Below the pieces are notes generated by a model. It was given only the letters and a program-made list of their open reading frames with translations, was not told the DNA's origin and did not search any database. DNA of 64,000 bases. It comes from Malacoraja senta. Lineage: Eukaryota. Position 1 is the first letter of the stretch. Each line of letters starts with the position of its first letter. The position numbers and the translations under genes were made by a program. Below, piece by piece: positions 1-64,000 of this stretch. The DNA is taken from the NCBI GenBank assembly GCA_038087875.1, contig CM075988.1:23066001-23130000 (forward strand), in the 5' to 3' direction.

Positions 1-50
1 ACATAAATCTCTTCGAATGTACACATTTATAATTGTACCGTTCCTATTAG

Positions 51-371
51 ATTGCAGGATCTCCTGCCTACGCTTCAATGGATTACGAATATTCCACCCA
101 GCGTGTTGCATTGTCGCCACAAGACTTCTGTCCACCTTCGCACTTGGAACCTAAGTCCTTTTACCCGACTTCGGAAGAGTACTTCGCCCACCAACACTAC
201 AGCTGCACGTCAGCTATCTGCTCCATCTTTTCCTGCATGCCAGACAACATGGAGATGGGCTCGGTGTCTGAAAACGGGTCCTTCACAATCCCAGACTACA
301 GGGACTATTCATCGGGATTTCTCACAGAGGATCTCTGGAGGGGAACCCTAAGTGAATGTTTGGACTATTGA
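51..371 (+). CDS. POU2AF3: Last coding exon of a POU2AF3 (OCA-T2/COLCA2)-like POU class 2 coactivator
   Basis: Acceptor ttcctattag|ATT at 50/51. Reads IAGSPAYASMDYEYSTQRVALSPQDFCPPSHLEPKSFYP...HQHYSCTSAICSIFSC...TEDLWRGTLSECLDY*, which resembles the recalled C-terminus of human OCA-T2 (IPGSP...SLDYSYSP...HAQYSC...SICYCASC...DFYKRE). Convergent with POU2AF1, as in the human 11q23 cluster. Confidence 0.8.
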   Translation: MAGSPAYASMDYEYSTQRVALSPQDFCPPSHLEPKSFYPTSEEYFAHQHYSCTSAICSIFSCMPDNMEMGSVSENGSFTIPDYRDYSSGFLTEDLWRGTLSECLDY

Positions 372-659
372 AAAAATTATCAGGAATGTTTTGCAATCTT
401 CTTTCTTATGCGCCTGTAAATAATTTTAGTTGTGTTTAAATGTGAGTAATTCCTCTGAACAAGAATGTAAAACCAGTGTGGCCAAGCCATCCAGACCCAG
501 AGTAGTAGAATTACTGCTGCCTTAACTTTTCTTCATTCATTTTCTCTGTAACTTTTTTTCACGCTCCATCCAATTATAATGTATTTTTGCAAGGGGGTTA
601 GTACCATGTGCTGCTGCTCCCTATGTCTCCTGGTCGCATATTCTACCTTAGGTAGTTAA

Positions 660-1185
660 TTCGTTTGTTTAGTTTATTGTCACGGTACACAGCTACAGTG
701 AAAAGTTTTTATGTTGCATGCTAACCTGCCAGCATGATTATAATCGAGCCGTCCACAATGCACAGATACATGATAATGGGAATAACGTTTAATGCAAGAT
801 AAAACCCAGTAAAGTCTGATTAAAGATAGTCCCAGTGTTTCCAAAGAGGTAGATGATAGCTCGGGAGTCTGACCTAGTTGGTGATAGGATGGATCAATTG
901 TCTGATGTTAACTGGAAAGAAACTGTCCCTGAATCTGGAGGTATGCGTTTTCAAACTTCAGTGCCTCTTGCCTGATGGGAGAGGGGAGAAGATGACTAGG
1001 TTAGACTCATCCTTGATTTTGCCGGTGGTCTTGTGTGAAGTGTAGATGGAATTAATAGAAAGGAGGTTGTCCGGGCGGTGTGATGGTCCGGGCTGCGTCC
1101 ACAATTCTTTGTCATTTCTTGCGGTCTTGGATGGAGCTGTAGCCAAACCATGCAGTGATAAAATGCTTTCCACGGCACATCTGTC
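660..1185 (-). mobile_element. 3' fragment of a Rex1/Babar-like (CR1/L2-group) non-LTR retrotransposon
   Basis: Minus-strand FSPLPSGKR motif and aataaactaaac-type tail. Related pieces occur near 2030-2160, 36215-36290, 37225-37340 and 47255-47460. Boundaries approximate. Confidence 0.55.
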
Positions 1186-2683
1186 TGTGGTCACGGAAAT
1201 ATCAACACGTTGGATTCTGGAAACATTAGTTAAATACTTTTCAGCAGTAACTGATCTGTAAAACAGGGCACTGAGATGAAGAATAATAGCTACTCTGCTA
1301 ATATACAGGTCTTCCTAGCCTGTATGTTTTTACTAACCACTGGATAAACCTATTGAGCCACACAGATAAGGAGGATCCTTGCTAAGTCAGCTTGCCATTT
1401 ACTGTGAGCTTCGGGATATTTTAGTTTTGCTTTTGCGGGAACATGCTAACATTTGGGATGCTTTCTGCTTTTATTGTTAGTGAAGAGCATTTACATGTTA
1501 AATATGCAGCAGTCAGCAAATTCCACCATCCTAACAATGAATGCAACCAGTGATCTGAAAATCCATCCAATCGATGCACTAATAATCCCATTCCCGATTT
1601 CACGTGATAAATGTGGATGGAGAAGTGATTTGAATCACCACAGTTCATTCACTTGAAAGAACTACTCTTTCCTTATTTCAGAATTCATTCAACAGTTACT
1701 TGATTCCAATACCTTTTCTTTTCATAGAAATGTATTCTTATGATCAGGTGTGTGACATTTTTTATCTCGAACGTTGACTGCTGTTTGCCATGATTTTTAT
1801 CGCTTTGCCAAAGTTCACCCATTACTGTATGTTACCCTAAAGCAATCGGCGACTAATCATTTAATGCACACACTTCTGAAGCCACACCAACCAATTTTAA
1901 GATTATAATTTTAATGCAAGCTACTTAAATGTAATTTATGTTTTTTATACCTTTAAAAAATTGAACGACCATTTATTACAAAACATTTTCATCATTTTGT
2001 ATCTGAGAGAAGATTTAGATATTTTATTTCAGCTTACTATTGTCACGTGCACCAAGGTACGATGAAAAGCATTTTGTAGTGTGTTATCTAGTCAGCGAGT
2101 GAACCATACATGATTACAATCCAGCCATCCACAGTGCACAGATACAGGATACAGGATAGAGAAGGATTGTTACAAATGTGATTGCAGATTGGTTTGGTCA
2201 GAAGGACTACCACAAATATTGACGTGTGCAGTGAGGTCTACCCCCTTGCTCACCACCTAAACCAAGCTCAGGCCTCACCTGCCTTTAATCAGCTCAGCTT
2301 ACTCTTGGAAATGCAGTGCCCTGCTGAAGCTGCACATCATTGTTCTGACTTGCTTCCATCGTCTTGCTCCACTCTCATCGCTTGAGCTACTTTCCAGTGT
2401 TGCTTCTGTTTCCGTGGTGTTCCAGATTGGCATTGGAATGCTCGTTTTAACATTGTATCAGTTACGGAAATACAGCAACTCGATGATCAAAGACATTTTT
2501 TGGCTGTTATGTTTCCATTTGACTGACAACTACATATGAAATGTAAAGTTTGCATGCCGATACCAAGTACATATTATGCAAAGCTGATACGCAGTGATTG
2601 AATTCACTGCTCATGTATTGGTCACTGAACTAAAACTGCAATTAGCCAGCTCCAAATTGATTTCCAATGGCCTAATGTGAATG

Positions 2684-2777
2684 TAGACACAAAATGGTGG
2701 AGTAACTCAGCGGGACAGGCAGCATCTCTGGAGAGAAGGAATGGGTGACGTTTCGGGTCGAGACCCTTCTTCAGACT
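2684..2777 (-). mobile_element. Penelope-like element terminal fragment (one example of dozens in the window)
   Basis: Recurrent ctgaagaagggtctcgacccgaaacgtcacccattccttctctccagagatgctgcc unit. A close variant is attached to a GIY-YIG-like ORF end at 60290-60720. Confidence 0.65.
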
Positions 2778-3041
2778 AATGTGAATGATGGATAATGGAT
2801 TAGTTGACACTACCTGAGTGTGTAGCTCTAGATTGCTTTATTTATGTTATTTCTATTGCCTGTAGGTCAATAGGCTTGACATTCAATTTCCATTGAAGCA
2901 TGAGATGATGGTGATTTTATAATGATCGTTTCTATGAGATGTTCAAACTCTTGGATCATTCAAGTGAACATTGTAAAACCATGCACATCACGTGGAAAAA
3001 CAACTCACCAGGTTCATTTTGCTTTCGGAAGGAAAGAAAAA

Positions 3042-3480
3042 AATAAATCCTATTGATGCTTGAATGGTTAACCAAATTTCCATTGGTGAAGGGGGAACTA
3101 TCGCTTTCTTGCAACCAATCCCTTTTACACAGTTTAAAATTTCAGCTTTATTAAAATAGAAATGGCACCTTTCCATATTTTCCAGCTGTTTCTCGTGTGC
3201 TGGTCAGTGATTAGATTGTTTAATCTCACAGGGCAAAATAATGTGGGAATAGTTTTTATTCAAATTATTCTGAATTTATTTTTCCATTTAACTATATGTC
3301 ATTTGTTTTAACTGCCAAGAGAATATATTTTTCAGAATAAAATGTATTTTTTAAACCTTTTTACTTCATGTTGTATGAGTTTTATTCACAGGAATAAAAT
3401 TCTTACGCTTGCGCGGAACTGACGTACTACTGAGCCTATGTTTTGAAAAGATAAAATTTTTAATGAATTCAGAAAATAAA
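3042..3480 (+). terminator. Cluster of candidate polyadenylation signals for the POU2AF3-like gene
   Basis: AATAAA at 3042, 3336, 3393 and 3475 in AT-rich sequence about 3 kb after the stop. Which one is used cannot be seen. Confidence 0.35.
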
Positions 3481-3539
3481 AAATATATATAATCATATGC
3501 TATGCTTCAGTGATTAATCATACAAAAATGCATCTCTGT

Positions 3540-4445
3540 AGGACTTTGGTTAGGCGCAAATAGAGTATTGCATGCAGTTTTGGTTGCCCCATTACAGAAA
3601 AGATGTGGAGGCTTTGGAGAGGGTGCAGAGGAGGTTTACCAGAATGGTGCCTGGATTAGAGGGTTTTAGCCACAGGGAGAGGTTGGATAGACCTGGATTG
3701 TTTTCTCTGGAACATTGGAGGTTGAGGGCAGACACGAAATGCTGGAGTAACTCAGTGGGACAGGCAGCATCTCTGGAGAGAAGGAATGGGTGACGTTTCG
3801 GGTCGAGACCCTTCTTCAGACTGATATCAGGGGAGTGGTCGGGACAAAGATCGAATGTAGTTGGAGACAGTAAGACTGGTGGGGAAATGGGAAGGGGGAG
3901 GGGATGGAGAGAGAGGGGAAACAAGTGCTATTTGAAGGTCGAGAAGTCAATGTTCATACCGCTGGGGTGTAAGCTACCCAAATATGAGGTGCTGTTCCTC
4001 CAATTTGCGCTGGGCCTCACTCTGACAATGGAGGAGGCCCAGGACAGAAAGGTCCGATTGGGAATGGGAGGGGGTTAAATTGGAGGTTGAGGGGAGACTT
4101 GATAGAAGTATATGAAATTATGAGAAGCGTAGATAGGGTAGACAAGTCAGAACCTTTTTCCCAGGTGGAAATGTGCAACTTTAGAGCTATAACGTTAGAG
4201 GGGGGAAGTTTAATGGAGATGTGTGGGGCAAATGTTTTACACAGTGAGCAGTGTGGGCCTGGAACACATTGCCAGGGGTGGTGGTGGAGGCAGATACGAT
4301 AGTGGTGTTTAAGAGGCTTTTAGATAGACCCATGAAAGTGCAGAGAATGGTGGGTATATTGGAAATGTACAGGCAGATGAGATCAGTTTAACTTGGCATC
4401 ATGTTCGGCACAAACATCATGGGGCCATTCCTGTCCTGTACTGCT
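3540..4445 (+). mobile_element. CR1-type LINE 3' end, interrupted by a Penelope-like insertion (about 3728-4075)
   Basis: [28 protein letters not shown]...RLRGDLIEVY is the CR1 ORF2 C-terminus. The text ttggaggttgaggg occurs on both sides of the insert. Confidence 0.8.
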
Positions 4446-4448
4446 CAA

Positions 4449-5259
4449 TCTATCTATATATTACTGAAACGTATCTTGTTTATTTCTATGTGTGTTTGAG
4501 CGTGCGTGTCTGCTCGAATGATCCCGGAACTATGCTAAAGTTTTTGCACCATCTCTCCCACTATTGTCCTGTGGTGATTTGTGTCAAGTTTCGTTCAGAT
4601 TGATGTTATATTTCACAAGTTATTGACATTTAAAACTTTACAAAACCCCACTTTGAGAGCAATATGTTGTGGCAGTTGCTGGCAGATTCTGGCAGTTTGC
4701 AGCTATGACATCACAATGGGATCTCATTTACATAAGCTGCCATGAACAATGCTCCACCCAACAATGACATCACAATGGGATCTCATTTACATAAGCTGCC
4801 AATCGACAATGTTCCACCCAGTGCAATGAGAGATTTGTTACATTGTTGTTAGGAGAGGGAGGGAGTGGAGGAGGGGAGGAGAAGAAATGATAATTAAACA
4901 TTGTGTTTAATGGGGGAGTGCGATAGGGGACAGGTGAGAGAGGGAATGACTGAGGCGAGGGAAAAGGTGAGGGAGGGAGAGGTGAGGGCGGGAGTGGAGG
5001 AGGGGAGGAGAAGAGGGGAGAGAAGAGGGAGGGTGACAAGGAGGGGGGAGTGTATGAGCCGTGCCTGTGCAGTTGAGAGCTATGGGTGAGTGGCGGAATA
5101 TTGCTTTGGGGCAACGGGGTTACACTGGGGGAACGGGTGAGTAGTGGAAATGGGTTGCGTTGGGGAACGGGTGAGTGGTGGAATATTGCGTTGGGGAACG
5201 GGTGAGTGGTGGAATATTGCGTTGGGGGAACAGGGCCCAACGGCTCCCACATGGTCTAA
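4449..5259 (+). mobile_element. Non-autonomous Helitron with internal minisatellite
   Basis: 5' TCTA... start, 3' CTAA (CTRR) end followed by T, degenerate GC-rich subterminal hairpin, no TSD. Contains about 31-bp tandem repeats (ggggaacgggtgagtggtggaatattgcgtt). Confidence 0.6.
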
Positions 5260-5956
5260 TGTTCTATAAAAATCAAACAATTATAAAAATCAGATTAACT
5301 TTAAGACACAAAATTCACATCATGGAGAGTTCTCCATTGCATTTGCTGAGTATGGATCTGCTCCTTAATGGAGTTGCACAATTAGATCCACTCCTCACAT
5401 TTACCTCCATCACCCTGCAAAGGTGTTGTTACAATTGTACAAGTCATTGGTGAGAATGCACTTGGATTAGAGTGTGCCATTCTGCTTATCCAGCTTGAGC
5501 AATGATGTGTAGGAAGGAACTGCAGATGCTGGTTTACGCTGAAGATCGACACAATGTGCCGGAGTAACTCAGCAGGTCAGGCAGCATCTCGGGAGAAAAC
5601 GAATCGGTAATATTTTGGGTTAAGACCCTTCACCTTCTCCACAGCCAACAATGGACCATGATCTTCGTTGCTGGCTTTGATTTTTTCCTTTTGCATACCT
5701 TTCACTCATTTGTTCTTTGTACTTCTTCGTGCCTTCAGAATGAAGAAGGGTCTCAACCCGAAATGTCACCTATTCCTTCACTGTATAGGTGCTGCTTGAT
5801 GGAGAGCTTGGATGACTTCTCTGCTGCTGCAGTGAGCAGTATATTGAGAATGAGCATGAATTTCTAGCTGCCACCTGGAATGATCTCCAAGGAGAGGGCA
5901 ACCCAAGTGTCTTTATGGAGGATGTCAGGTAACTCTATGATGAATTCCTACGGCTA

Positions 5957-5993
5957 TGAATGAATGAATGAATGAATGAATGAATGAATGAAT
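5957..5993. repeat. (GAAT)n microsatellite, probably the tail of a minus-strand retroelement fragment (about 5995-6210)
   Basis: Read directly. An inverted copy of the adjacent element ends near 8895. Confidence 0.85.
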
Positions 5994-8117
5994 ACTTTAT
6001 TGTCATATGTGACAGGTCACAGTGAAATTCTGAAGACCCAAGGTATGCAAATAGTCGCCACATAAGGGCTCTGACAAAGTTACAAAGTATACACAGTATC
6101 TGCGCCAGGCAGATCTCCGCTCCCCCCCACGATGCCCCCCCCCCCTCCCACGATGTTCCTTCCCTCCCTAAGGCTATGCCTTTGTCCCCTCCCTCAAGGC
6201 CTCTGACACTCCCTGTTCAGTGCTTTAAAAATAGTGCTATATCATTTGAATTCAAATGTTCTGGAGTCTTAGTCAAGAGACTGAGAGACTGTATTCAAGT
6301 CCTAGTTTCAGAATTGGGATAAAGGATTATGGTGAGCTGGCATCAACAAAGATGAATGTCACCCTCAGAGTGTTTTGGGATTTTCACTGATGGGCTGAAG
6401 AGTGTTTTGGGATTTTCTGATTGTTTTTCGAGATACAGCGTAGAAACAGGCCCCTCAGCCCATCGAGTCTGTGCTGACCAATGATCACCGTACACCAGTT
6501 CTACACACAAGGGAGAAATTATAGAAGGCAATTAACCAACAAACCTGCACGCCTTTAGTGTGTGGGAGGAACCCAATGCTCCCATAGAAAACCCACACGG
6601 TCACAGGGAGAACGTACAAACTCCACACAGACAGCACCCGTAGACAGGATCAATCTCGGGTCTCTGGCGCTGTAAGGCTGCAATTCTACCGCTGTGCCGC
6701 TATTAAGTTTAGTATTTTTGGTTTTGGTTTCGAGATACAATGTAGAAACAGGTCCTTCGGCCCGCCGAGTCCATGCCGATTTACGATTCACCCGTACTCG
6801 CCTGTTTCTATGTTATCCCTGTCTCACATCCAACATACTAGGAGCAATTTACAGAAGCCAATTAATCTACAAACCTGCACATCTTTGGAATGTGGGAGGA
6901 AACCAGCGCCCCTGGAGATAGCACCCGTAGTCAGGATCGAACCTGCGTCACTGTGAAAGATAATCTGCAAATACTTGTTTTGAAGCTTCTAAAGCTTGGT
7001 TGCGTTGATATAACCTGTGGCATTTAAGACGGCAGCAGGTCGGCAACATTCCGCAAGTGTGGCGCACCTGGAATTAATGTTTGCTTCAAAGCATTGCCAA
7101 GCTAATTACCATCTCTTGACCTCCAACTGGTGCTGAGAAACGAACAGCTTCCAGGCATTTTCTGCTTCAAAGGGGAGCTTTAAGATGTTTGTGCGATTTG
7201 GGAGAGCCTGCGGATCTAATCTTTTGGGACTTGCCGACAAATGTGGAATTGGAAAGTTGTGCAGTATAGAACTGGCTCTTTAACCCGTCTCGTCGTTGTT
7301 GATCGTTCACCAACACTAATCCCATTTGCTCGCATTAAGTTCTGCTTTCTATGCCTTGACTACTTAAGTCCCTGTCTAAATATCTTTTGAACGTAATGAT
7401 TGAATCAGACTCCACCACCTCCTCAGGCAGCAAGTTCCAAATATTAACCACTCTTTGTGTAAAAAACTTTCCCCTCAACTCCCCTTTAAAACTTCTCCCT
7501 ATCGTCTTAAACCGGTGTCTTCTTGATTTTGATACACCTACCACTGACAAAGACATTGTGACTATCTGAAGGGTTTCGACACGAAACGTCACCCATTCCT
7601 TCCCTCCAGAGATGCTGCCTGTCCCGCCGAGTTACTCCAGCTTTTTGTGTATCTTCAGTTTAAACCAGCATCTGCAGTTACTTCCCAAAATTGTGACTCT
7701 CTGTTCCTATCTATGCTCCGTTTTAAATTATATAAACACAAATGATTTATGTTTGCATTAGGTGAACTCTAAGCCTCGCAAACACGTGCCTCAAAGCTAA
7801 GTGTGTCGGATTAATTCATTTTTATGATCAGGCAATTAAACGATGGAAACAATGGAGAAATGTTTTTTTTGTTCTGACATGGATTGAAGTTTGTAAGACA
7901 TTCCAAGAGTGATGGGGACATCCAACGCAAGCAGGGAGTGCCTCTAGGCAGCAAATATTTAATGGCCCCATTTACAAAAGCAGAACATGCGTAGGAAGGA
8001 ACTCCAGATGCTGGTTTAAACCGAAGATAGACACAAAATGCTGGAGTAACTCAACGGGACAGGCAGCATCTCTGGAGAGAAGGAATGGGTGACGTTTCGG
8101 GTCTTGGTTTCTCTCAA

Positions 8118-8390
8118 GGGCGGCAAGGTGGCGCAGCGGTAGAGTTGCTGCCTTGCAGCGCTGGAGACCTAGGTTCGATCCCGACTACGGGTCTGTACGG
8201 AGTTTGTACGTTCTCCCCGTGGCCTCCGTGGGTTTTCTCCGAGGTCTTCGGTTTCCTCCCACAATCCAAAGACGTACAGGTATGTAGGTAAATTGGCTTG
8301 GTATAAATGTAAAATTGTCCCTAATGTGTGTAGGATACTGCTAATGTGCGGGGTTCGGCTCGGTGGGCCGAAGGGTAAGTATAAACTAAA
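8118..8390 (+). mobile_element. tRNA-derived V-SINE (HE1-like); representative copy
   Basis: A box (tggcgcagcgg), B box (ggttcgatcc), V-domain-like core (gtttgtacgttctccccgtg...ggtttcctcccaca) and aacta tail. Other copies near 6410-6700, 12815-13105, 13860-14110, 17515-17820, 20935-21210, 36920-37215, 38270-38680, 41320-41615, 47585-48180, 52860-53160 and 60955-61262. Confidence 0.8.
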
Positions 8391-9027
8391 AGATGCTGCC
8401 TGTCCCGCTGAGTTACTCCAGCTATTTGTGTCCAAAAACCAGAACATGTTACTTCATTAAAATCATTAACCTATTTGCCAAGTCAATAGGCTTTGTTCAA
8501 TCCGTACATATATTCTCCATCCCATTTCAATGAGTATTCGCTAAGATGCCGAGCCTGGACCCGAGCGGGTCGGAGGTGGGTCACGGAGATGTCCGGAGAG
8601 GACCCGGCGGCGAAAGTGGAGAGGTTGGTGTGGCGGTCAATGATGGCGCCGACCGATAGATGAGGACGGCCTCGCGGAAGTGAGGACGCCGTTGCCGGGG
8701 GGAAGACCAATGGAGAACCCAGCATGTGGGGGGGGGGGGACTACCGTGAGGAGCGGGAGGGGTGGAGAACAAAGGGGGTTCTAGCGCAGGGGTACTTTGT
8801 AACTTTGTTAGTGCCCTTTATGGGCGACTATTTGCATACCTTGGGCATGTAAATAAAGAATTTCACTGTGACTTGTCACATGTGACAATAAAGTTCAATA
8901 TAGAAACTCAGGTTTCCGATAATAAATAGTTGGACACCTGATAATCCTTGATAGGGATTAAGGATCAACGGTCAGCAGCCTCACCCAGTGACATTGCAAG
9001 TTCCTGGTTGCAATCTTTCCCTTCAAT

Positions 9028-9390
9028 AGACAATAGACAATAGACAATAGGTGCAGGAGTAAGCCATTCGGCCCTTCGATGTGATCTTGGCTGATCACCC
9101 CCAATCAGTACCCCGTTCCTGCCTTCTCCCCATATCCCCTGACTCTGCTATCCTTAAGAGCCCTATCTAGCTCTCTCTTGAAAGCATCCAGAGAACCTGC
9201 CTCCACCTGAGGCAGAGAATTCCACAGACTCACCACTCTCTGTGGGAAAAAGTGTTTCCTCGTCTCCGTTCTAAATGGCTTACTCCTTATTCTTAAACTG
9301 TGGCCCCTGGTTCTGGACTCCCCCAACATCGGGAACATGTTTCCTGCCTCTAGCGTGTCCAAGCCCTTAACAATCTTATCAATATGTTTC
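9028..9390 (-). mobile_element. Young CR1-type LINE 3' fragment
   Basis: [28 protein letters not shown]...[10 protein letters not shown] with a (ctattgt)n tail. Near-identical copies at 20110-20510, 21918-22210, 26630-27110 and 45435-45700. Confidence 0.85.
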
Positions 9391-11007
9391 ATACGGGAGC
9401 AGCTCAGTTAATGTCCATCGGTTTCAGAGACAATGTCTGTTCCAGGTTTTCAAGCACACTGCCTATGTTTCTAGTCAGCTTGTAACCTACAATGAACTCT
9501 CATTAATCCAGTATTTATACATCCAGAATTCTCACGCAAACAGCAGACATTTTCTAAGAGCAGTAAGTAACTTTATGCATAAAAGTCTATGCATGACCTA
9601 GATAAGATTGTTTTGTTTTTATGAAAATAATCTCGAACAGTGAATTTTATTTATTTCATGTGTTATGCAAAACAGGTGTGAAAATACATTTTTGGTTTAT
9701 ATACATCAGGGCAGTGCAGTTGCTGGCTGAATAGCAACAAACATCCTCTTTGAAGTTTTGACACTTCACAACATACTTCATTTGAACTGTGTTACTTGGG
9801 CTGTGGTTTACATTGATACTGTTTAGCCCTAAAATATAAAATTGCGATGTAAAACATTGTTATTTAAAAGGGTAAGGAGATGAATAGTTTGGCAATTTAT
9901 TTAAAGATGTAATATAAATATATTAGTCATAGACTCATAGATTCGTAGAATTGTACAATAGAGGAACAGGCCATTGGCAGTCTGAAGAAGATTCTCGACC
10001 CAAAACGTCACCTATTCCTTATCTTCAGTGATGCTGTCTGACCCGCTGAGTTACTCCAGCTTTTTGTGTCTATCTTCAGTTTAAACCAGCATCTGCAGTT
10101 CCTTCCGACACATTGGCCCAACCTGCATATGCAGACCAAGATGCCCCATCTAAGCTTGTCCCATTTGCCCATATTGAGCTTATCTCCCTCCAAACCTTTC
10201 CTATCTATGGCTAGTCCAATTTTCCCGTGTTTGGCCCATAATCCCACTAAACCTTTCCTATTCAGGTACCTGTCCAAGTGTCTTTTGAATACTGTTATAG
10301 TACTTGCCTCAACTACCTCTTCTGACAGCTCTTTCTATATTGTCAATCCATATAATATCTAATATAAAAATATTAATTAAGAGATACCTTATATAAAAAT
10401 ATTTAATAAATTGCTAATATATGATATTATTATATATCCCATCATCCTCCGACGTCCGTTTTAAATGATGGATCTTAATTTTCTATCCATAAAATACTCA
10501 CCTCTTGAGCAAAACACAAAGTGCTGCAGTAACTCAGCAGATCAGGTAGCATCTATGGAGATAATGACCTGTCCACTCCCTCCCTGATTTGCTGAATTAC
10601 TCCAGCACATTGTGTTTTGTTGAAGATTCCTTCACCAGCAGTTCCTTATGTCTCCATTTTATTGCTCACTTCTTAGTCTAAAACCAGGGACTAAGAGCAG
10701 AAAATGTTGGTGGTGCTCAGCAGGTCAAAGAAATCTGCAGACGGTGAGGAAAGAGTTAATGTTTCAGGGAAGTAAGACACAAAAAAGCTGGAGTAACTCA
10801 GCTCAGGGACAGGCAGCATCTCTGGAGAGAAGGAATGGGTGACGTTTCGGGTCGAGACCCTTCTTCAGCCCAGTTAGGGATTTGGGAAACGAGAGACATA
10901 GACAATGATGTAGAGAGATTTAAAAAAACAATGAATGAAAGATATGCAAAAAGTAACGATGATAAAGGACACAGGCCATTGTTAGCTATTTGTTGGGTGA
11001 AAGCGAG

Positions 11008-11541
11008 AAACATAGACATAGAAACATAGAAAGTAGATGCAGGAGGAGGCCATTCGGCCCTTCGAGCCAGCACAGCCATTCATTGCGATCATGGCTGATC
11101 GTACCCAATCAATAACCCGTGCCTGCCTTCTCCCCATATCCCTTAATTTCACTAGCCCCTAGAGCTCTATCTAACTCTCTTAAATCCATCCAGTGACTTG
11201 GCCTCCACTGCCCTCTGTGGCAGGGAATTCCACAAATTCACAACTCTCTGAGTGAAATCGTCTTTTCTCATCTCAGTCTTAAATGACCTCCCCTTTATTC
11301 TATGACTGTGGCCCCTGGTTCTGGACTCGCCCAATATTGGGCACATTTTTCCTGCATCTAGCTTGTCCAGTCCTTTTATAATTTTATATGTTTCTATAAG
11401 ATCCCCCCTCGTCCTTCTAAACTCCAGTGAATACAAGCCTTGTCTTTTCAATCTTTCCTCATATGACAGTCCCGCCATCCGAGGGATCAATCTCGTGAAC
11501 CTACGCTGCACTGCCTCAATCACAAGGATGTCCTTCCTCAA
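11008..11541 (-). mobile_element. CR1-type LINE 3' fragment
   Basis: The 124-aa ORF ([12 protein letters not shown]...[10 protein letters not shown]...[10 protein letters not shown]) is the CR1 ORF2 C-terminus. Confidence 0.85.
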
Positions 11542-14396
11542 GAAGCTAGTGCGACAAGTAGGGGAGAGATGGAGAGAGAGGGAATGCCGGGATTACTTGA
11601 AGTTAGAGAAATCAATATTCACTGGGCTGTAATGTGTAAGAAGAAACTGCAGATGCTGGTTTAAACCGAAGATAGACACAAAATGCTGGAGTAACTCAGC
11701 GGGACAGGCAGCATCTCTGGAGAGAAGGAATGGGTGACGTTTCGGACCTGCAGAAGGGTCTTGACCTGAAAAGTCACCCCTCCCTTCTCTCCAGAGATGC
11801 TGCCTGTCCCACTGAGTTAATCCAGCTTTTTGTGTCTATCCACTGGGCTGTAAGGTGCCCAAGCGAAATATGAGATGCTGTTCCTCCAATTTGCGTTTAG
11901 CCTCACTGTGACAATGGAGGAGACCTTGGACTGAAAGGTCAGTGTGGGAATGGGAAGGAGAATTGAAGTGTTTGGCAAATGTTTCAGGGTGTCTGTATGC
12001 TGTTGTGTATCAGCGTGGGTGGAGCAAGGAGCAACATTCAATGCTGGACCTCAGTGCATCTTTCTTTCAGAGCACCTCACCATCTGATGCAACATGGCCA
12101 CGGACTCGACTCTGCCTCGGGAATGTTCGGTGGTGTTGTGACAACAGTGTGGAGTTGGTTTTTGTGGCTAGCATAAACAATTGACGCTTTGTTAAATCCA
12201 CAGTTCCAAGGAAGCTGCAATCATTAGAGAAGATAGCACGATCAACTGACAAAGCACAATACACTTCTCAGCTGACTGTTTATTCCCTGCATGTAACTAC
12301 AGATTGCCGCACACTGGCGGTTATTATTCAATATTAACTCCAGGTGTAAGGCAGCTCCCCTCGCACAATCCAACAGCTCTGTGCAAACAAAGAGGGAAGT
12401 AACCGGCCCAAGAGAGAGAGTCTAGAGTGTTTTTATTGTCATTTGTCTCAGGCAGAACAATTAAATTCTCAGTTGCAGCGGCACAACGGAATATGTAAAC
12501 AAATGTTGAACACATGTCCCCCCACTATCTCAAAATGTGATGAACCTGAAATTTACAGGAATTCAGTTCAGAACATTTGGAATATATTCAAGAAATTCTG
12601 CTGCAGGAATTTTTTATTTATTTTCGAATAACAAATGCCGTCCTCTGGCTGACTTTTGTACAATCAGTTCAGCCCCCGTATGAACCGTGCTTTTTTCGTG
12701 GTTTGAATAGATATGTAATATATATATATATATGTGAAAGTTACTAAATAGGCAAATTGGGAGGAGATGGGAGAGAATGCCAAGACTGAGATGAGTACTC
12801 CGTCTCTACACAGGGCCGGCACGGAGCACATCGGTAGAGTTGCTGCCGTACAGTGCCAGAGTCCTGAGTTCGATCCCGACTAGGGGTGCTGTCTGTATTG
12901 AGTTTGCAAGTTCTCCTTGTGACCGCGTTGATTTCATCTGGGTGCTCCAGGTTTCCTCCCACATTCCAAGACGTGTAGGTTTGTAGGTTCATTGGTTTAA
13001 TTGTCCCTGGTGTGCAGGATAGAACTAGGGTACGGGTGATTGCTGGTCGGCGCAGACTCAATGGGCCGAAGTACCTGTCTCCACATTGTATTTCTAAAAC
13101 TAAAACGAAAACACTGGAGGGTTAATTTATATAACGGAAGACGGAAGACTGAGGGAGGAAAAGATGGAACAAAATGAAAGAAAGGCTTCATAAGAAATTT
13201 CTGACATTTGTTAAACTAAATCTTGCCCAAGATCAACATTTGGCAAGAAACTGAAACACAAAACACTAAAAAAAAGTACCAGTCCCTACACAATCCAATT
13301 TTAATCTTTTATTTTTGAATCTTTAGACTTTAGAGATACAGCACAGAAACCGGCCCTTCGGCCCACCGAGTTCGCGCCGGCCAGCAATCACCCCGCACAC
13401 GATACCATAGAACTTTATTAATCTCAAGTAATCTGCAAGATATTTGAAACATGAAATTAAAGTGACAAAAATCTGGGTGTTGCTGACAAAGCCAGCATTT
13501 ATTGTCTATCCCTTTTGGACTTTATCTTACACTAAACATTACCCAGTATCTATACACTGTGTTAAAGAAGGAACTGCAGATGCTGGAAAATCAAGAAGGG
13601 TTTCGGCCCGAAACGTTGCCTATTTCCTTCGCTCCATAGATGCTGCTGCACCCGCTGAGTTTCTCCAGCATTTTTGTGTATCTATACACTGTGGACGGCT
13701 TGTTGTATTAATGTATACTCTTTCTGCTGACTGGATGACATGAAACAAACGTGCTTTTCACTGCACCTCAGTACATGTGACAATAAACTAAATGTGATGG
13801 CGAGTTACTTTCTTGAACTGCTGTATTTTTTCTGGAGAAGTTACCTCCACCTCTGCTTAGTTTTGGTTTAGTTTAGAGATATACCGTGGAAACAGGCCCT
13901 TCAGCCCACCGAGTCCGTGCCGAACAGTGAGCACCTGCACACTCTGGACAATTTAAATTGGCCAATTGACCTACAAACCTGCATGTCTTTGGAGCGCGGG
14001 CGGAAACCGGAGCACCCGAAGAAAACCCACGTGGTCACAGGGAGAATGTATAAACTCAATACAGACAGCACCCATAGTCTGGATCGAACCCGGGTTCCTA
14101 GCGCCACCCTTGTGCCACTGTGCCACTGTTAAGCAGGGAGATCCAGGATTCAGACCCCGTGACCATGTATTTCTAAGGCAGGATGGTGCGCGAGTAGGTG
14201 GGGAAACCTGAATGAGATGTTGCTCTCTTGCACCCGGTGCCCTTCTCTTTCTTGGTTGTAGACCTACAGGTTTTGGAGGTAATATTTAGCGGTCTGGCTG
14301 AAGAACCCGTGGTGCATTTTATAAGTGTAGATACGGAGAGGTGGTAGGGGAAGGAATATCAGACAGTACTCAGGAATTCCTTGAAAAATGCCCAAA

Positions 14397-14402
14397 TTTA
14401 TT
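14397..14402 (-). terminator. Candidate polyadenylation signal for the long ankyrin-containing POU2AF1 transcript
   Basis: AATAAA on the minus strand at the far end of an AU-rich, largely unique block downstream of the stop at 18263. A second AATAAA lies at 15284-15289. Confidence 0.4.
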
Positions 14403-16155
14403 ATGCATTATTAAAAGGCATACAGATGAAAGGCCAGTTAAACCAGCAAAAATGTTACATTGTGCATTCACAATAAATTATATTCTAATAAAGAATAACA
14501 AACTCAAGTTTAAACTATTTCCCAACCGCACAAATAGCAAAGCCTGCCGTGACAGAATTTTTTTTCATTTCAGGATTCAGGAATAAATACAAGCAAGATG
14601 ATGATATCTCAAATCCAAGGGCAATGTCCGATTCGCTTTGCAACATCATTGTACACAAATGATCAAAACTTATTCATCTGTGGCAAGCAACAGTTGCAAA
14701 TACTGCTGGGCTAACACCAAATTAGATAAGACACAACATGCCTGAGATGACTGCAATCTCTGGGTGCATTGTATTATCCTGAAATTAGTTATTGGGAGAA
14801 TAGTTTAGTTCTGAGATCGGGTGTCAATATCCAGCATTCTCAGATCAGGTGTATCAAAGGTTAGAAATAGAGCAAAGCTCATTTTAAAATGATTAGTAAC
14901 TTTGTTAGTAACTTGACAAGTGCACCCACTCTTGCCCTCATTGGCGATTTGTGGGCATTACCAGATTTAGGTTGGTCATTTGGTCACACTGAAATTGGTT
15001 ATTTCGAACGAACTACATGATATTGAACATAGTTAACTTTCTCCTCAACAACATTATTTCCGCACAGGGTTCATTCACCTTGTTGAGGATCAGAGCAAAA
15101 GTCGAGTGTTTTACAAGTAATAATAAGCATCTTGTTTCTATACGTTGGAGCAGAACGGAAGAGCTTGAACAAATGTCCAATTGCTCTCCTGGACCTATCG
15201 ATACATCCATGGACCTTATCTCCATGAAACAATTTGGAGCTGAGAGGAATGACTTTGGAAGTAGAAAAATACCTTCCGAAAGATTTATTGGAAACATCAG
15301 AGAAAATTTTAAATCTTGGGATTTCATGGCACTGAAGCAGCTTATTCGGCCCATCTTTTTCAGGATGGACAGAGGGGAATTGAGACTAAAAACTTACTTT
15401 ACAATTTTCTTTATCTGCAGATTTATGAGCCAGTTCCCAATTTTATCTATTATTGCAAAATTATACCAATGTTGCCATGACAGATTATTCGTTGCTTGCC
15501 ATTATACTGTTTTAAAGAACTATAAAGTTTGTACGCTATTAAACCTGAATCCTGTGATATCCTAAAGCAAAATGCAGGCAAGCAAAACAGCCTTTGCAAG
15601 CAAAACACACTGATACAGTGTAATTAAATCAGATCTACACAAAAAAAATACAAAATATATATTCATATCTCAGATAGACACAAAATGCTGGAGTAACTCA
15701 GCGGGTAAGGCAGCATCTCTTGAATGCTGAAAAGGAATAGGTGACGTTTTCGGGTCGAGACCCTTCTTCAGACTGAGAGTCTGAAGAAGTGTCTCGTCTT
15801 AGAGAAACTAAAGGTATGAAGAGGTACAAAGACAAATGTATGAAAGATTTGCAAAAGGACAAATCAAAGCCGGCAACAATGATCAAGGAAAGGTGGAGCC
15901 CACAATGGTCCATTGCTGGTCGTGGAGAAGGTTGAACAATGGATCCTTTTGCATTCCTTTCATTCATTTGATCTTTGTACCTCTTCTCAGACTGACAAAG
16001 ATTATCAACCCGAAACGTCACCTATTCCTTTTCCCCAGAGATGCTGCCTGACCCGCTGAGTTACTCCAGCATTTTGTGTCTATCTTCGGTGTAAACCAGC
16101 ATCCGCAGTTCCTTCCAACCTATTCACATCTCAGATTGTTTGACAATCAACGATC

Positions 16156-16170
16156 TATTTCACAGAAATA
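16156..16170 (-). promoter_or_regulatory. Roquin constitutive decay element (CDE)-type stem-loop in the putative 3' UTR
   Basis: Minus strand TATTTC-TGT-GAAATA: perfect 6-bp stem with a UGU triloop matching the UCYRYGA core. Sense orientation, 2.1 kb after the stop. Confidence 0.55.
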
Positions 16171-18262
16171 ATCATTTAAAAGTTCCGCTTTAACCTGATC
16201 CACACATCTGTGATAGATCTGTAGAAAAGGGCACCGCTGTTACCAGTGCTTAGTCCCCAAATGCATTGAAGAAAGAGAAAATATGGAGCAAAAATGATGG
16301 CATAAGTTGTAGAAAATATGGTCCCGTGTATAAATAATGAACCAAAAACAAGGCAGACAAATTGGAAATCCAATAACAAGGAAAACAAGTTGTGAGATGA
16401 TCTTTCCTTGCTTGAGACTTAATTGTTTATAGGCATCCACATAATGGATGAAGATATCCCAATCCTACCAATGACTTTTTGGTGTGCCATGCTCTCTTGA
16501 ACCATCTCAAACTGTAAAACTATTCTTGGCATCTGCCCAAAATCGGAAAAGCCCCTTTATGGAGCTGATAAATATTAGTGGTGTAAAGATAGAAAAATGG
16601 CGGTATTAGCTGAGAAAATCCATATCACATTTCTCATCTGGTGTAAGAAAGTTTCTGAAATGATTTAAACAGGACCTTTGTACAAAATTGCCATGAAGCT
16701 ATTTCTGGCAGTCTCACGTTACCTGAAATTGAAAGTCTGCAGTGTACTTATTTATCAATGAAACACACCAGCCAAGCCGGCTGAAAATAAAGTGTTTGAA
16801 ATACAAGAAGGAATCGTTAAGGCAGTGTATCGAATTAATTTGCTAAATTCTCCACGTATTTTCTGGGCAATAATATCTGTAATTGTGCAAAATATCCATT
16901 TTTCAGGATAACACATTTGATAAATCAGGGAGGGAATTATAGTTGGAATACTGATACATTTTTTACCATGAGGTGTTGCTAGACATGTATTAATAAGTAA
17001 CCAGGACTTGCATCCATTCCAGCTGATTTATCTATGTGGGTTTGTATGTTAACAGGCCTCTGTAAATTGTCCCTAGTGTGTGGGGAGGGATGGGCAAATG
17101 GAATAACATAAGAACTAGGGTGATCGATGGTTGGCATGAACTCTGTGGGCCTTCCATCCATGCTGTATCTCTCAATTAAACTAAATTCAATCAATATTAA
17201 TAGTGTTATCCTCAAGCATAGTTTACCATGCAATGGAATTCAGGAACTGAGACTTACTGATGCAAGAAAATGTTCAGAAACCTGAGAATGATCAAGAATG
17301 AGGTTGTATTCTTGCCATGTCCTTATGCACATCTTTGCAATTCAGGAATGAGGTTTCGGAATAATTCTATGCCCTCACCAAGCTCAGTAGTGGTGCGTTG
17401 GACTGTTCTGGCTCACACCGGATAGAAAATTAAGAATCAATATTTGATCTTTGTTTGGTAAAGAAAAAGCTAGTTCTTGATCAGTTTCTTTGCTCATCGA
17501 CGAGTCAATCAGTTTAGTTTAGTTTAGAGATACAGCGCAGAAACAGGCCCTTCGGCCCATCAAGTCCTAGCCACCCAGCGATCCCCATTACACTAACACA
17601 CACTACACACCAGGGACAATTTACAATTTTTACCCGAAGCCAATTAATCTCCGAACCTGTACGTCTTTGGAGTTTTGGAGGAAACTAAAGAGCTCGGACA
17701 AACCCACGAGGTCACGGGGAGAACGTACAAACCCTGTACAGACAGCACCCGTAGTCAGGATCGAACCCGGGTCTCTGCCGCTGTAAGGCAGCTACTCTAC
17801 TTCTGTGCCACCATGCCACCCGAATTCTCAGTAGCTAGAGCTAAGAGCTCACTTGTACAATTATACTATCTTTGTTGATGTCTTGTTGATGTATTTGGGC
17901 GATAAGTGAATAAGTAAACACATCTGTCCTTTGCAAAACTCTGCTACTGTCTGCCAACCAAACTAAAAGAGACACTTCATTGGTTGTAAAGGAGGTGGAG
18001 ATTTCCTTCAGAAAGGAGTTAAAGAAATGACAAAATACTGTAAGAATCACAAGTTTCTTGGAATACTGGATGAGGAAGAAAATGGAAGTTGGGTTCAATA
18101 ATTAGTTATCTCGCGATGTTGGATGTGATACATTACATCAGCAGTGAAAATCATGAGCTTAGCAGGTGAGTACGTGTTAAACCATTCCTAATATAAGGTA
18201 CACATTCATTCCGCAGGAGTGAAGAAGATGAGAATGGTCTGAGTCCAGAATGAACTATATTC

Positions 18263-18328
18263 CTAGGATGTGGCATTGCGATGGTTTGATCCTGAGCCAA
18301 CCCGTCCTTTCTTCAAGAGATGCCTTAT
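18263..18328 (-). CDS. Terminal coding exon of the ankyrin isoform ([21 protein letters not shown])
   Basis: Acceptor ctttacag|ATA; TAG at 18263-18265. Resembles the IkBNS C-terminus LRQLLKRSR. Confidence 0.8.
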   Translation of the reverse strand: MRHLLKKGRVGSGSNHRNATS

Positions 18329-21300
18329 CTGTAAAGCCATAAACATATTCACAATAAGCTTTAATAAAATCATTTCTCATGCTGAATTACAGTCCCGGAT
18401 AGATAATAAGCAAATCAATGTCAAGGTGACCTGCTGCTTTCAATAGAAGGTCTGTGTTAGTCTGTAATCTGTGGTGGTGGCCTTGAATATGACAAGGTTA
18501 AGGGCCTGTCCCACTTGGGCGTCATTTGCGGTCATTTACGCGACATCATTACGCACGTGATGCGCATGACGCACGCACGGTGCGTGGTGACGTAGGCAGT
18601 GACGCACGGTTGCGCGCGGCGTTCCAGGATTTTGGGATTCACAAAATCTTCGCGCGCCATCTGCATGACGCGCAAATGACGCCCATGTGGGACAGGCCCT
18701 TTAGTCTTTTTTTTGCTAAATTCAACAGGTTTGATTACATGAGGAACAGATACAGAGATACAGCTACAGGACCTCATATTCTGCTTGGGTAGCTTACAAC
18801 CCAATGATATGAACATTGAATTCTCCAATTTTGGGTACCTGCCCTAACTACCTCCACTGGCAACTCATTCCATACACCCACCACCCTTTAGAAAGACTAA
18901 TGGGCCTGTCCTACTTAGGCTATTATATAGGCGACTGCCGGCGACTGTCATAGTCGTAGCAGGTCGCCGAAAAAACGGCGACTGGACCCCCCTTCAACGT
19001 AAAATTTGAAATAGAATCATTAGGTTAACAACAACAAAAAACGAAGTCAGCACCGGCGACAACCTACGTCACCTGGCGACAACTACGACAGCACCTACGT
19101 CAGGAGATGTCAAGCTACGCTCATTGGCGTCAAACACACTGTCGCCGACTGTCTCCGAAACATTTTCAACACCAGACGTAACGACTCTTTGGGCGACTGA
19201 GGAGACTACTCACGACCATACAGACGACCATGTGGCGACAGCCTAGTCGCCTGTAGTCGCCGAAAAAAATTGCCTAAGTGGGACAGGCCCATTAGGATAT
19301 CTTTGAACAAATCTGGATATGGAGATTGGGTGGGAAAATGGTATTTGCATCAAAGTTCAGTAATGGTGCAGCAGGATCGAGGATCCTAACACAACTTTTT
19401 ATGCTTTTATCTTCTACTGAGCTTTTATTCCTTTTATTATGTATGGTTTCGGAGAGTAGGGTATGAATTCTTACACGGAACCATGAAGAGCTGGGACAAC
19501 CATGGGAGAAGGATACATTTCCTGTGGTACCTCATTTGAATCCACAGGGATGGGCACGATATTCCCAAAAGGAATCTTAACCCTAACAGGTGGCAGCATT
19601 GCAGTGCACTTGGTCATAATACGAATAAAGGGGTAGGCCATTTAGAACGGAGATGAGGAAAAACCTTTTCACACAGAGAGTTGTGAATTTGTGGAGTTCT
19701 CTGCCACAGAAGGCAGTGGAGGCCGATTCACTGGATGCATTCAAAAGAGAGTTAGATTGAGCTCTTAGGGCCAACGGAAACAAGGGGTATGGGGAGAAGG
19801 CAGGAACGGGGTACTGATTGTGGATGATCAGCCATGATCACATTGAATGGCTCAAAGGGCCGAATGGCCTACTCCTGCACCTATTGTCTATGTATGGGAT
19901 GGTGAATGGCTACAATCATTACAAGAAATGGATGACTTGCTCACAAGAGATTTTTACTTTAGTTTAGAGATACAGCGCGGAAGCAGGCCCTTTGGCCCAC
20001 CGTGTCCGTGCCAACCAGCGATGCTCGCTCATTAACACTATCCCACACACGCTAAGGACAATTTACATTTATAGCAAGCCAATTAACCTGCAAACCTGTA
20101 CATATATTTAGAGGGATGAGAGGGGATCTCATTGAAACATATAAGATTGTTAAGGGCTTGCACACGCTAGAGGCAGGAAACATGTTCCCGATGTTGGGGG
20201 AGTCCAGAACCAGGGCCCACAGTTTAAGAATAAGGAGTAAGCCATTTAGAACGGTGACGAGGAAACACTTTTTCTCACAGAGAGTGGTGAGTCTGTGGAA
20301 TTCTCTGCCTTAGAGGGCGGTGGAGGCGGGTTCTCTGGATGCTTTCAAGAGAGAGCTAGATAGGACTCTTAAAAATAGCGGAGTCAGGGGATATGGGAAG
20401 AAAGGCAGGAACGGGGTACTGATTGGGGATGATCAGCCATGATCACATTGAATAGGGGTGCTGGCTCGAAGGGCTGAATGGCCTACTCCTGCACCTATTG
20501 TCTATTGTCTATCTTTGGAATGTGGGAGGAAACCAAAGTGCTCGGAGAAAACCCACGCGGTCACGGGGAGAACGTCCAAACTCCACACAGACAGCACCCA
20601 TGGTCAGGATCGAACCCTGGGTCTCTGGCAGTGCAAGCGCTGTTAAAGCAGCAACTCTACCGCTGCGCCACCATGCCGCCCTAATCCTCTTCCTCACCTG
20701 ATCTCCCTGTTCCCCCGGCTGCACCAGATGAATGGGTTGGTCATTCTCCAGGTTTCGGATGCTGGGGTCTGCCCCGTGGTACAAAAGCAGTTTAATTATT
20801 TTCTCCTGGTTTCTCTCGTGGTGAAGACCAGCAGCCATGTGCAAAACGGTGTTACCATGAGCCTAGGAGAAAGCAAAAAATTAAATTGTCATTTCTATAT
20901 TTTGTAATTACTAATTCTTTGTTAAATTCAGTTTAGTTTTAGTTTAGTTTAAAGATACAGCACGGAAACACCGAGTCCGACCGCGCCGACCAGCGATCCC
21001 CGCACACGAGCACTGTCCTACACACACTAGGGACAATTTACAATTTTTACCAAAACCAATGAAGAGACCAACCCTGCATGTCTTTGGTGTGTGAGAGGAA
21101 ACCGGAGTGTGGGAAGAACGTACAAATTCAGTACAGGCAACACCCATAGTCAGGATCGAACCTGGGTCTCTGGCGCTGTGAGGCAGCTGCTCTACCGCTG
21201 CGCTGCAGTGCTAGATTCTTTTTGATTGTGTCAAACAGTGAGAACTGGAGGATGTGCAGTAGCTGGTGAGGGCACGAGGAGGACCTATATTGTCGCCCAC

Positions 21301-24300
21301 TTCACCAGCAACAAAGGACAGCGTGTGTTCCAGGACTCTTCCTGCTGTAGCAGCAGGTAGAGAGATAATGTCAGCCAACATTGCTCATTCAAGTTTTGCA
21401 GACTCTCTTGTGCTCTGTCCGCCAAGGCCTGCTGGATCTCCCATTGCTAACCATTTCAACTCCCCTTCTTATTCCCTTTCTGTCCTGTGTCTCCTCCATT
21501 GCTACATGCAAGCTGGAGGAACAGCACCTTATCTTCCCCTTGGCTAGCTTGCAAACTAATGGTGTAGGAAGGAACTGCAGATGCTGATTTACACCAAAGA
21601 TAGACACAAAATGCTGGAGTAACCCAGCGGGACAGGCAGCACATCTGGAGAGAAGGAATGGGTGACGTTTCGGGTCGAGACCCTTCTTGAGACTCTACAA
21701 ACTAATGATATGAACATTAAATTCCCCAATGTTAGGTAACTAAGTTACTACAACCCACCCACTTCCACCCCCCCCTTCCTTCCCTGTGCCCCATTTAGAT
21801 TTCCACCCGTTTCTCCCCTTTGCCCTCTTCCCGTCCTATTCAACCGGTATTTCTTCATTTGGCTTCACTATTCACACCTCCCTGTCCTTATCTCACACTT
21901 TTGTCTTTTTCATTTGCAGAGGCCACAGTTGAAGAATAAGGAGTAAGCCATTTCGAGCGGAGACGAGGAAACACTTTTTCTCACAGAGAGTGGTGAGTCT
22001 GTGGAATTCTCTGCCTCAGAGGGCGGTGGAGGCAGGTTCTCTGGATGCTTTCAAGAGAGAGCAAGATAGGGCTCTTAAAGATAACGGAGTCAGGGGATAT
22101 GGGGAGAAGGCAGGAATGGGGTACTGATTGGGGATGATCACCCATGATCACATTGAATGGCTCGAAGGGCCGAATGGCCTACTCCTGCACCTATTGTCTA
22201 TTGTCTATTGATTATTGTCCATTTCTCTCCTACCATTTGATCACCCCTCACTAGTATCCACACGTCATTTTCCAAGCTTTGTCATGCCCCTCCTCTCTTC
22301 CAGCTCTCTCTCCCCCCTCCACTACAAAAAGTCAGAAGGGTCCAAACCTGAAACGTCACCTATCCATGTTCTCCCGAGGTTCTGCCTGAACCACTGACTT
22401 TCTCAAGCACTTTGTATTTTATTGCTCCTGCATGAGCTAACTTGCATGAATTTACCTGTAAGCTGTTTAATCACTTAGGAAATGGCAAATGGCTCAGGTG
22501 CCTGAACAAGCCTTGCAGCAGTCATTAGGTTTTGGTGGCAGATGCTGGAATCTATAGCAAGGGAAAAGAAAAGCTGCTGGTGGAACTCAGCAGGTCGAGC
22601 AGCAACTGTGGAGGGAGAAGGGTCTCGACCCGAAAACTCATCCATTCCTTCTCTTCAGAGATGCTGCCTGTCCCGCTGAGTTACTCCAGCATTTTGTGTC
22701 TATCTGTGGAGGGAAATGGAACAACCACGTTTCAGGTAGAGCCCTTTAATCTAGATAGACAAAAATGTTGGAGAAACTCAGCGGGTGAGGCAGCATCTAT
22801 GGAGCGAAGGAAATAGGCAACGTTTCGGGTCGAAACCCTTCTTCAGACAGATACCTTTAATCTAGATTTTTGGTTTCCTCCCACACTCCAAAGATGTACA
22901 GATTTGTAGGTTGTTGTAATAAATGTGAATTGTCCCTAGAGTGGTAGTGTGCGGGGATCGGTGGGCCGAAGGGCCTGTTTCCACGCTGTATCTCTAAACT
23001 AAACTAAACTATGGACATGGGAAAACCTCTTAGTTCATTCTAACATTGCGGAAATCTGGCATGGTGTGGCCTTGATGTAATTTCAGAATTTCAGACACAT
23101 CATAAGTGGATATCTCATAAATGTCCACTGGAAATGATCAGCCATGATCACATTGAATGGCGGTGCTGGCTCGAAGGGCCAAATGGGCTACTCCTCCACC
23201 TATTATCTATTGTCTATTGAAACACCTTGGGTGGAGAACAAATTCCAAGCTAACCGGAGGCAAATCCACACGTCATTGGGAAGTGGGAGGAAACCGGTGC
23301 ACCCTGAGGAAACCCACGCGGTCACAGGGAGAACATGGATACTCCACACACAGATGGCACCCGAGGTCAGGATTGAACCCGGGTCTCTGGCGCTGTGAGG
23401 CAGCACCTGCAGCACTGTGCTGGCCAAAATATAAATTAAAGTATTTTATTTAAACATTAAACTATCAAAGAATCTAACCAATGTGTTGTCCCACTATAGT
23501 TATATTATGTTACGAGTGGACGTCGCTAACATCACAAACCTTCATGTTGATAAATTCGGGTGAGCAGAAGATGCCACTGAGCTTGAGGAAATAATCCAGT
23601 AACAGCAAGTTCCCTTCCTGAACGGCAAAGTGCACCACTGTCTTATTGCTCTTCACGTCCTGTTTACAGAAAGGAGAACAGTTGACTTTGCCACTTGTTG
23701 CTGCGGATGTTCCTGGTTCAGAGCCATGCTACACTTCTCTGTGCATTGTTACAAATGCTAACCATCAGCCTCACCTTAGAGTCATAGAGTCACAGAGTAA
23801 TATAGTGTGGAAACAGGCCCTTCGGCCCAACCTGCCCACACTGGCAAACATGTCCCGGCTACACTAGTCCCACCTGCCTGCGCTTGGTCCATATCCCTCC
23901 AAACCTGTCCTATCCATGTAACTGTCTAACAGTTTCTTAAACATTGGGATAGTCCCAGCCTCAACTACCTCATCTGGCAGCTTGTTCCATACACCCACCA
24001 CCCTTTGTGTGAAAGAAGGAACTGCAGATGCTGGAGAATCGAAGGTAGACAAAATTGCTGGAGAAACTCAGCGGGTGCGGCAGCATCTATGGAGCGAAGG
24101 AAATAGACAACGTTTCGGGCCGGAACCCTTCTTCAGTCTGAAGAAGGGTTTCGGCCCGAAACGTTGCCAATTTCCTTCGCTCCATAGATGCTGCCGCACC
24201 CGCTGAGTTTCTCCAGCAATTTTGTCTACCCTTTGTGTGAAAAAGCCTTGACGGTAATCTACTCAATTCCCAGAGTTTGTGGTGTCAGGTGCCACCCCGA

Positions 24301-27300
24301 GTACAAATCCTGTGCAGTACCAAGGTAATGATGCAGGGAGAACTTGTTAACACTAGTCAGGAACAATTAAACCTTCTGGTACAACATTCCTAGAATAGTA
24401 GGGTCATTGAGTCATTCAGCGCGGGAACATGTTGTCCATGCTGCCCATCTACGCTAGTCCCACATTCCCACGTTGACCCTTATCCCTCTAAACCTTTCCT
24501 ATCCATGTACATGCCTAAATCTCTACATAATTAAAAGTCTCATCTTGTATGTATGTATGTATGTATGTATGTATGTATGTATGTATGTATGTATGTATGT
24601 ATGTTCCCAAAATACAGCCAAAACGGTACACGATAGAGCAACAATTTTAAGGACGCCTCACTCACCATTGGCCTGCGGTGTGCAGTAGCAAGTTACGTTC
24701 GATTTTACAAAGTAATTCCCTTTATAAACCTTAATTTACTTTCTACTGAGAACGACACAAGTTTGAACGCGGTAGACGCGTCTGCGCAGTGCGCTCCCAC
24801 TTGCCGGGCCCGTCAGCCGCGCCTGCGCAGTTGGGGGAGGGTTGCCCGTAAGTGCACAGTGTGTACTTGACTGGCATCACAACGGGAACCAAACAGGTCG
24901 CCACAACTGGGACCCAACGGGTCCACGGGTCGTCTAGTGGCTTCTAAATGCTGTTATAGTGTCTGCCTTCGCTATTTCCACTGGCAGCTTATTCCATGTA
25001 CCCACCATCTTCAGTGTGAAAAATATACCTCTTGGGTTTCTATTCATTCTTTCCCCTCTCACTTTAAACCCATGCCCTCTAGTTCTTGATTCCCCTCCCC
25101 TGGGAAAGAGACTTTGTGGATTCACCCATGTATCCCCATCACAATTTGCAGCAAACTTAAAATCTCATTAAAAAAATATATATCCAGAGACACCTCTCCA
25201 AATAAAACAGGCAATCAATGTAAATTGCCCGTGTTATGATGACTACAATAAGGCTAATGTTTGGAAAACAATGAAGAAAGCTTTGTTTCTAGCCTGGCTG
25301 GAGTGTACACAGAATAATAAGGCATAATATTCGAGGAAAATTCCCCATGCAAGTGCCAGCAAGTTTTAAAGGAATGGGTGACGTTTCGGATCGAACCCTT
25401 CTTCAGTCTTCACCCGAAACGTCACATATTTCTTTTCTCTACGGATGCTGCCTGACCCGCTGAGTTAATCCAGCATTTTGAGTCTATCTTTTTTTAAGTT
25501 GGGTAGTTCTTCTAAACAAGTTACCTGGCTGATTATTAAGGCTCCCATTTCTATCAGTAACCGTATGCAGGACTCCAGTTGCTCAGCTTTACACTGCAGC
25601 TCATCTTGCCTCTGTGGTATCAGGTCAGGATCATAAAAGAGTTCCCGATAAACGGAGTTGTGAGAGATAACTGCGCAATGCAAAGGGGTGAGCCCTGAAA
25701 CACAAGAACGGGAGGTTAATTCCACGACAGGCAGGCAGGCAGGCAAACTTGCAACAAAACCGCGAACATGACAACAACATCTAAACCACAAGACCGACTG
25801 AGCCGCATGTTCGAGCATGTGATGGAAAACTGACGACGTTGGTGTAATTATTGGCCTTCACTGTGCCATGAATTATTTAGCCATAGTTACGTTCTGTGAT
25901 ATCTTGGAGGAGGAGAGATTGTAAAGGTTTCCATAATATGATAATGATTTTCGCATTAATATTTAATTGCCAATAATTATCGGGTCCTGCAGACACGTAC
26001 GAGCTGGGAGTGTTCAGAAGTGTTATGTTTTAATAGAATTGCTTTTGGCAGCCTAGGATAAACAGCAATCGATCCACCATCGCAGATTAGACAACAGCAT
26101 AGATGGCATTAAGTTAAAACAAAGACTCCAATTGTAGGGAAGCTGCATTGTCGGTTGAGGGTGTGGGGCAATAAGGATATCTCTTGAACGTTTCTTTTTA
26201 AAAAACTATTAGTTTATTAAGCAGAATTGGACAATTTCTTGGAAGGTCGACACAACTGATCTATTTGTGACCTTGCAATATAGTCACCTTAATTTCTACG
26301 GCCAGAATCACGTTGAGTGCTAGCTGGCATTTCCAATGACTGATGGACAGCAGAAATCTGGCATCAATCATTCCTCCCACTCACCATTTCTCATTGGTAA
26401 AAGGCGAATAAGTGATGCTGCTGGCATTAGATGTTATTAGCTACAAGGAGAGTTTAGTTTTTTGGGTAGGTTTCGAGATACAGTGTGCAAACAAGCACTT
26501 TGGCCCACCGAGTCCGCACCGACCAACAACCGCCCCATACACTAGTTCTCGCCTACATACTGGGGTAAATTTACAGAAGCCAAGTAACCTACAAACCTGC
26601 ATGTCTTTGGAATGTGGGCAGAATAATAGATAATAGACAATAGACAATAGGTGCAGGAGTAGGCCATTTGGCCCTTCGAGCCAGCACTGCCATTCAATGT
26701 GATCATGGCTGATCATCCCCAATCAGTACCCCGTTCCTGCCTTCTCCCCATATCCCCTGACTCCGCTATTTTTAAGAGCCCTATCTAGCTCTCTCTTGAA
26801 AGCATCCAGAGAACCTGCCTCCACCGCCCTCTGAGGCAGAGAATTCCACAGACTCACCACTCTGTGAGAAAAAGTGTTTCCTCGTCTCCGTTCTAAATGG
26901 CTTACTCCTTATTCTTAAACTGTGGCCCCTGGTACTGGACTCCCCCAACATCGGGAACATGTTTCCTGCCTCTAGCGTGTCCAAGCCCCTAACAATCTTA
27001 TGTGTTTCAATGAGAATCCCTCTCATCCTTCTAAACTCCAGAGTGTACAAGCCCAGCTGCTCCATTCTCTCAGCATATGACAGGCCCTCCATCCCGGGAA
27101 TTAACCTTGTTCCCTGGGAATCAGGAGCACCTGGAGAAAACCCACACGGCCACAGGGAGAAGGTACAAACTCCTCCACAGAACTACTCCTCCACAGAAGA
27201 TTATATTTGAGTTGCTACAGATGGAAATCGTTCGGACGTCACTAATTTGGTAAGAGCATTTATTTTTAATGCAGTATTCTGAAATTTAAAAAAATCTTAA

Positions 27301-30300
27301 AACAGCTCAGGCACAATGATCTGGGAATGTTTGGGAAGGATGGAGCTGGTGATGCCAGACTGGCGAGAGCAGTCATCTGCCAGGAGATCTAACTTGTTGG
27401 CATAGCCAGTAGCTGCACTGGTCAATATTGCTTGCTGCAATGCTCATCTCTGGGGATAGGAACAGTCCCCCTGTCCTGACCAGATATGGTTATCAGGACC
27501 TTCTGGTGAGTCACAAGGAATTGCAGATGCTGGACTCTTGAGCAAAAGTACACAGTGTAGGAGAAACATAGTGGCTTTCTAGATGCTGCCTGACCTGTTG
27601 AGTTTCAGTAGCTTTGAGCACATGGAGTTGCGGAAGCAGGCGCTTCGGCCCACGTCACCACGTCAAGCACCCATGTACACTACTCCCACACACCAATACC
27701 GCTTTACTTTTCCCTGCATTCACCTCGACAGACTCTACCCACTCACTTGTACATTCGTGGTCAGTTTAGACTTCACGAATATGCAAGAGTGGGACATGAC
27801 TGACCAATGGGCGGCACGGTGGTAGAACTGCTGCCTCACAGCGCTAGAGACCCAGGTTCAATCCTGACCTCGGGTGCTGTCTGTGTGGAGTTTGCATGTT
27901 CTCTCTGTGACTGCGTGGGTTTCCTTCAGGTGCTCCGGTTCCTCCCACATCCCAAAGACCATCTCTCTCTCTTTCTCTTTCTTGGGATATGAGCTAAACG
28001 TGGGCAAATGTGACTAGTTTAGATGGGGCATCTTGGACGGCATGGAGGAGTTGGGCTGAAGGGCCTGTTTCCCTGCTGTACAACTATGACATTCAGTCTT
28101 ATGTACTTTTAATGCCATTCATTACAATACTGTGGAGGTATGGTTACCAATCCTGTGATCTTTGTGCATTCTCCAAATTATAGATAAAATCAATTTACGG
28201 ACGTCTGTAAAAACAGAACCCATTGAAGAATGGTCCCGACCCAAAACATCGTCTGTCCATTCCCTTCACTGATGCAGCCTGACCTGACCCGCTGAGTTCC
28301 TCCAGCACTTTGTGTTTTACTCAAGATCCCAGCATCTCCAGAACCTGTTTGTTATTCGGTTGTAGGTCTGCGTTGGAAGCGTTTCTAGCCAGGATCATAC
28401 CTCATTGAACAGCAATGTGGGTTTCATACAGCTAATGGAGCCAAACCGTGAACGACGGAGCAGTAATTACGTACCTTCAAAGTCTCGTGCCTCTAAGTCC
28501 AGCAGTGTTCCCGTTGCTATGACCATCTGCAAAAGCAGACAGGGTTGACTCAGATCACAAATGATAAGTCAAAAGACACTTCCTTGTACATTCTGACAGG
28601 CATAGGCATAATACAATCTATACATCCTCACACCCTAGATATATGATGAGGCATCCTGCTGTGACTAGAATGTAATCGCATTTATTTCTCCAATCCCTGA
28701 GATTTGATCCCACACCTCTCGCAAGGTAGGAATGTGTTTCCAGGTATCATGACCATGCCAGACAAAAGTAACCCCTTGTTTTTCCCACTGGCCTTTTGTC
28801 TCCATTTCACCTCCACCCGTTGTTACAATCTCCACCCACCTGCCAAGAACCCCTCCTCACCTGAATCCACTTATTACTGACCAGCTCTTGCCCCACCATT
28901 TCCACTCACCTTTGTTTACCAACTTTCTCCCCTCTGGTTCTGCCTGACCCGCCGAGTAACTCTAACACTCAGTGTTTTTTTTTTTGTAAACCATCATCTG
29001 CAGTTCCTTGTGTCTGCACAAGTTCACGTTATAGGGGTAGAATTAGGCCATTCGGCCCATCGGCCCTGATCTTGGCCTCCTAATCCCATTTTCCTGCCTT
29101 CTCCCCATCACCCTTGACACCCGTTCTAATCAAGAATTTGTCTGTCTCTGCCTTAAAAATATACACTGACTCTGTGGCAATGAGTTAACTACTCTCTGAC
29201 TAAAGAAGTTCCTCCTCACCTTTTTAAAAGAGCGCCCTTTAATTCTGAGGCTATAACCTCTGGTCCTAGACTCTCCCACCAGTGGCAACATCCTTTCCAC
29301 ATCCACTCTATCTATGCCTTTCATTATTCTGTAAGTTCCAATGAGGTCCCCCCTCAACCTACTAAACTGCAGCGAGTAGAGGCCCAGTGCCTCACCCACA
29401 TTCCTGGAATAATTCTTGTAAACCTCCTCTGGACCCTCTCCAGAAACAGCACATCCTTCCTCAGATATGGGGCCCAAATTTGTTCACAATACCACAAATG
29501 TGGCCTGACCAGCGCCTTGTAGAGGCTCAGCATTACAACTCTGTTTTTGTATTCCAGTCCTCTAAATATAAATGTACTTGTAATCTAGTGTTCCGCTCAT
29601 GCTGTTTTCTCTTTGGTACTCCAGGGATAAATTCCAGACCAGGCTTCTGCCCATGCCAAAAGCGAATAAGATTCCAACTCTTATATTAGCTTAAGATAGA
29701 CACAAAATGCTGGAGGAAATGCTGGCAAATTTCCGCAGATCTGCAATTCACAGCTTGTTTCTTTTATTTTTTTTTATTTTTTATTTTTATTTATTAGAAG
29801 TACATTACATTACAACCACATACATTAATACTCGTCATTTGTATCTTCTTACAATTAATGTACTCCCTTTATTTATTTTTTTACACTAGAAAAGGAAAAG
29901 ATTGAAAGAAAGAAGAAAGTGAAGGAAAAAGTGAAAGTGTAGAAAAGTGTAGAAAATGTAACAACAAAAAAGGACGAAGACCCTATAAGAGCGAAATTAA
30001 AAACAAAAGAAAAAGAGTTAAGAAATAGGCCCTAGGAAAAAAAAGAGAAAGAGAGGAAAAAAAAAAAAAAGAAAAAAAAATGTTTTTTTGAGCATTACGT
30101 AAATAGGACATACCAACTCTTCAACTATCATCCCCCCTTACCTGACCTCAATTTTTTATTTTTTTTAAAGTAATTTTGCACCCTATGTTTGTAATAATTC
30201 TATAAATGCAGACCACGTCAGGTGGAAGTGATCTGGTTTACCTGCTAGGAGGAGTCTTTTCTCTTCTAGGTGTAATGTTTCAAACATATTTGAAATCCAC

Positions 30301-33300
30301 ATATTTATAGTTGGTATTGGAGCCTTCTTCCAAAGTTTTAGAATTAGCTTTTTTCCAGTTATTAACCCATAGTCCATTAATTTCTTTTGAAACACATTTA
30401 GTTCTGGATCATCTTCCGTTATTCCGAAGATAATCCATTCTGCTTTGGGTATCAGTCTTGTTTTAAATAACTTTGAAAAGATTTCAAAAATTTTTGTACA
30501 GAAGACGAATGAGTGCGCTATAGTAGCTTCTTGGGATTGACATTTATCACAAATAGATGATACGTTTGGGAAAATTTTATGAATTTTAGTTTTCGAATAA
30601 TATAATCTATGTAAAATTTTAAATTGTATTAAAGTGTGTCTTACATTAATCGAGCATTTATGTACTTTTAATAAGTATTCATTCCAACTTTCCTTTGAAA
30701 TTTTAATAGCTAACTCTTGTTCCCAGTCTCTTCTGATACCCTCCGTAGGTGGTATTTGTACATTTAAAATAATATTATACAAATATGATATTAAGTTTGC
30801 TGATTCCGCTTTTATCTGCATTGCCTCGTCCAATACATCTACTGGGTTATTATAATGATCTTTTGTATATTTTTTCAAATAGTCGCATATTTGAAAATAT
30901 TTAAAATATTGATTATTTCCGAGTTTATATTTTATTTGTAATTGTTGAAATGAAAGTAATTTTCCAGTTTCATACAAGTCACCAAGCGTTTTAATTCCTA
31001 GTCTATCCCATTGTGTATAAGCTTTATCTATAATAGAAGGACTAAACGAAGGATTATTGACTATAGGTAATAAAAGTGATAAATTTCTTAATTTTAAATT
31101 TTGTTTTATTTGTTTCCAAATACAGATTGTACTATGAATAATTGGGTTCTTATTATAATTTATGTTATTCAGTTTCATTGGAGAGAGGAGGATCGCTCCA
31201 ATGTTTCTAGAGGAGCAATCCTCTTTCTCCATTACAATCCAGTCTACTTGCTGGGCGGAGTTATCCATCAGTTGAATCATGTTTTTAATATTTACTGACC
31301 AATAATAATACATAAAATTAGGTAGTGCTAAACCCCCCAATACTTTAGGTTTATTCAGATGAGTTTTTTGTATTCTATGTGATTTATAGTCCCATATAAA
31401 ATTAGTGATATCTGAGTCGAGCTTTTTAAAAAACTTCTTAGGTAAGTATATAGGAATTGATTGAAATAGGTATAAAATTTGTGGTAAAAAGATCATTTTT
31501 ATTGCGTTTATTCGGCCTATTAAAGACATCGGGAGCGTTTTCCAGAATTTAATTAGTGTATTTAATTTATTAAGTAGGGGGTCAAAATTTGCCCTGAACA
31601 TACCTTGATATGTTCTGGTAATTTCGATTCCCAAATATTTAAATTTTTCTGTAGCTATTTTAAAAGGGACTTTTAAAAGATGTGTTGAATCTTTCGGTTT
31701 TATTGACATAATTTCACTTTTATTCCAATTTATTCTATATCCAGAAAAAGATCCAAAGTCTTCAATTAAATTTAATATATTTGGTATAGTGATTTGAGGT
31801 TTTGTAATATACAGTAATATATCATCCGCGTATAAAGATATTTTATTATATCAGTCTTTAGTATTATATCCATGAATATCAGGGTGTATTCTAATTTTTT
31901 CTGCTAGCGGTTCAATAATGAGAGCAAACAGCTGTGGTGATAATGAGCATCCTTGTCTATTTCCCCTTGATAGTTGAAATTTCTAGGATAATATGTTATT
32001 AGTTAGTATTCTAGCTGTAGGTTTGTTATATAGTAACTTAATCCATAAAATAAAATTCTCTCCCAGTTGAAATTTTTGTAATACTTTATCCATATAATTC
32101 CATTCTACTTGATCAAATGCTTTTTCAGCATCCAGCGAAATAATTGATAATTCTTGATCTTCAGATTTGTGTGAGTGCATTATGTTGAGTAGACGTCTCA
32201 TATTATTAGAAGAGTATCTCTTAGGGATAAACCCTGTCTGATCTGGGTTTATTAATTTACTAATGTATTTACTTAATCTTCTAGCTAATGTTTTCGCTAA
32301 TATTTTTTGATCTGTGTTTAACAATGCTATAGCTCTATATGAACCAGGTTCTTCTAAATCTTTATTTTTCTTAGGTATTAATGTAATCGTTGATTCCGCT
32401 AATGTATCAGGTAGTATTCGTTTTTTAAAAGCGTATTGGTACATTTTTTGTAATCTTGGTATTAGTTTATCATAAAAGCTTTTATAAAATTCATTAGTAA
32501 ATCCATCAGGGCCTGGTGTTTTTCCATTCTTTAATGAGTTTATTGTATCTTCTAATTCCTTAATTGAGATTTGTGCACCCAGTTCCTCTTGTTCCTTCAG
32601 CTCTAACTTTGGAAGATTACAGGTATCCAAGAACTTTGTGATATTATTGGAATCAATTATCGTTTTAGATGTATACAAATTCTCGTAAAATTGCGCAAAT
32701 CTTTTATTAATATCCTTCGGTGTTGTTAATAATTCCCCTTTATCTGATTTGATCTTTGGTATAGTATGTTCCTTTTCTCGTTTTTTTAGCTGGCGAGCCA
32801 AAAGTTTATGCGGTGTATCCCCAAATTCAAAGTGCTCTTGTTTTGTAATTTGAAAAAGTCTTATAAGTTTGGCAGATAATAATTTATTTAATTTAAATTT
32901 TAAAATTATTATTTTATTATGTTTATCTATTGATGGATCTTTAGCATTATCTATATCCATTTGTCTAATAAGTTCTTCTAACTGTCTTTGTTCATTCTTA
33001 TTCTTTTTATTTTGAAAAGCTTGATATGAAATTATAATACCCCTAATGTATGCTTTAAAAGATTCCCAAAATAAAGTAGGCGATATATCTGAAGTATCAT
33101 TTGTTTGAAAAAAGACCTCCATTTGTTCTTTTAAATATATACTCGCTTGTGGATCTTTTAAAATTTGAGAATTAAATCTCCAGAACGATTCACAGCTTGT
33201 TTCTTAATCCCTTGCATTTGCTGATTGAATGACACTTTAAAATGGGACACCACAAATAAATGTATTGGTCGGATTACCACAGAGGATTCTGACAATGCTG

Positions 33301-36300
33301 GCATCTCCTGACACAACATCCTGAGTGTGTTTTTTTGAGAACCCGATGAAAACACACAAGACATTCATAAGCCTTTGAGAAACCTGGAAGCTTAATACAA
33401 AGTCAGCAAACAACTTTTTTATTTTTCCATCAGACTCCAACCCAGACTTATCCATTCTCAACCATCTTAGTTTAAGTTTAGAGATACAGCATGAAAACTG
33501 GCCCTTCGTCCCACCGAGTCCGTGCCGACCAGTGATCACCCATGCACTAGTTCTATCCTACACGCCAGGGACAATTTACAGAAGCCAATTAACCTACAAA
33601 TCTTCACGTCTTTAGAATGTGCTGGAAACCAGAGCACCCGGAGAAAACCCACACGGTGGAATAACATAGACCTCTAGTGAGCGGATGTTCTTACCCCTCC
33701 GCTTGTCCCCTTCCACCTGCTATCCCTCCCCACGGCTTTATATCTCCGACTTCCTCTTCCTTCTTTACCTGACACCCTTTTGTCTTCATTTCTTCTTCAA
33801 CCTTTTGTTACTATCTCCACTCGTCTGCCAATCACCTGTATCCACCTATCACTTGTGTGAGAAGGAACTGCAGATGCTGGTTTAAACCGAAGATAGGCAC
33901 AAAAAGCTGGAGTGACTCTGCGGGACAGGCGACATCTCTGGAGGGAAGGAATGGGTGAGATCTGAAACGTCACCCATTCCTTCTCTATTTAGATGCTGCC
34001 TGTCCCGCTGAGTTACTCCAGCTTTAGCGTGTCTATCTTCCACCTATCACTTGCTACTTTTTGCTCCATCACTTCCCCTCGCTCCTCTTTAGTAGACATC
34101 TTCTGTGCTCCATCACTGAAGGAGGGTCCCAACGCAAAATGTCATCGGGCCACTTCCCCCCACAGATGCTGCCTGACCCCAGAGTTCCTCCAGCCCTTTG
34201 TTTCTTGCTCAAGATTCCTGCATCTGTACCTCCAACTCTTCTACTCGAGCATCATGCCAATACTACATCAGCTTTCACTCCTTCCTTTATTGCAATTTGA
34301 AAGATGATGCCATAATCTCCAGGTAGCTTCTATGCTTCATCTTTACTTGCATACTCTGTCAGTAAGTGTTTGAAGGTTTTGCACTGAGGAGCAGTTCACA
34401 TGTAGATAGGGTGATCATAAAGGCTTTTGGCACATTGGTCTTCATCAGTCAGAATGCTGGGTATAGAAGAAGTTGGGAGGTCATGTTGCAGTTGGTGCAA
34501 CATGACGTTGGTGAGGCCGCATTTAGAGTATTGTTCTATTAGTTCTGGGCACCAGTGTCAAGTTGGAAAGGGTTCGGAGAAGATGTATGAGGATGCTGCC
34601 AGGACTTGAGGGCCTGAGCTACAGGGAGAGGTTGAGCAGGCTGGAACTCCATTCCGCGGAGCACAGGAGGATGAGAGTTGATCTTATATCGGTGTATAAA
34701 ATCATGTGAGGAATAGATTGGGTAGTCTCTTACCCAAAGTTGGGGAATTGAGAACCAGAGGACATAGGTTTAAGGTGAAGGGGGAAAGAATTAAAGGGTA
34801 ACTTTTTCACACAAAGGGTGGCGTGTGTATGGAACAAGCTGCCAGAGGAGGTAGTTGAGGCAGGGACTATTGCAATGTTTAAGAAACTATTAGACAAGTA
34901 CATGGATATGAAAGGATTACATAGAAACATAGACAATAGGTGCAGGAGTAGGCCATTCAGCCCTTCGAGCCAGCACCGCCATTCAATATGATCATGGCTG
35001 ATCATCCAACTCAGATTAGAGGGATATGGGCCAAACGTAGGCAGGTGGGACTAATGTAGCTGGGACATGTTGGTTGGTGTGGACAAGTTGGGCCGAAGGG
35101 CCTGTTTCCGCGCCGTTTGACTCTATGACTCTATGTTTTAAATGAACAATAGACCAGTATCACACTAACCATAATAAAACAAGCTTTGCAATCTGCTTGC
35201 TTTCTCATCTCATTTAACAATTATTGGACATATTTGGGGCTTTCCATAGCTGTGACCATGCTTTACCTGGGACAATGACACCCGTCAACGGGGTTACAGC
35301 GAGTCAAACTTAAAGAAGCGAGAGCACTGATAATAGATTTAATGAGAACTAAGAAGACAATAAAATTGAAATATAGCCAGAATTAGACGAGCAATGAGTT
35401 GTTATTCCAGAGATTTGATTAGCCTCGACTTGACAAACTTCCATTGAAGTCACTTTATTGCTGGGCGTTGGCTGAAGTGAGCAGGTAGGACTGACAAGGG
35501 GTAATTGGAAGAGTTATGAGATCTAATATTGAGCCTGAAGGTGTGTGATTCATTTAAAATTCTGTCCCTTCTGTTAATGTGCCTTTTTTTAAAACAAAAA
35601 TTGTGCCATATTATCGGATCGAAACACAGTCTAGTTTTAGCCAACTGACCGTTTTAACATTTGAGAGAACTATATCAACTTGGCTTCATATAGAACCTTA
35701 TTGCAGCAAAAACATCATTCTTAGCACTTGAAGGCATTGGTTCCAATAACAGAGGATTACGTTTGGCAGCGATTCACAGACTTACAACTGGAAGCCGAGT
35801 TGGTCTGCGTGTTTATGCACCACAACAAATTGAAACTTGTTACAACAAAATGTAATCTTCCAGCGTTGCGGAGGGGAAAAAGAGACATGGTATAGTTCTT
35901 CCCAATCTATAGGTTGAACACACAGTCTAAACTGAGGACATAGGTTTAAGGTTTGACAATAAATGGCAGGAGTAGGCCATTTGGCCCTTCGAGCCATTCA
36001 ATGTGATCATGGCTGATCATCCCCAATCAGTACCCCGTTCCTGCCTTCTCCCCATATCCCCTGACTCCGCTATTTTTAAGAGCCCTATCTAGCTCTCTCT
36101 TGAAAGCTTCCAGAGTAAGCATCCAGAGACCCGCAGTCGGGATCGAACCCGGGTCTCTGGCGCTGCAAGCGCTATAAGGCAGCAACTCTACTGCTGCGCT
36201 GCCGTGCCTCCCCAGATGGGAAGAAACTGTCCCTGAATCTGGAGGTGTACATTTTCACACTTCTGTACCTCTTCGCAGATGGGAGAGGGGAAAGATTTAA

Positions 36301-39300
36301 TAGGAACCCGTGGGGCACCATTTTCACTCAGAGGGTGGTGGTGATATGGAATGAGCTGCCAGAGGAGGTAGTTAAGGCAAGTAATACACAGTAACAGCAT
36401 TTAAGAGGCACTGGGACAGGTACATGGACAGAAAAGGTTTAGAGGGATGTGAGCCAAATACGGGCATCGGGATTAGCGTAGATGGGGCATCACGGTTGAC
36501 ACTGGTTAGTCGGGCCGAAGGGCCTGTTTTGGTGCAGTATGATTTGATGACACCATGATGTGAAATCTAATGTTAGAAAATGTAGTGGGTATGAGGATTG
36601 GGAGTATTTTATAACACATAACATATAAGAAAGGTGGGAGAACCCCCCCCCCCCCCCCCCAGCAAAATGTTCCAATCTTTGGTCGAAAGCAGACAATTGA
36701 GGTTGCAGATGCTGGAATCATAAGTAAAAATGAACCTGCTGGAGGAACTCAGCACGTCAGCCAGCATCCGTGGAGGGAAATGAACACACAACGTTTCCAG
36801 TCAGAACTATTCTTCAGTTTGAAGAAGGGAATGACAAGATGTGAGGGGATTTACAGGAAAAAGTAGATAAACCATGATCCTATTGAATGGTTGAGCAGTT
36901 TCCTCCTTTAGTCTCGTTTAGTTTAGTTTAGAGATACAGCGTGGAAACAGGATCTTCGGCCCACCGAGTCCGCACCGACCAGCGATCCCCGCACATTAAC
37001 ACAATCTTACACCCACTAGAGACAATTGTACACATACACCAAGCCAATTAACCTAAAACCCTGTACGTCTTTGGAATGTGGGAGGAATCCGAAGATCACA
37101 GAGAAAACCTACGCGGTCACGTGGAGAACGTACAAACTCCGTACAGACAGCACCCGCAGTCGGGATCGAACCCGGGTCTCTGGCGCTGCAAGCGCTATAA
37201 GGCAGCAACTCTAACTCTGCCTCCCCAGATGGGAAGAAATTGTCCCTGAATCTGGAGGTGTGCATTTTCACACTTCTGTACCTCTTCGCAGATGGGAGAG
37301 GGGAGAAGAGGGAGTGGCCTTGTCCTTCATGCCGCTGGTTCATTATGCTTAATGTATCTGATTATCTTTAAAGGCACAGTTGGCAAGGCAGTTATCGGGG
37401 GAGAGAGTCTACCACTGCATCATCGTGCTGCCATTGCGTTCTATATATTCCTATTATTCTTTGTGTTCTTATATTCAAATGCCTCAAAATATTATTAGCA
37501 AAGTGACCCATGTTTAAAATGTCTCAACGAACAATAAAATGGGGGCTAGATACAGAAGTTGAGTCTTTTTGAATTGCTTGTTGCTCGGTGCTGCCACAAC
37601 TTTGCGAAAATGAATAAAGCAAATAAAATATAAAATAAATTGGACAAATAAGTGCTCCCAGTGAAACCATTAATTCCACCGACATAGAATGGTTCACGAT
37701 AATATTAGCTGCGGAGGAAATGGTTGCCAACAAGAAATCCGTCCCAGCTTGTGTTAACTTCCAAAGGAATGTGTCGTGCAAGTCTGTTCAAAATCCATTA
37801 TTTATAAAGAATGCTCCGGTTTAATTAAACATTCTATCAATTTTAAACACATGGAATGCAGAGTCTTTAATACCTGACCATCTTCATCAAGACGGATGTG
37901 GAAGGTGCCAGCTCAGACCCCACACCACAACTCAGGAGCGCCCTTGCTGCACCAGAAATACAACACATGCACCCAGAAGCATTGGAGTGTTAAAGGACAT
38001 TTGCTTCTTTCTCTCTGTTATTGGCAACACCCTCCAGGCAATAGATTTGACATCATACCGATCGATCTCTGAAGTGTTTCTTTGTGTAGCCTCTGGTTCT
38101 TTAAACATTTAACCCTTTCCCTTCGGTAGCCATCTATCAGTGGGGACAATTTTCTTTCATTTACTTTATTAAAACTATTCATTTAATTGAACACCTGTTA
38201 AATCTCCCATTTACTTCTGGCCTCAGTAATATTGTACCTAATATGCAGGGAGTGGATGAGAAAGTGGGAGAACAGGGTGGCAAAGCGGTAGAGTTGCTGC
38301 CTCACAGCACCAGACACCTGGGTACAAATCCTGACTACGTGTGCTGTCTGTATGGAATTTGTACTTTCTCCGGGTGACTGCGTGGGTTTTCTCTGGGTGC
38401 TCCGGTTTCCTCCCACAGTCCAATGTCGCGCAGGTTTGTAGGTTAATTTGCTTCTGTAAACTGTCCCTAGTGTGTAGGATAGAGCTAGTGTACAGGGCGA
38501 TCGCTGGTCGCCCCTTGATTTCTCTGAGAAGCTAACTATCAATAGAATGATTGACCATTTTTAAAAGGTCCTGTCTACATGCTGTATAACTAAACTAAAC
38601 TAGTGAGATGGGTGATTGATGGTCGACATGGACATGGTGGGCTGAAGGGCCTGTTTCTTAGCTGTATCTCTAAACTACACTAAGCCCTCTCTGCTCTAAG
38701 TAAAATGTGTCTAATCCCTCACTGTAATTCAATCCTTGCTACCTTTTTATTAAATCTCCAGAGTGTCCCCTCTGAAACATCCATTGACACTTGATGTCTG
38801 TCTGAAAATGTGATGCATGGAAGTATTCCAACCAAGGCCAATCCGGAGATTCACAAATATTTAGGATAGCTTTTGTACATTGTACTTCTATTAATAAATC
38901 TAAAGATTCTAAATGCTTTTACAACAGCTTTCTTGACCTGTCCCGCTATCTTCTAAGATCCGTGTTCATTTAGAGTCGCAGAGTGATACAGTGTGGGAAC
39001 AGGCCCTTTGGCCCAACTTGCCCAAACTGGCCAACATGTCCCAGCTACACTAGTCCCACCTGCCCGCAACCTACTATTACCTTCATACTTTAAGATTGCA
39101 CCATTTAGTTTACACTAGACTAAGTGGCTCCCATGTTCACATGGGAGGGCTGGTCCTCCTGGGCTAATACGGGCATTTTGGGCAAAAGGGTCTGGTTTCT
39201 CAGCTAATAGGAGCCTCGTGGGCCGAAATTAGTGGTTTCAGGCAGGCCAAACAACTATTTCATTCCATTTCCTTTTCAATTTCAAGCACAGGGCAGGCCA

Positions 39301-42300
39301 AACAACTCATTTCATTTCCATTTCCATTTCCATTTCCATTTCCATTTCCATTTCCATTTCAAGCACAGGGCAGGCCAAACAACTCATTTCATTTCATTTC
39401 CATTTCCATTTCCATTTCGTGCACAGGGCAGGCCAAACAACTAATTTCATTTTCTTTTCATTTCATTTCCATTTTCATTTCCATTGCAGTTTCAAGCACA
39501 GGGCAGGCCAAACAACTCATTGCATTTTCATTTCATTTCCATTTCCATTGCAGTTTTAAGCACAGGGCAGGCCAAACAACTCATTGCATTTTCATTTCAT
39601 TTCCATTTCCACTGCAGTTTCAAGCACAGGGCCAGCCAAACAGCTCATTGCATTTTCATTTCATTACCATTTCCACTGCAGTTTCAAGCACAGGGCAGGC
39701 CAAACAGCTCATTGCATTTTCATTTCATTTCCATTTCCATTGCAGTTTCAAGCACAGGGCAGGCCAAACAGTTCATTGCATTTTCATTTCATTTTCATTG
39801 CAGTTTCAAGCACAGGGCAGGCCAAACAACTCATTGAATTTTCATTTCATTTCCATTTCCATTGCCGTTTCAAGCACAGGTCAGGCCAAACAACTCATTT
39901 CATTTTCATTAAGGGCTAACAAATCATTTATTGCAAGTACATTGCAGACTCACAGTTCAGTTGATTCACAGCTTAGAATCACAGTTGTGGCCTCTCCCTC
40001 GCCATCTTCCAGAGTGACTGACTCAAGTCCAGGCATCCGGGGTTTTATAGTCCTGCCCCCCCTGGAAGGGGCGTTACCTTCATCATGGTGATTGACAGGC
40101 GAGACAACCAATCAGCTGATCTCAATATTTTTTAAACACTCATAACTTTTTTATTTTTCATTGATCGAAAAAATCCTCGAGGCTGCCTCAGCGGAGGAGG
40201 ACTGTGAGTAAGATGGCCAAAAATCATAGTGATATAGGGTAGCGTCTTTTCTAAAATCAATATACAGCGCAGACAGGAAGTGGTCAAGTTGAGACTTTTA
40301 GTTATAGAGATTTCACACTCTCAAACTCTCAAACTCCCTGGCAAACATTATTATTTCACGTGCTCTATATTGAATTGCTTTTGCTGCATGTCTTGTCAAA
40401 GTTGCAGTCTGGCTCGGTTTTTCTGCAGTCTCTTTCCACCCTCTGCTGTTAATTCACGGCAGCCTTTGCACATTGAAATCATACTGTGAATACCCAAGTC
40501 AAGGCCATGAACATATATTAAAGGATCACTGCGACCAACATCCGTCACCGACGCACATCACCAGGCCTCTCTCTAACAGTTGCCGCTGCCACAATAAGTC
40601 CCTTAAACACAACTACTGGTTCCATTTCAATGGGATTCAATTTAGAAAACAAGTTAAATTTGCCATAATCACTAAAAAGTTCATTTCCAGTACACAACAT
40701 TCATTGCACTATGCAATTAAACAGGTGAACGCAGCGGTAGAGTTGCTGCCTCACTGCGTCAGGGACCAGGGATCCTGACTATGGGTGCTGTCTGTACAGA
40801 GTTTGTACGTATTCCCCGTGACTTGCGTGGGGTTTCTCCTGGTGCTCTGGTTTACTCCTACACTGGCCCCATAGCAGAAGCGTCCAGGTGGCGGGGCTGT
40901 AAACTGGAAGTATCCTGAGCTAATTCTGCCACCACCATCATCAATTGCAACAAGTGATGGCTCCCACTGATTGTCGCCGTAAGCTCGCGTCCTTTTCAGG
41001 ACGGACGATGACAGCGAGGTCAACATTTGAAACATGGAAGATGGACACGGAAGAAGACTCCCACACTCAGTTTATTCCCACACTCCAATTTACGGATTAT
41101 AGGGAAGCATTGAACAAAGACACTTCTTGGAAATATGGTGATAATCTAAGATTGAAATATCTGTGACAGAATGCCCAGAGGAACAAACGAGCAGGAATGT
41201 CTCCCATTCATCATGATCATGGCTGATACGCCCAGCCCTCCTGTGCAAAATTAATACAGCCACCAATTAAAAAAAACACATCTAACTTCTTTTTAAACGC
41301 TTCCAGTAATCAAGCCCAGTGGCGCAACGGTAGAGTTGCTGCCTCACAGCGCCAGAGACCCAGGTTTGATCCTGACTACGGGTGCTGTCTATATGCAGTT
41401 TGTACATTCTCCCCATGACCACGTGGGTTTTCCCGCTGTGCTCTGGTTTTCCCCCCACACTCCAAAGACGTACAGGTTTGGAGGTTAATTGGCTTTGTTA
41501 AAATTGTAAATTGCCCCCTGCTGTGTGTGCGGGACGTTGCTAGAGTACGGGGTGATCGCTGGTCGGCACGGACTCAGAGGGCTGAAGGGCGTGTTTCCAC
41601 GCTGTACCTCTATAAAGTCTGAAGTCGGATCGTAATGTTAGCCAAACCGTAATTTGCCTTTCACAAAAGCATGAACTCTGTTTTTCTCTCTCACAGATGT
41701 TACATAACCTGCTGATGATTTCCAGCGTGTTTTGTTTGTTAGTTATGTCTCGTCAATGCACTCGCTCTGCACCAACAGATCTCTAACTATCACAAAGTTG
41801 ATGATTATAAACTTTAACTGGGTTTCACAAGCAGCTTGTCCTCACTTGTCCCTTATTCTAGGACAAAGTCCATCATGTGTTTTGTGTGCTTCTAGACAAG
41901 TTAAGACTAGACCTTGATCTCCCAGACTAGCTAGCTATCGATAGAAAGATATACTTCATTTTTTTTAAAAACGCGTATCCATCTCACATTTCTGCAGCTT
42001 TTCTTAACTTGACTCTCACACATCAAGCTGCCAACAATAATTTTGAACAAAACTCTTCAACCATTAAAATATGCTATCTAAAGCTCCAAAGTGATGATGG
42101 TTAAATAAACACAATCTCTTGGCAGCCACTTCATGAATGTCTGTTGCTACTGGAAACCCAGGGATTCTTCAGGTTATTTACAGAGGAGAACATTTCAATC
42201 AGTCCTTATGCAAATAACCTCATAATCTGATTACTAAGGTACAAAAGCTTGAGAGTGCGCGCCACCAGACTCAGGAATAGTTGCTTCCCCTCTTGTTATC

Positions 42301-45300
42301 AGACTTCTGAACGATCCTTTCATAAGTTAGGGCATGTCCCATTCACCTCTACCCCACAGTGGACACATTCGACTTTGTCCATGGAACGCATGGCGCTACA
42401 ATGCTGAGAACTATATTCTGCACTCTGTATAGAATACAACTGTATTAAGCACCCTTTGCACTATCTACTTTGATACGATACGATAGAACTTTATTTATCC
42501 CAGGAGGGAAATTGGTCTGCAAACAGTCATACAACAAGATACATGAAACATGGAATTAAAGTGATGGGTGGAAAGTCCAGGACTGGGGATGTGCAAAGAT
42601 TGGGGAGGGAGAGGGGAGTCAGTCTACCCCGCGACAGAAGGGGGAGGAGTTGTACAGTTTGATAGCCGCAGGGAAAGAAGGATCTCCTGTGGCGTTCTGT
42701 GTGGAACCAGTCAGTTGCTGAAGGTGCTCCTCAGGAGGGGGTGAGCTGTATTGTTCCGGATGCTCCACTGTTTGAGGAGCATCCTCCCCTCCAAGACCAC
42801 CTCCAGTGAATCCAACTCCGCCCCCAGGACAGCATCTTACTGCAGACATTGAAAGAGCGGAGCCTCCTCAGAAAGTACATAGACGGCTCTGTCCCTTCCC
42901 ATACAGGGCCTCAGTGTTCCTGGACCAGTCCAGTTCACTGTCCAGGTAAACTCCAAGGTACTTGTACTCCTTGGTAAACTGCACATCTTACTGTCATTTG
43001 ACGTGATTTGATGTATGCATAGTATATCTGATCTGTGTGGATAGCATGTAAAACAAAGCTTTTCATTGTACCTTAGTACACATGACAATAATAAACCTAA
43101 GCCTACAAAGTGCGAAGAATTCAGATACTCAAGGACCTGAGCTCCAAGGAGAGGCTGTGCAGGCGAGGACTTTATTCCTTGGAGTGCAGGAGGATGAGAG
43201 GTGATATTATAGAGATGTATAAGGTCATGAGGGGAATAGATGGAGTCGATGCACTGGCTCTTTTACCCAGAGTAGGGGAATCAACATCCAGAGAACACAG
43301 ATTTAATGTGAGAGGGGAAAGATTTAGCAGAAATCTGAAGGGCAATTTTTTCACACACAGTGGGGTGGGTATATGGAACGAGCTGCCAGAGGAGGTAGCT
43401 GAGGCAGGTAGTATGATAACATTTAAAAGACATTTGGACAGGTACATGGATAGGATAGGCTTAGAGGGATATGAGCTAAACGCAGGCAGGTGGGACTAGA
43501 GTAGATGGGGCATCTTGGTCAGCAGGGGCAAGTTGGTAGGCGTGGACTCAGTGGGCCGAAGGGCCTGTTTCCGCGCTGTATCTTTAAACCATCTCTTTAA
43601 ACTAAAAAAAAAAATCCTGTTTGCAAAATTAAGTGATTCAACTGAAGGAAACCAACTCTCCAACAATAAACGAAGTGATTTTACACAAAATGCACATTCA
43701 CGATGCAGTTTCGACACATCCACAATGGTAAGTGTGTAATTCTACAACTCCCCCCACGTGACACGCGGTGAATGAGAGCACTGGGTGAACGCATTCACCG
43801 CTGTAATGGATAGCATTAGCTCTCAGTAATAGCCTATGTTATTAAAGCCAACAGAAATGCTTACCTGTATGACGTTCACATGGCCATAAGTAGCAGCCAG
43901 ATGGAGAAAAGTTAACCCTTTGTCATCAACAGCATTCAGATCAGCACCAAGCAGAATCAGATCCCGGACAATTAGCGGCTGGTTAGCGACCACAGCGACC
44001 ATGAGGGGTGTCTAGGAACGTAACAAAGTGCATAGTTGGCATGGAGAAGTGGTGCATAAATAATAGCAGCAAACAGAAGAAGGTGTTCAATGTTCTATGT
44101 TTTAGTGTTTATGATCTATGTTCTATGTTCTAAGGACCAGTCAACATCTCCAGCCTATTTGATTAGTACGGGTGTCAAGGGTTATGGGGAGAAGGCAGGA
44201 AAATGGGGTTAGGAGGGAGAGATAGATCAGCCATGATTGAATGGTGGTGTAGACTTGATGGGCTGAATGGCCTAATTCTGCTCCTATCACTTATGACCTT
44301 ATGACCTTTTTCTGCCATCCAGCTAATTCAAAGCAGATTTGTATCTTTACCATTTATTTGGTTTGAAGTTTCTTTTCTCTGAATAATCTGAAGATGCAAA
44401 TCGATCATAGTTATGAAATTTTCACTGAACCTGCCCTCAGTAACATCTTGGGAAGAGAATTCCAAACTTTCATCATCGTTTCTGTGAAGAATTATTTTTG
44501 GACATGTTTTCTGTACAGTATTACTCTAACACATTAAGCCCTTTGAAACTGAACTCCCCTTTGGAAGAAATAACATCTTTTGATCGACCTCATAAAATCC
44601 TTTAACAGTTTTAGATGCTCTAATCGGATCATCTCTGTGATGTTTGGTGGACTGTGTGGGGTGGGAGGACCCATTGCTCCTCCCATGCAGCGCCCCCTGC
44701 TGCACGGAAGGAGCAACGGGTCCTCCCACCCCACACAACAGAAGTCTTTAATGCGTTACTCAATGCTGGCAGCAAGACAACTGAAAATGGCGAATTTGGA
44801 CTTCTTCGACTTCGTTGGGTGAGTGGGCGCCGTATAAGAGATATGGGTCGGGTTGGAACCAAAATGTACACCGTCCAAGGACAAGAAGGACAATGCCGAC
44901 GGCATGATGACCAATTAAGAAGCCGCGTTCCTCCAGCGAAGACTGCGCAGAACCTGACCAGAACCAAGCAGTCGGACACCCCGGTGCCGAATCGTGTGGA
45001 TGCTGGAGTGCCTGACTTGCCCCTCCCCTGGCTTGACGAAGTTCTGCCAGATGAACTCCCCGCCGATCTGCCTGTGGTCCTTCGTCGATCGACACGTTGC
45101 AATCGTGGTACTCCCCCAAGGCGACTCATTCAGGAATAGAGACGTTCAAACTGGAAAGGGGGAATGTGATGTTTGGTGGACAGTGTGGGGTGGGAGGACC
45201 GTTGCTCCTCCCGTGCAGCAGGTGGCGCTGCACAGGACATCGGGAGATGTTTTGTATATATTTTTCTCCTGTCTGTGTGTGTGTGCAGCCATTTTGAGTT

Positions 45301-48300
45301 GTCTTGCTGCCAGCATTGAGTAAAGCATTAAAGACTTCTGTCATCAATTGAAGACTCTCATGTTTCGTGCAGACCTAGAAAACGAACACGAAAATCTCTT
45401 AACTCTGTAGTCAAATATGAATTAATTTCTGGTCACAGCGTAGATTTACAAGGTTAATTCCCGGGATGGCGGGACTGTCATATGCTGAGAGAATGGAGCG
45501 GTTGGGCTTGTATACTCTGGAATTTGGAAGGATGAGAGGGAATCTTATTGAAACATATAAGATTATTAAGGGTTTGGACACCCTAGAGGCAGGAAACATG
45601 TTCCCGATGTTGGGGGAGTCAAGAACCAAGGGCCACAGTTTAAGAATAAGGGGTAAGCCATTTAGAACGGAGACAAGGAAACACTTTTTCACACAGAGGG
45701 TTCTGTGTCTGTGGCGCCCCCCCCCCCACATCAGTCTGAAACATCGCCTATTCTTTCGCTCCATTGAAGCTGCCTCACCCGCTGAGTTTCTCCAGCATTT
45801 TTGTCAACATCTCATAATTTTATATACTTTCTCTCTGAACAGTATTTTCAAAAATTCTAGACAAGCAAATTAGTTGACTAAAGAGAGCACATTAAGATTT
45901 GTATACCTTTCCCCTGTGTTCTTTTGTGTCAAGTCTTCTGAGCTCGTGCATCCGCTCAGCGGCTGCGTAGGCGTGTTCCCGCATACCTTTTGCTGCATAG
46001 ATGTGGAGGATTCTGCAAAAGAATAATCATACAATTCATACAATTGCAGGTTAGACTGAGTGCTAAAACCCCTGTCCCACGGTACGAGTTCATTCCAAGA
46101 GTTCTCCCGAGTTTGCCCCGATTCGAATTCCGAAATTTACGGTAATGGCCACTCGTCGGTACTCGAGGCTCTCGTGGACATTTTTCATCATGTTGAAAAA
46201 TCTTCACGAGTCTTCCCATGCTTACCTGTGTTTGCGAGTCTTCCTGAGTACCTGCCGTTAGCGCTAAGAGACGTCCCCGAGCTCCGACGTACCCGCTACG
46301 TTCATTCTCCATGCTTACCACGAGTTTGATTTTTTAAAAACTTTTGAGCTTTAACTTTGCTACCACTTTTGAGAACAATGGATGGACATCCAGTTTTTTC
46401 CAAACTAGAGCTTCAGGGCGCATTGGGTGGAGACGCGGCGTTAATGAGTACCATTGGTTGCCTGGCTGATCCCTACTGGTGTCGTGACAGGAAGTTTGTG
46501 AAATGATGCGATACGATAGAACGTTATTTATCCCAGGAGGGAAATTAATTTGCCAACAGTCATAAAAAACACAAAATACATGAAACATGGAAATAAAGTG
46601 ACGAGTGGTAAGGCTTTGGGGATGTGCAAAGATTGAGGAGGTGGGGGGGTGGGGGGGTCAGTCTCAGTCACCCCCATAACAGAAGGGGGAGGAGTTGTAA
46701 AGTTTGGTAGCCACATGGAAGAAGGATCTCCTGTGGCGTTCTGTGAAGAATGGATGGTTCGCAAGGTGGAGATGGCTCAGCTGAAAGGTTCAGAAGGACT
46801 AGCGCTAATGTACCTCCTTGCAACTTTCTAAAGGCATTGATGACCAAAGGCACAAAGAAGGTCATCACATGTTCCTATGACCATGGGTTAAGGATAGATT
46901 CAAGAATCATCAATAAGAGATGGGAGTGAAGGATTATGCTTTGGAGAGATGACACTAGGATTACCTTATTTTAGAAGTATTTCCTATTTTGCTTCATAAG
47001 TTTCTATGTGATGGGAGCAGACATATTAGAGATATACTAATATTGGGAGTAGTTCAGAAGAGATCGAGGAGGTTAATTCCCATGATGAGAGGGTTGTTTA
47101 AAAAAAATAATCAAAAATGGCTTTAAAAAAAGTCTAGATGTCTTGTTCTGGAGTTCAGATGAAGGAGTGATTTTATTGAAACATAGAGGACCCTAAAGAA
47201 GCTTAAGCCAGTAAATGTGACGATATTTCCACCAGTGGGAGAGTCTTAGCTAGTCAGTTTAGTTTATTGTCATGTGTACCGAGGTACAGAGAAAATTTTT
47301 TGTTGCTTGCTAACCAGTCAGCAGAAAGACAATACATGATTACAATCGAGCCATCTACAGTGTACAGATACATGATAAAGGGAATAACGTTTAGTGCAAG
47401 AATAATGTTTATGGCAAGAATAACACTTTATGCAAGAATAACATTTAGTGCATGTTTAGCGCAGTGTTGAATGAGAGGACATGGTTACAAGATAAGGGGC
47501 AACTATTTAAGACTGAGGTACATAGGAATTTCTTCTTTCAGATCTCGGTGAATCTCTGGAACTCGGTGAATGTGGAAGCTTTAATTTAGTTTAGTTTAGA
47601 GATACAGTGCAGAAACAGGCCCTTCAACCCACTGAGTCCGTTCTGACCAGCGATCCCCGCATACACTAACCTACACACACTAGGGACAATTTTACAACTT
47701 ATCAAAACCGATTAAGCTACAAACCTGTACGTCTTTGGAGTGTGGGAGGAAACCGGAGCACTGGGAGAAAACCCACGCAGTCACAGGGAGAAGGTACAAA
47801 CTCCATACAGCCAGCACCCGAGGTCAGGATCGAACCCAGGTCTCTGACGCTGTGAGGCAGCAACTCTAATTTAGTTTAGTTTAGAGATACAGCGCGGAAA
47901 CAGGCCCTTCGGCCCACCGGGTCCGCGCTGCCCAGCAACCCCCGCACATTTACACTATCCTACACCCACTCGGGACAATTTTTACATTTACCAAGCCAAT
48001 CAACCTACAAACCTGTACGTCTTTGGAGTGTGGGAGGAAAGCGAAGATCTCGGGGAAAACCCACGCAGGTTACGGGGAGAACGTACAAACTCCGCACAGT
48101 ACCCATAGTCAGGATCGAACCCGGGTCTCCGGCGCTGCATTCGCTGTAAGGCAGCAACTCTACCGCTGCGCCACCGTGACCTCCCTAATGTTGCACCATT
48201 GGGCTTGATTACTGCAAGTGTTTAAAAATAAGTTAGATAATCTATTTAATCAGTAGCTGTATTAATTTGGCACAGGAGGGCTGGGGCGTTTCAGCCGAGG

Positions 48301-51300
48301 TCCTGTTGAATGAGAGATTCCTACTCCTTTGTTCCTCTGTGCATTCTAACACAGATATTTCAATCTTAGATTATCACCATATTTCTTAGAAGTGAGTTTG
48401 TTCAATGCTTCCCTATAATTAGTAAATCCCATTGCTTTCTCTCACACTTAGTTTATCAGTAATCATTGTGGGACTTTTCAAATTGAACTTGTATTTTTAT
48501 AGTCATAGATTCATAGAGTGATACAGTGTGGAAACAGGCCCTTCGATTCAATTTGCCCACACTGGCCAACATGTCCCAGCTACATTAGTCCCACCTGCCT
48601 GCGTTTGGTCCATATCCCTCCAAACTCCATTTCTCTCATCACAACTTGTAAGGTCATGGCTACAATACTTGCTCCTGATTTCCCAGGTCACTCCTTCCAA
48701 CCCCATTTAAGTGGAGCCCATGTCAGATGCTATTGCCAATGTCCCACAAACTGAAGCCCCTGTCTCCATCGTCATGAGATCAACCAGAAGGGCTTTCAAA
48801 CAAATGCCATTTATTGGTAGGAAGGAACTGCAGACGCTGGTTTACACTGAAGATAGACACAAACATGCTGGAGTAACTCAACGGGACAGGCAGCACCTCT
48901 GGAGAGAAGGAATGGGTGACATTTCGGGTCGTGCCCCTTCTTCAGACTCAGTACTGTGTACGGTTCGGTGCCAGCCCTTCTGAAGAAGGTTCTCGACCTG
49001 AAATGTCACCCATTCCTTCTCTCCAGAGATGCTGCCTGTCCCGCTGGGTTACTCCAGCGTTTTGTGTTTATCTTCAGCATTTAATCGTAGCTTGATGATA
49101 AACCATTGAGCATTGTCCTTTTCGCTTGGCATGTTAGGAAGGGCTGATTTCCATTGTCAGTGCAGTTCAGTTTAGTTTAGTTTAGTTTAGTTTAGTTTAG
49201 TTTAAGTTTAATTCAGTTTAGTTCAGTTTAGTTCAGTTTAGTTCAGTTCAGTTTCGTCACATATACTGAGGTACAGTGAAAAGCTTTTATCTGCGTGCTA
49301 TCCAGTGATAGACTATACATGAATCCAACCGCAGTGCGCAAATAAAGAATAAAGGATACATTTTACACTTCCTTATCTCCGTGTTTCCCTCTCCCCTGAC
49401 TCTCAGTCTGAAGAAGGGTGTCGACCCGAAACGTCACCCATTCCTTCTCTCCAGAGATGCTGCCAGTCCTGCTGAGGAACTCCAGCATTTTGTGCCTATC
49501 TTCGGTGTAAACCACCATCTGCAGTTCCTTCCTACACAACTTAGCACAGGTATTTACAGTGGTTTCCCAGTTACTCCATACCATCCTTCTATTCTGGAGT
49601 CATGTAATTGCTTAAATTGAAATTCCTCGGCTGCTGCTTTTGCTACAAATGAGTTCTGAATAAAACTGCTACAGCTCAGGTTTGTAAATCTGCTGACATT
49701 GATGTTACATAATGATTTACTTAGAATTTCCTCTTTGTGCCAAAAATTCATGAGACTGGAGGGAGGTTGTAAATGTGTGTTTATTTTACATATTCCACAA
49801 AATGACACACCATTTATTGGCTTTTATCTACATGACAGTGGGTAATCTTACATGGAATACAAATACAACCATAAAATCTTCAAAAGGAATATACCAGTAA
49901 TGATTAGATAAGTTGAAGCTATAGTCCCTTTTGATTGTATTGTATTCTCAAATGTTTATTCAAAATCAGAGAAAGATGTTCCATTGTTCCCCAAAAATGC
50001 AAGCTAGGCTCATGGAGAAGCAGAGTGATGATCTCAAGTTGGGAACATCGAATTCAGTGAAGAAGATTGGAACATTAAAAAAAACAGCATTATGGATATT
50101 AGGCATGTAACTGTGTTGAGGAATGGGTATTGACTAATCTCTTAATCAGTTTGCTTATTCCGTGAAAATATGCCCGTGATTTAACTTCTCATATCCTTTA
50201 ATTACACTGGTTACCCAAAGCCATCAATTTAGTTTAGTTTAGTTTAGCGAGCAAACAGGCCCCTTCGGCCCACAGAGTCCACGCCCATCAGCGGCCAACC
50301 AGTGCACTGGCACTGTCTCCTACACACTGGGCAATTAACCGACAAACCTGCAGGTAGACGAAGGTGCTGGAAAAACTCAGCGGGTGCAGCAGCATCTATG
50401 GAGCGAAGGAAATAGGCAACGTTTCGGGTCAAAACCCTTCTTCAGACTGAACTACAAACCTGCACGTCTTTGGAGTGTGGGAGGAAACCGGAGCGCCCGG
50501 AGAAAACCCACGCAGGTCACGGGGAGAACGTACAGACTCCGTACAGACAGCGCCCGTAGTCGGGATCGAACCCGGCTCACTGGCGCTGTAAGGCAGCAGC
50601 TCTACCGCTGCGTCACTGGGCCACCCTTTAGAATTTCAGAATTAATAATGGACTCAGTAGCAATTGTTCTTAAGGGCCTGTCCCACTTGGCGATTGTTTC
50701 GGTGACTGCCGGTATAATTGACTGACGTCACTGAAAAATTTGCGGCGTGATGCAGTGTCACACGGCGTGACGCGGCGTGATGACGTATGACGCGCGGTCT
50801 TTTTTCAAGTGTCGCAACGTTTTATTGTCGCCGCTGGATTTTGAATTGTTCAAAATCTTTTGCCGACCCTGATATAACGCCGGCAGTCGGCGAAAAATAA
50901 TCGCTAAGTTGGACAGGCCCTTTAGAAATTCACGATAGAATCTATTTGTGAAATGGAATACACCGTCCTTATCTGGTGTGAGTCTGGCTTCAGACCGCAC
51001 AACATTATATTTACAGTAACTGTAAATTATCCATTGAATGGTTCTGCAAGTCACTCAATTCCTTGAAAGTAGGGATGGGTAATAATTAGTTTGCCAAAGC
51101 ACAATACTTGAAGTGTGGCCTCACCAGCTCCATGTACAACTCTATTTAAACCACCCATTAATTACACCCCAACCTCTCTATAATAAAGGCCAACATGTCA
51201 TTTGCTTTCTTAACTACTTGTTGGGTCTGCCTGCTAGCTTTTGGTGATTTATCCACTGGACCATCCAGATACCACTGAACATTACTCATTTGCAATGTCT

Positions 51301-54300
51301 CTCCATTTAGGCAACAATCCACCTTTTGAATCCTTCCAAGGAAGTGCATGACATCACTCACACCTCCCCTTCATTAAACTCCATTTCGCAGGTTTTTGTC
51401 CAATCACACCCCGATGTAGAGTCATAATGTCCTTCTTACAATCTGCCCTTCCACCTACTTTTGTATCGTGGGCAAACTTGAAAACCTTACATGTCGTACG
51501 TATCCTCCTCCAAATCATTAATGTGAAGCGATCCTCAGGGAACTCTGCAGGTTACATCACTCCAGCCTGAAAATGACCCATTTAGAGTAATGTCTTTGTT
51601 TTCTATATGATGTCCAGTTCTTAATACTTGCCCGCACACATCCTCCAATACCTTGGGCCCTTAATTTGTGCACTAACTCATTCTGTCATGCCTTACCAGT
51701 CTGAAGAAGGGTTCCAACCCGACCAGACAGATCAGGAGATCTTCTCTCCAGAGATGCTGCCTGACCCGCTGAGTTACTCCAGCACTTTGTGTCTATCTTT
51801 GGTATAAATCTGCATCTGCAGTTTCTTCCTACACAACTTATTAAGTGCCATTTCTAAATCTAAATACACCAGATTGCACACTATCATCTTTCCCCGTCAA
51901 ATCCTCAAAACATTTCAGCAAAATTGTCTACCATGATGTACCTTTCATAGGACTATGAGACATGGGAGCAGAATTAGGCCATTCGGCCCATCTAATCTAC
52001 TCCGTCAATCAATTATGGCTGATCTAATTTTTCCCCCTCAACTTCATTCTCCCCCCTTTCCCTTCCCCTTCCCCAATAAATCGTTGACTAGAAATATAGA
52101 AACAAAGAAAAATAGGTGCAGGAGTAGGCCATTCGGCCCTTTGTCAGCACCACCATTCAATATGATCATGGCTGATCATCTAAAATCAGTACCCCCGTTC
52201 CTGCTTTTTCCCATATCCCTTGATTTTTTTTAGCCTTGAGAGCTAAATCTAACTCTCTTGTGAAAGACTAGGTTTGATTATATTCAGCTTCTTTAAACAA
52301 ATAGTTAGTTTCCTCTTTGATTGATGAATCGAGTAAGTGCAGTGACCACATGACATTAACAATACATTGCACCAATAAATATAATTAAAGTTATCTTAAC
52401 TACCGCTCCTTTGCTTCAGCCGAACAGAGTAATCCCTTTGTTCTGTCCATTCCTCTTCCGCAACTTCTCTCTTATCTGAACTAATTTGTTTTTCCCTTTC
52501 TCAGTTGTACTGCAGGTTCCACATCTGGAACGCTATCTGTTTCTCTTTCCGCAGATGCAGTCTGACTTTTTCTGTTTATTTTTATTGTGTATTTTTCCAG
52601 AATCTTTAATTTTCATTTAATTTTGAAAAGAAACGATCCTTTACATCTTAGACAAAGGTATAAGTTATATTAAGGCCTTAGTCCAGGAGCTGACCATTTC
52701 AGCCAACAGGGCAATGTCTACTAGCACTTTTCAGTAACTTCCTCCAATTTCTTTCTCTCCATAGTTTAACATCGATTCCTTGTCATTGCACCCATGTTGT
52801 TTGCCACAACCACTTCCTATGGGACAGTATTTAGCATTCTCAGCTACTTCCAGAGTGAAGTGCGGCACAATGGTGCAGCGGTAGAGTTGCTGCCTCACAG
52901 CTCCAGAGACCCGGGTTTGATCCTGACTATGGGTGCTGTCTGTACGAAGTTTGCACGTTCTCCCTGTGACCGCGTGGGTTTCCTCCGGGTGCTCCAGTTT
53001 CCTCCCACACCCCCAAAGACGTTCAGATTCACAGGTTAATTGGCTTCGATAAAATTGTAAATTGTTCATAGTGTGTAAGATAGTGCTAGTGCTCGGGGGG
53101 ATTGCTGGTCGGTGTGGACTTGGTGGGCCGAAGGGCCTGCTTCCTCGCTGTATCTCCAAAGTGTAAAAGGCCAGGAAAAGAGAAAGCTCTCTTTCCTTTG
53201 CCTCTATGTCTCAACACGAACCCTTATCTCAAGACTGCCATCAGTTTCTTTATACTGTAAAATATTAACTTCATAAAGAGTGTCTTACGCAGGACATCAA
53301 TGATTATCTTTGGCCAACCGGAAAAATAAACAGAGAATATGACTTCAATCATCAATGCATCAAATGTAATTGAAAGCAGACATGGTACAGATGCTTCTGT
53401 CGGACACAGACTTGAAAAAGTCAATAACGTGGAGACTAAGTACTGTCAATTTCTCAATGCTGGCAACAAGAGGTATTCATAAATACCATATCAGCTAATC
53501 TATCTCTGGACTGTTTCAAGTCCACCACCTGGTGCCAAACAATCTAATGCTCACACAGTTCAAGCTTCATGAAGATACGATACAACGACGTTATGGAGAG
53601 GAGCATATTTTTCCACCTTTAGCCCTATCACTTTAATGAACAGGCAGCATTAAAAAAATGAAATCCTATTTACAGATCCAGATCAAGTTAACTCTGGCCA
53701 TTTAAACAAAGAAAACATAAGACATTACCATTTTCATCGCATTACCACAGATAGCCATTGGTCTATTGGGCTCACAAAAATGCTGGAGAAACTCAGCGGG
53801 TGCAGCAGCATCTATGGAGCGAAGGAAATAGGCAACGTTTCGGGCCGAAACCCTTCTTCAGACTTGGGCTCACCTGGTATCTATACCCCATGTGAAGCTT
53901 TCTAACCTATTATAAAAACTATTCATTTTTTCCCTCAGAATCTTTTCTATCTTCAGCTCACAAGCATCAAGATGCCTGGAAATGTAACCTAATTTGTCTA
54001 CTTTGCTTCCTAACTTTTTAGTCAACAAAGTCAGTAGATCTCACTTTTGAAAGCAGAATGGAATTCTCAGCTGATACGTTTGATGGAGAGGATTTTGAGT
54101 GTTTACCTGCAATGGAATCTAAAGACTATTCATGGTCAGAGTCAAGGGTCATGTGTACAGAGACTGAAACAATGGAATTCTTGCTTACTGCAGCTTTACA
54201 GGCTGAGAGTCTTGATGTGTAGGGAGGAACTGCGGATGCTGGTTTAAACCGAAGACAGACACAAAATGCTGGAGTAAATGCAGGCCGCATCTCTGGAGAG

Positions 54301-57300
54301 AAGGAATGGTTGACGTTTCGGGTCCAGACCCTTCTTCAGTCTGGGAGTGAGGGGAACAGGAGAACGAGAGGTGGATGGTACTCAAGGGGAAATTAATGAA
54401 AAACATGCAGAAAGCATTTTGGAAACGTCATCCCTGCCACCCATTCCTTCTCTCCAGAGATGCTGCCTGTCCCGCTGAGTTAAAGAGTGCCCATGGTAGA
54501 CTCACGAGTCACTACGGTAAACCCACGGGCTACTACGTTCTTACGACGAGTTTAAAAGTTTAAAATTTTTACTTCAAGAGTAAATTTGACTCATGGAAAT
54601 CTTTCATCATGTTGAAAGATTTTTACGAGTTAACAAGTTTCCCGAGTACCTGCCGTTAGCGTTACGAGTTCCGACGTTCCCGCTACGTTAATTCTACGTG
54701 ATTACCACGAGTTTGATTTTAAACTCGGGATCACTCGTGGGTGGACTCGCACCGTGAGACAGGGGTTTAATCAAGGACATGACATACATTTCCTTGATAA
54801 CAATGGCTGATTGTGTGTCCCACATTCCCTTGATTATCTTTGCTTTCTGCATATCTTCCATTCATTTCTCCTAAGTACCATCTATATCTCCAGTTCCCCT
54901 TTCCCCTGACTCTCAGTCTGAAGTCTCGACCCGAAACGTCACCTCTTCCTTCTCTCCAGAGATGCTGCCTGTCCCGCTGAGTTACTCCAGCTATTCATGC
55001 CTGTCTGTGAGACTTGCTGTTGTGAGTGACTGCCACGTGAGAGACAGCTGGCAGTGTGCTGACCAGTGAGTGGAGTGACACTTCACATCATGGACCAGAA
55101 ATATTTTAAATCAAAAACAAAGTGCTGGAGAAATTCATGAGCCAGGCAGCATCTGCGGAGGGAAATGGACAGACAACTTTTCGGGTCGGGATCATGCTTC
55201 CAAGTGAGGAAGGATCCCACCTTGTAACAGTCTCTGTCGATATCCCTCCATAGTTGGTACTGAACAGCCATGTTCCTCCAGCACTTTTTGTCAGCGTTTG
55301 TAGGGTCCCGACCGGAAACATCACCTACGTATCCATAGGCTCTACATGTGCGATGAGTACTCTGTGGACTATGTTTCATATCTGTTATGCTGCAGCACGT
55401 AAAAATGTTATTGCTCCATTTTGGGACAGTCTTGACTCTTGCCTGACCCGCTGAGTTACTCGAGTACACAAAAATGCTGGAGAAACTCAGCGGGTGCAGC
55501 AGCATCTATGGAGCGAAGGAAATAGGCAACGTTTCGGGCCGAAACCCTTCTTCAGACTGATAGGGGGTGGGGAGAAGAAAGGAAGAAAGGAAAAAAGGCG
55601 GAGGAGGAGCCCGAGGGCTGGGGGATGGGAGGAGACAACCAGAGGGCTGATGAAGGGGAGGGGACAGCAAGGGCTAGCAGAATTGGGAGAATTCAATGTT
55701 CAATTACTCGAGTACTTTGTGTTTAGCTCAGCTATTAAACCTGGTCAGCATGGATGGGTTGGGCTGAAGGGCCTGCTTCTGTGTGATTAAAAACATGACT
55801 CACTAAAGACTTCTCCATTTTGTAATCAACAACAGTGAGTTTAGTTATGAAACATTCACATATTTGCATTTGATTTCTTTGGAATTATTTTAAAATTATT
55901 TAATTCATTTTAATGCAGCATTAAAAGAAGTGCCTCAGCAAATGTTACATGATCATGGGCTGATATGTAAACAATTTAAACTGTAGCCAGAGTTTAGCAG
56001 AGGTTTAATCTGGAATAATAGTTGATATTAAAAATATATATTTCTAGTGTCTAAGTCGTCATAGAAAAATAATCACTTGCTGCAAATACATTTCCAAGCT
56101 GTAGCTCTGAACTAAACCAAACTGCACCAAACTGCACTAAACTAAACTGAATTAAACTAAGCTGCATTAAACTACTCTAAACTACACTACAAGCATTGTG
56201 TTGAGCTCATAGGCTCCCACTATTAAAATAAATGCTAAATATGGTCACCCTGTGACAAGCAGTTTCAACTCAATCAAGACCAGTGATAATGGAAATGTAC
56301 CTTTGGGATGTTTTAAATGTATGTCTTTGTGCTGAATGCCAAATGTGACGGGTTCGTAAATGCTTTTCAATGCCCGTGACAGATCGCTAACTGTACAGCA
56401 GGACGCTTCCTAAAGCGGTCTTTCGGTAAATTAAACCTGACAGATGTTTAACAAAAATGCAGTGAGTAGGTCTTGTCACTGTCGACAGATCGGTGTTGAG
56501 CAAACAGATCATGGCACACAGCTGATGGTCTTGCCTTAAGTCTTAAGCGTGGATCCAATTGATAAATGAACTATTGTCAAATAGAAAGTTAGGAATATGG
56601 GGCTGACATATAGTAACAAACACCAAGAGATCCAATAGAAACTTAGAAACATTGAAAATAGGCGGAGGAGTAGGCCATTCGGCCCTTCGAGCCTGCACCG
56701 CCATTCAATATGATCATGGCTGATCATCCAACTCAGTATCCTGTACCTGCCTTCTCTCCATACCCCCTGATCCCTTTAGCCACAAGGGCCACATCTAACT
56801 CCCTCTTAAATATAGCCAATGGACTGACCTCAACTACCTTCTGTGGCAGAGAATTCCAGAGATTCACCACTCTCTGTGTGAAAAATGTTTTTCTCATCTC
56901 GGTCCTAAAAGACTTCCCCCTTATACTTAAACTGTGACCCCTTGTTCTGGACTTCCCCAACATCGGGAACAATCTTCCTGCATCTAGCCTGTCCAACCCC
57001 TTAAGAATTTTGTAAGTTTCTGCAAGATCCCCCCTCAATCTTCTAAATTCTAGCGAGTACAAGCCGAGTCTATCCAGTCTTTCTTCATATGAAAGTCCTG
57101 ACATCCCAGGAATCAGTCTGGTGAACAATGTGTAGGAAGGAACTGCAGATGCTGGTTTACACCGAAGATAGACACAAAATGCTGGAGTAAAAGCCCTGTC
57201 CCACTATACGAGTTCATTCAAGAGCTCTCCCGAGTTTAAAAAAAAAATCGAACTCGTGGTAAGCACGTAGAATGTACGTAGCTGGTACGTCGGGGCTCGG

Positions 57301-60300
57301 GGACGTCTCTTAGCGGCTCGTAACGCTAACGGCAGGTACTCGGGAAACGCGGTAAGCTCCGGGAGACTCGTGAAGATTATTCAACATGTTGAAAAATGTC
57401 CACGAGAGCCCCGAGTACCTACGAGCGGCCATTACCGTAAATCTCCGAGTTCGAATCAGGGCAAACTCAGGAGAACTCTTGAATGAACTCATACAGTGGG
57501 ACAGGGCTTTAACTCAGCGGGACAGGCAGCATCTCTGGATAGAAGGGGTGATGTTTTGGGTCTAGATCCTTCTTCAGACTGAGAGTCAGGGGAGAGGAAG
57601 ACACAGAGGCAAGGAAGTGTAAGATGTGAAAACAAGACATCAAAGGAGATGCAGATCAAGGAAAATGTAGGATAGATCATTGCTAGCTAGGAGCAGGTGA
57701 CAACGAAGCATACAGAGATAAAATTTAATCAGGAGGTCAGTCGGACTGATCGGAGAACTAGGAAGGGGGAGGGATGGAGAGAGACCGAAAGCAAACGTTA
57801 CTTGAAGTCAGAGAAGTCAATATTCATACTCTTCCATCTACCTAAACTTGCAAGAAGCAACGTGACAAGAATGTATATAGATAGATACGAGGAACTGTAG
57901 ATTCTGATTAATACACAAAAGGGCAGGAATTGTTGGAGTAACTCAGCAGGTCAGGCAGCATCTCTGAAGAACATGGATAAGTGACGTTTCGGGTTAAGAC
58001 CATTCTTGACTCAACATGGATAGGTGACATTTCAGGTCGACACCCTTCTTCAGATTGAAGTCCTATCCATGTTCTCCAGGGATGCTGCTCGACCTGTTGA
58101 GTTTCTCCAGCATCTTGTGCCCTTTTGTGACAAGAATTCATGTCATCAGTAGGAGTTACAAGCTGCAAGCCCTCTCTAGCACCTTCCTCTATGGTCATAT
58201 AGCTGTGGCTCTCTGCACGACTACTACTCAACCTAGACATTCTGGCTTCCCCGCTGCTAGTGCAAAGTAACGTACGTGTCATTGTCTTCGTCTTGCTGCA
58301 GCAGCTTCTCAATGGGCATGTTGGCAATGGTTCTCCTGGCATCCTCCAGCTCCAGAAGTCCAGGCTCAGGGCTGGAAATGTTCAGAGGCACAAACTGGGG
58401 CGGCAGAGACGGCAAGGGGCTTGCCGGACACGGCGTCCCCGGTGCGGGTAGAGCCGAGAGCGTTTGGCACCAAGGAGAGTGATTGAGCGCCTGCTGCTGG
58501 CATGAAAGATCCATTTGCGGAAGACCAGCTGGCGTGGGCACCCTCGACTGTGGAGAAACAAAAACGGGTTTGATCAACTGACAGTTCACAGGTTCACAAG
58601 TTACAGGAGTTGAATTAGGCCATTTGGCCCATCGAGTCAATCATGGCTGATCTCTGCCTACTAATCCCATTCTCCCGCCTTCTCCCCATAACCCTTGACA
58701 CCCGTTCTAATCAAGAATATTTCTGCCTTTTTTGCATATCTTAGAAACATAGAAACATAGAAAATAGGTGCAGGAGGAGGCCATTCAGCCCTTCGAACCA
58801 GCACCGCCATTCATTGTGATCATGGCTGATCGTCCCCAATCGATAACCCGTGCCTGCCTTCTCCCATCTCCCTTGACTCCACTAGCCCCTCGAGCTCTAT
58901 CTAACTCTCTCTTAAATCCATCCAGTGACTTGGCCTCCACTGCCCTCTGTGGCAGGGAATTCCATAAATTCACAACTCTCTGGGTGAAAAAGTTTCACTC
59001 ATTTGTTCCTTTCATTCATTTGTTCCATATCTCTCTATGTCACCACTTATATCTCTCATTTCCCTTTCCCCTGACTCCCAGTCTGAAGAAAGGTCTCCAC
59101 CCGAAACGCCACCCGCTCTTTTTCTGCAGAGATGTTGCCTGCCCCGCTGAGTTACTCCAGCTTTTGGTGTCTTATCACTGATTACCCTCTGCTGGATTAA
59201 TGGTCAGGGCTCAGTTATCACTGGGTCCAGAGGGAGGGATATGGGAGGTAGGGGGCAGGGGGGGGGAGAAAGTGGGGGGATAAAAGATGGCTGCGGAGGC
59301 CAAGTCATTGAGTATTTTTAAGGCGGAGGTTGACAGATTCTTGATTAGTACGGGCGTCAGGGGTTACGGGGTGAAGGCAGGAGAATGGGGTTGAGAGGGA
59401 AAGATAGATCAGCCATTATTGAACGGCGGAGTAGACTCGATGGGCCGAATGGCCTAATCCTGCCTCTATGACTTGTGAACATACGGAAATGGAAAATGAG
59501 GGGATGAGAGTAAGGAGGAGAGTAAAGGAACAGGGTGGTGGGGGGGTAGGTGGGAGGAATGTGTGCGTGAGGGAAAGGAACACGAGGGGGTAGGGGGGGT
59601 ATAACTTGAAAGGGGGCAATTCAACGTTCATACCCACAGGTTGTAACAACCTGGTGTTGAGCCATTGCAGTACCAGGGGCGTGCTGTTGGGGGTGATGTT
59701 GGTCAGACAAGGCAATAAAACGAGAGGCTCCTTTCCTTCTCAGATGGGTGTAGAAATTCCCCTGGCATTATTTCACGTAAGAGAGTGATATCCTTCCCTC
59801 TCACTCCCCCACCGCACCCAACCACCCCAAGAGCCTTCGAAATACTCAATGAACATCACAAAATAGCCAGGCAATCTGACCATGTATTGAAACTGGCTGT
59901 GTGCAAACAGACCATGGCTCTTCCTATTTACTATGTTTCTATGTTTCTATGTTTCTATTACAACAGTGTCTACAAGGCAAAGGCACTTGGTTGGTCTGCA
60001 TGGCTATTTTGATGTCCCGGGACTGAGATTGATGCTAAATAATTGCAAATAATTTATTTTTCCATCTGCAGCTTCTAAATTACAAATGTGTTACCAATAT
60101 GCATTATTATCTTTGTACTTGCAGCATATCAGCATAGCAGCCACCCACACTGATTAGCGTGAATATTAATTGCTCCAACACTTTCCACAGTGAAAGGGAG
60201 TTAAGTGATGATACGTTGACATTATTTGAAATGATAAGCAGTGATGGAGTTAAACTCGGCAGCTTTTCAATCACCATTTCAATATGGCATAGACTAAGCG

Positions 60301-63300
60301 TAGGCTTGGCGATCGTTTCGCCGAACACCTCCGCCGAACACCTCCGCATTAACCAACCTGATCTCCCGGTGGCTCAGCACTTCAACTCCCCCTCCCATTC
60401 CAAATCCAACCTTTCTGTCCTGGGCCTCCTCCATTGCCAGAGTGAGCACCACCGGAAACTGGAGGAGCAGCACCTCATATTCCGCTTGGGCAGTCTGCAT
60501 CCTGGTGGCCTGAACTTCTCCAATTTCCGGTAGTCCTTGCTGTCTCCTCCCCTTCTCAGCTCTCCCTCAGCCCTCGGGCTCCTCTTCTTCCTTTCTTCTT
60601 CCCGCCCCCCCCCCACCCTGCATCAGTCTGAAGAAGGGTTTCGGCTTGAAACGTTGCCTATTTCCTTCGCTCCATAGATGCTGCCTCACCCGCTGAGTTT
60701 CTCCAGCATTTTTGTCTGCCATAAACAAACGTTGTTTTGTACTTAATCAGACTGTGCTTTCCCCTTCTGACACCTTTATCACCAGGTTAACATGCTATAC
60801 TACACTGGTCCCTCCTTTTGGTTCTGAAAGACATCTACCCTCCAATATTTGGAGGCAAATGACTTATTTTCACGCTGCGCCTGCATCTCGAAAAGTAAAC
60901 GTTGACTGAAGTTGAAACGGAGAGCAAAATTGTACAATTCTCATTTCATCCCAGAGGGCGGCACGCTGGCGCAACGGTAGAGCTGCTGCCTTACACCTCC
61001 AGAGACACGGGTTCGATCCTGCCTATGGGTAAGCTGTTTGTATGGAGTTTGTACGTTCTCCCCGTGACCTGCGTGGGTTTTCTCCGAGATCTTTGGTTTC
61101 CTCCCACACTCCAAAGACGTATAGGTTTGTAGGTTAATTTGGCTTGGTATCAATGTAAAAATGTTCCCTAGTGCGTGTCGGATAGTGTTAATGTGCGGGG
61201 ATCGCTGGTCAGTGCGGGCTTGGTGGGCTGAAGGGCCTGTTCCGCGATGTATCTCTAGACTAAACCAAGCTTGCAACCTACTGCAGGACAGAAGCTTATT
61301 GAGTTACAACATGCAGTCATGGTCCAATTGGGTTGGTGAAGCCCGAACTGAGTGTTACCGAAGGCATGGCAGAATTCCAGAGCTCATGATTCTCAATGAA
61401 GTCAGATGAGGAAGACATAATGAACTGCAGTTGCTGGAATCTTGCATTTAAGGCCAGCACAATGGTGTTGCTGCCTTACAGCTCCTTAGACCTGGGTTCA
61501 ATCTTGACCATGTGTGCTGTCTGTGCGAGTATGTACGTTCTCCCTGTGACCGCACGGGTTTTCTCCGGGTGCCCTGGTTTCCTCCCACAATCCAAAGACA
61601 TAGAGGTTTGTAGATTAATTGATTTCGGTATAATTGTAAATTGTCCAGAGTGTGTAGGATTGTGATAGTATGCGGGTGATCACTGTCTGATCATAATCAG
61701 ACTTGTTGGGCTGAATGGCCCATTTCTGCACTGTATCTCTAAAGTCACAAAGTGCTGGAGTATCTCAGAGGGGTCAGGCAGCATCTCTGATGGACACAGA
61801 TAAATATCGTTTAGGGTCGGGGCCCTTCAGACAGAAGAGGCATCCCGACACAAAAACATTGCCTCCCCATGTCTTTCAGAGGTGTTGCCTGACCTCCCTG
61901 AGTTACTCCAGCACTTTGCTTTCTATGAGGAAGTTGATTATTAGAAGGCATTTTCAGTTGCACAGAATCAGTTGCGTTTGTGGTTCATCTACAGGACCTG
62001 ACAGTTGTTTGGTGAAGCTTCATCATGGCCAATATCAACCACAAAGTGAAGTCAATGATTGCAAGTACCAAGAATCCTCTCCTAAATTGAATCTTGAACT
62101 GACTTGAAACTCAATGACTGGGCGGGTGGGACAGAAGCCTAACATCTCACACCACCAGGTTCAAGAACAGCTCCTTTCCTGCAACTATTAGCTTCTTGAT
62201 CTTCCCTTTTGCACTGCCATGGACTTGCTTCCTAATTGTGTATTTTTGCACAAATTTTCTTTCAGTGTGCGGTAGAATTTGTGCATGATTTATATATAAC
62301 TTCGGTTTTTAGTCTGCTGTCTGAGTCCATGTGCCTGTGAGCAAGTTTTTAATTATACCTGAAGTTCGTCGAGCTTGTGTTTGTGACTACAATCTCGACT
62401 TGACTTGATGTGATGCACTGCAGACATACCTATCACAGTCTATTGATGAGACTCCAGCACCCTGAGTCACCCCATTCACAAGAACCGGCAGAGAAACTAT
62501 ATGAAGGGTTTGCTACATAGTTCAATGCACTTTTTTGACTGAGTTTTGCGTACGTTTCATTCATACTCAGAGGGGAAGAGATCATCCTTCAAAAGGCATG
62601 GTCTGTTTTAAGAAATATGATTGTATTATCACTGCCCTCTGGTGGTCAGATGATGTTACGAAAATAAAAGTATCTTCACACAGAGAGGCATGTGGTGAAC
62701 TTTGTTGGACTGTGACAAACGTTCATGCAAAGGGTGGTAGGTGTATGGAATGAGCTGCCAGAGGAGGTAGTTGAGGTAGGGACTATTGCAATGTTTAAGA
62801 AACAGACAGGTAAAGGATAGGACAGGATTGGAGGGGAAAGGGACATGTTGGGCAAGTAGGCAAGTAGACACTGTATGCCTCTTTGACTACGTTTTAATCA
62901 ATTTTCCTTCAAAGGGAATGGAACAATTATCCCACAATCTCATTCACTTCCCACACTAGAGACAATTAAAATTTTTATTTCACAGATACTAATTAACCCA
63001 TAAACCCGCATCGTCTTTGGGATGTGGGAGGAAACTGGGACACCCGAAGGAATCCCACGCGGTCACAGGGAGAACGTGCAAACTCTGCACAGACAGCGCC
63101 TGAGGTTAGGATCGAACCCGGGACTCTGGCGATGTGCGGCAGCGGCTCTACCGGCTGTGCCACCGTGCTGCCCGACCTTTACCGTTATCTTTTCCAGCTG
63201 CAATGGATGGTTATTGACATGTCAATTGTCTTTCACTCTGCAGAGACGTCCCTTGACCATCAGGTTCAGTCAAGTCAGGTCGGGTTTACAAGGACGCTGA

Positions 63301-63933
63301 GCTACTAGTCCAGTGACAATCCTGCTCACAGCAGCATCACCAGCGCATAAACTCAGACAAACGCACAAAAACAAATTATACATAAATGACACTGAAGAAG
63401 GGTCTCGACCCGAAACTTCACCCATTCCTTTTCTCCACAGATGCTGCCTGCCCCGCTGAGTTACTCCAGCATTTTGTATCTATCTTCGGTTTAAACCAGC
63501 ATTTGCAGTTCCTTCCTACACAATGACACTTAACTTATTTGTTTGTGCACTACACGACTCTACGATTGCAAGGCATCAAAGGTGTTCTTTCCCCCATTCA
63601 TTGTACCCTTGGTGTGAGCGCGTGAAAACCCAAGACAGTATCCTACCTGGCAGTTCCCTGCGAAGTTGCTCTGCAATGGTTGCGGACTGTAAGACATGAC
63701 CGAGGGGGGCCCCAGCATTGTGTAGCTGGGACAGGCAGCTTGCATGCACATGTCTTGCATGTACGGTGAGTTGACGGCATCGTGCGAGGGGTAACTGGGG
63801 CAAGGTGACCACTGTGACACCGGCTGTAGGCTGGCAGAGGATGGCTGAGGCAGCCATGTAGTGTGAAAGGTTCCCTCCTCAGCAGGTTGCACTGGTGATG
63901 AAGCAGCATCTGTCTCATGGAACACCGGATGTC
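18263..63933 (-). CDS. POU2AF1: POU2AF1 (OCA-B) long isoform with C-terminal IkBNS/IkBzeta-type ankyrin domain, 5'-partial. Exons: 63647-63933, 58276-58547, 45907-46012, 43865-44011, 28475-28526, 25525-25694, 23540-23659, 20698-20862, 18263-18328
   Basis: Nine exons, all introns GT-AG with matching phases (0,2,0,0,1,0,0,0). Total 1385 nt with no internal stop. The first two exons match OCA-B and the last seven match the NFKBID-type ankyrin domain. The splice joining the two parts is inferred. Confidence 0.8.
18501..18700. mobile_element. PIF/Harbinger (Tourist-like) MITE
   Basis: TIRs agggcctgtcccac / gtgggacaggccct, with TTA on both flanks. Confidence 0.85.
18901..19291. mobile_element. PIF/Harbinger-type MITE
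   Basis: TIRs tgggcctgtcctacttaggc / gcctaagtgggacaggccca; flanks TAA and TTA. Confidence 0.8.
20698..20862 (-). CDS. Ankyrin exon, NFKBID-like ([55 protein letters not shown])
   Basis: tctcctag|GCT...CAG|gtgagg, 165 nt. AHGNTxLHMAA and GADPxxRNLENxQP are IkBNS/IkBzeta signatures. Confidence 0.92.
23540..23659 (-). CDS. Ankyrin exon, NFKBID-like ([40 protein letters not shown])
   Basis: aaacag|GAC...AAG|gtttgt, 120 nt. Matches IkBNS EIKSNKTVLHLAVQ...FVNMK. Confidence 0.9.
24044..24230. repeat. Near-perfect palindrome (93-bp arms) formed by inverted Penelope-like termini
   Basis: Arms centred on 24137. The insertion is flanked by the direct repeat accctttgtgtgaaa (24000-24014 and 24228-24242). 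Confidence 0.9.
24520..24937 (+). mobile_element. Non-autonomous Helitron carrying a (TATG)n microsatellite
   Basis: Inserted between A and T inside a CR1 tail. 5' TC, 3' CTAG, hairpin ggaccc-aac-gggtcc at 24910-24924, no TSD. Confidence 0.8.
25525..25694 (-). CDS. Ankyrin exon with the nuclear-IkB insertion ([57 protein letters not shown])
   Basis: gtttcag|GG...CAG|gtaact, 170 nt, phase 1 to 0. GLTPLHCAV followed by a long insert, as in IkBzeta/IkBNS. Confidence 0.92.
26630..27110 (-). mobile_element. CR1-type LINE 3' fragment
   Basis: [23 protein letters not shown]... ORF and (ctattgt)n tail. Confidence 0.85.
28475..28526 (-). CDS. Small ankyrin exon ([18 protein letters not shown])
   Basis: cttttgcag|ATG...GAAG|gtacgt, 52 nt, phase 0 to 1. 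DLEARDFEG matches the recalled IkBNS motif. Confidence 0.9.
29764..33187 (-). mobile_element. 5'-truncated L1-clade LINE (ORF2 RT and C-terminal zinc domain, 3' UTR, A-rich tail) with 18-bp TSD
   Basis: TSD attcacagcttgtttctt at 29746-29763 and 33188-33205. Motifs [35 protein letters not shown] (31821-31832) and CDKC...H...C. Confidence 0.95.
30183..33122 (-). pseudogene. L1 ORF2 remnant in a single frame with two nonsense codons
   Basis: The 379-aa and 508-aa ORFs share a frame and are separated by TAG (31983-31985) and TGA (31851-31853). The endonuclease domain is missing through truncation. Confidence 0.9.
34390..35135 (+). mobile_element. Degenerate CR1-type LINE 3' end with nested fragment
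   Basis: [10 protein letters not shown] motif and a typical CR1 3' UTR ending ctctatgactctatg. Confidence 0.75.
39115..40310 (-). mobile_element. Non-autonomous Helitron containing a minisatellite array
   Basis: Minus-strand 5' end tctctataactaaaagtctcaacttg matches the start of the 24520 element. 3' CTAG, inserted at A|T, hairpin partly deleted. Confidence 0.75.
39236..39908. repeat. Minisatellite, about 11 units of roughly 50-75 bp
   Basis: Unit caagcacagggcaggccaaacaactcattgcattttcatttcatttccatttccattgcagttt with variable (catttc)n content. Confidence 0.95.
42465..42990 (-). mobile_element. Rex1/Babar-like LINE fragment
   Basis: Ends [12 protein letters not shown] with a (cgtat)n-type tail; related copy at about 46505-46745. 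Confidence 0.55.
43130..43590 (+). mobile_element. CR1-type LINE 3' fragment
   Basis: 129-aa ORF ([18 protein letters not shown]...WNELPEEV). Confidence 0.85.
43865..44011 (-). CDS. Ankyrin exon, NFKBID-like ([49 protein letters not shown])
   Basis: gttcctag|ACA...CAG|gtaagc, 147 nt. Matches IkBNS TPLLVAAAANQPLIVEDLL...LHVAATYG. Confidence 0.93.
44636..45393 (+). mobile_element. Internally deleted Gypsy-like LTR retrotransposon with a rearranged 5' LTR
   Basis: ATCTC on both flanks (44631-44635, 45394-45398). Both LTRs start tgtgatgtttggtgga (44636, 45165). Polypurine tract ggaaagggggaa precedes the 3' LTR. The internal [10 protein letters not shown] resembles the end of Gypsy pol. Confidence 0.8.
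45907..46012 (-). CDS. First ankyrin exon ((T)[35 protein letters not shown])
   Basis: cttttgcag|A ATC...AAG|gtatac, 106 nt, phase 2 to 0. Matches IkBNS TLLHLFAARGLRWAAYAAAE...RRLDIREHKGK. Confidence 0.93.
46067..46335. mobile_element. Partial Harbinger-type MITE, same family as 57191-57509 (another partial copy at about 54483-54767)
   Basis: One TIR (aacccctgtcccacggtacgagttcattc) plus shared internal sequence. Confidence 0.7.
49163..49253. repeat. (TTTAG/TTCAG)n microsatellite, a retroelement tail
   Basis: Read directly. Confidence 0.85.
50673..50921. mobile_element. PIF/Harbinger-type MITE
   Basis: TIRs agggcctgtcccacttggcgatt / aatcgctaagttggacaggccct; TTA on both flanks. Confidence 0.85.
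56636..57126 (-). mobile_element. CR1-type LINE 3' fragment
   Basis: 131-aa [37 protein letters not shown]... Confidence 0.88.
57191..57509. mobile_element. Harbinger-type MITE inserted in a Penelope-like terminus
   Basis: TIRs aagccctgtcccact / agtgggacagggctt and TAA TSD. Removing it restores the common gctggagtaactcagcggg sequence. Confidence 0.9.
58257..58547 (-). CDS. POU2AF1: POU2AF1 exon equivalent to the mammalian last exon. Read-through ends DNDTYVTLH* at 58257; the internal donor after 58276 leads to the ankyrin exons
   Basis: tctccacag|[13 protein letters not shown]...[43 protein letters not shown] aligns by eye with human OCA-B PWPQPLSTLP...PQFVQLPISIPEPVLQDMEDPRRAASSLTIDKLLLEEEDSDAY. 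Confidence 0.93.
   Translation of the reverse strand, partial: SRVPTPAGLPQMDLSCQQQALNHSPWCQTLSALPAPGTPCPASPLPSLPPQFVPLNISSPEPGLLELEDARRTIANMPIEKLLQQDEDNDTYVTLH
60290..60720 (+). mobile_element. Penelope-like retroelement 3' part (GIY-YIG endonuclease C-terminus and terminal repeat)
   Basis: EHLR...[11 protein letters not shown]...[21 protein letters not shown]. Similar pieces near 3935-4075 (-), 11845-11975 (-) and 21385-21560 (+). Confidence 0.8.
63647..63933 (-). CDS. POU2AF1: POU2AF1 internal exon (equivalent to the mammalian penultimate exon)
   Basis: tcttcag|GA...CAG|gtagga, 287 nt. [18 protein letters not shown]...[22 protein letters not shown] matches human OCA-B WLSQPTPATLQPLAPWTP...DMYVQPVCPSYTVVGPSSVLTY. 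Confidence 0.93.
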
Positions 63934-64000
63934 CTGAAGATAAGAACAAAATAGCAGCAAGAAATTAATAATACACACACACATTCTCAGCCTTGATTGG

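What the first reader, a model, noticed from the sequence alone, without database searches (positions are those of the whole stretch)
18263..63933. OCA-B (POU2AF1) continues in frame into a complete nuclear-IkB ankyrin domain: candidate dual POU/NF-kB coactivator
Seen: two clear OCA-B exons are followed on the same strand by seven intact, phase-compatible GT-AG exons adding about 274 aa of ankyrin repeats with IkBNS (NFKBID)/IkBzeta signatures. The join GAC AC|gtacgt...ttgcag|A ATC gives [20 protein letters not shown], a complete first ankyrin repeat (IkBNS has LLAQDEEGDTLLHLFAARG). Known: mammalian OCA-B is a 256-aa OCT1/OCT2 coactivator without ankyrins, while IkBzeta has both an OCA peptide and p50-binding ankyrins. 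Inference: this fish keeps an OCA-B that could bridge octamer-bound POU2 factors and NF-kB p50/p52. Automated annotation may split or mislabel it as a separate 'NFKBID-like' gene. The OCA peptide itself lies outside the window and was not seen.
Basis: partly seen in the sequence, partly recalled or inferred. Interest (0 to 1): 0.95.

Follow-up and report, generated by a model that had tools for sequence, protein, structure and literature searches.

The report
Skate OCA-B gene with IkB ankyrin tail
This skate's OCA-B (POU2AF1) gene can splice in frame onto seven exons encoding an IkB-type ankyrin domain, an old and conserved arrangement already present in many database gene models but, as far as I could find, not discussed in papers.

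Summary
On the minus strand, exons 63933-63647 and 58547-58276 are OCA-B (Pfam PF09310). Seven GT-AG, phase-compatible exons (46012 to 18263) add 274 aa of ankyrin repeats.

The OCA peptide exon lies 6.4 kb beyond the window and matches the solved OCA-B peptide (1CQT).

The same fusion is annotated in about 20 sharks, rays and a chimaera, and in gar, sturgeon, bowfin, turtles, alligator and birds (518-600 aa). It is named either POU2AF1 isoform X1 or 'NFKBID-like'. Nearest-skate annotations split the locus into a short POU2AF1 and an ankyrin-only 'NFKBID'.

A tree places these ankyrin domains as an old sister clade of true NFKBID. Six species carry both.

The last ~30 residues encoded by the second OCA-B exon fold as the cap of the ankyrin domain. 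That domain superposes on IkBzeta bound to p50 (9BOR).

Reading through the exon-5 donor gives a stop after 5 codons, which is the classic short OCA-B.

Caveats: no RNA data could be laid. This assembly also has one extra A in the OCA exon, which breaks the frame unless a 43-nt exon is skipped.

Verdict: a real, conserved gene of the IkBzeta-like OCA-plus-ankyrin kind, with function inferred.

The parts
63647..63933 (-). Exon 4 of the gene (first OCA-B exon in the window). It starts with 2 nt that complete a Gly codon and encodes GHPVFHETD...NFAGNCQ.
   Evidence: PF09310 E 2.1e-25, profile positions 63-147 of 249. tblastn to P0004 residues 80-175 at 82% identity. Splice sites.
58276..58547 (-). 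Exon 5 (second OCA-B exon). It encodes SRVPTPAG...[12 protein letters not shown] and ends with AC, the first two bases of the Thr codon that the first base of exon 6 completes. Its last ~30 codons encode the N-terminal cap of the ankyrin domain.
   Evidence: PF09310 E 1.8e-20, profile positions 151-237 of 249. 97% identical to Leucoraja POU2AF1. In the AF2 model of orthologue P0004, the blocks for residues 241-270 have pLDDT 96/91/92. P0004 residues 242-266 align to residues 19-43 of the IkBzeta ankyrin chain 9BOR_A.
58257..58275 (-). Read-through tail of the short isoform. If the exon-5 donor (CAC|GTACGT) is not used, the frame continues T-YVTLH and stops at TAG.
   Evidence: ORF 58257-58640 and sequence. 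Skate RefSeq short models end [11 protein letters not shown] or YVTLQ, and the turkey short isoform ends [18 protein letters not shown]. This donor is the only one of 8 in-window donors without G at -1.
46013..58275 (-). Intron 5 (12.3 kb), the decision point between the short and long isoforms. It is also the possible site of an internal first exon for ankyrin-only transcripts.
   Evidence: Coordinates. The Leucoraja ankyrin-only model P0375 starts MSTETITR and then continues with exon 6. No match to that peptide was found on the minus strand of 144 kb.
45907..46012 (-). Exon 6, which completes the Thr codon and then encodes [35 protein letters not shown] (helices of ankyrin repeat 1).
   Evidence: tblastn to P0004 residues 267-302 at 94% identity. 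Sequence.
43865..44011 (-). Exon 7, encoding [49 protein letters not shown].
   Evidence: Pfam Ank E 4.2e-10..
28475..28526 (-). Exon 8 (52 nt), encoding [17 protein letters not shown] plus 1 nt.
   Evidence: tblastn E 1.4e-5.
25525..25694 (-). Exon 9, encoding [57 protein letters not shown]. It includes the long insert typical of nuclear IkBs.
   Evidence: Weak Pfam Ank hit, E 0.0026, below the cut-off.
23540..23659 (-). Exon 10, encoding [40 protein letters not shown].
   Evidence: No Pfam hit when scanned alone.
20698..20862 (-). Exon 11, encoding [55 protein letters not shown].
   Evidence: Pfam Ank E 4.3e-9..
18263..18328 (-). Exon 12 coding part, encoding [21 protein letters not shown] followed by the stop codon.
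   Evidence: tblastn to P0004 residues 518-539 at 95% identity..

Best explanation
The window holds most of a skate's POU2AF1 (OCA-B) gene in what appears to be its ancestral form. It is a 12-exon gene of about 94 kb on the minus strand.

Architecture:
- The N-terminus carries the OCA peptide. This exon lies 6.4 kb outside the window.
- A long disordered OCA-B region follows (exons 4 and 5).
- The C-terminus is an IkB-type ankyrin domain of about 300 residues.

Two products from one donor. Exon 5 ends at a weak donor (CAC|GTACGT).
- If the donor is read through, translation stops 5 codons later and gives the classic short OCA-B of about 270 aa.
- If it is spliced to exon 6, the product is a protein of about 526-539 aa.

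The fold itself is split by this junction. The last ~30 residues of exon 5 form the cap of the ankyrin domain, and the first-repeat motif DxDxDT|ILHxxA straddles the intron.

Inferred mechanism. The OCA peptide docks on octamer-bound POU2F1/2, as in 1CQT. The ankyrin domain binds NF-kB p50/p52 dimers, as IkBzeta does in 9BOR. The long isoform would then be a second IkBzeta-like dual cofactor, with splice choice at exon 5 setting the ratio of plain OCA-B to dual cofactor.

Shown here: gene structure, conservation, paralogy and predicted fold. Inferred only: transcription of the junction in this species, and all binding.
For: Gene model. It is colinear with the 539-aa Pristis protein over all 12 exons. 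Splice sites are canonical and, from exon 4 onward, in frame.

Domains. PF09310 is found on exons 4 and 5. Of five ankyrin exons scanned, Ank passes Pfam's cut-off on exons 7 and 11 and is sub-threshold on exon 9. The OCA exon hits 1CQT_I at E 5.7e-7, and hits POU2AF2 and POU2AF3 peptides more weakly.

Fused orthologues:
- 22 of the 39 hits to exon 5 carry both PF09310 and Ank families.
- 36 of the 120 listed hits to the ankyrin part carry both.
- Cluster members add many more shark and ray, turtle, bird, gar and sturgeon models. These include paired long and short isoforms of one gene, for example Gopherus X1 (519 aa) and X2 (256 aa).

Constraint. The ankyrin part is more conserved than the OCA-B part at every distance tested: 91.2 against 79.7% with Pristis, 71.5 against 56.7% with Callorhinchus, and 65.0 against 52.4% with Gopherus.

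Tree. On 37 rows and 299 columns, rooted on NFKBIZ, the fused-type ankyrins form one clade (90/96) that follows the species tree. It is sister to NFKBID proper (84/92). The quick tree of 44 rows gives 95 and 92.

Fold. The AF2 model of P0004 has a helix at 43-56 (OCA), disorder at 56-228, and mean pLDDT of 90 or more in almost every 10-residue block from 241 to 520. The best PDB match is 9BOR_A, the IkBzeta ankyrin domain in complex with a p50 homodimer: TM 0.89, rmsd 2.2 A, 44% identity. By sequence the match is E 2.4e-69 over residues 242-525.
Against: The join is unconfirmed at the RNA level in this species.

The closest annotated species do not model the fusion:
- Leucoraja has P0001 (short) plus P0375 (ankyrin-only, starting MSTETITR).
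- Rhinoraja has P0003 plus P0040.
- Amblyraja has the short P0002, and no ankyrin model for it appeared among the listed hits.

Some bird, crocodile and turtle models are also ankyrin-only with their own short first exons. An internal promoter is therefore possible.

This assembly has one extra A in exon 2 (ACA AAC TCC against the relatives' reading NTNT-TPSSS). The 12-exon CDS is then 1624 nt and out of frame. Only skipping the 43-nt exon 3 restores a 526-aa ORF. I could not tell an assembly error from a real change.

The fused models in other species are automatic predictions. I did not see their transcript support.
Confidence: 0.75

Rival explanations
1. Two separate products only. The locus makes short OCA-B (ending in intron 5) and an independent IkBNS-like ankyrin-only protein from an internal promoter. 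On this view the fused ORF is a relic of shared ancestry that is rarely or never spliced in skates.
For: RefSeq splits the locus in the nearest skates (P0001 + P0375, P0003 + P0040). It gives ankyrin-only models with their own first exons in Vidua, Crocodylus, Pelodiscus and Geotrypetes. The exon-5 donor lacks G at -1.
Against: Ankyrin-only models start at exon 6. They therefore lack the ~30-residue cap that folds with the domain at pLDDT above 90 and that aligns inside the IkBzeta chain 9BOR_A. EKLLxxDEDNDT at the end of exon 5 is conserved from skate to birds. The Leucoraja first exon (MSTETITR) has no match in 144 kb here. Fused models exist in many species.
Confidence: 0.15
2. The ankyrin exons are simply this skate's NFKBID (IkBNS) gene lying next to POU2AF1, as the database name 'NFKBID-like' implies.
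For: The names in RefSeq. About 58% identity to NFKBID proper. A search of this genome with Pristis NFKBID (P0078) found only this locus, so it may be the only IkBNS-type gene the assembly holds.
Against: The window's ankyrins fall in the clade of fused proteins. They do not fall in the clade that holds platypus, lizard, tuatara, amphibian and teleost NFKBID. Six species carry one gene of each clade: Pristis, Narcine, Latimeria, Lepisosteus, Polypterus and Geotrypetes.
Confidence: 0.05
3. The gene is decaying in this species. The exon-2 frameshift is real and the OCA-containing protein is truncated after about 83 aa.
For: The extra A in exon 2 makes the 12-exon CDS 1624 nt, with a stop in exon 4. 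There is only one copy of the exon in the assembly.
Against: All other exons are intact and highly conserved: 91% identity to Pristis in the ankyrin part. Skipping exon 3 restores the frame. A single-base run-length error in an assembly is common (general knowledge).
Confidence: 0.05

Closest known systems
IkBzeta (NFKBIZ), the 'dual-use' coactivator of NF-kB and POU factors
   Same: One polypeptide with an N-terminal OCA motif, a long disordered middle and a C-terminal ankyrin domain. The orthologue's ankyrin model superposes on 9BOR_A (IkBzeta ankyrin domain bound to a p50 homodimer) at TM 0.89, rmsd 2.2 A and 44% identity. The OCA motif in IkBzeta is described in PMC12807641 (passages read).
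   Different: The N-terminal half is OCA-B proper (PF09310 over its whole length), not the IkBzeta N-terminus. The ankyrin domain groups with NFKBID, and NFKBIZ is the outgroup. The gene also has a built-in short isoform that stops just after the exon-5 donor.
Mammalian OCA-B / POU2AF1 (256 aa; OCA peptide solved in 1CQT)
   Same: OCA peptide: 17 identical residues plus 2 conservative (+) positions in the 25-column alignment to 1CQT_I. PF09310 spans the protein. The short read-through isoform ends within a few codons of the same point as the bird short form.
   Different: The skate gene continues into 274 aa of ankyrin repeats. That mammals lack these exons is recalled and was not tested here.
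IkBNS / NFKBID
   Same: Sister clade of the ankyrin domain, about 58% identical. Long NFKBID proteins also start MHWQK and keep a (P/Q)TV(K/R)(K/E)LLE-type half of the OCA helix in 12 of 13 proteins of that clade examined.
   Different: In the NFKBID proteins examined the YxGVRVK strand was not seen. PF09310 did not hit the one scanned here, P0078, and it is absent from the precomputed Pfam lists of those listed. NFKBID is a separate gene in six species that also have the fused gene.
Database models of the same gene, such as Pristis pectinata 'NF-kappa-B inhibitor delta-like' (539 aa), Callorhinchus XP_007905517.1 'POU2AF1' (518 aa), and bird and turtle 'POU2AF1 isoform X1' (518-519 aa)
   Same: Exon-by-exon colinear with the window. 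80-91% identical for Pristis and 52-65% for the turtle.
   Different: These are automatic predictions with unstable names. The gar and Callorhinchus records were renamed from POU2AF1 to NFKBID. The nearest skates are annotated as two genes.
Bcl-3 ankyrin domain (1K1A)
   Same: Same fold, TM 0.91 normalised to the target, rmsd 2.3 A.
   Different: 27% identity. No Bcl-3 sequence was included in the tree.

Membership tests
OCA-B / POU2AF1 (Pfam PF09310) | Match to the family profile above the curated cut-off | tested here: met
   Exon 4 scores 89.9 bits and exon 5 scores 73.8 bits against a cut-off of 25.7.
OCA-B / POU2AF1 (Pfam PF09310) | N-terminal OCA peptide (strand YxGVRVK plus helix PVKELLxRKR) that contacts the POU domain and octamer DNA | tested here: met
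   The exon at G000:C12:23136319-23136441, outside the window, encodes RPYLGVRVKDPVKELLKRKRK. It hits 1CQT_I at E 5.7e-7. Caveat: one extra A later in that exon shifts the frame relative to exon 3.
OCA-B / POU2AF1 (Pfam PF09310) | Orthology to named POU2AF1 | tested here: met
   Exon 5 is 97, 96 and 89% identical to POU2AF1 of Leucoraja, Amblyraja and Rhinoraja.
OCA-B / POU2AF1 (Pfam PF09310) | Binds OCT1/OCT2 on octamer DNA and coactivates | not testable with these tools
   Needs EMSA, co-IP or reporter assays.
Nuclear (atypical) IkB proteins (IkBzeta, IkBNS, Bcl-3) | C-terminal multi-repeat ankyrin domain with the IkB fold | tested here: met
   Pfam Ank passes its cut-off on 2 of 5 window ankyrin exons scanned (exons 7 and 11), is sub-threshold on exon 9, and is absent on exons 6 and 10. 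The model of the 91%-identical orthologue matches 9BOR_A at TM 0.89 and 1K1A at TM 0.91.
Nuclear (atypical) IkB proteins (IkBzeta, IkBNS, Bcl-3) | Binds p50/p52 homodimers in the nucleus | not testable with these tools
   Inferred only from similarity to the IkBzeta:p50 complex 9BOR.
NFKBID (IkBNS) orthologue | Falls in the clade with mammalian, squamate, amphibian and teleost NFKBID | tested here: not met
   It falls in the sister clade of fused proteins (90/96 and 95). Six species have both genes. No AU test was run.
OCA-plus-ankyrin dual cofactor (IkBzeta type) | OCA motif and ankyrin domain on one translated mRNA | tested here: inconclusive
   The ORF is continuous from exon 4 to the stop, and from the ATG if exon 3 is skipped. 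Orthologues are modelled as one protein. Transcription across the exon 5-6 join was not examined, and the exon-2 frame problem is unresolved.

The most novel reading that the evidence does not exclude
OCA-B is a cut-down nuclear IkB. POU2AF1, NFKBID and NFKBIZ would descend from one early-vertebrate gene that already joined an OCA peptide to a p50-binding ankyrin domain.

Most jawed vertebrates still make a long OCA-B-ankyrin protein from POU2AF1. That protein could couple octamer and kappaB control in lymphocytes. The textbook mammalian OCA-B would then be just the read-through isoform, left over after the ankyrin exons were lost.

Support seen here:
- NFKBID keeps MHWQK and half of the OCA helix.
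- The tail of OCA-B exon 5 is the cap of the ankyrin fold.
- A Cbl gene lies about 0.35 Mb away. This recalls the human pairs BCL3-CBLC, NFKBIZ-CBLB and POU2AF1-CBL (map positions recalled).
Probability: 0.5. Interest if true: 0.75.

Novelty: new member of a known kind. Interest (0 to 1): 0.55.

Why it matters
OCA-B is studied almost only in mouse and human, where it is a 256-aa protein without ankyrins. If the long isoform is made, then in sharks, ray-finned fishes outside teleosts, turtles, crocodilians and birds the B-cell coactivator gene also encodes an IkBzeta-like partner of NF-kB. Both are controlled by one splice choice.

That would place the 2024 finding of IkBzeta as a dual POU/NF-kB cofactor in an evolutionary frame. 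It would explain the odd conserved C-terminal tail of OCA-B as half of an ankyrin cap. It is also directly testable in chicken B-cell lines.

For annotation, it shows that 'POU2AF1' and 'NFKBID-like' labels in non-mammals often refer to one gene. True NFKBID is a different paralogue.

Tried and rejected
No junction or exon-2 read evidence could therefore be obtained.

Transcript-derived junction-spanning proteins. The search of shorter proteins with P0004 residues 222-325 gave 13 hits among 211 candidates, none listed with a run-assembly (Logan) source. The clusters read showed a Logan source only for two 256-aa short turtle forms and for a 178-aa chicken 'NFKBID'.

Internal first exon. The Leucoraja start MSTETIT was not found, either exactly or at 5 or more of 7 matches, on the minus strand of 144 kb.

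Roquin CDE-like loops (TTCYRYGAA) in the 3' region. There were 6 matches against 5.4 expected, and 48 of 100 shuffles did as well. Rfam on 12000-18400 gave only a chance-level miRNA hit at E 0.72.

Poly(A) hexamers after both stops were listed but are uninformative.

Synteny by Pfam. BTG hits on C12 lie 7 Mb away, and a Glyco_transf_22 gene lies at 17.9 Mb. Neither is adjacent, so no conclusion follows.

Paralogues of the OCA exon in this genome. Only the locus itself was found.

The ORF at 51-371 (+) had no Pfam hit and no convincing Atlas hit, best score 0.79.

Earlier scan notes held nothing relevant.

Literature. Six full-text searches found no paper describing an OCA-B/POU2AF1 protein with ankyrin repeats. 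The term sets were:
- POU2AF1 + NFKBID + ankyrin
- OCA peptide + NFKBIZ
- dual-use coactivator + POU
- OCA-B / ankyrin repeat / IkBNS
- POU2AF1 + ankyrin repeats + isoform
- OCA domain / ankyrin / POU2AF1 / NFKBIZ / ohnolog / paralog

Alpsoy et al. 2024 (PMC10960667) is not held. What I say of it is recalled, apart from its citation in PMC12074568.
Full report
**What is there**

The window is G000:C12:23066001-23130000 of a 1.94-Gb genome. By protein identity it comes from a skate. Exon 5 is 97% identical to Leucoraja erinacea POU2AF1, 96% to Amblyraja and 89% to Rhinoraja.

- Exon 4 (63933-63647) and exon 5 (58547-58276) hit Pfam PF09310, the OCA-B family, at E 2.1e-25 and 1.8e-20. They cover profile positions 63-147 and 151-237 of 249.
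- Exon 5 ends GAC AC|gtacgt. Exon 6 begins ttgcag|A ATC at 46012.
- Six more exons follow: 44011-43865, 28526-28475, 25694-25525, 23659-23540, 20862-20698 and 18328-18263. All acceptors are AG and all donors GT.
- One frame runs from exon 4 to a TAG at 18263. The seven exons encode 274 aa.

**The missing OCA peptide**

I fetched 80 kb upstream. tblastn with the 539-aa Pristis protein P0004 found three more exons, given here in window coordinates continued past 64000:
- exon 1 at 112646-112574, with the ATG;
- exon 2 at 70441-70319, encoding SSDQSQQRPYLGVRVKDPVKELLKRKRKNVENTNT;
- exon 3 at 68128-68086.

The exon-2 peptide hits the OCA-B peptide of the Oct-1/octamer complex, 1CQT chain I, at E 5.7e-7. 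It hits the newer POU2AF2 and POU2AF3 peptide entries more weakly.

One problem remains. After NTNT this assembly has one more A than the reading frame of the Amblyraja, Rhinoraja and Pristis proteins requires. The 12-exon CDS is then 1624 nt, with a stop in exon 4. Leaving out the 43-nt exon 3 gives a clean 526-aa ORF. The exon occurs once in the assembly. I could not look at reads, so an assembly error and a real change remain equally open.

**It is a conserved gene, already modelled elsewhere**

Of the 39 proteins that matched exon 5 (among 459 candidates), 22 carry both PF09310 and ankyrin families and 17 carry PF09310 alone. Of the 120 best-listed hits to the ankyrin part of P0004, 36 carry both.

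Fused models of 518-600 aa come from these groups:
- elasmobranchs and chimaera: Pristis, Narcine, Mobula, Heterodontus, Cetorhinus, Stegostoma, Scyliorhinus and Callorhinchus;
- ray-finned fishes: Lepisosteus, Acipenser, Huso and Amia;
- sauropsids: Gopherus, Alligator and many birds.

Partial models that still carry both families come from Latimeria, Polypterus and Polyodon. Cluster members add Hypanus, Hemitrygon, Carcharodon, Heptranchias, Hemiscyllium, Chiloscyllium, Rhincodon, Mustelus and several turtles and galliforms.

Long and short isoforms of one gene are modelled side by side, for example Gopherus X1 (519 aa) and X2 (256 aa). Names are unstable. The gar and Callorhinchus records were first called POU2AF1 and later NFKBID.

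In the nearest skates the locus is split.
- Leucoraja has POU2AF1 (P0001, 303 aa) and 'NF-kappa-B inhibitor delta' (P0375, 282 aa, MSTETITR followed by exon 6 onward). Both are on a contig of the same length.
- Rhinoraja has P0003 plus P0040.

**Constraint**

The 274 ankyrin residues are more conserved than the 187 OCA-B residues of exons 4-5 at every distance.

| Compared with | Ankyrin part (% identity) | OCA-B part (% identity) |
|---|---|---|
| Pristis | 91.2 | 79.7 |
| Narcine | 90.5 | 72.2 |
| Heterodontus | 86.5 | 71.1 |
| Callorhinchus | 71.5 | 56.7 |
| Lepisosteus | 60.2 | 43.9 |
| Gopherus | 65.0 | 52.4 |
| Lagopus | 62.4 | 53.5 |

No codon-level dN/dS could be computed, because no relatives' DNA is reachable with these tools.

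**What the ankyrin domain is**

I built a careful tree of 37 ankyrin regions (299 of 387 columns kept), rooted on four NFKBIZ proteins. It gives two sister clades inside a 100/100 group.
- One clade (90/96, 18 rows) holds all fused proteins and the window. It follows the species tree from chimaera to birds.
- The other clade (84/92, 15 rows) holds NFKBID proper. Its members are Pristis, Narcine, Polypterus, gar, three teleosts, lungfish, coelacanth, amphibians, Pogona and platypus (names).

A quick tree of 44 rows gives SH-aLRT 95 and 92. It places Leucoraja 'NFKBID' P0375 next to the window. It places a caecilian 'NFKBID-like' protein and the crocodile and softshell-turtle 'NFKBID' proteins in the fused clade. 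Tuatara falls in the NFKBID clade.

Six species have one gene of each clade: Pristis, Narcine, Latimeria, Lepisosteus, Polypterus and Geotrypetes. The ankyrin part is therefore an old paralogue of NFKBID, not its orthologue.

Three rows have long branches (platypus, bullfrog, Pogona), and I ran no AU test.

In this skate assembly a search with Pristis NFKBID proper found only the present locus. That may be loss, an assembly gap or limited search sensitivity.

**The junction splits a fold, not two domains**

An AlphaFold2 model of P0004 was made with a 30-sequence alignment (mean pLDDT 67.4, pTM 0.58). It shows:
- a helix at residues 43-56, the OCA helix, in a block with pLDDT about 74;
- disorder over residues 56-228;
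- a confident domain, with mean pLDDT of 90 or more in almost every 10-residue block from 241 to 520.

The domain includes helices 239-250 and 254-257, which are encoded by exon 5. Its best solved match is 9BOR chain A, titled 'IkappaBzeta ankyrin repeat domain:NF-kappaB p50 homodimer complex' (TM 0.89, rmsd 2.2 A, 44% identity). The Bcl-3 ankyrin domain 1K1A follows at TM 0.91.

By sequence, P0004 residues 242-525 align to 9BOR_A residues 19-305 at E 2.4e-69. The exon-5 tail [25 protein letters not shown] lies opposite VEQEESKLANISQDQFLSKDADGDT.

Models that begin at exon 6 lack this cap. The classic OCA-B C-terminus is the cap without its domain.

**Two isoforms from one donor**

If the exon-5 donor is read through, the frame gives T-YVTLH and a stop at 58257. 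Skate short models end YVTLY or YVTLQ, and the turkey short form ends YVLNHALSVEGL. The Pfam OCA-B profile runs about 12 positions past the junction.

This donor, CAC|GTACGT, is the only one of the eight in-window donors without G at -1. I take that as a hint of regulated use. This is inference.

**How it most likely works**

The following is inferred from families, not shown.
- The OCA peptide docks on POU2F1/2 bound to octamer DNA, as in 1CQT.
- The ankyrin domain binds p50 or p52 dimers, as IkBzeta does.
- The long isoform would act like IkBzeta, which PROSITE and Alpsoy et al. describe as carrying an OCA motif and ankyrins. For PMC12807641 I read passages. Alpsoy et al. is not held, and I saw only its citation in PMC12074568.
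- Splice choice at exon 5 would set plain OCA-B against the dual cofactor.

**Wider reading**

Twelve of the 13 long NFKBID proteins I examined keep a (P/Q)TV(K/R)(K/E)LLE-type motif near the N-terminus, and three of them (Pristis, Lepisosteus, Astyanax) also begin MHWQK or a close variant. The motif is the helix half of the OCA motif, without the YxGVRVK strand. An alligator NFKBIZ isoform has FQGVRVKNSVKELL.

Together with the tree, this fits one ancestral OCA-plus-ankyrin gene that gave rise to POU2AF1, NFKBID and NFKBIZ. A Cbl_N gene lies at C12:23.48-23.52 Mb, about 0.35 Mb upstream. From memory, human BCL3-CBLC, NFKBIZ-CBLB and POU2AF1-CBL lie in paralogous regions. I did not test this.

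**Known or new**

The protein architecture is public in many automatic gene models, and IkBzeta is a described example of the kind. Six full-text searches found no paper that mentions an OCA-B/POU2AF1 protein with ankyrin repeats. The library lacks most subscription journals, and supplements were not consulted.

I rate it a new member of a known kind. The window itself is an ordinary, well-conserved gene. The general point that non-mammalian OCA-B carries an IkB domain seems under-appreciated and is easy to test.

**What I could not do**

No RNA holder was listed for exon 5. The expression of the junction, the exon-2 base and any internal promoter all remain open.

Noticed in passing
G000:C12:23136319-23136441 (exon 2, 6.4 kb beyond the window's high end; L002:6319-6441): There is one extra A after the codons for NTNT, compared with the reading frame of the Amblyraja, Rhinoraja and Pristis proteins. 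The 12-exon CDS is 1624 nt and frameshifted. Skipping the 43-nt exon 3 restores a 526-aa ORF. This is either an assembly error or a real change.
   Followed up: partly
Proteins P0078, P0152, P0073, P0061, P0075, P0156, P0072, P0155, P0153, P0170 (relatives, not the window): All ten long NFKBID (IkBNS) proteins keep a (P/Q)TV(K/R)(K/E)LLE-type motif near the N-terminus. Three of them (P0078, P0073, P0075) also begin MHWQK or a close variant. The motif is the helix half of the OCA motif without the YxGVRVK strand. I saw no paper noting this.
   Followed up: partly
Whole genome G000: A search with Pristis NFKBID proper (P0078) found only the POU2AF1 locus and generic ankyrin genes. No separate NFKBID was detected in this skate assembly.
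   Followed up: partly
G000:C12:23480828-23515645: A Cbl_N-domain gene lies about 0.35 Mb upstream of the gene's first exon. It gave the only Cbl_N matches in the assembly.
   Followed up: no
window 30183-33203 (-): A LINE-type retroelement sits in the intron between exons 7 and 8. It has reverse-transcriptase ORFs of 406 and 555 aa broken between 31850 and 31983, in an AT-rich stretch (GC 0.29).
   Followed up: partly
window 39263-39910: A tandem array of a 64-nt unit, about 9 copies at 86% matches, with CATTTC microsatellite runs. It gives a spurious 307-aa open frame on the + strand.
   Followed up: partly
Many places, e.g. window 20509-20700, 27804-27992, 40700-40780, 47717-47875, 62993-63178: A dispersed short repeat whose translation reads ...[26 protein letters not shown]... 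recurs on both strands throughout the introns. It is probably a SINE.
   Followed up: no
window 51-371 (+): An open frame of 106 aa at the window's low end has no Pfam hit and no convincing Atlas match. It is probably not coding.
   Followed up: partly

Follow-up and report, generated by a model that had tools for sequence, protein, structure and literature searches.

The POU2AF1 gene of the skate Malacoraja senta quite probably preserves the organisation of the jawed-vertebrate ancestor, with OCA-B as an atypical IκB protein that has two possible ends. This is the best explanation overall for the gene structure, the domain content and the distribution of the two protein forms described below. 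The stretch of DNA that was analysed, here called the window, comprises 64,000 nucleotides and contains the 3' part of POU2AF1 (OCA-B) on the minus strand. One exon in it, referred to as the shared exon, ends in a splice donor with an in-frame stop codon close behind. The donor and the stop are read in the sequence itself, and use of the donor is taken from orthologous long models. Splicing at the donor would give a long protein that continues into an ankyrin domain, and reading through it would give a short protein of the kind known as OCA-B in mammals.

Layout of POU2AF1 in the window

By sequence, the gene in the window is the orthologue of POU2AF1/OCA-B. Two exons pass the PF09310 cut-off of 25.7 bits (81 and 90 bits, with E 1e-22 for the shared exon), the shared exon is 95-96% identical to POU2AF1 of Leucoraja and Amblyraja, and the tree nests the gene among the long OCA-B forms of rays. 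The exons upstream of 63933, including the one encoding the OCA motif, lie beyond the end of the window; the motif is present at the N-terminus of POU2AF1 in three skate relatives. The features are collected in Table 1.

The preliminary description of this DNA proposed that the donor AC/gtacgt gives the ankyrin form when it is used, and the exon structure agrees with this. The exon at 58547-58276 joins in phase 2, at 58276, to the exon at 46012-45907 and continues in frame through seven ankyrin exons in all, down to 18263. The long form is one open frame of 460 amino acids within the window, in which the ankyrin exons are bounded by AG and GT and the last one ends at a stop, and frame and splice sites are intact across 45 kb. 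The other predicted outcome, a short end when the donor is ignored, can also be read directly, as the codons ACG TAC GTT ACT TTG CAC TAG give T-Y-V-T-L-H-stop with the TAG at 58259-58257.

The likeness that was drawn between this end and the human one is weak. The residues Y and V are spelled by positions +2 to +6 of the donor, so the skate tail resembles the human one mostly because of the donor itself, and it has five residues after the T compared with 12 in human. The N-terminal half (PF09310) of human and mouse OCA-B (POU2AF1, OBF-1, Bob1) is orthologous to that of the skate, and the human protein ends 12 residues past the same junction. The skate gene differs in its five-residue tail and in having retained the donor, an intact DxDxDT hairpin and the seven exons of the ankyrin domain. 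The strength of the donor is ordinary, with 7 of 9 consensus positions matched compared with 5 to 8 across the eight donors of the gene.

Table 1. Features of POU2AF1 in the window, with positions counted from the first letter of the window
Feature	Position	Strand	Basis
POU2AF1 coding exon, proline-rich middle	63647..63933	-	PF09310 E 2e-25; splice sites
Shared exon	58276..58547	-	95-96% to skate POU2AF1; acceptor ccacag/TCG
3' end of the shared exon: predicted capping helix and acidic DxDxDT hairpin of ankyrin repeat 1	58276..58547	-	coelacanth orthologue aligned to IκBζ 9BOR; sawfish orthologue model
Splice donor CAC/gtacgt, phase 2	58270..58278	-	7/9 consensus positions
Read-through tail: end of the T codon, Y-V-T-L-H and TAG stop (58259-58257)	58257..58275	-	sequence
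Candidate poly(A) hexamers for a short mRNA: ATTAAA first at 57729, cluster 56009-55904; AATAAA first at 52586, 52580	52575..57729	-	
Ankyrin exon 1: helices of repeat 1, including an E-H pair whose IκBζ counterpart contacts the p50 NLS	45907..46012	-	acceptor ttgcag/AATC; 94% to sawfish (tblastn)
Ankyrin exon 2	43865..44011	-	Pfam Ank E 4e-10
Ankyrin exon 3	28475..28526	-	splice sites, frame
Ankyrin exon 4, extended repeat 4	25525..25694	-	splice sites; no indel in contigs of two relatives
Ankyrin exon 5	23540..23659	-	splice sites, frame
Ankyrin exon 6	20698..20862	-	Pfam Ank E 4e-9
Last coding exon of the long form, ends in TAG	18263..18328	-	95% to sawfish C-terminus

Two further features were seen in the window. 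An open frame on the plus strand (window 51-371), 106 codons to a stop, faces the 3' end of POU2AF1 and gave no match in Pfam or the Atlas; by the human gene order of POU2AF1, POU2AF2 and POU2AF3, this could be the last exon of POU2AF3. Inside the 15-kb intron, and on the same strand as POU2AF1, lies an AT-rich LINE-type reverse transcriptase with two long open frames of 406 and 555 amino acids (30186-33203, minus strand).

The ankyrin domain and the acidic end of OCA-B

The nearest solved structure is the ankyrin domain of IκBζ with p50 (9BOR), both by sequence (E 2e-66, aligned with the coelacanth orthologue) and by fold (TM 0.87 by target, matched with a model of the sawfish orthologue). 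The alignment starts within the shared exon: the helix in front of the donor aligns to IκBζ 422-429 and the residues D-E-D-N-D-T to D441-T446. The sawfish model has a helix at 239-251 (block pLDDT 93 at 241-250) followed by seven helix pairs with a long pair at 371-416. Two features of an atypical IκB, seven ankyrin repeats with an extended repeat 4 and a capping helix, are found in this model, whose ankyrin part is 92% identical to that of the skate.

According to passages in Zhu et al. (PMC11293385), helix 417-429 of IκBζ caps repeat 1, and without the helix the domain unfolds and p50 binding is abolished. The same passages list D443, E477, H478, R514 and D411 as residues in contact with the nuclear localization signal (NLS) of p50. 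The equivalents of D443, E477 and H478 are kept in the skate; that of R514 is L in the skate and K in coelacanth, and D411 falls outside the alignment. By analogy with IκBζ, the long form would probably bind p50/p52.

An acidic stretch near the C-terminus of OCA-B activates transcription by a mechanism that is not yet established, as stated in part of a 2026 review (PMC13043367). Because the sequence in front of the donor corresponds to the capping helix and the first-repeat hairpin of IκBζ, the acidic activation stretch of mammalian OCA-B is likely to be the left-over ankyrin lead-in, a hairpin of repeat 1, which would give this stretch a structural identity. The preliminary description had derived the mammalian acidic tail from the lead-in of repeat 1 together with read-through into a former intron, and both parts of this are supported. 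In alignments, the capping helix and ankyrin-1 hairpin of IκBζ match the acidic end of short OCA-B, whose last 12 residues lie past the donor.

A fold in which the 12-residue tail bends back to mimic the first ankyrin helix was also considered and found no support. The chicken short OCA-B model (mean pLDDT 51, pTM 0.14) has the tail as coil at a pLDDT of about 50 and is too weak to refute such a fold. Both the capping helix and the tail have diverged strongly in euteleosts. Catfish OCA-B is without a working activation domain according to a section of the review (PMC13043367), and a link between the two observations is possible.

Spread and ancestry of the long form

The shared exon and the OCA part of a tortoise protein served as queries for records that combine OCA and ankyrin sequence. 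Such records were found in rays, sharks, chimaera, bichir, sturgeon, gar, bowfin, eels, turtles, alligator and birds, with a partial record in coelacanth. Apart from single substitutions, the switch to ILHI falls on one and the same residue in all of these long records. The long ankyrin form is therefore not confined to the lineage of the skate but extends to sharks, chimaera, bony fish and sauropsids, as the ancestral state put forward in the preliminary description implies. A protein search with 62 hits gave no long form from mammals, squamates, amphibians or euteleosts; for mammals, squamates, frogs and euteleosts this absence is one of protein records rather than of genomes. The long ankyrin form is very likely ancestral to jawed vertebrates.

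A tree of 38 ankyrin sequences, built without an outgroup, joins the 21 OCA-B domains in one group, roughly in species order (support 92/94, below the starred threshold). This group adjoins seven named IκBNS sequences (86/86) and is apart from IκBζ (100/100). The skate ankyrin domain accordingly does not group with NFKBID (IκBNS) as an orthologue would but belongs to a separate group, and the electric ray Narcine has one gene in the OCA-B ankyrin group and another in the IκBNS group.

The skate ankyrin domain is 92% identical to that of sawfish. Compared with horn shark, the skate differs at 36 of 273 residues in the ankyrin part and at 54 of 186 in the OCA part, and sawfish at 21 of 273 and 33 of 186. 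The ratio is the same in both, thus the ankyrin exons of the skate show no sign of decay. Against two related organisms, the listed synonymous and non-synonymous differences amount to 3/3 for the ankyrin exon and 6/8 for the shared one; these counts are too few to be informative, and the tables of differences omit differences near contig ends (nine other letters per contig, five of them listed).

IκBζ (NFKBIZ) resembles long OCA-B in having an OCA motif, a capping helix and seven ankyrin repeats, the fourth of them long, but its ankyrin domain is 38-42% identical and falls in a separate clade. Its OCA motif is described in PROSITE (part of PMC12807641). The nearest paralogue is IκBNS (NFKBID), with an ankyrin domain that is 48-56% identical and forms the sister group, and with a homologous N-terminal half. 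It differs in being a separate gene that has a degenerate OCA helix only, the GVRV part being missing in the seven named records scanned.

Chicken short OCA-B aligns over the first 231 residues of salamander IκBNS (28%, E 6e-10), which argues that the ankyrin domain is not a late add-on. This chicken-salamander pair was the only significant one in pairwise BLAST; human OCA-B against platypus IκBNS was not. Salamander IκBNS matches PF09310 weakly and below the cut-off (E 0.007). The sequence comparisons suggest that OCA-B and IκBNS are likely to be whole-gene paralogues, with short OCA-B as the truncated state. The OCA motif common to IκBζ and OCA-B would then be explained by common descent of whole genes and not by shared microhomology, and OCA-B, a B-cell coactivator and lymphoma dependency, would be recast as the stump of an IκB.

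A degenerate OCA helix, T-V-K/R-x-L-L with basic residues behind it but without the GVRV part, is retained at the N-termini of IκBNS from salamander, frog, electric ray, sardine, platypus and ostrich. This helix might be a remnant or a POU-independent motif.

Two other accounts of the long records place the origin of the ankyrin part outside OCA-B. In one of them, the ankyrin exons are a separate tandem gene, IκBNS-like and with its own start, OCA-B itself has the short form throughout, and the long models are read-through chimeras of two neighbouring genes. Separate 'NFKBID' records of 178-265 amino acids for the ankyrin exons in chicken, prairie chicken and king quail agree with this, as do three skates that have short records only among the matches found. 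Such a tandem gene is nevertheless very unlikely, because the junction splits repeat 1 and leaves its capping helix and hairpin in the OCA-B exon, and IκBζ without this helix unfolds and loses p50 binding, according to the passages of PMC11293385 cited above. The lead-in is moreover intact only where long forms exist, and the first ankyrin exon begins in phase 2 behind its acceptor. The other account, in which the domain was gained several times by fusion to an IκBNS copy, draws on the support of 92/94 for a single OCA-B ankyrin group, which is not starred. It is less likely still and hardly credible, since the group largely tracks the order of species between chimaera and birds, all members have the junction at one and the same residue, and OCA-B and IκBNS are homologous in their N-terminal halves as well.

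The short form and the two ends of OCA-B

Among 83 short forms from bony vertebrates other than euteleosts, 80 have a tail of 12 residues after the junction, and an end of the type L-x-[VIA]-x-G-[FLIM] is likewise found in 80 of the 83. Random intron sequence would give a 12-residue tail in about 3% of draws, with the reservation that the records are related and not independent draws. The tally covers 92 named short records. It leaves out unnamed proteins from Logan, two smelt records that lack the anchor motif, many redundant cluster members, three galliform records ending S-W-S-H and one chimaera model ending Y-L-S-L-R-F. The galliform records represent a third ending, D-T-S-W-S-H, in chicken, guineafowl and Montezuma quail, made with the same donor and another acceptor.

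Bowfin, gar, bichir, coelacanth, turtles, crocodilians and birds have the 12-residue tail and still retain the long form. Both full forms are on record for seven turtle, crocodilian and bird species, namely two tortoises, loggerhead turtle, alligator, ptarmigan, chickadee and blackcap (518/519 and 256 amino acids). The long and the short record of the same species are identical for 244 residues and part exactly at the junction codon. The evidence for the isoforms consists of public gene models, with the exception of chicken short OCA-B, which is an NP_ record; the chicken ankyrin exons are filed as a separate 'NFKBID' record. For gar, bowfin and sturgeon, every RefSeq model is of the long form. 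The short records of gar, bowfin, bichir and eel look homology-built, two of them are labelled partial, and their ends may not be stops.

T-Y-V together with an intact DxDxDT was found in all 43 short forms from lineages with the long form. The combination was found in none of 19 placentals, 16 squamates, two frogs and five euteleosts. T-Y-V persists after the loss of DxDxDT in platypus, Tasmanian devil and two salamanders, and tuatara and two caecilians keep both, though no long form was found in them. The I-F pair of Anolis rules out GT at the donor; for placentals, protein sequence cannot show a loss of GT. The simplest reading is that the ankyrin lead-in decayed first and the donor motif later. 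The long form was likely lost separately in mammals, squamates, frogs and euteleosts, and several independent losses, if true, predict unannotated ankyrin exons in caecilians and tuatara.

The tail is kept in lineages with the long form and both forms are on record in the same species; therefore the short form very probably predates the mammals, judging from the sequences, and was not made by donor loss. Its end was likely already under selection by the time of the bony-vertebrate ancestor. This departs from the preliminary description, which had mammalian OCA-B arise through loss of the donor. A donor mutation that turned the intron into a new tail would fit the 19 of 19 placental records without T-Y-V, as expected of a decayed donor. 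However, the 12-residue tail was found in 39 of 39 short forms of bony lineages that still have the ankyrin form, and platypus and Tasmanian devil keep T-Y-V although their lead-in has already decayed. Loss of GT in placentals is not demonstrable from protein, GT being excluded only by the Anolis pair. Such an origin of mammalian OCA-B is highly improbable.

That both isoforms are made in Malacoraja senta is, on the sequence, an evenly balanced proposition. The alternative, that cartilaginous fish make the long form only, is almost as probable but stays somewhat below even chances; TYVTLH-stop would then be ordinary intron and the two-end system a trait of bony vertebrates, which is compatible with the evolutionary part of the preferred explanation. 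Among the 25 cartilaginous-fish cluster members examined, three models are short, all from chimaera, and none of the short records is from sharks or non-skate rays, in keeping with a long form only. Among six sequencing runs, none was listed as RNA, which has no bearing on expression, and the contigs of four runs showed no informative joints. The skate tail is without the L-x-[VI]-E-G end of bony vertebrates, and its sixth residue varies among four skates (Y, Y, Q and H). The Leucoraja short model runs through intron sequence, and the skate short models may be artefacts. Besides the ordinary strength of the donor, 52% of the first 3.3 kb of the intron behind it is repeats, and a scan of this intron for poly(A) hexamers gave none above the background of about one per kb for each hexamer. 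On the other hand, three skate annotations end at the read-through stop, and the chimaera models end Y-V-P-L-Q, with the same length and the same position of L as in the skate. Random intron sequence would match this length and L in about 0.6% of draws, although the chimaera models may not end at a stop. No change at 58256-58371 was found among the differences listed against contigs of two related organisms, a weak indication in that donor, tail and stop make up 19 bases.

An mRNA that retains an intron and is spliced downstream is a target of decay. The short protein would therefore need an intronic poly(A) site, for which the hexamers in Table 1 are candidates. In the two-end explanation preferred here, the shared exon would be a composite terminal exon, and the choice between the donor and intronic cleavage would set the ratio of long to short protein. 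Splicing at the donor would yield the long protein, which would clamp Oct1/2 on octamers by means of its OCA motif and use the ankyrin domain to bind p50/p52 in the manner of IκBζ. When intronic cleavage and polyadenylation win, the short protein would keep POU binding only, and its orphaned capping helix, acidic hairpin and intron-coded tail could serve as an activation end. Mammals, squamates, frogs and euteleosts would have dropped the long form independently, with decay of the lead-in and next of the donor motif to follow.

A composite terminal exon with intronic polyadenylation is known from the choice between secreted and membrane IgM. The likeness lies in a donor within a coding exon, an in-frame stop close behind it and a gene of B cells; in the present case the poly(A) site and the regulation are predicted.

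A wider scenario can be put forward tentatively, as possible though less than an even prospect. OCA-B would have begun as a fourth atypical IκB, sister to IκBNS, and would still bridge Oct and p50 in B cells of sharks, gar, turtles and birds, the donor would have been a regulated switch between this bridging protein and a POU-only one since the origin of jawed vertebrates, the acidic stretch of human OCA-B would be a repurposed NLS-binding hairpin from ankyrin repeat 1, and the ankyrin exons would still be present in tuatara and caecilians. A working Oct/NF-κB bridging protein is the prediction for chicken-relatives, turtles, gar and sharks.

The OCA-plus-ankyrin architecture is already known from IκBζ, and long OCA-B models are present in public databases, often under the name NFKBID. 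No description of an ankyrin-bearing OCA-B was found in the literature searched. In the OCA-B review, the section on evolution names sharks and the word 'ankyrin' does not occur in the portion consulted (PMC13043367), and an ankyrin-bearing OCA-B is not raised in the corresponding portions of PMC11393961, PMC13682367, PMC12074568, PMC7731945 and PMC12755459. It is thus probably new to the literature, although this is not secured.

The name 'NF-kappa-B inhibitor delta-like' is misleading for long OCA-B proteins. Many bird records named 'IKBD/NFKBID' and shark, gar and eel records named 'NF-kappa-B inhibitor delta' are the long form of POU2AF1 or its ankyrin half, which affects comparative immunology, as many public bird and fish 'NFKBID' records are POU2AF1. 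Ostrich also has a true IκBNS.
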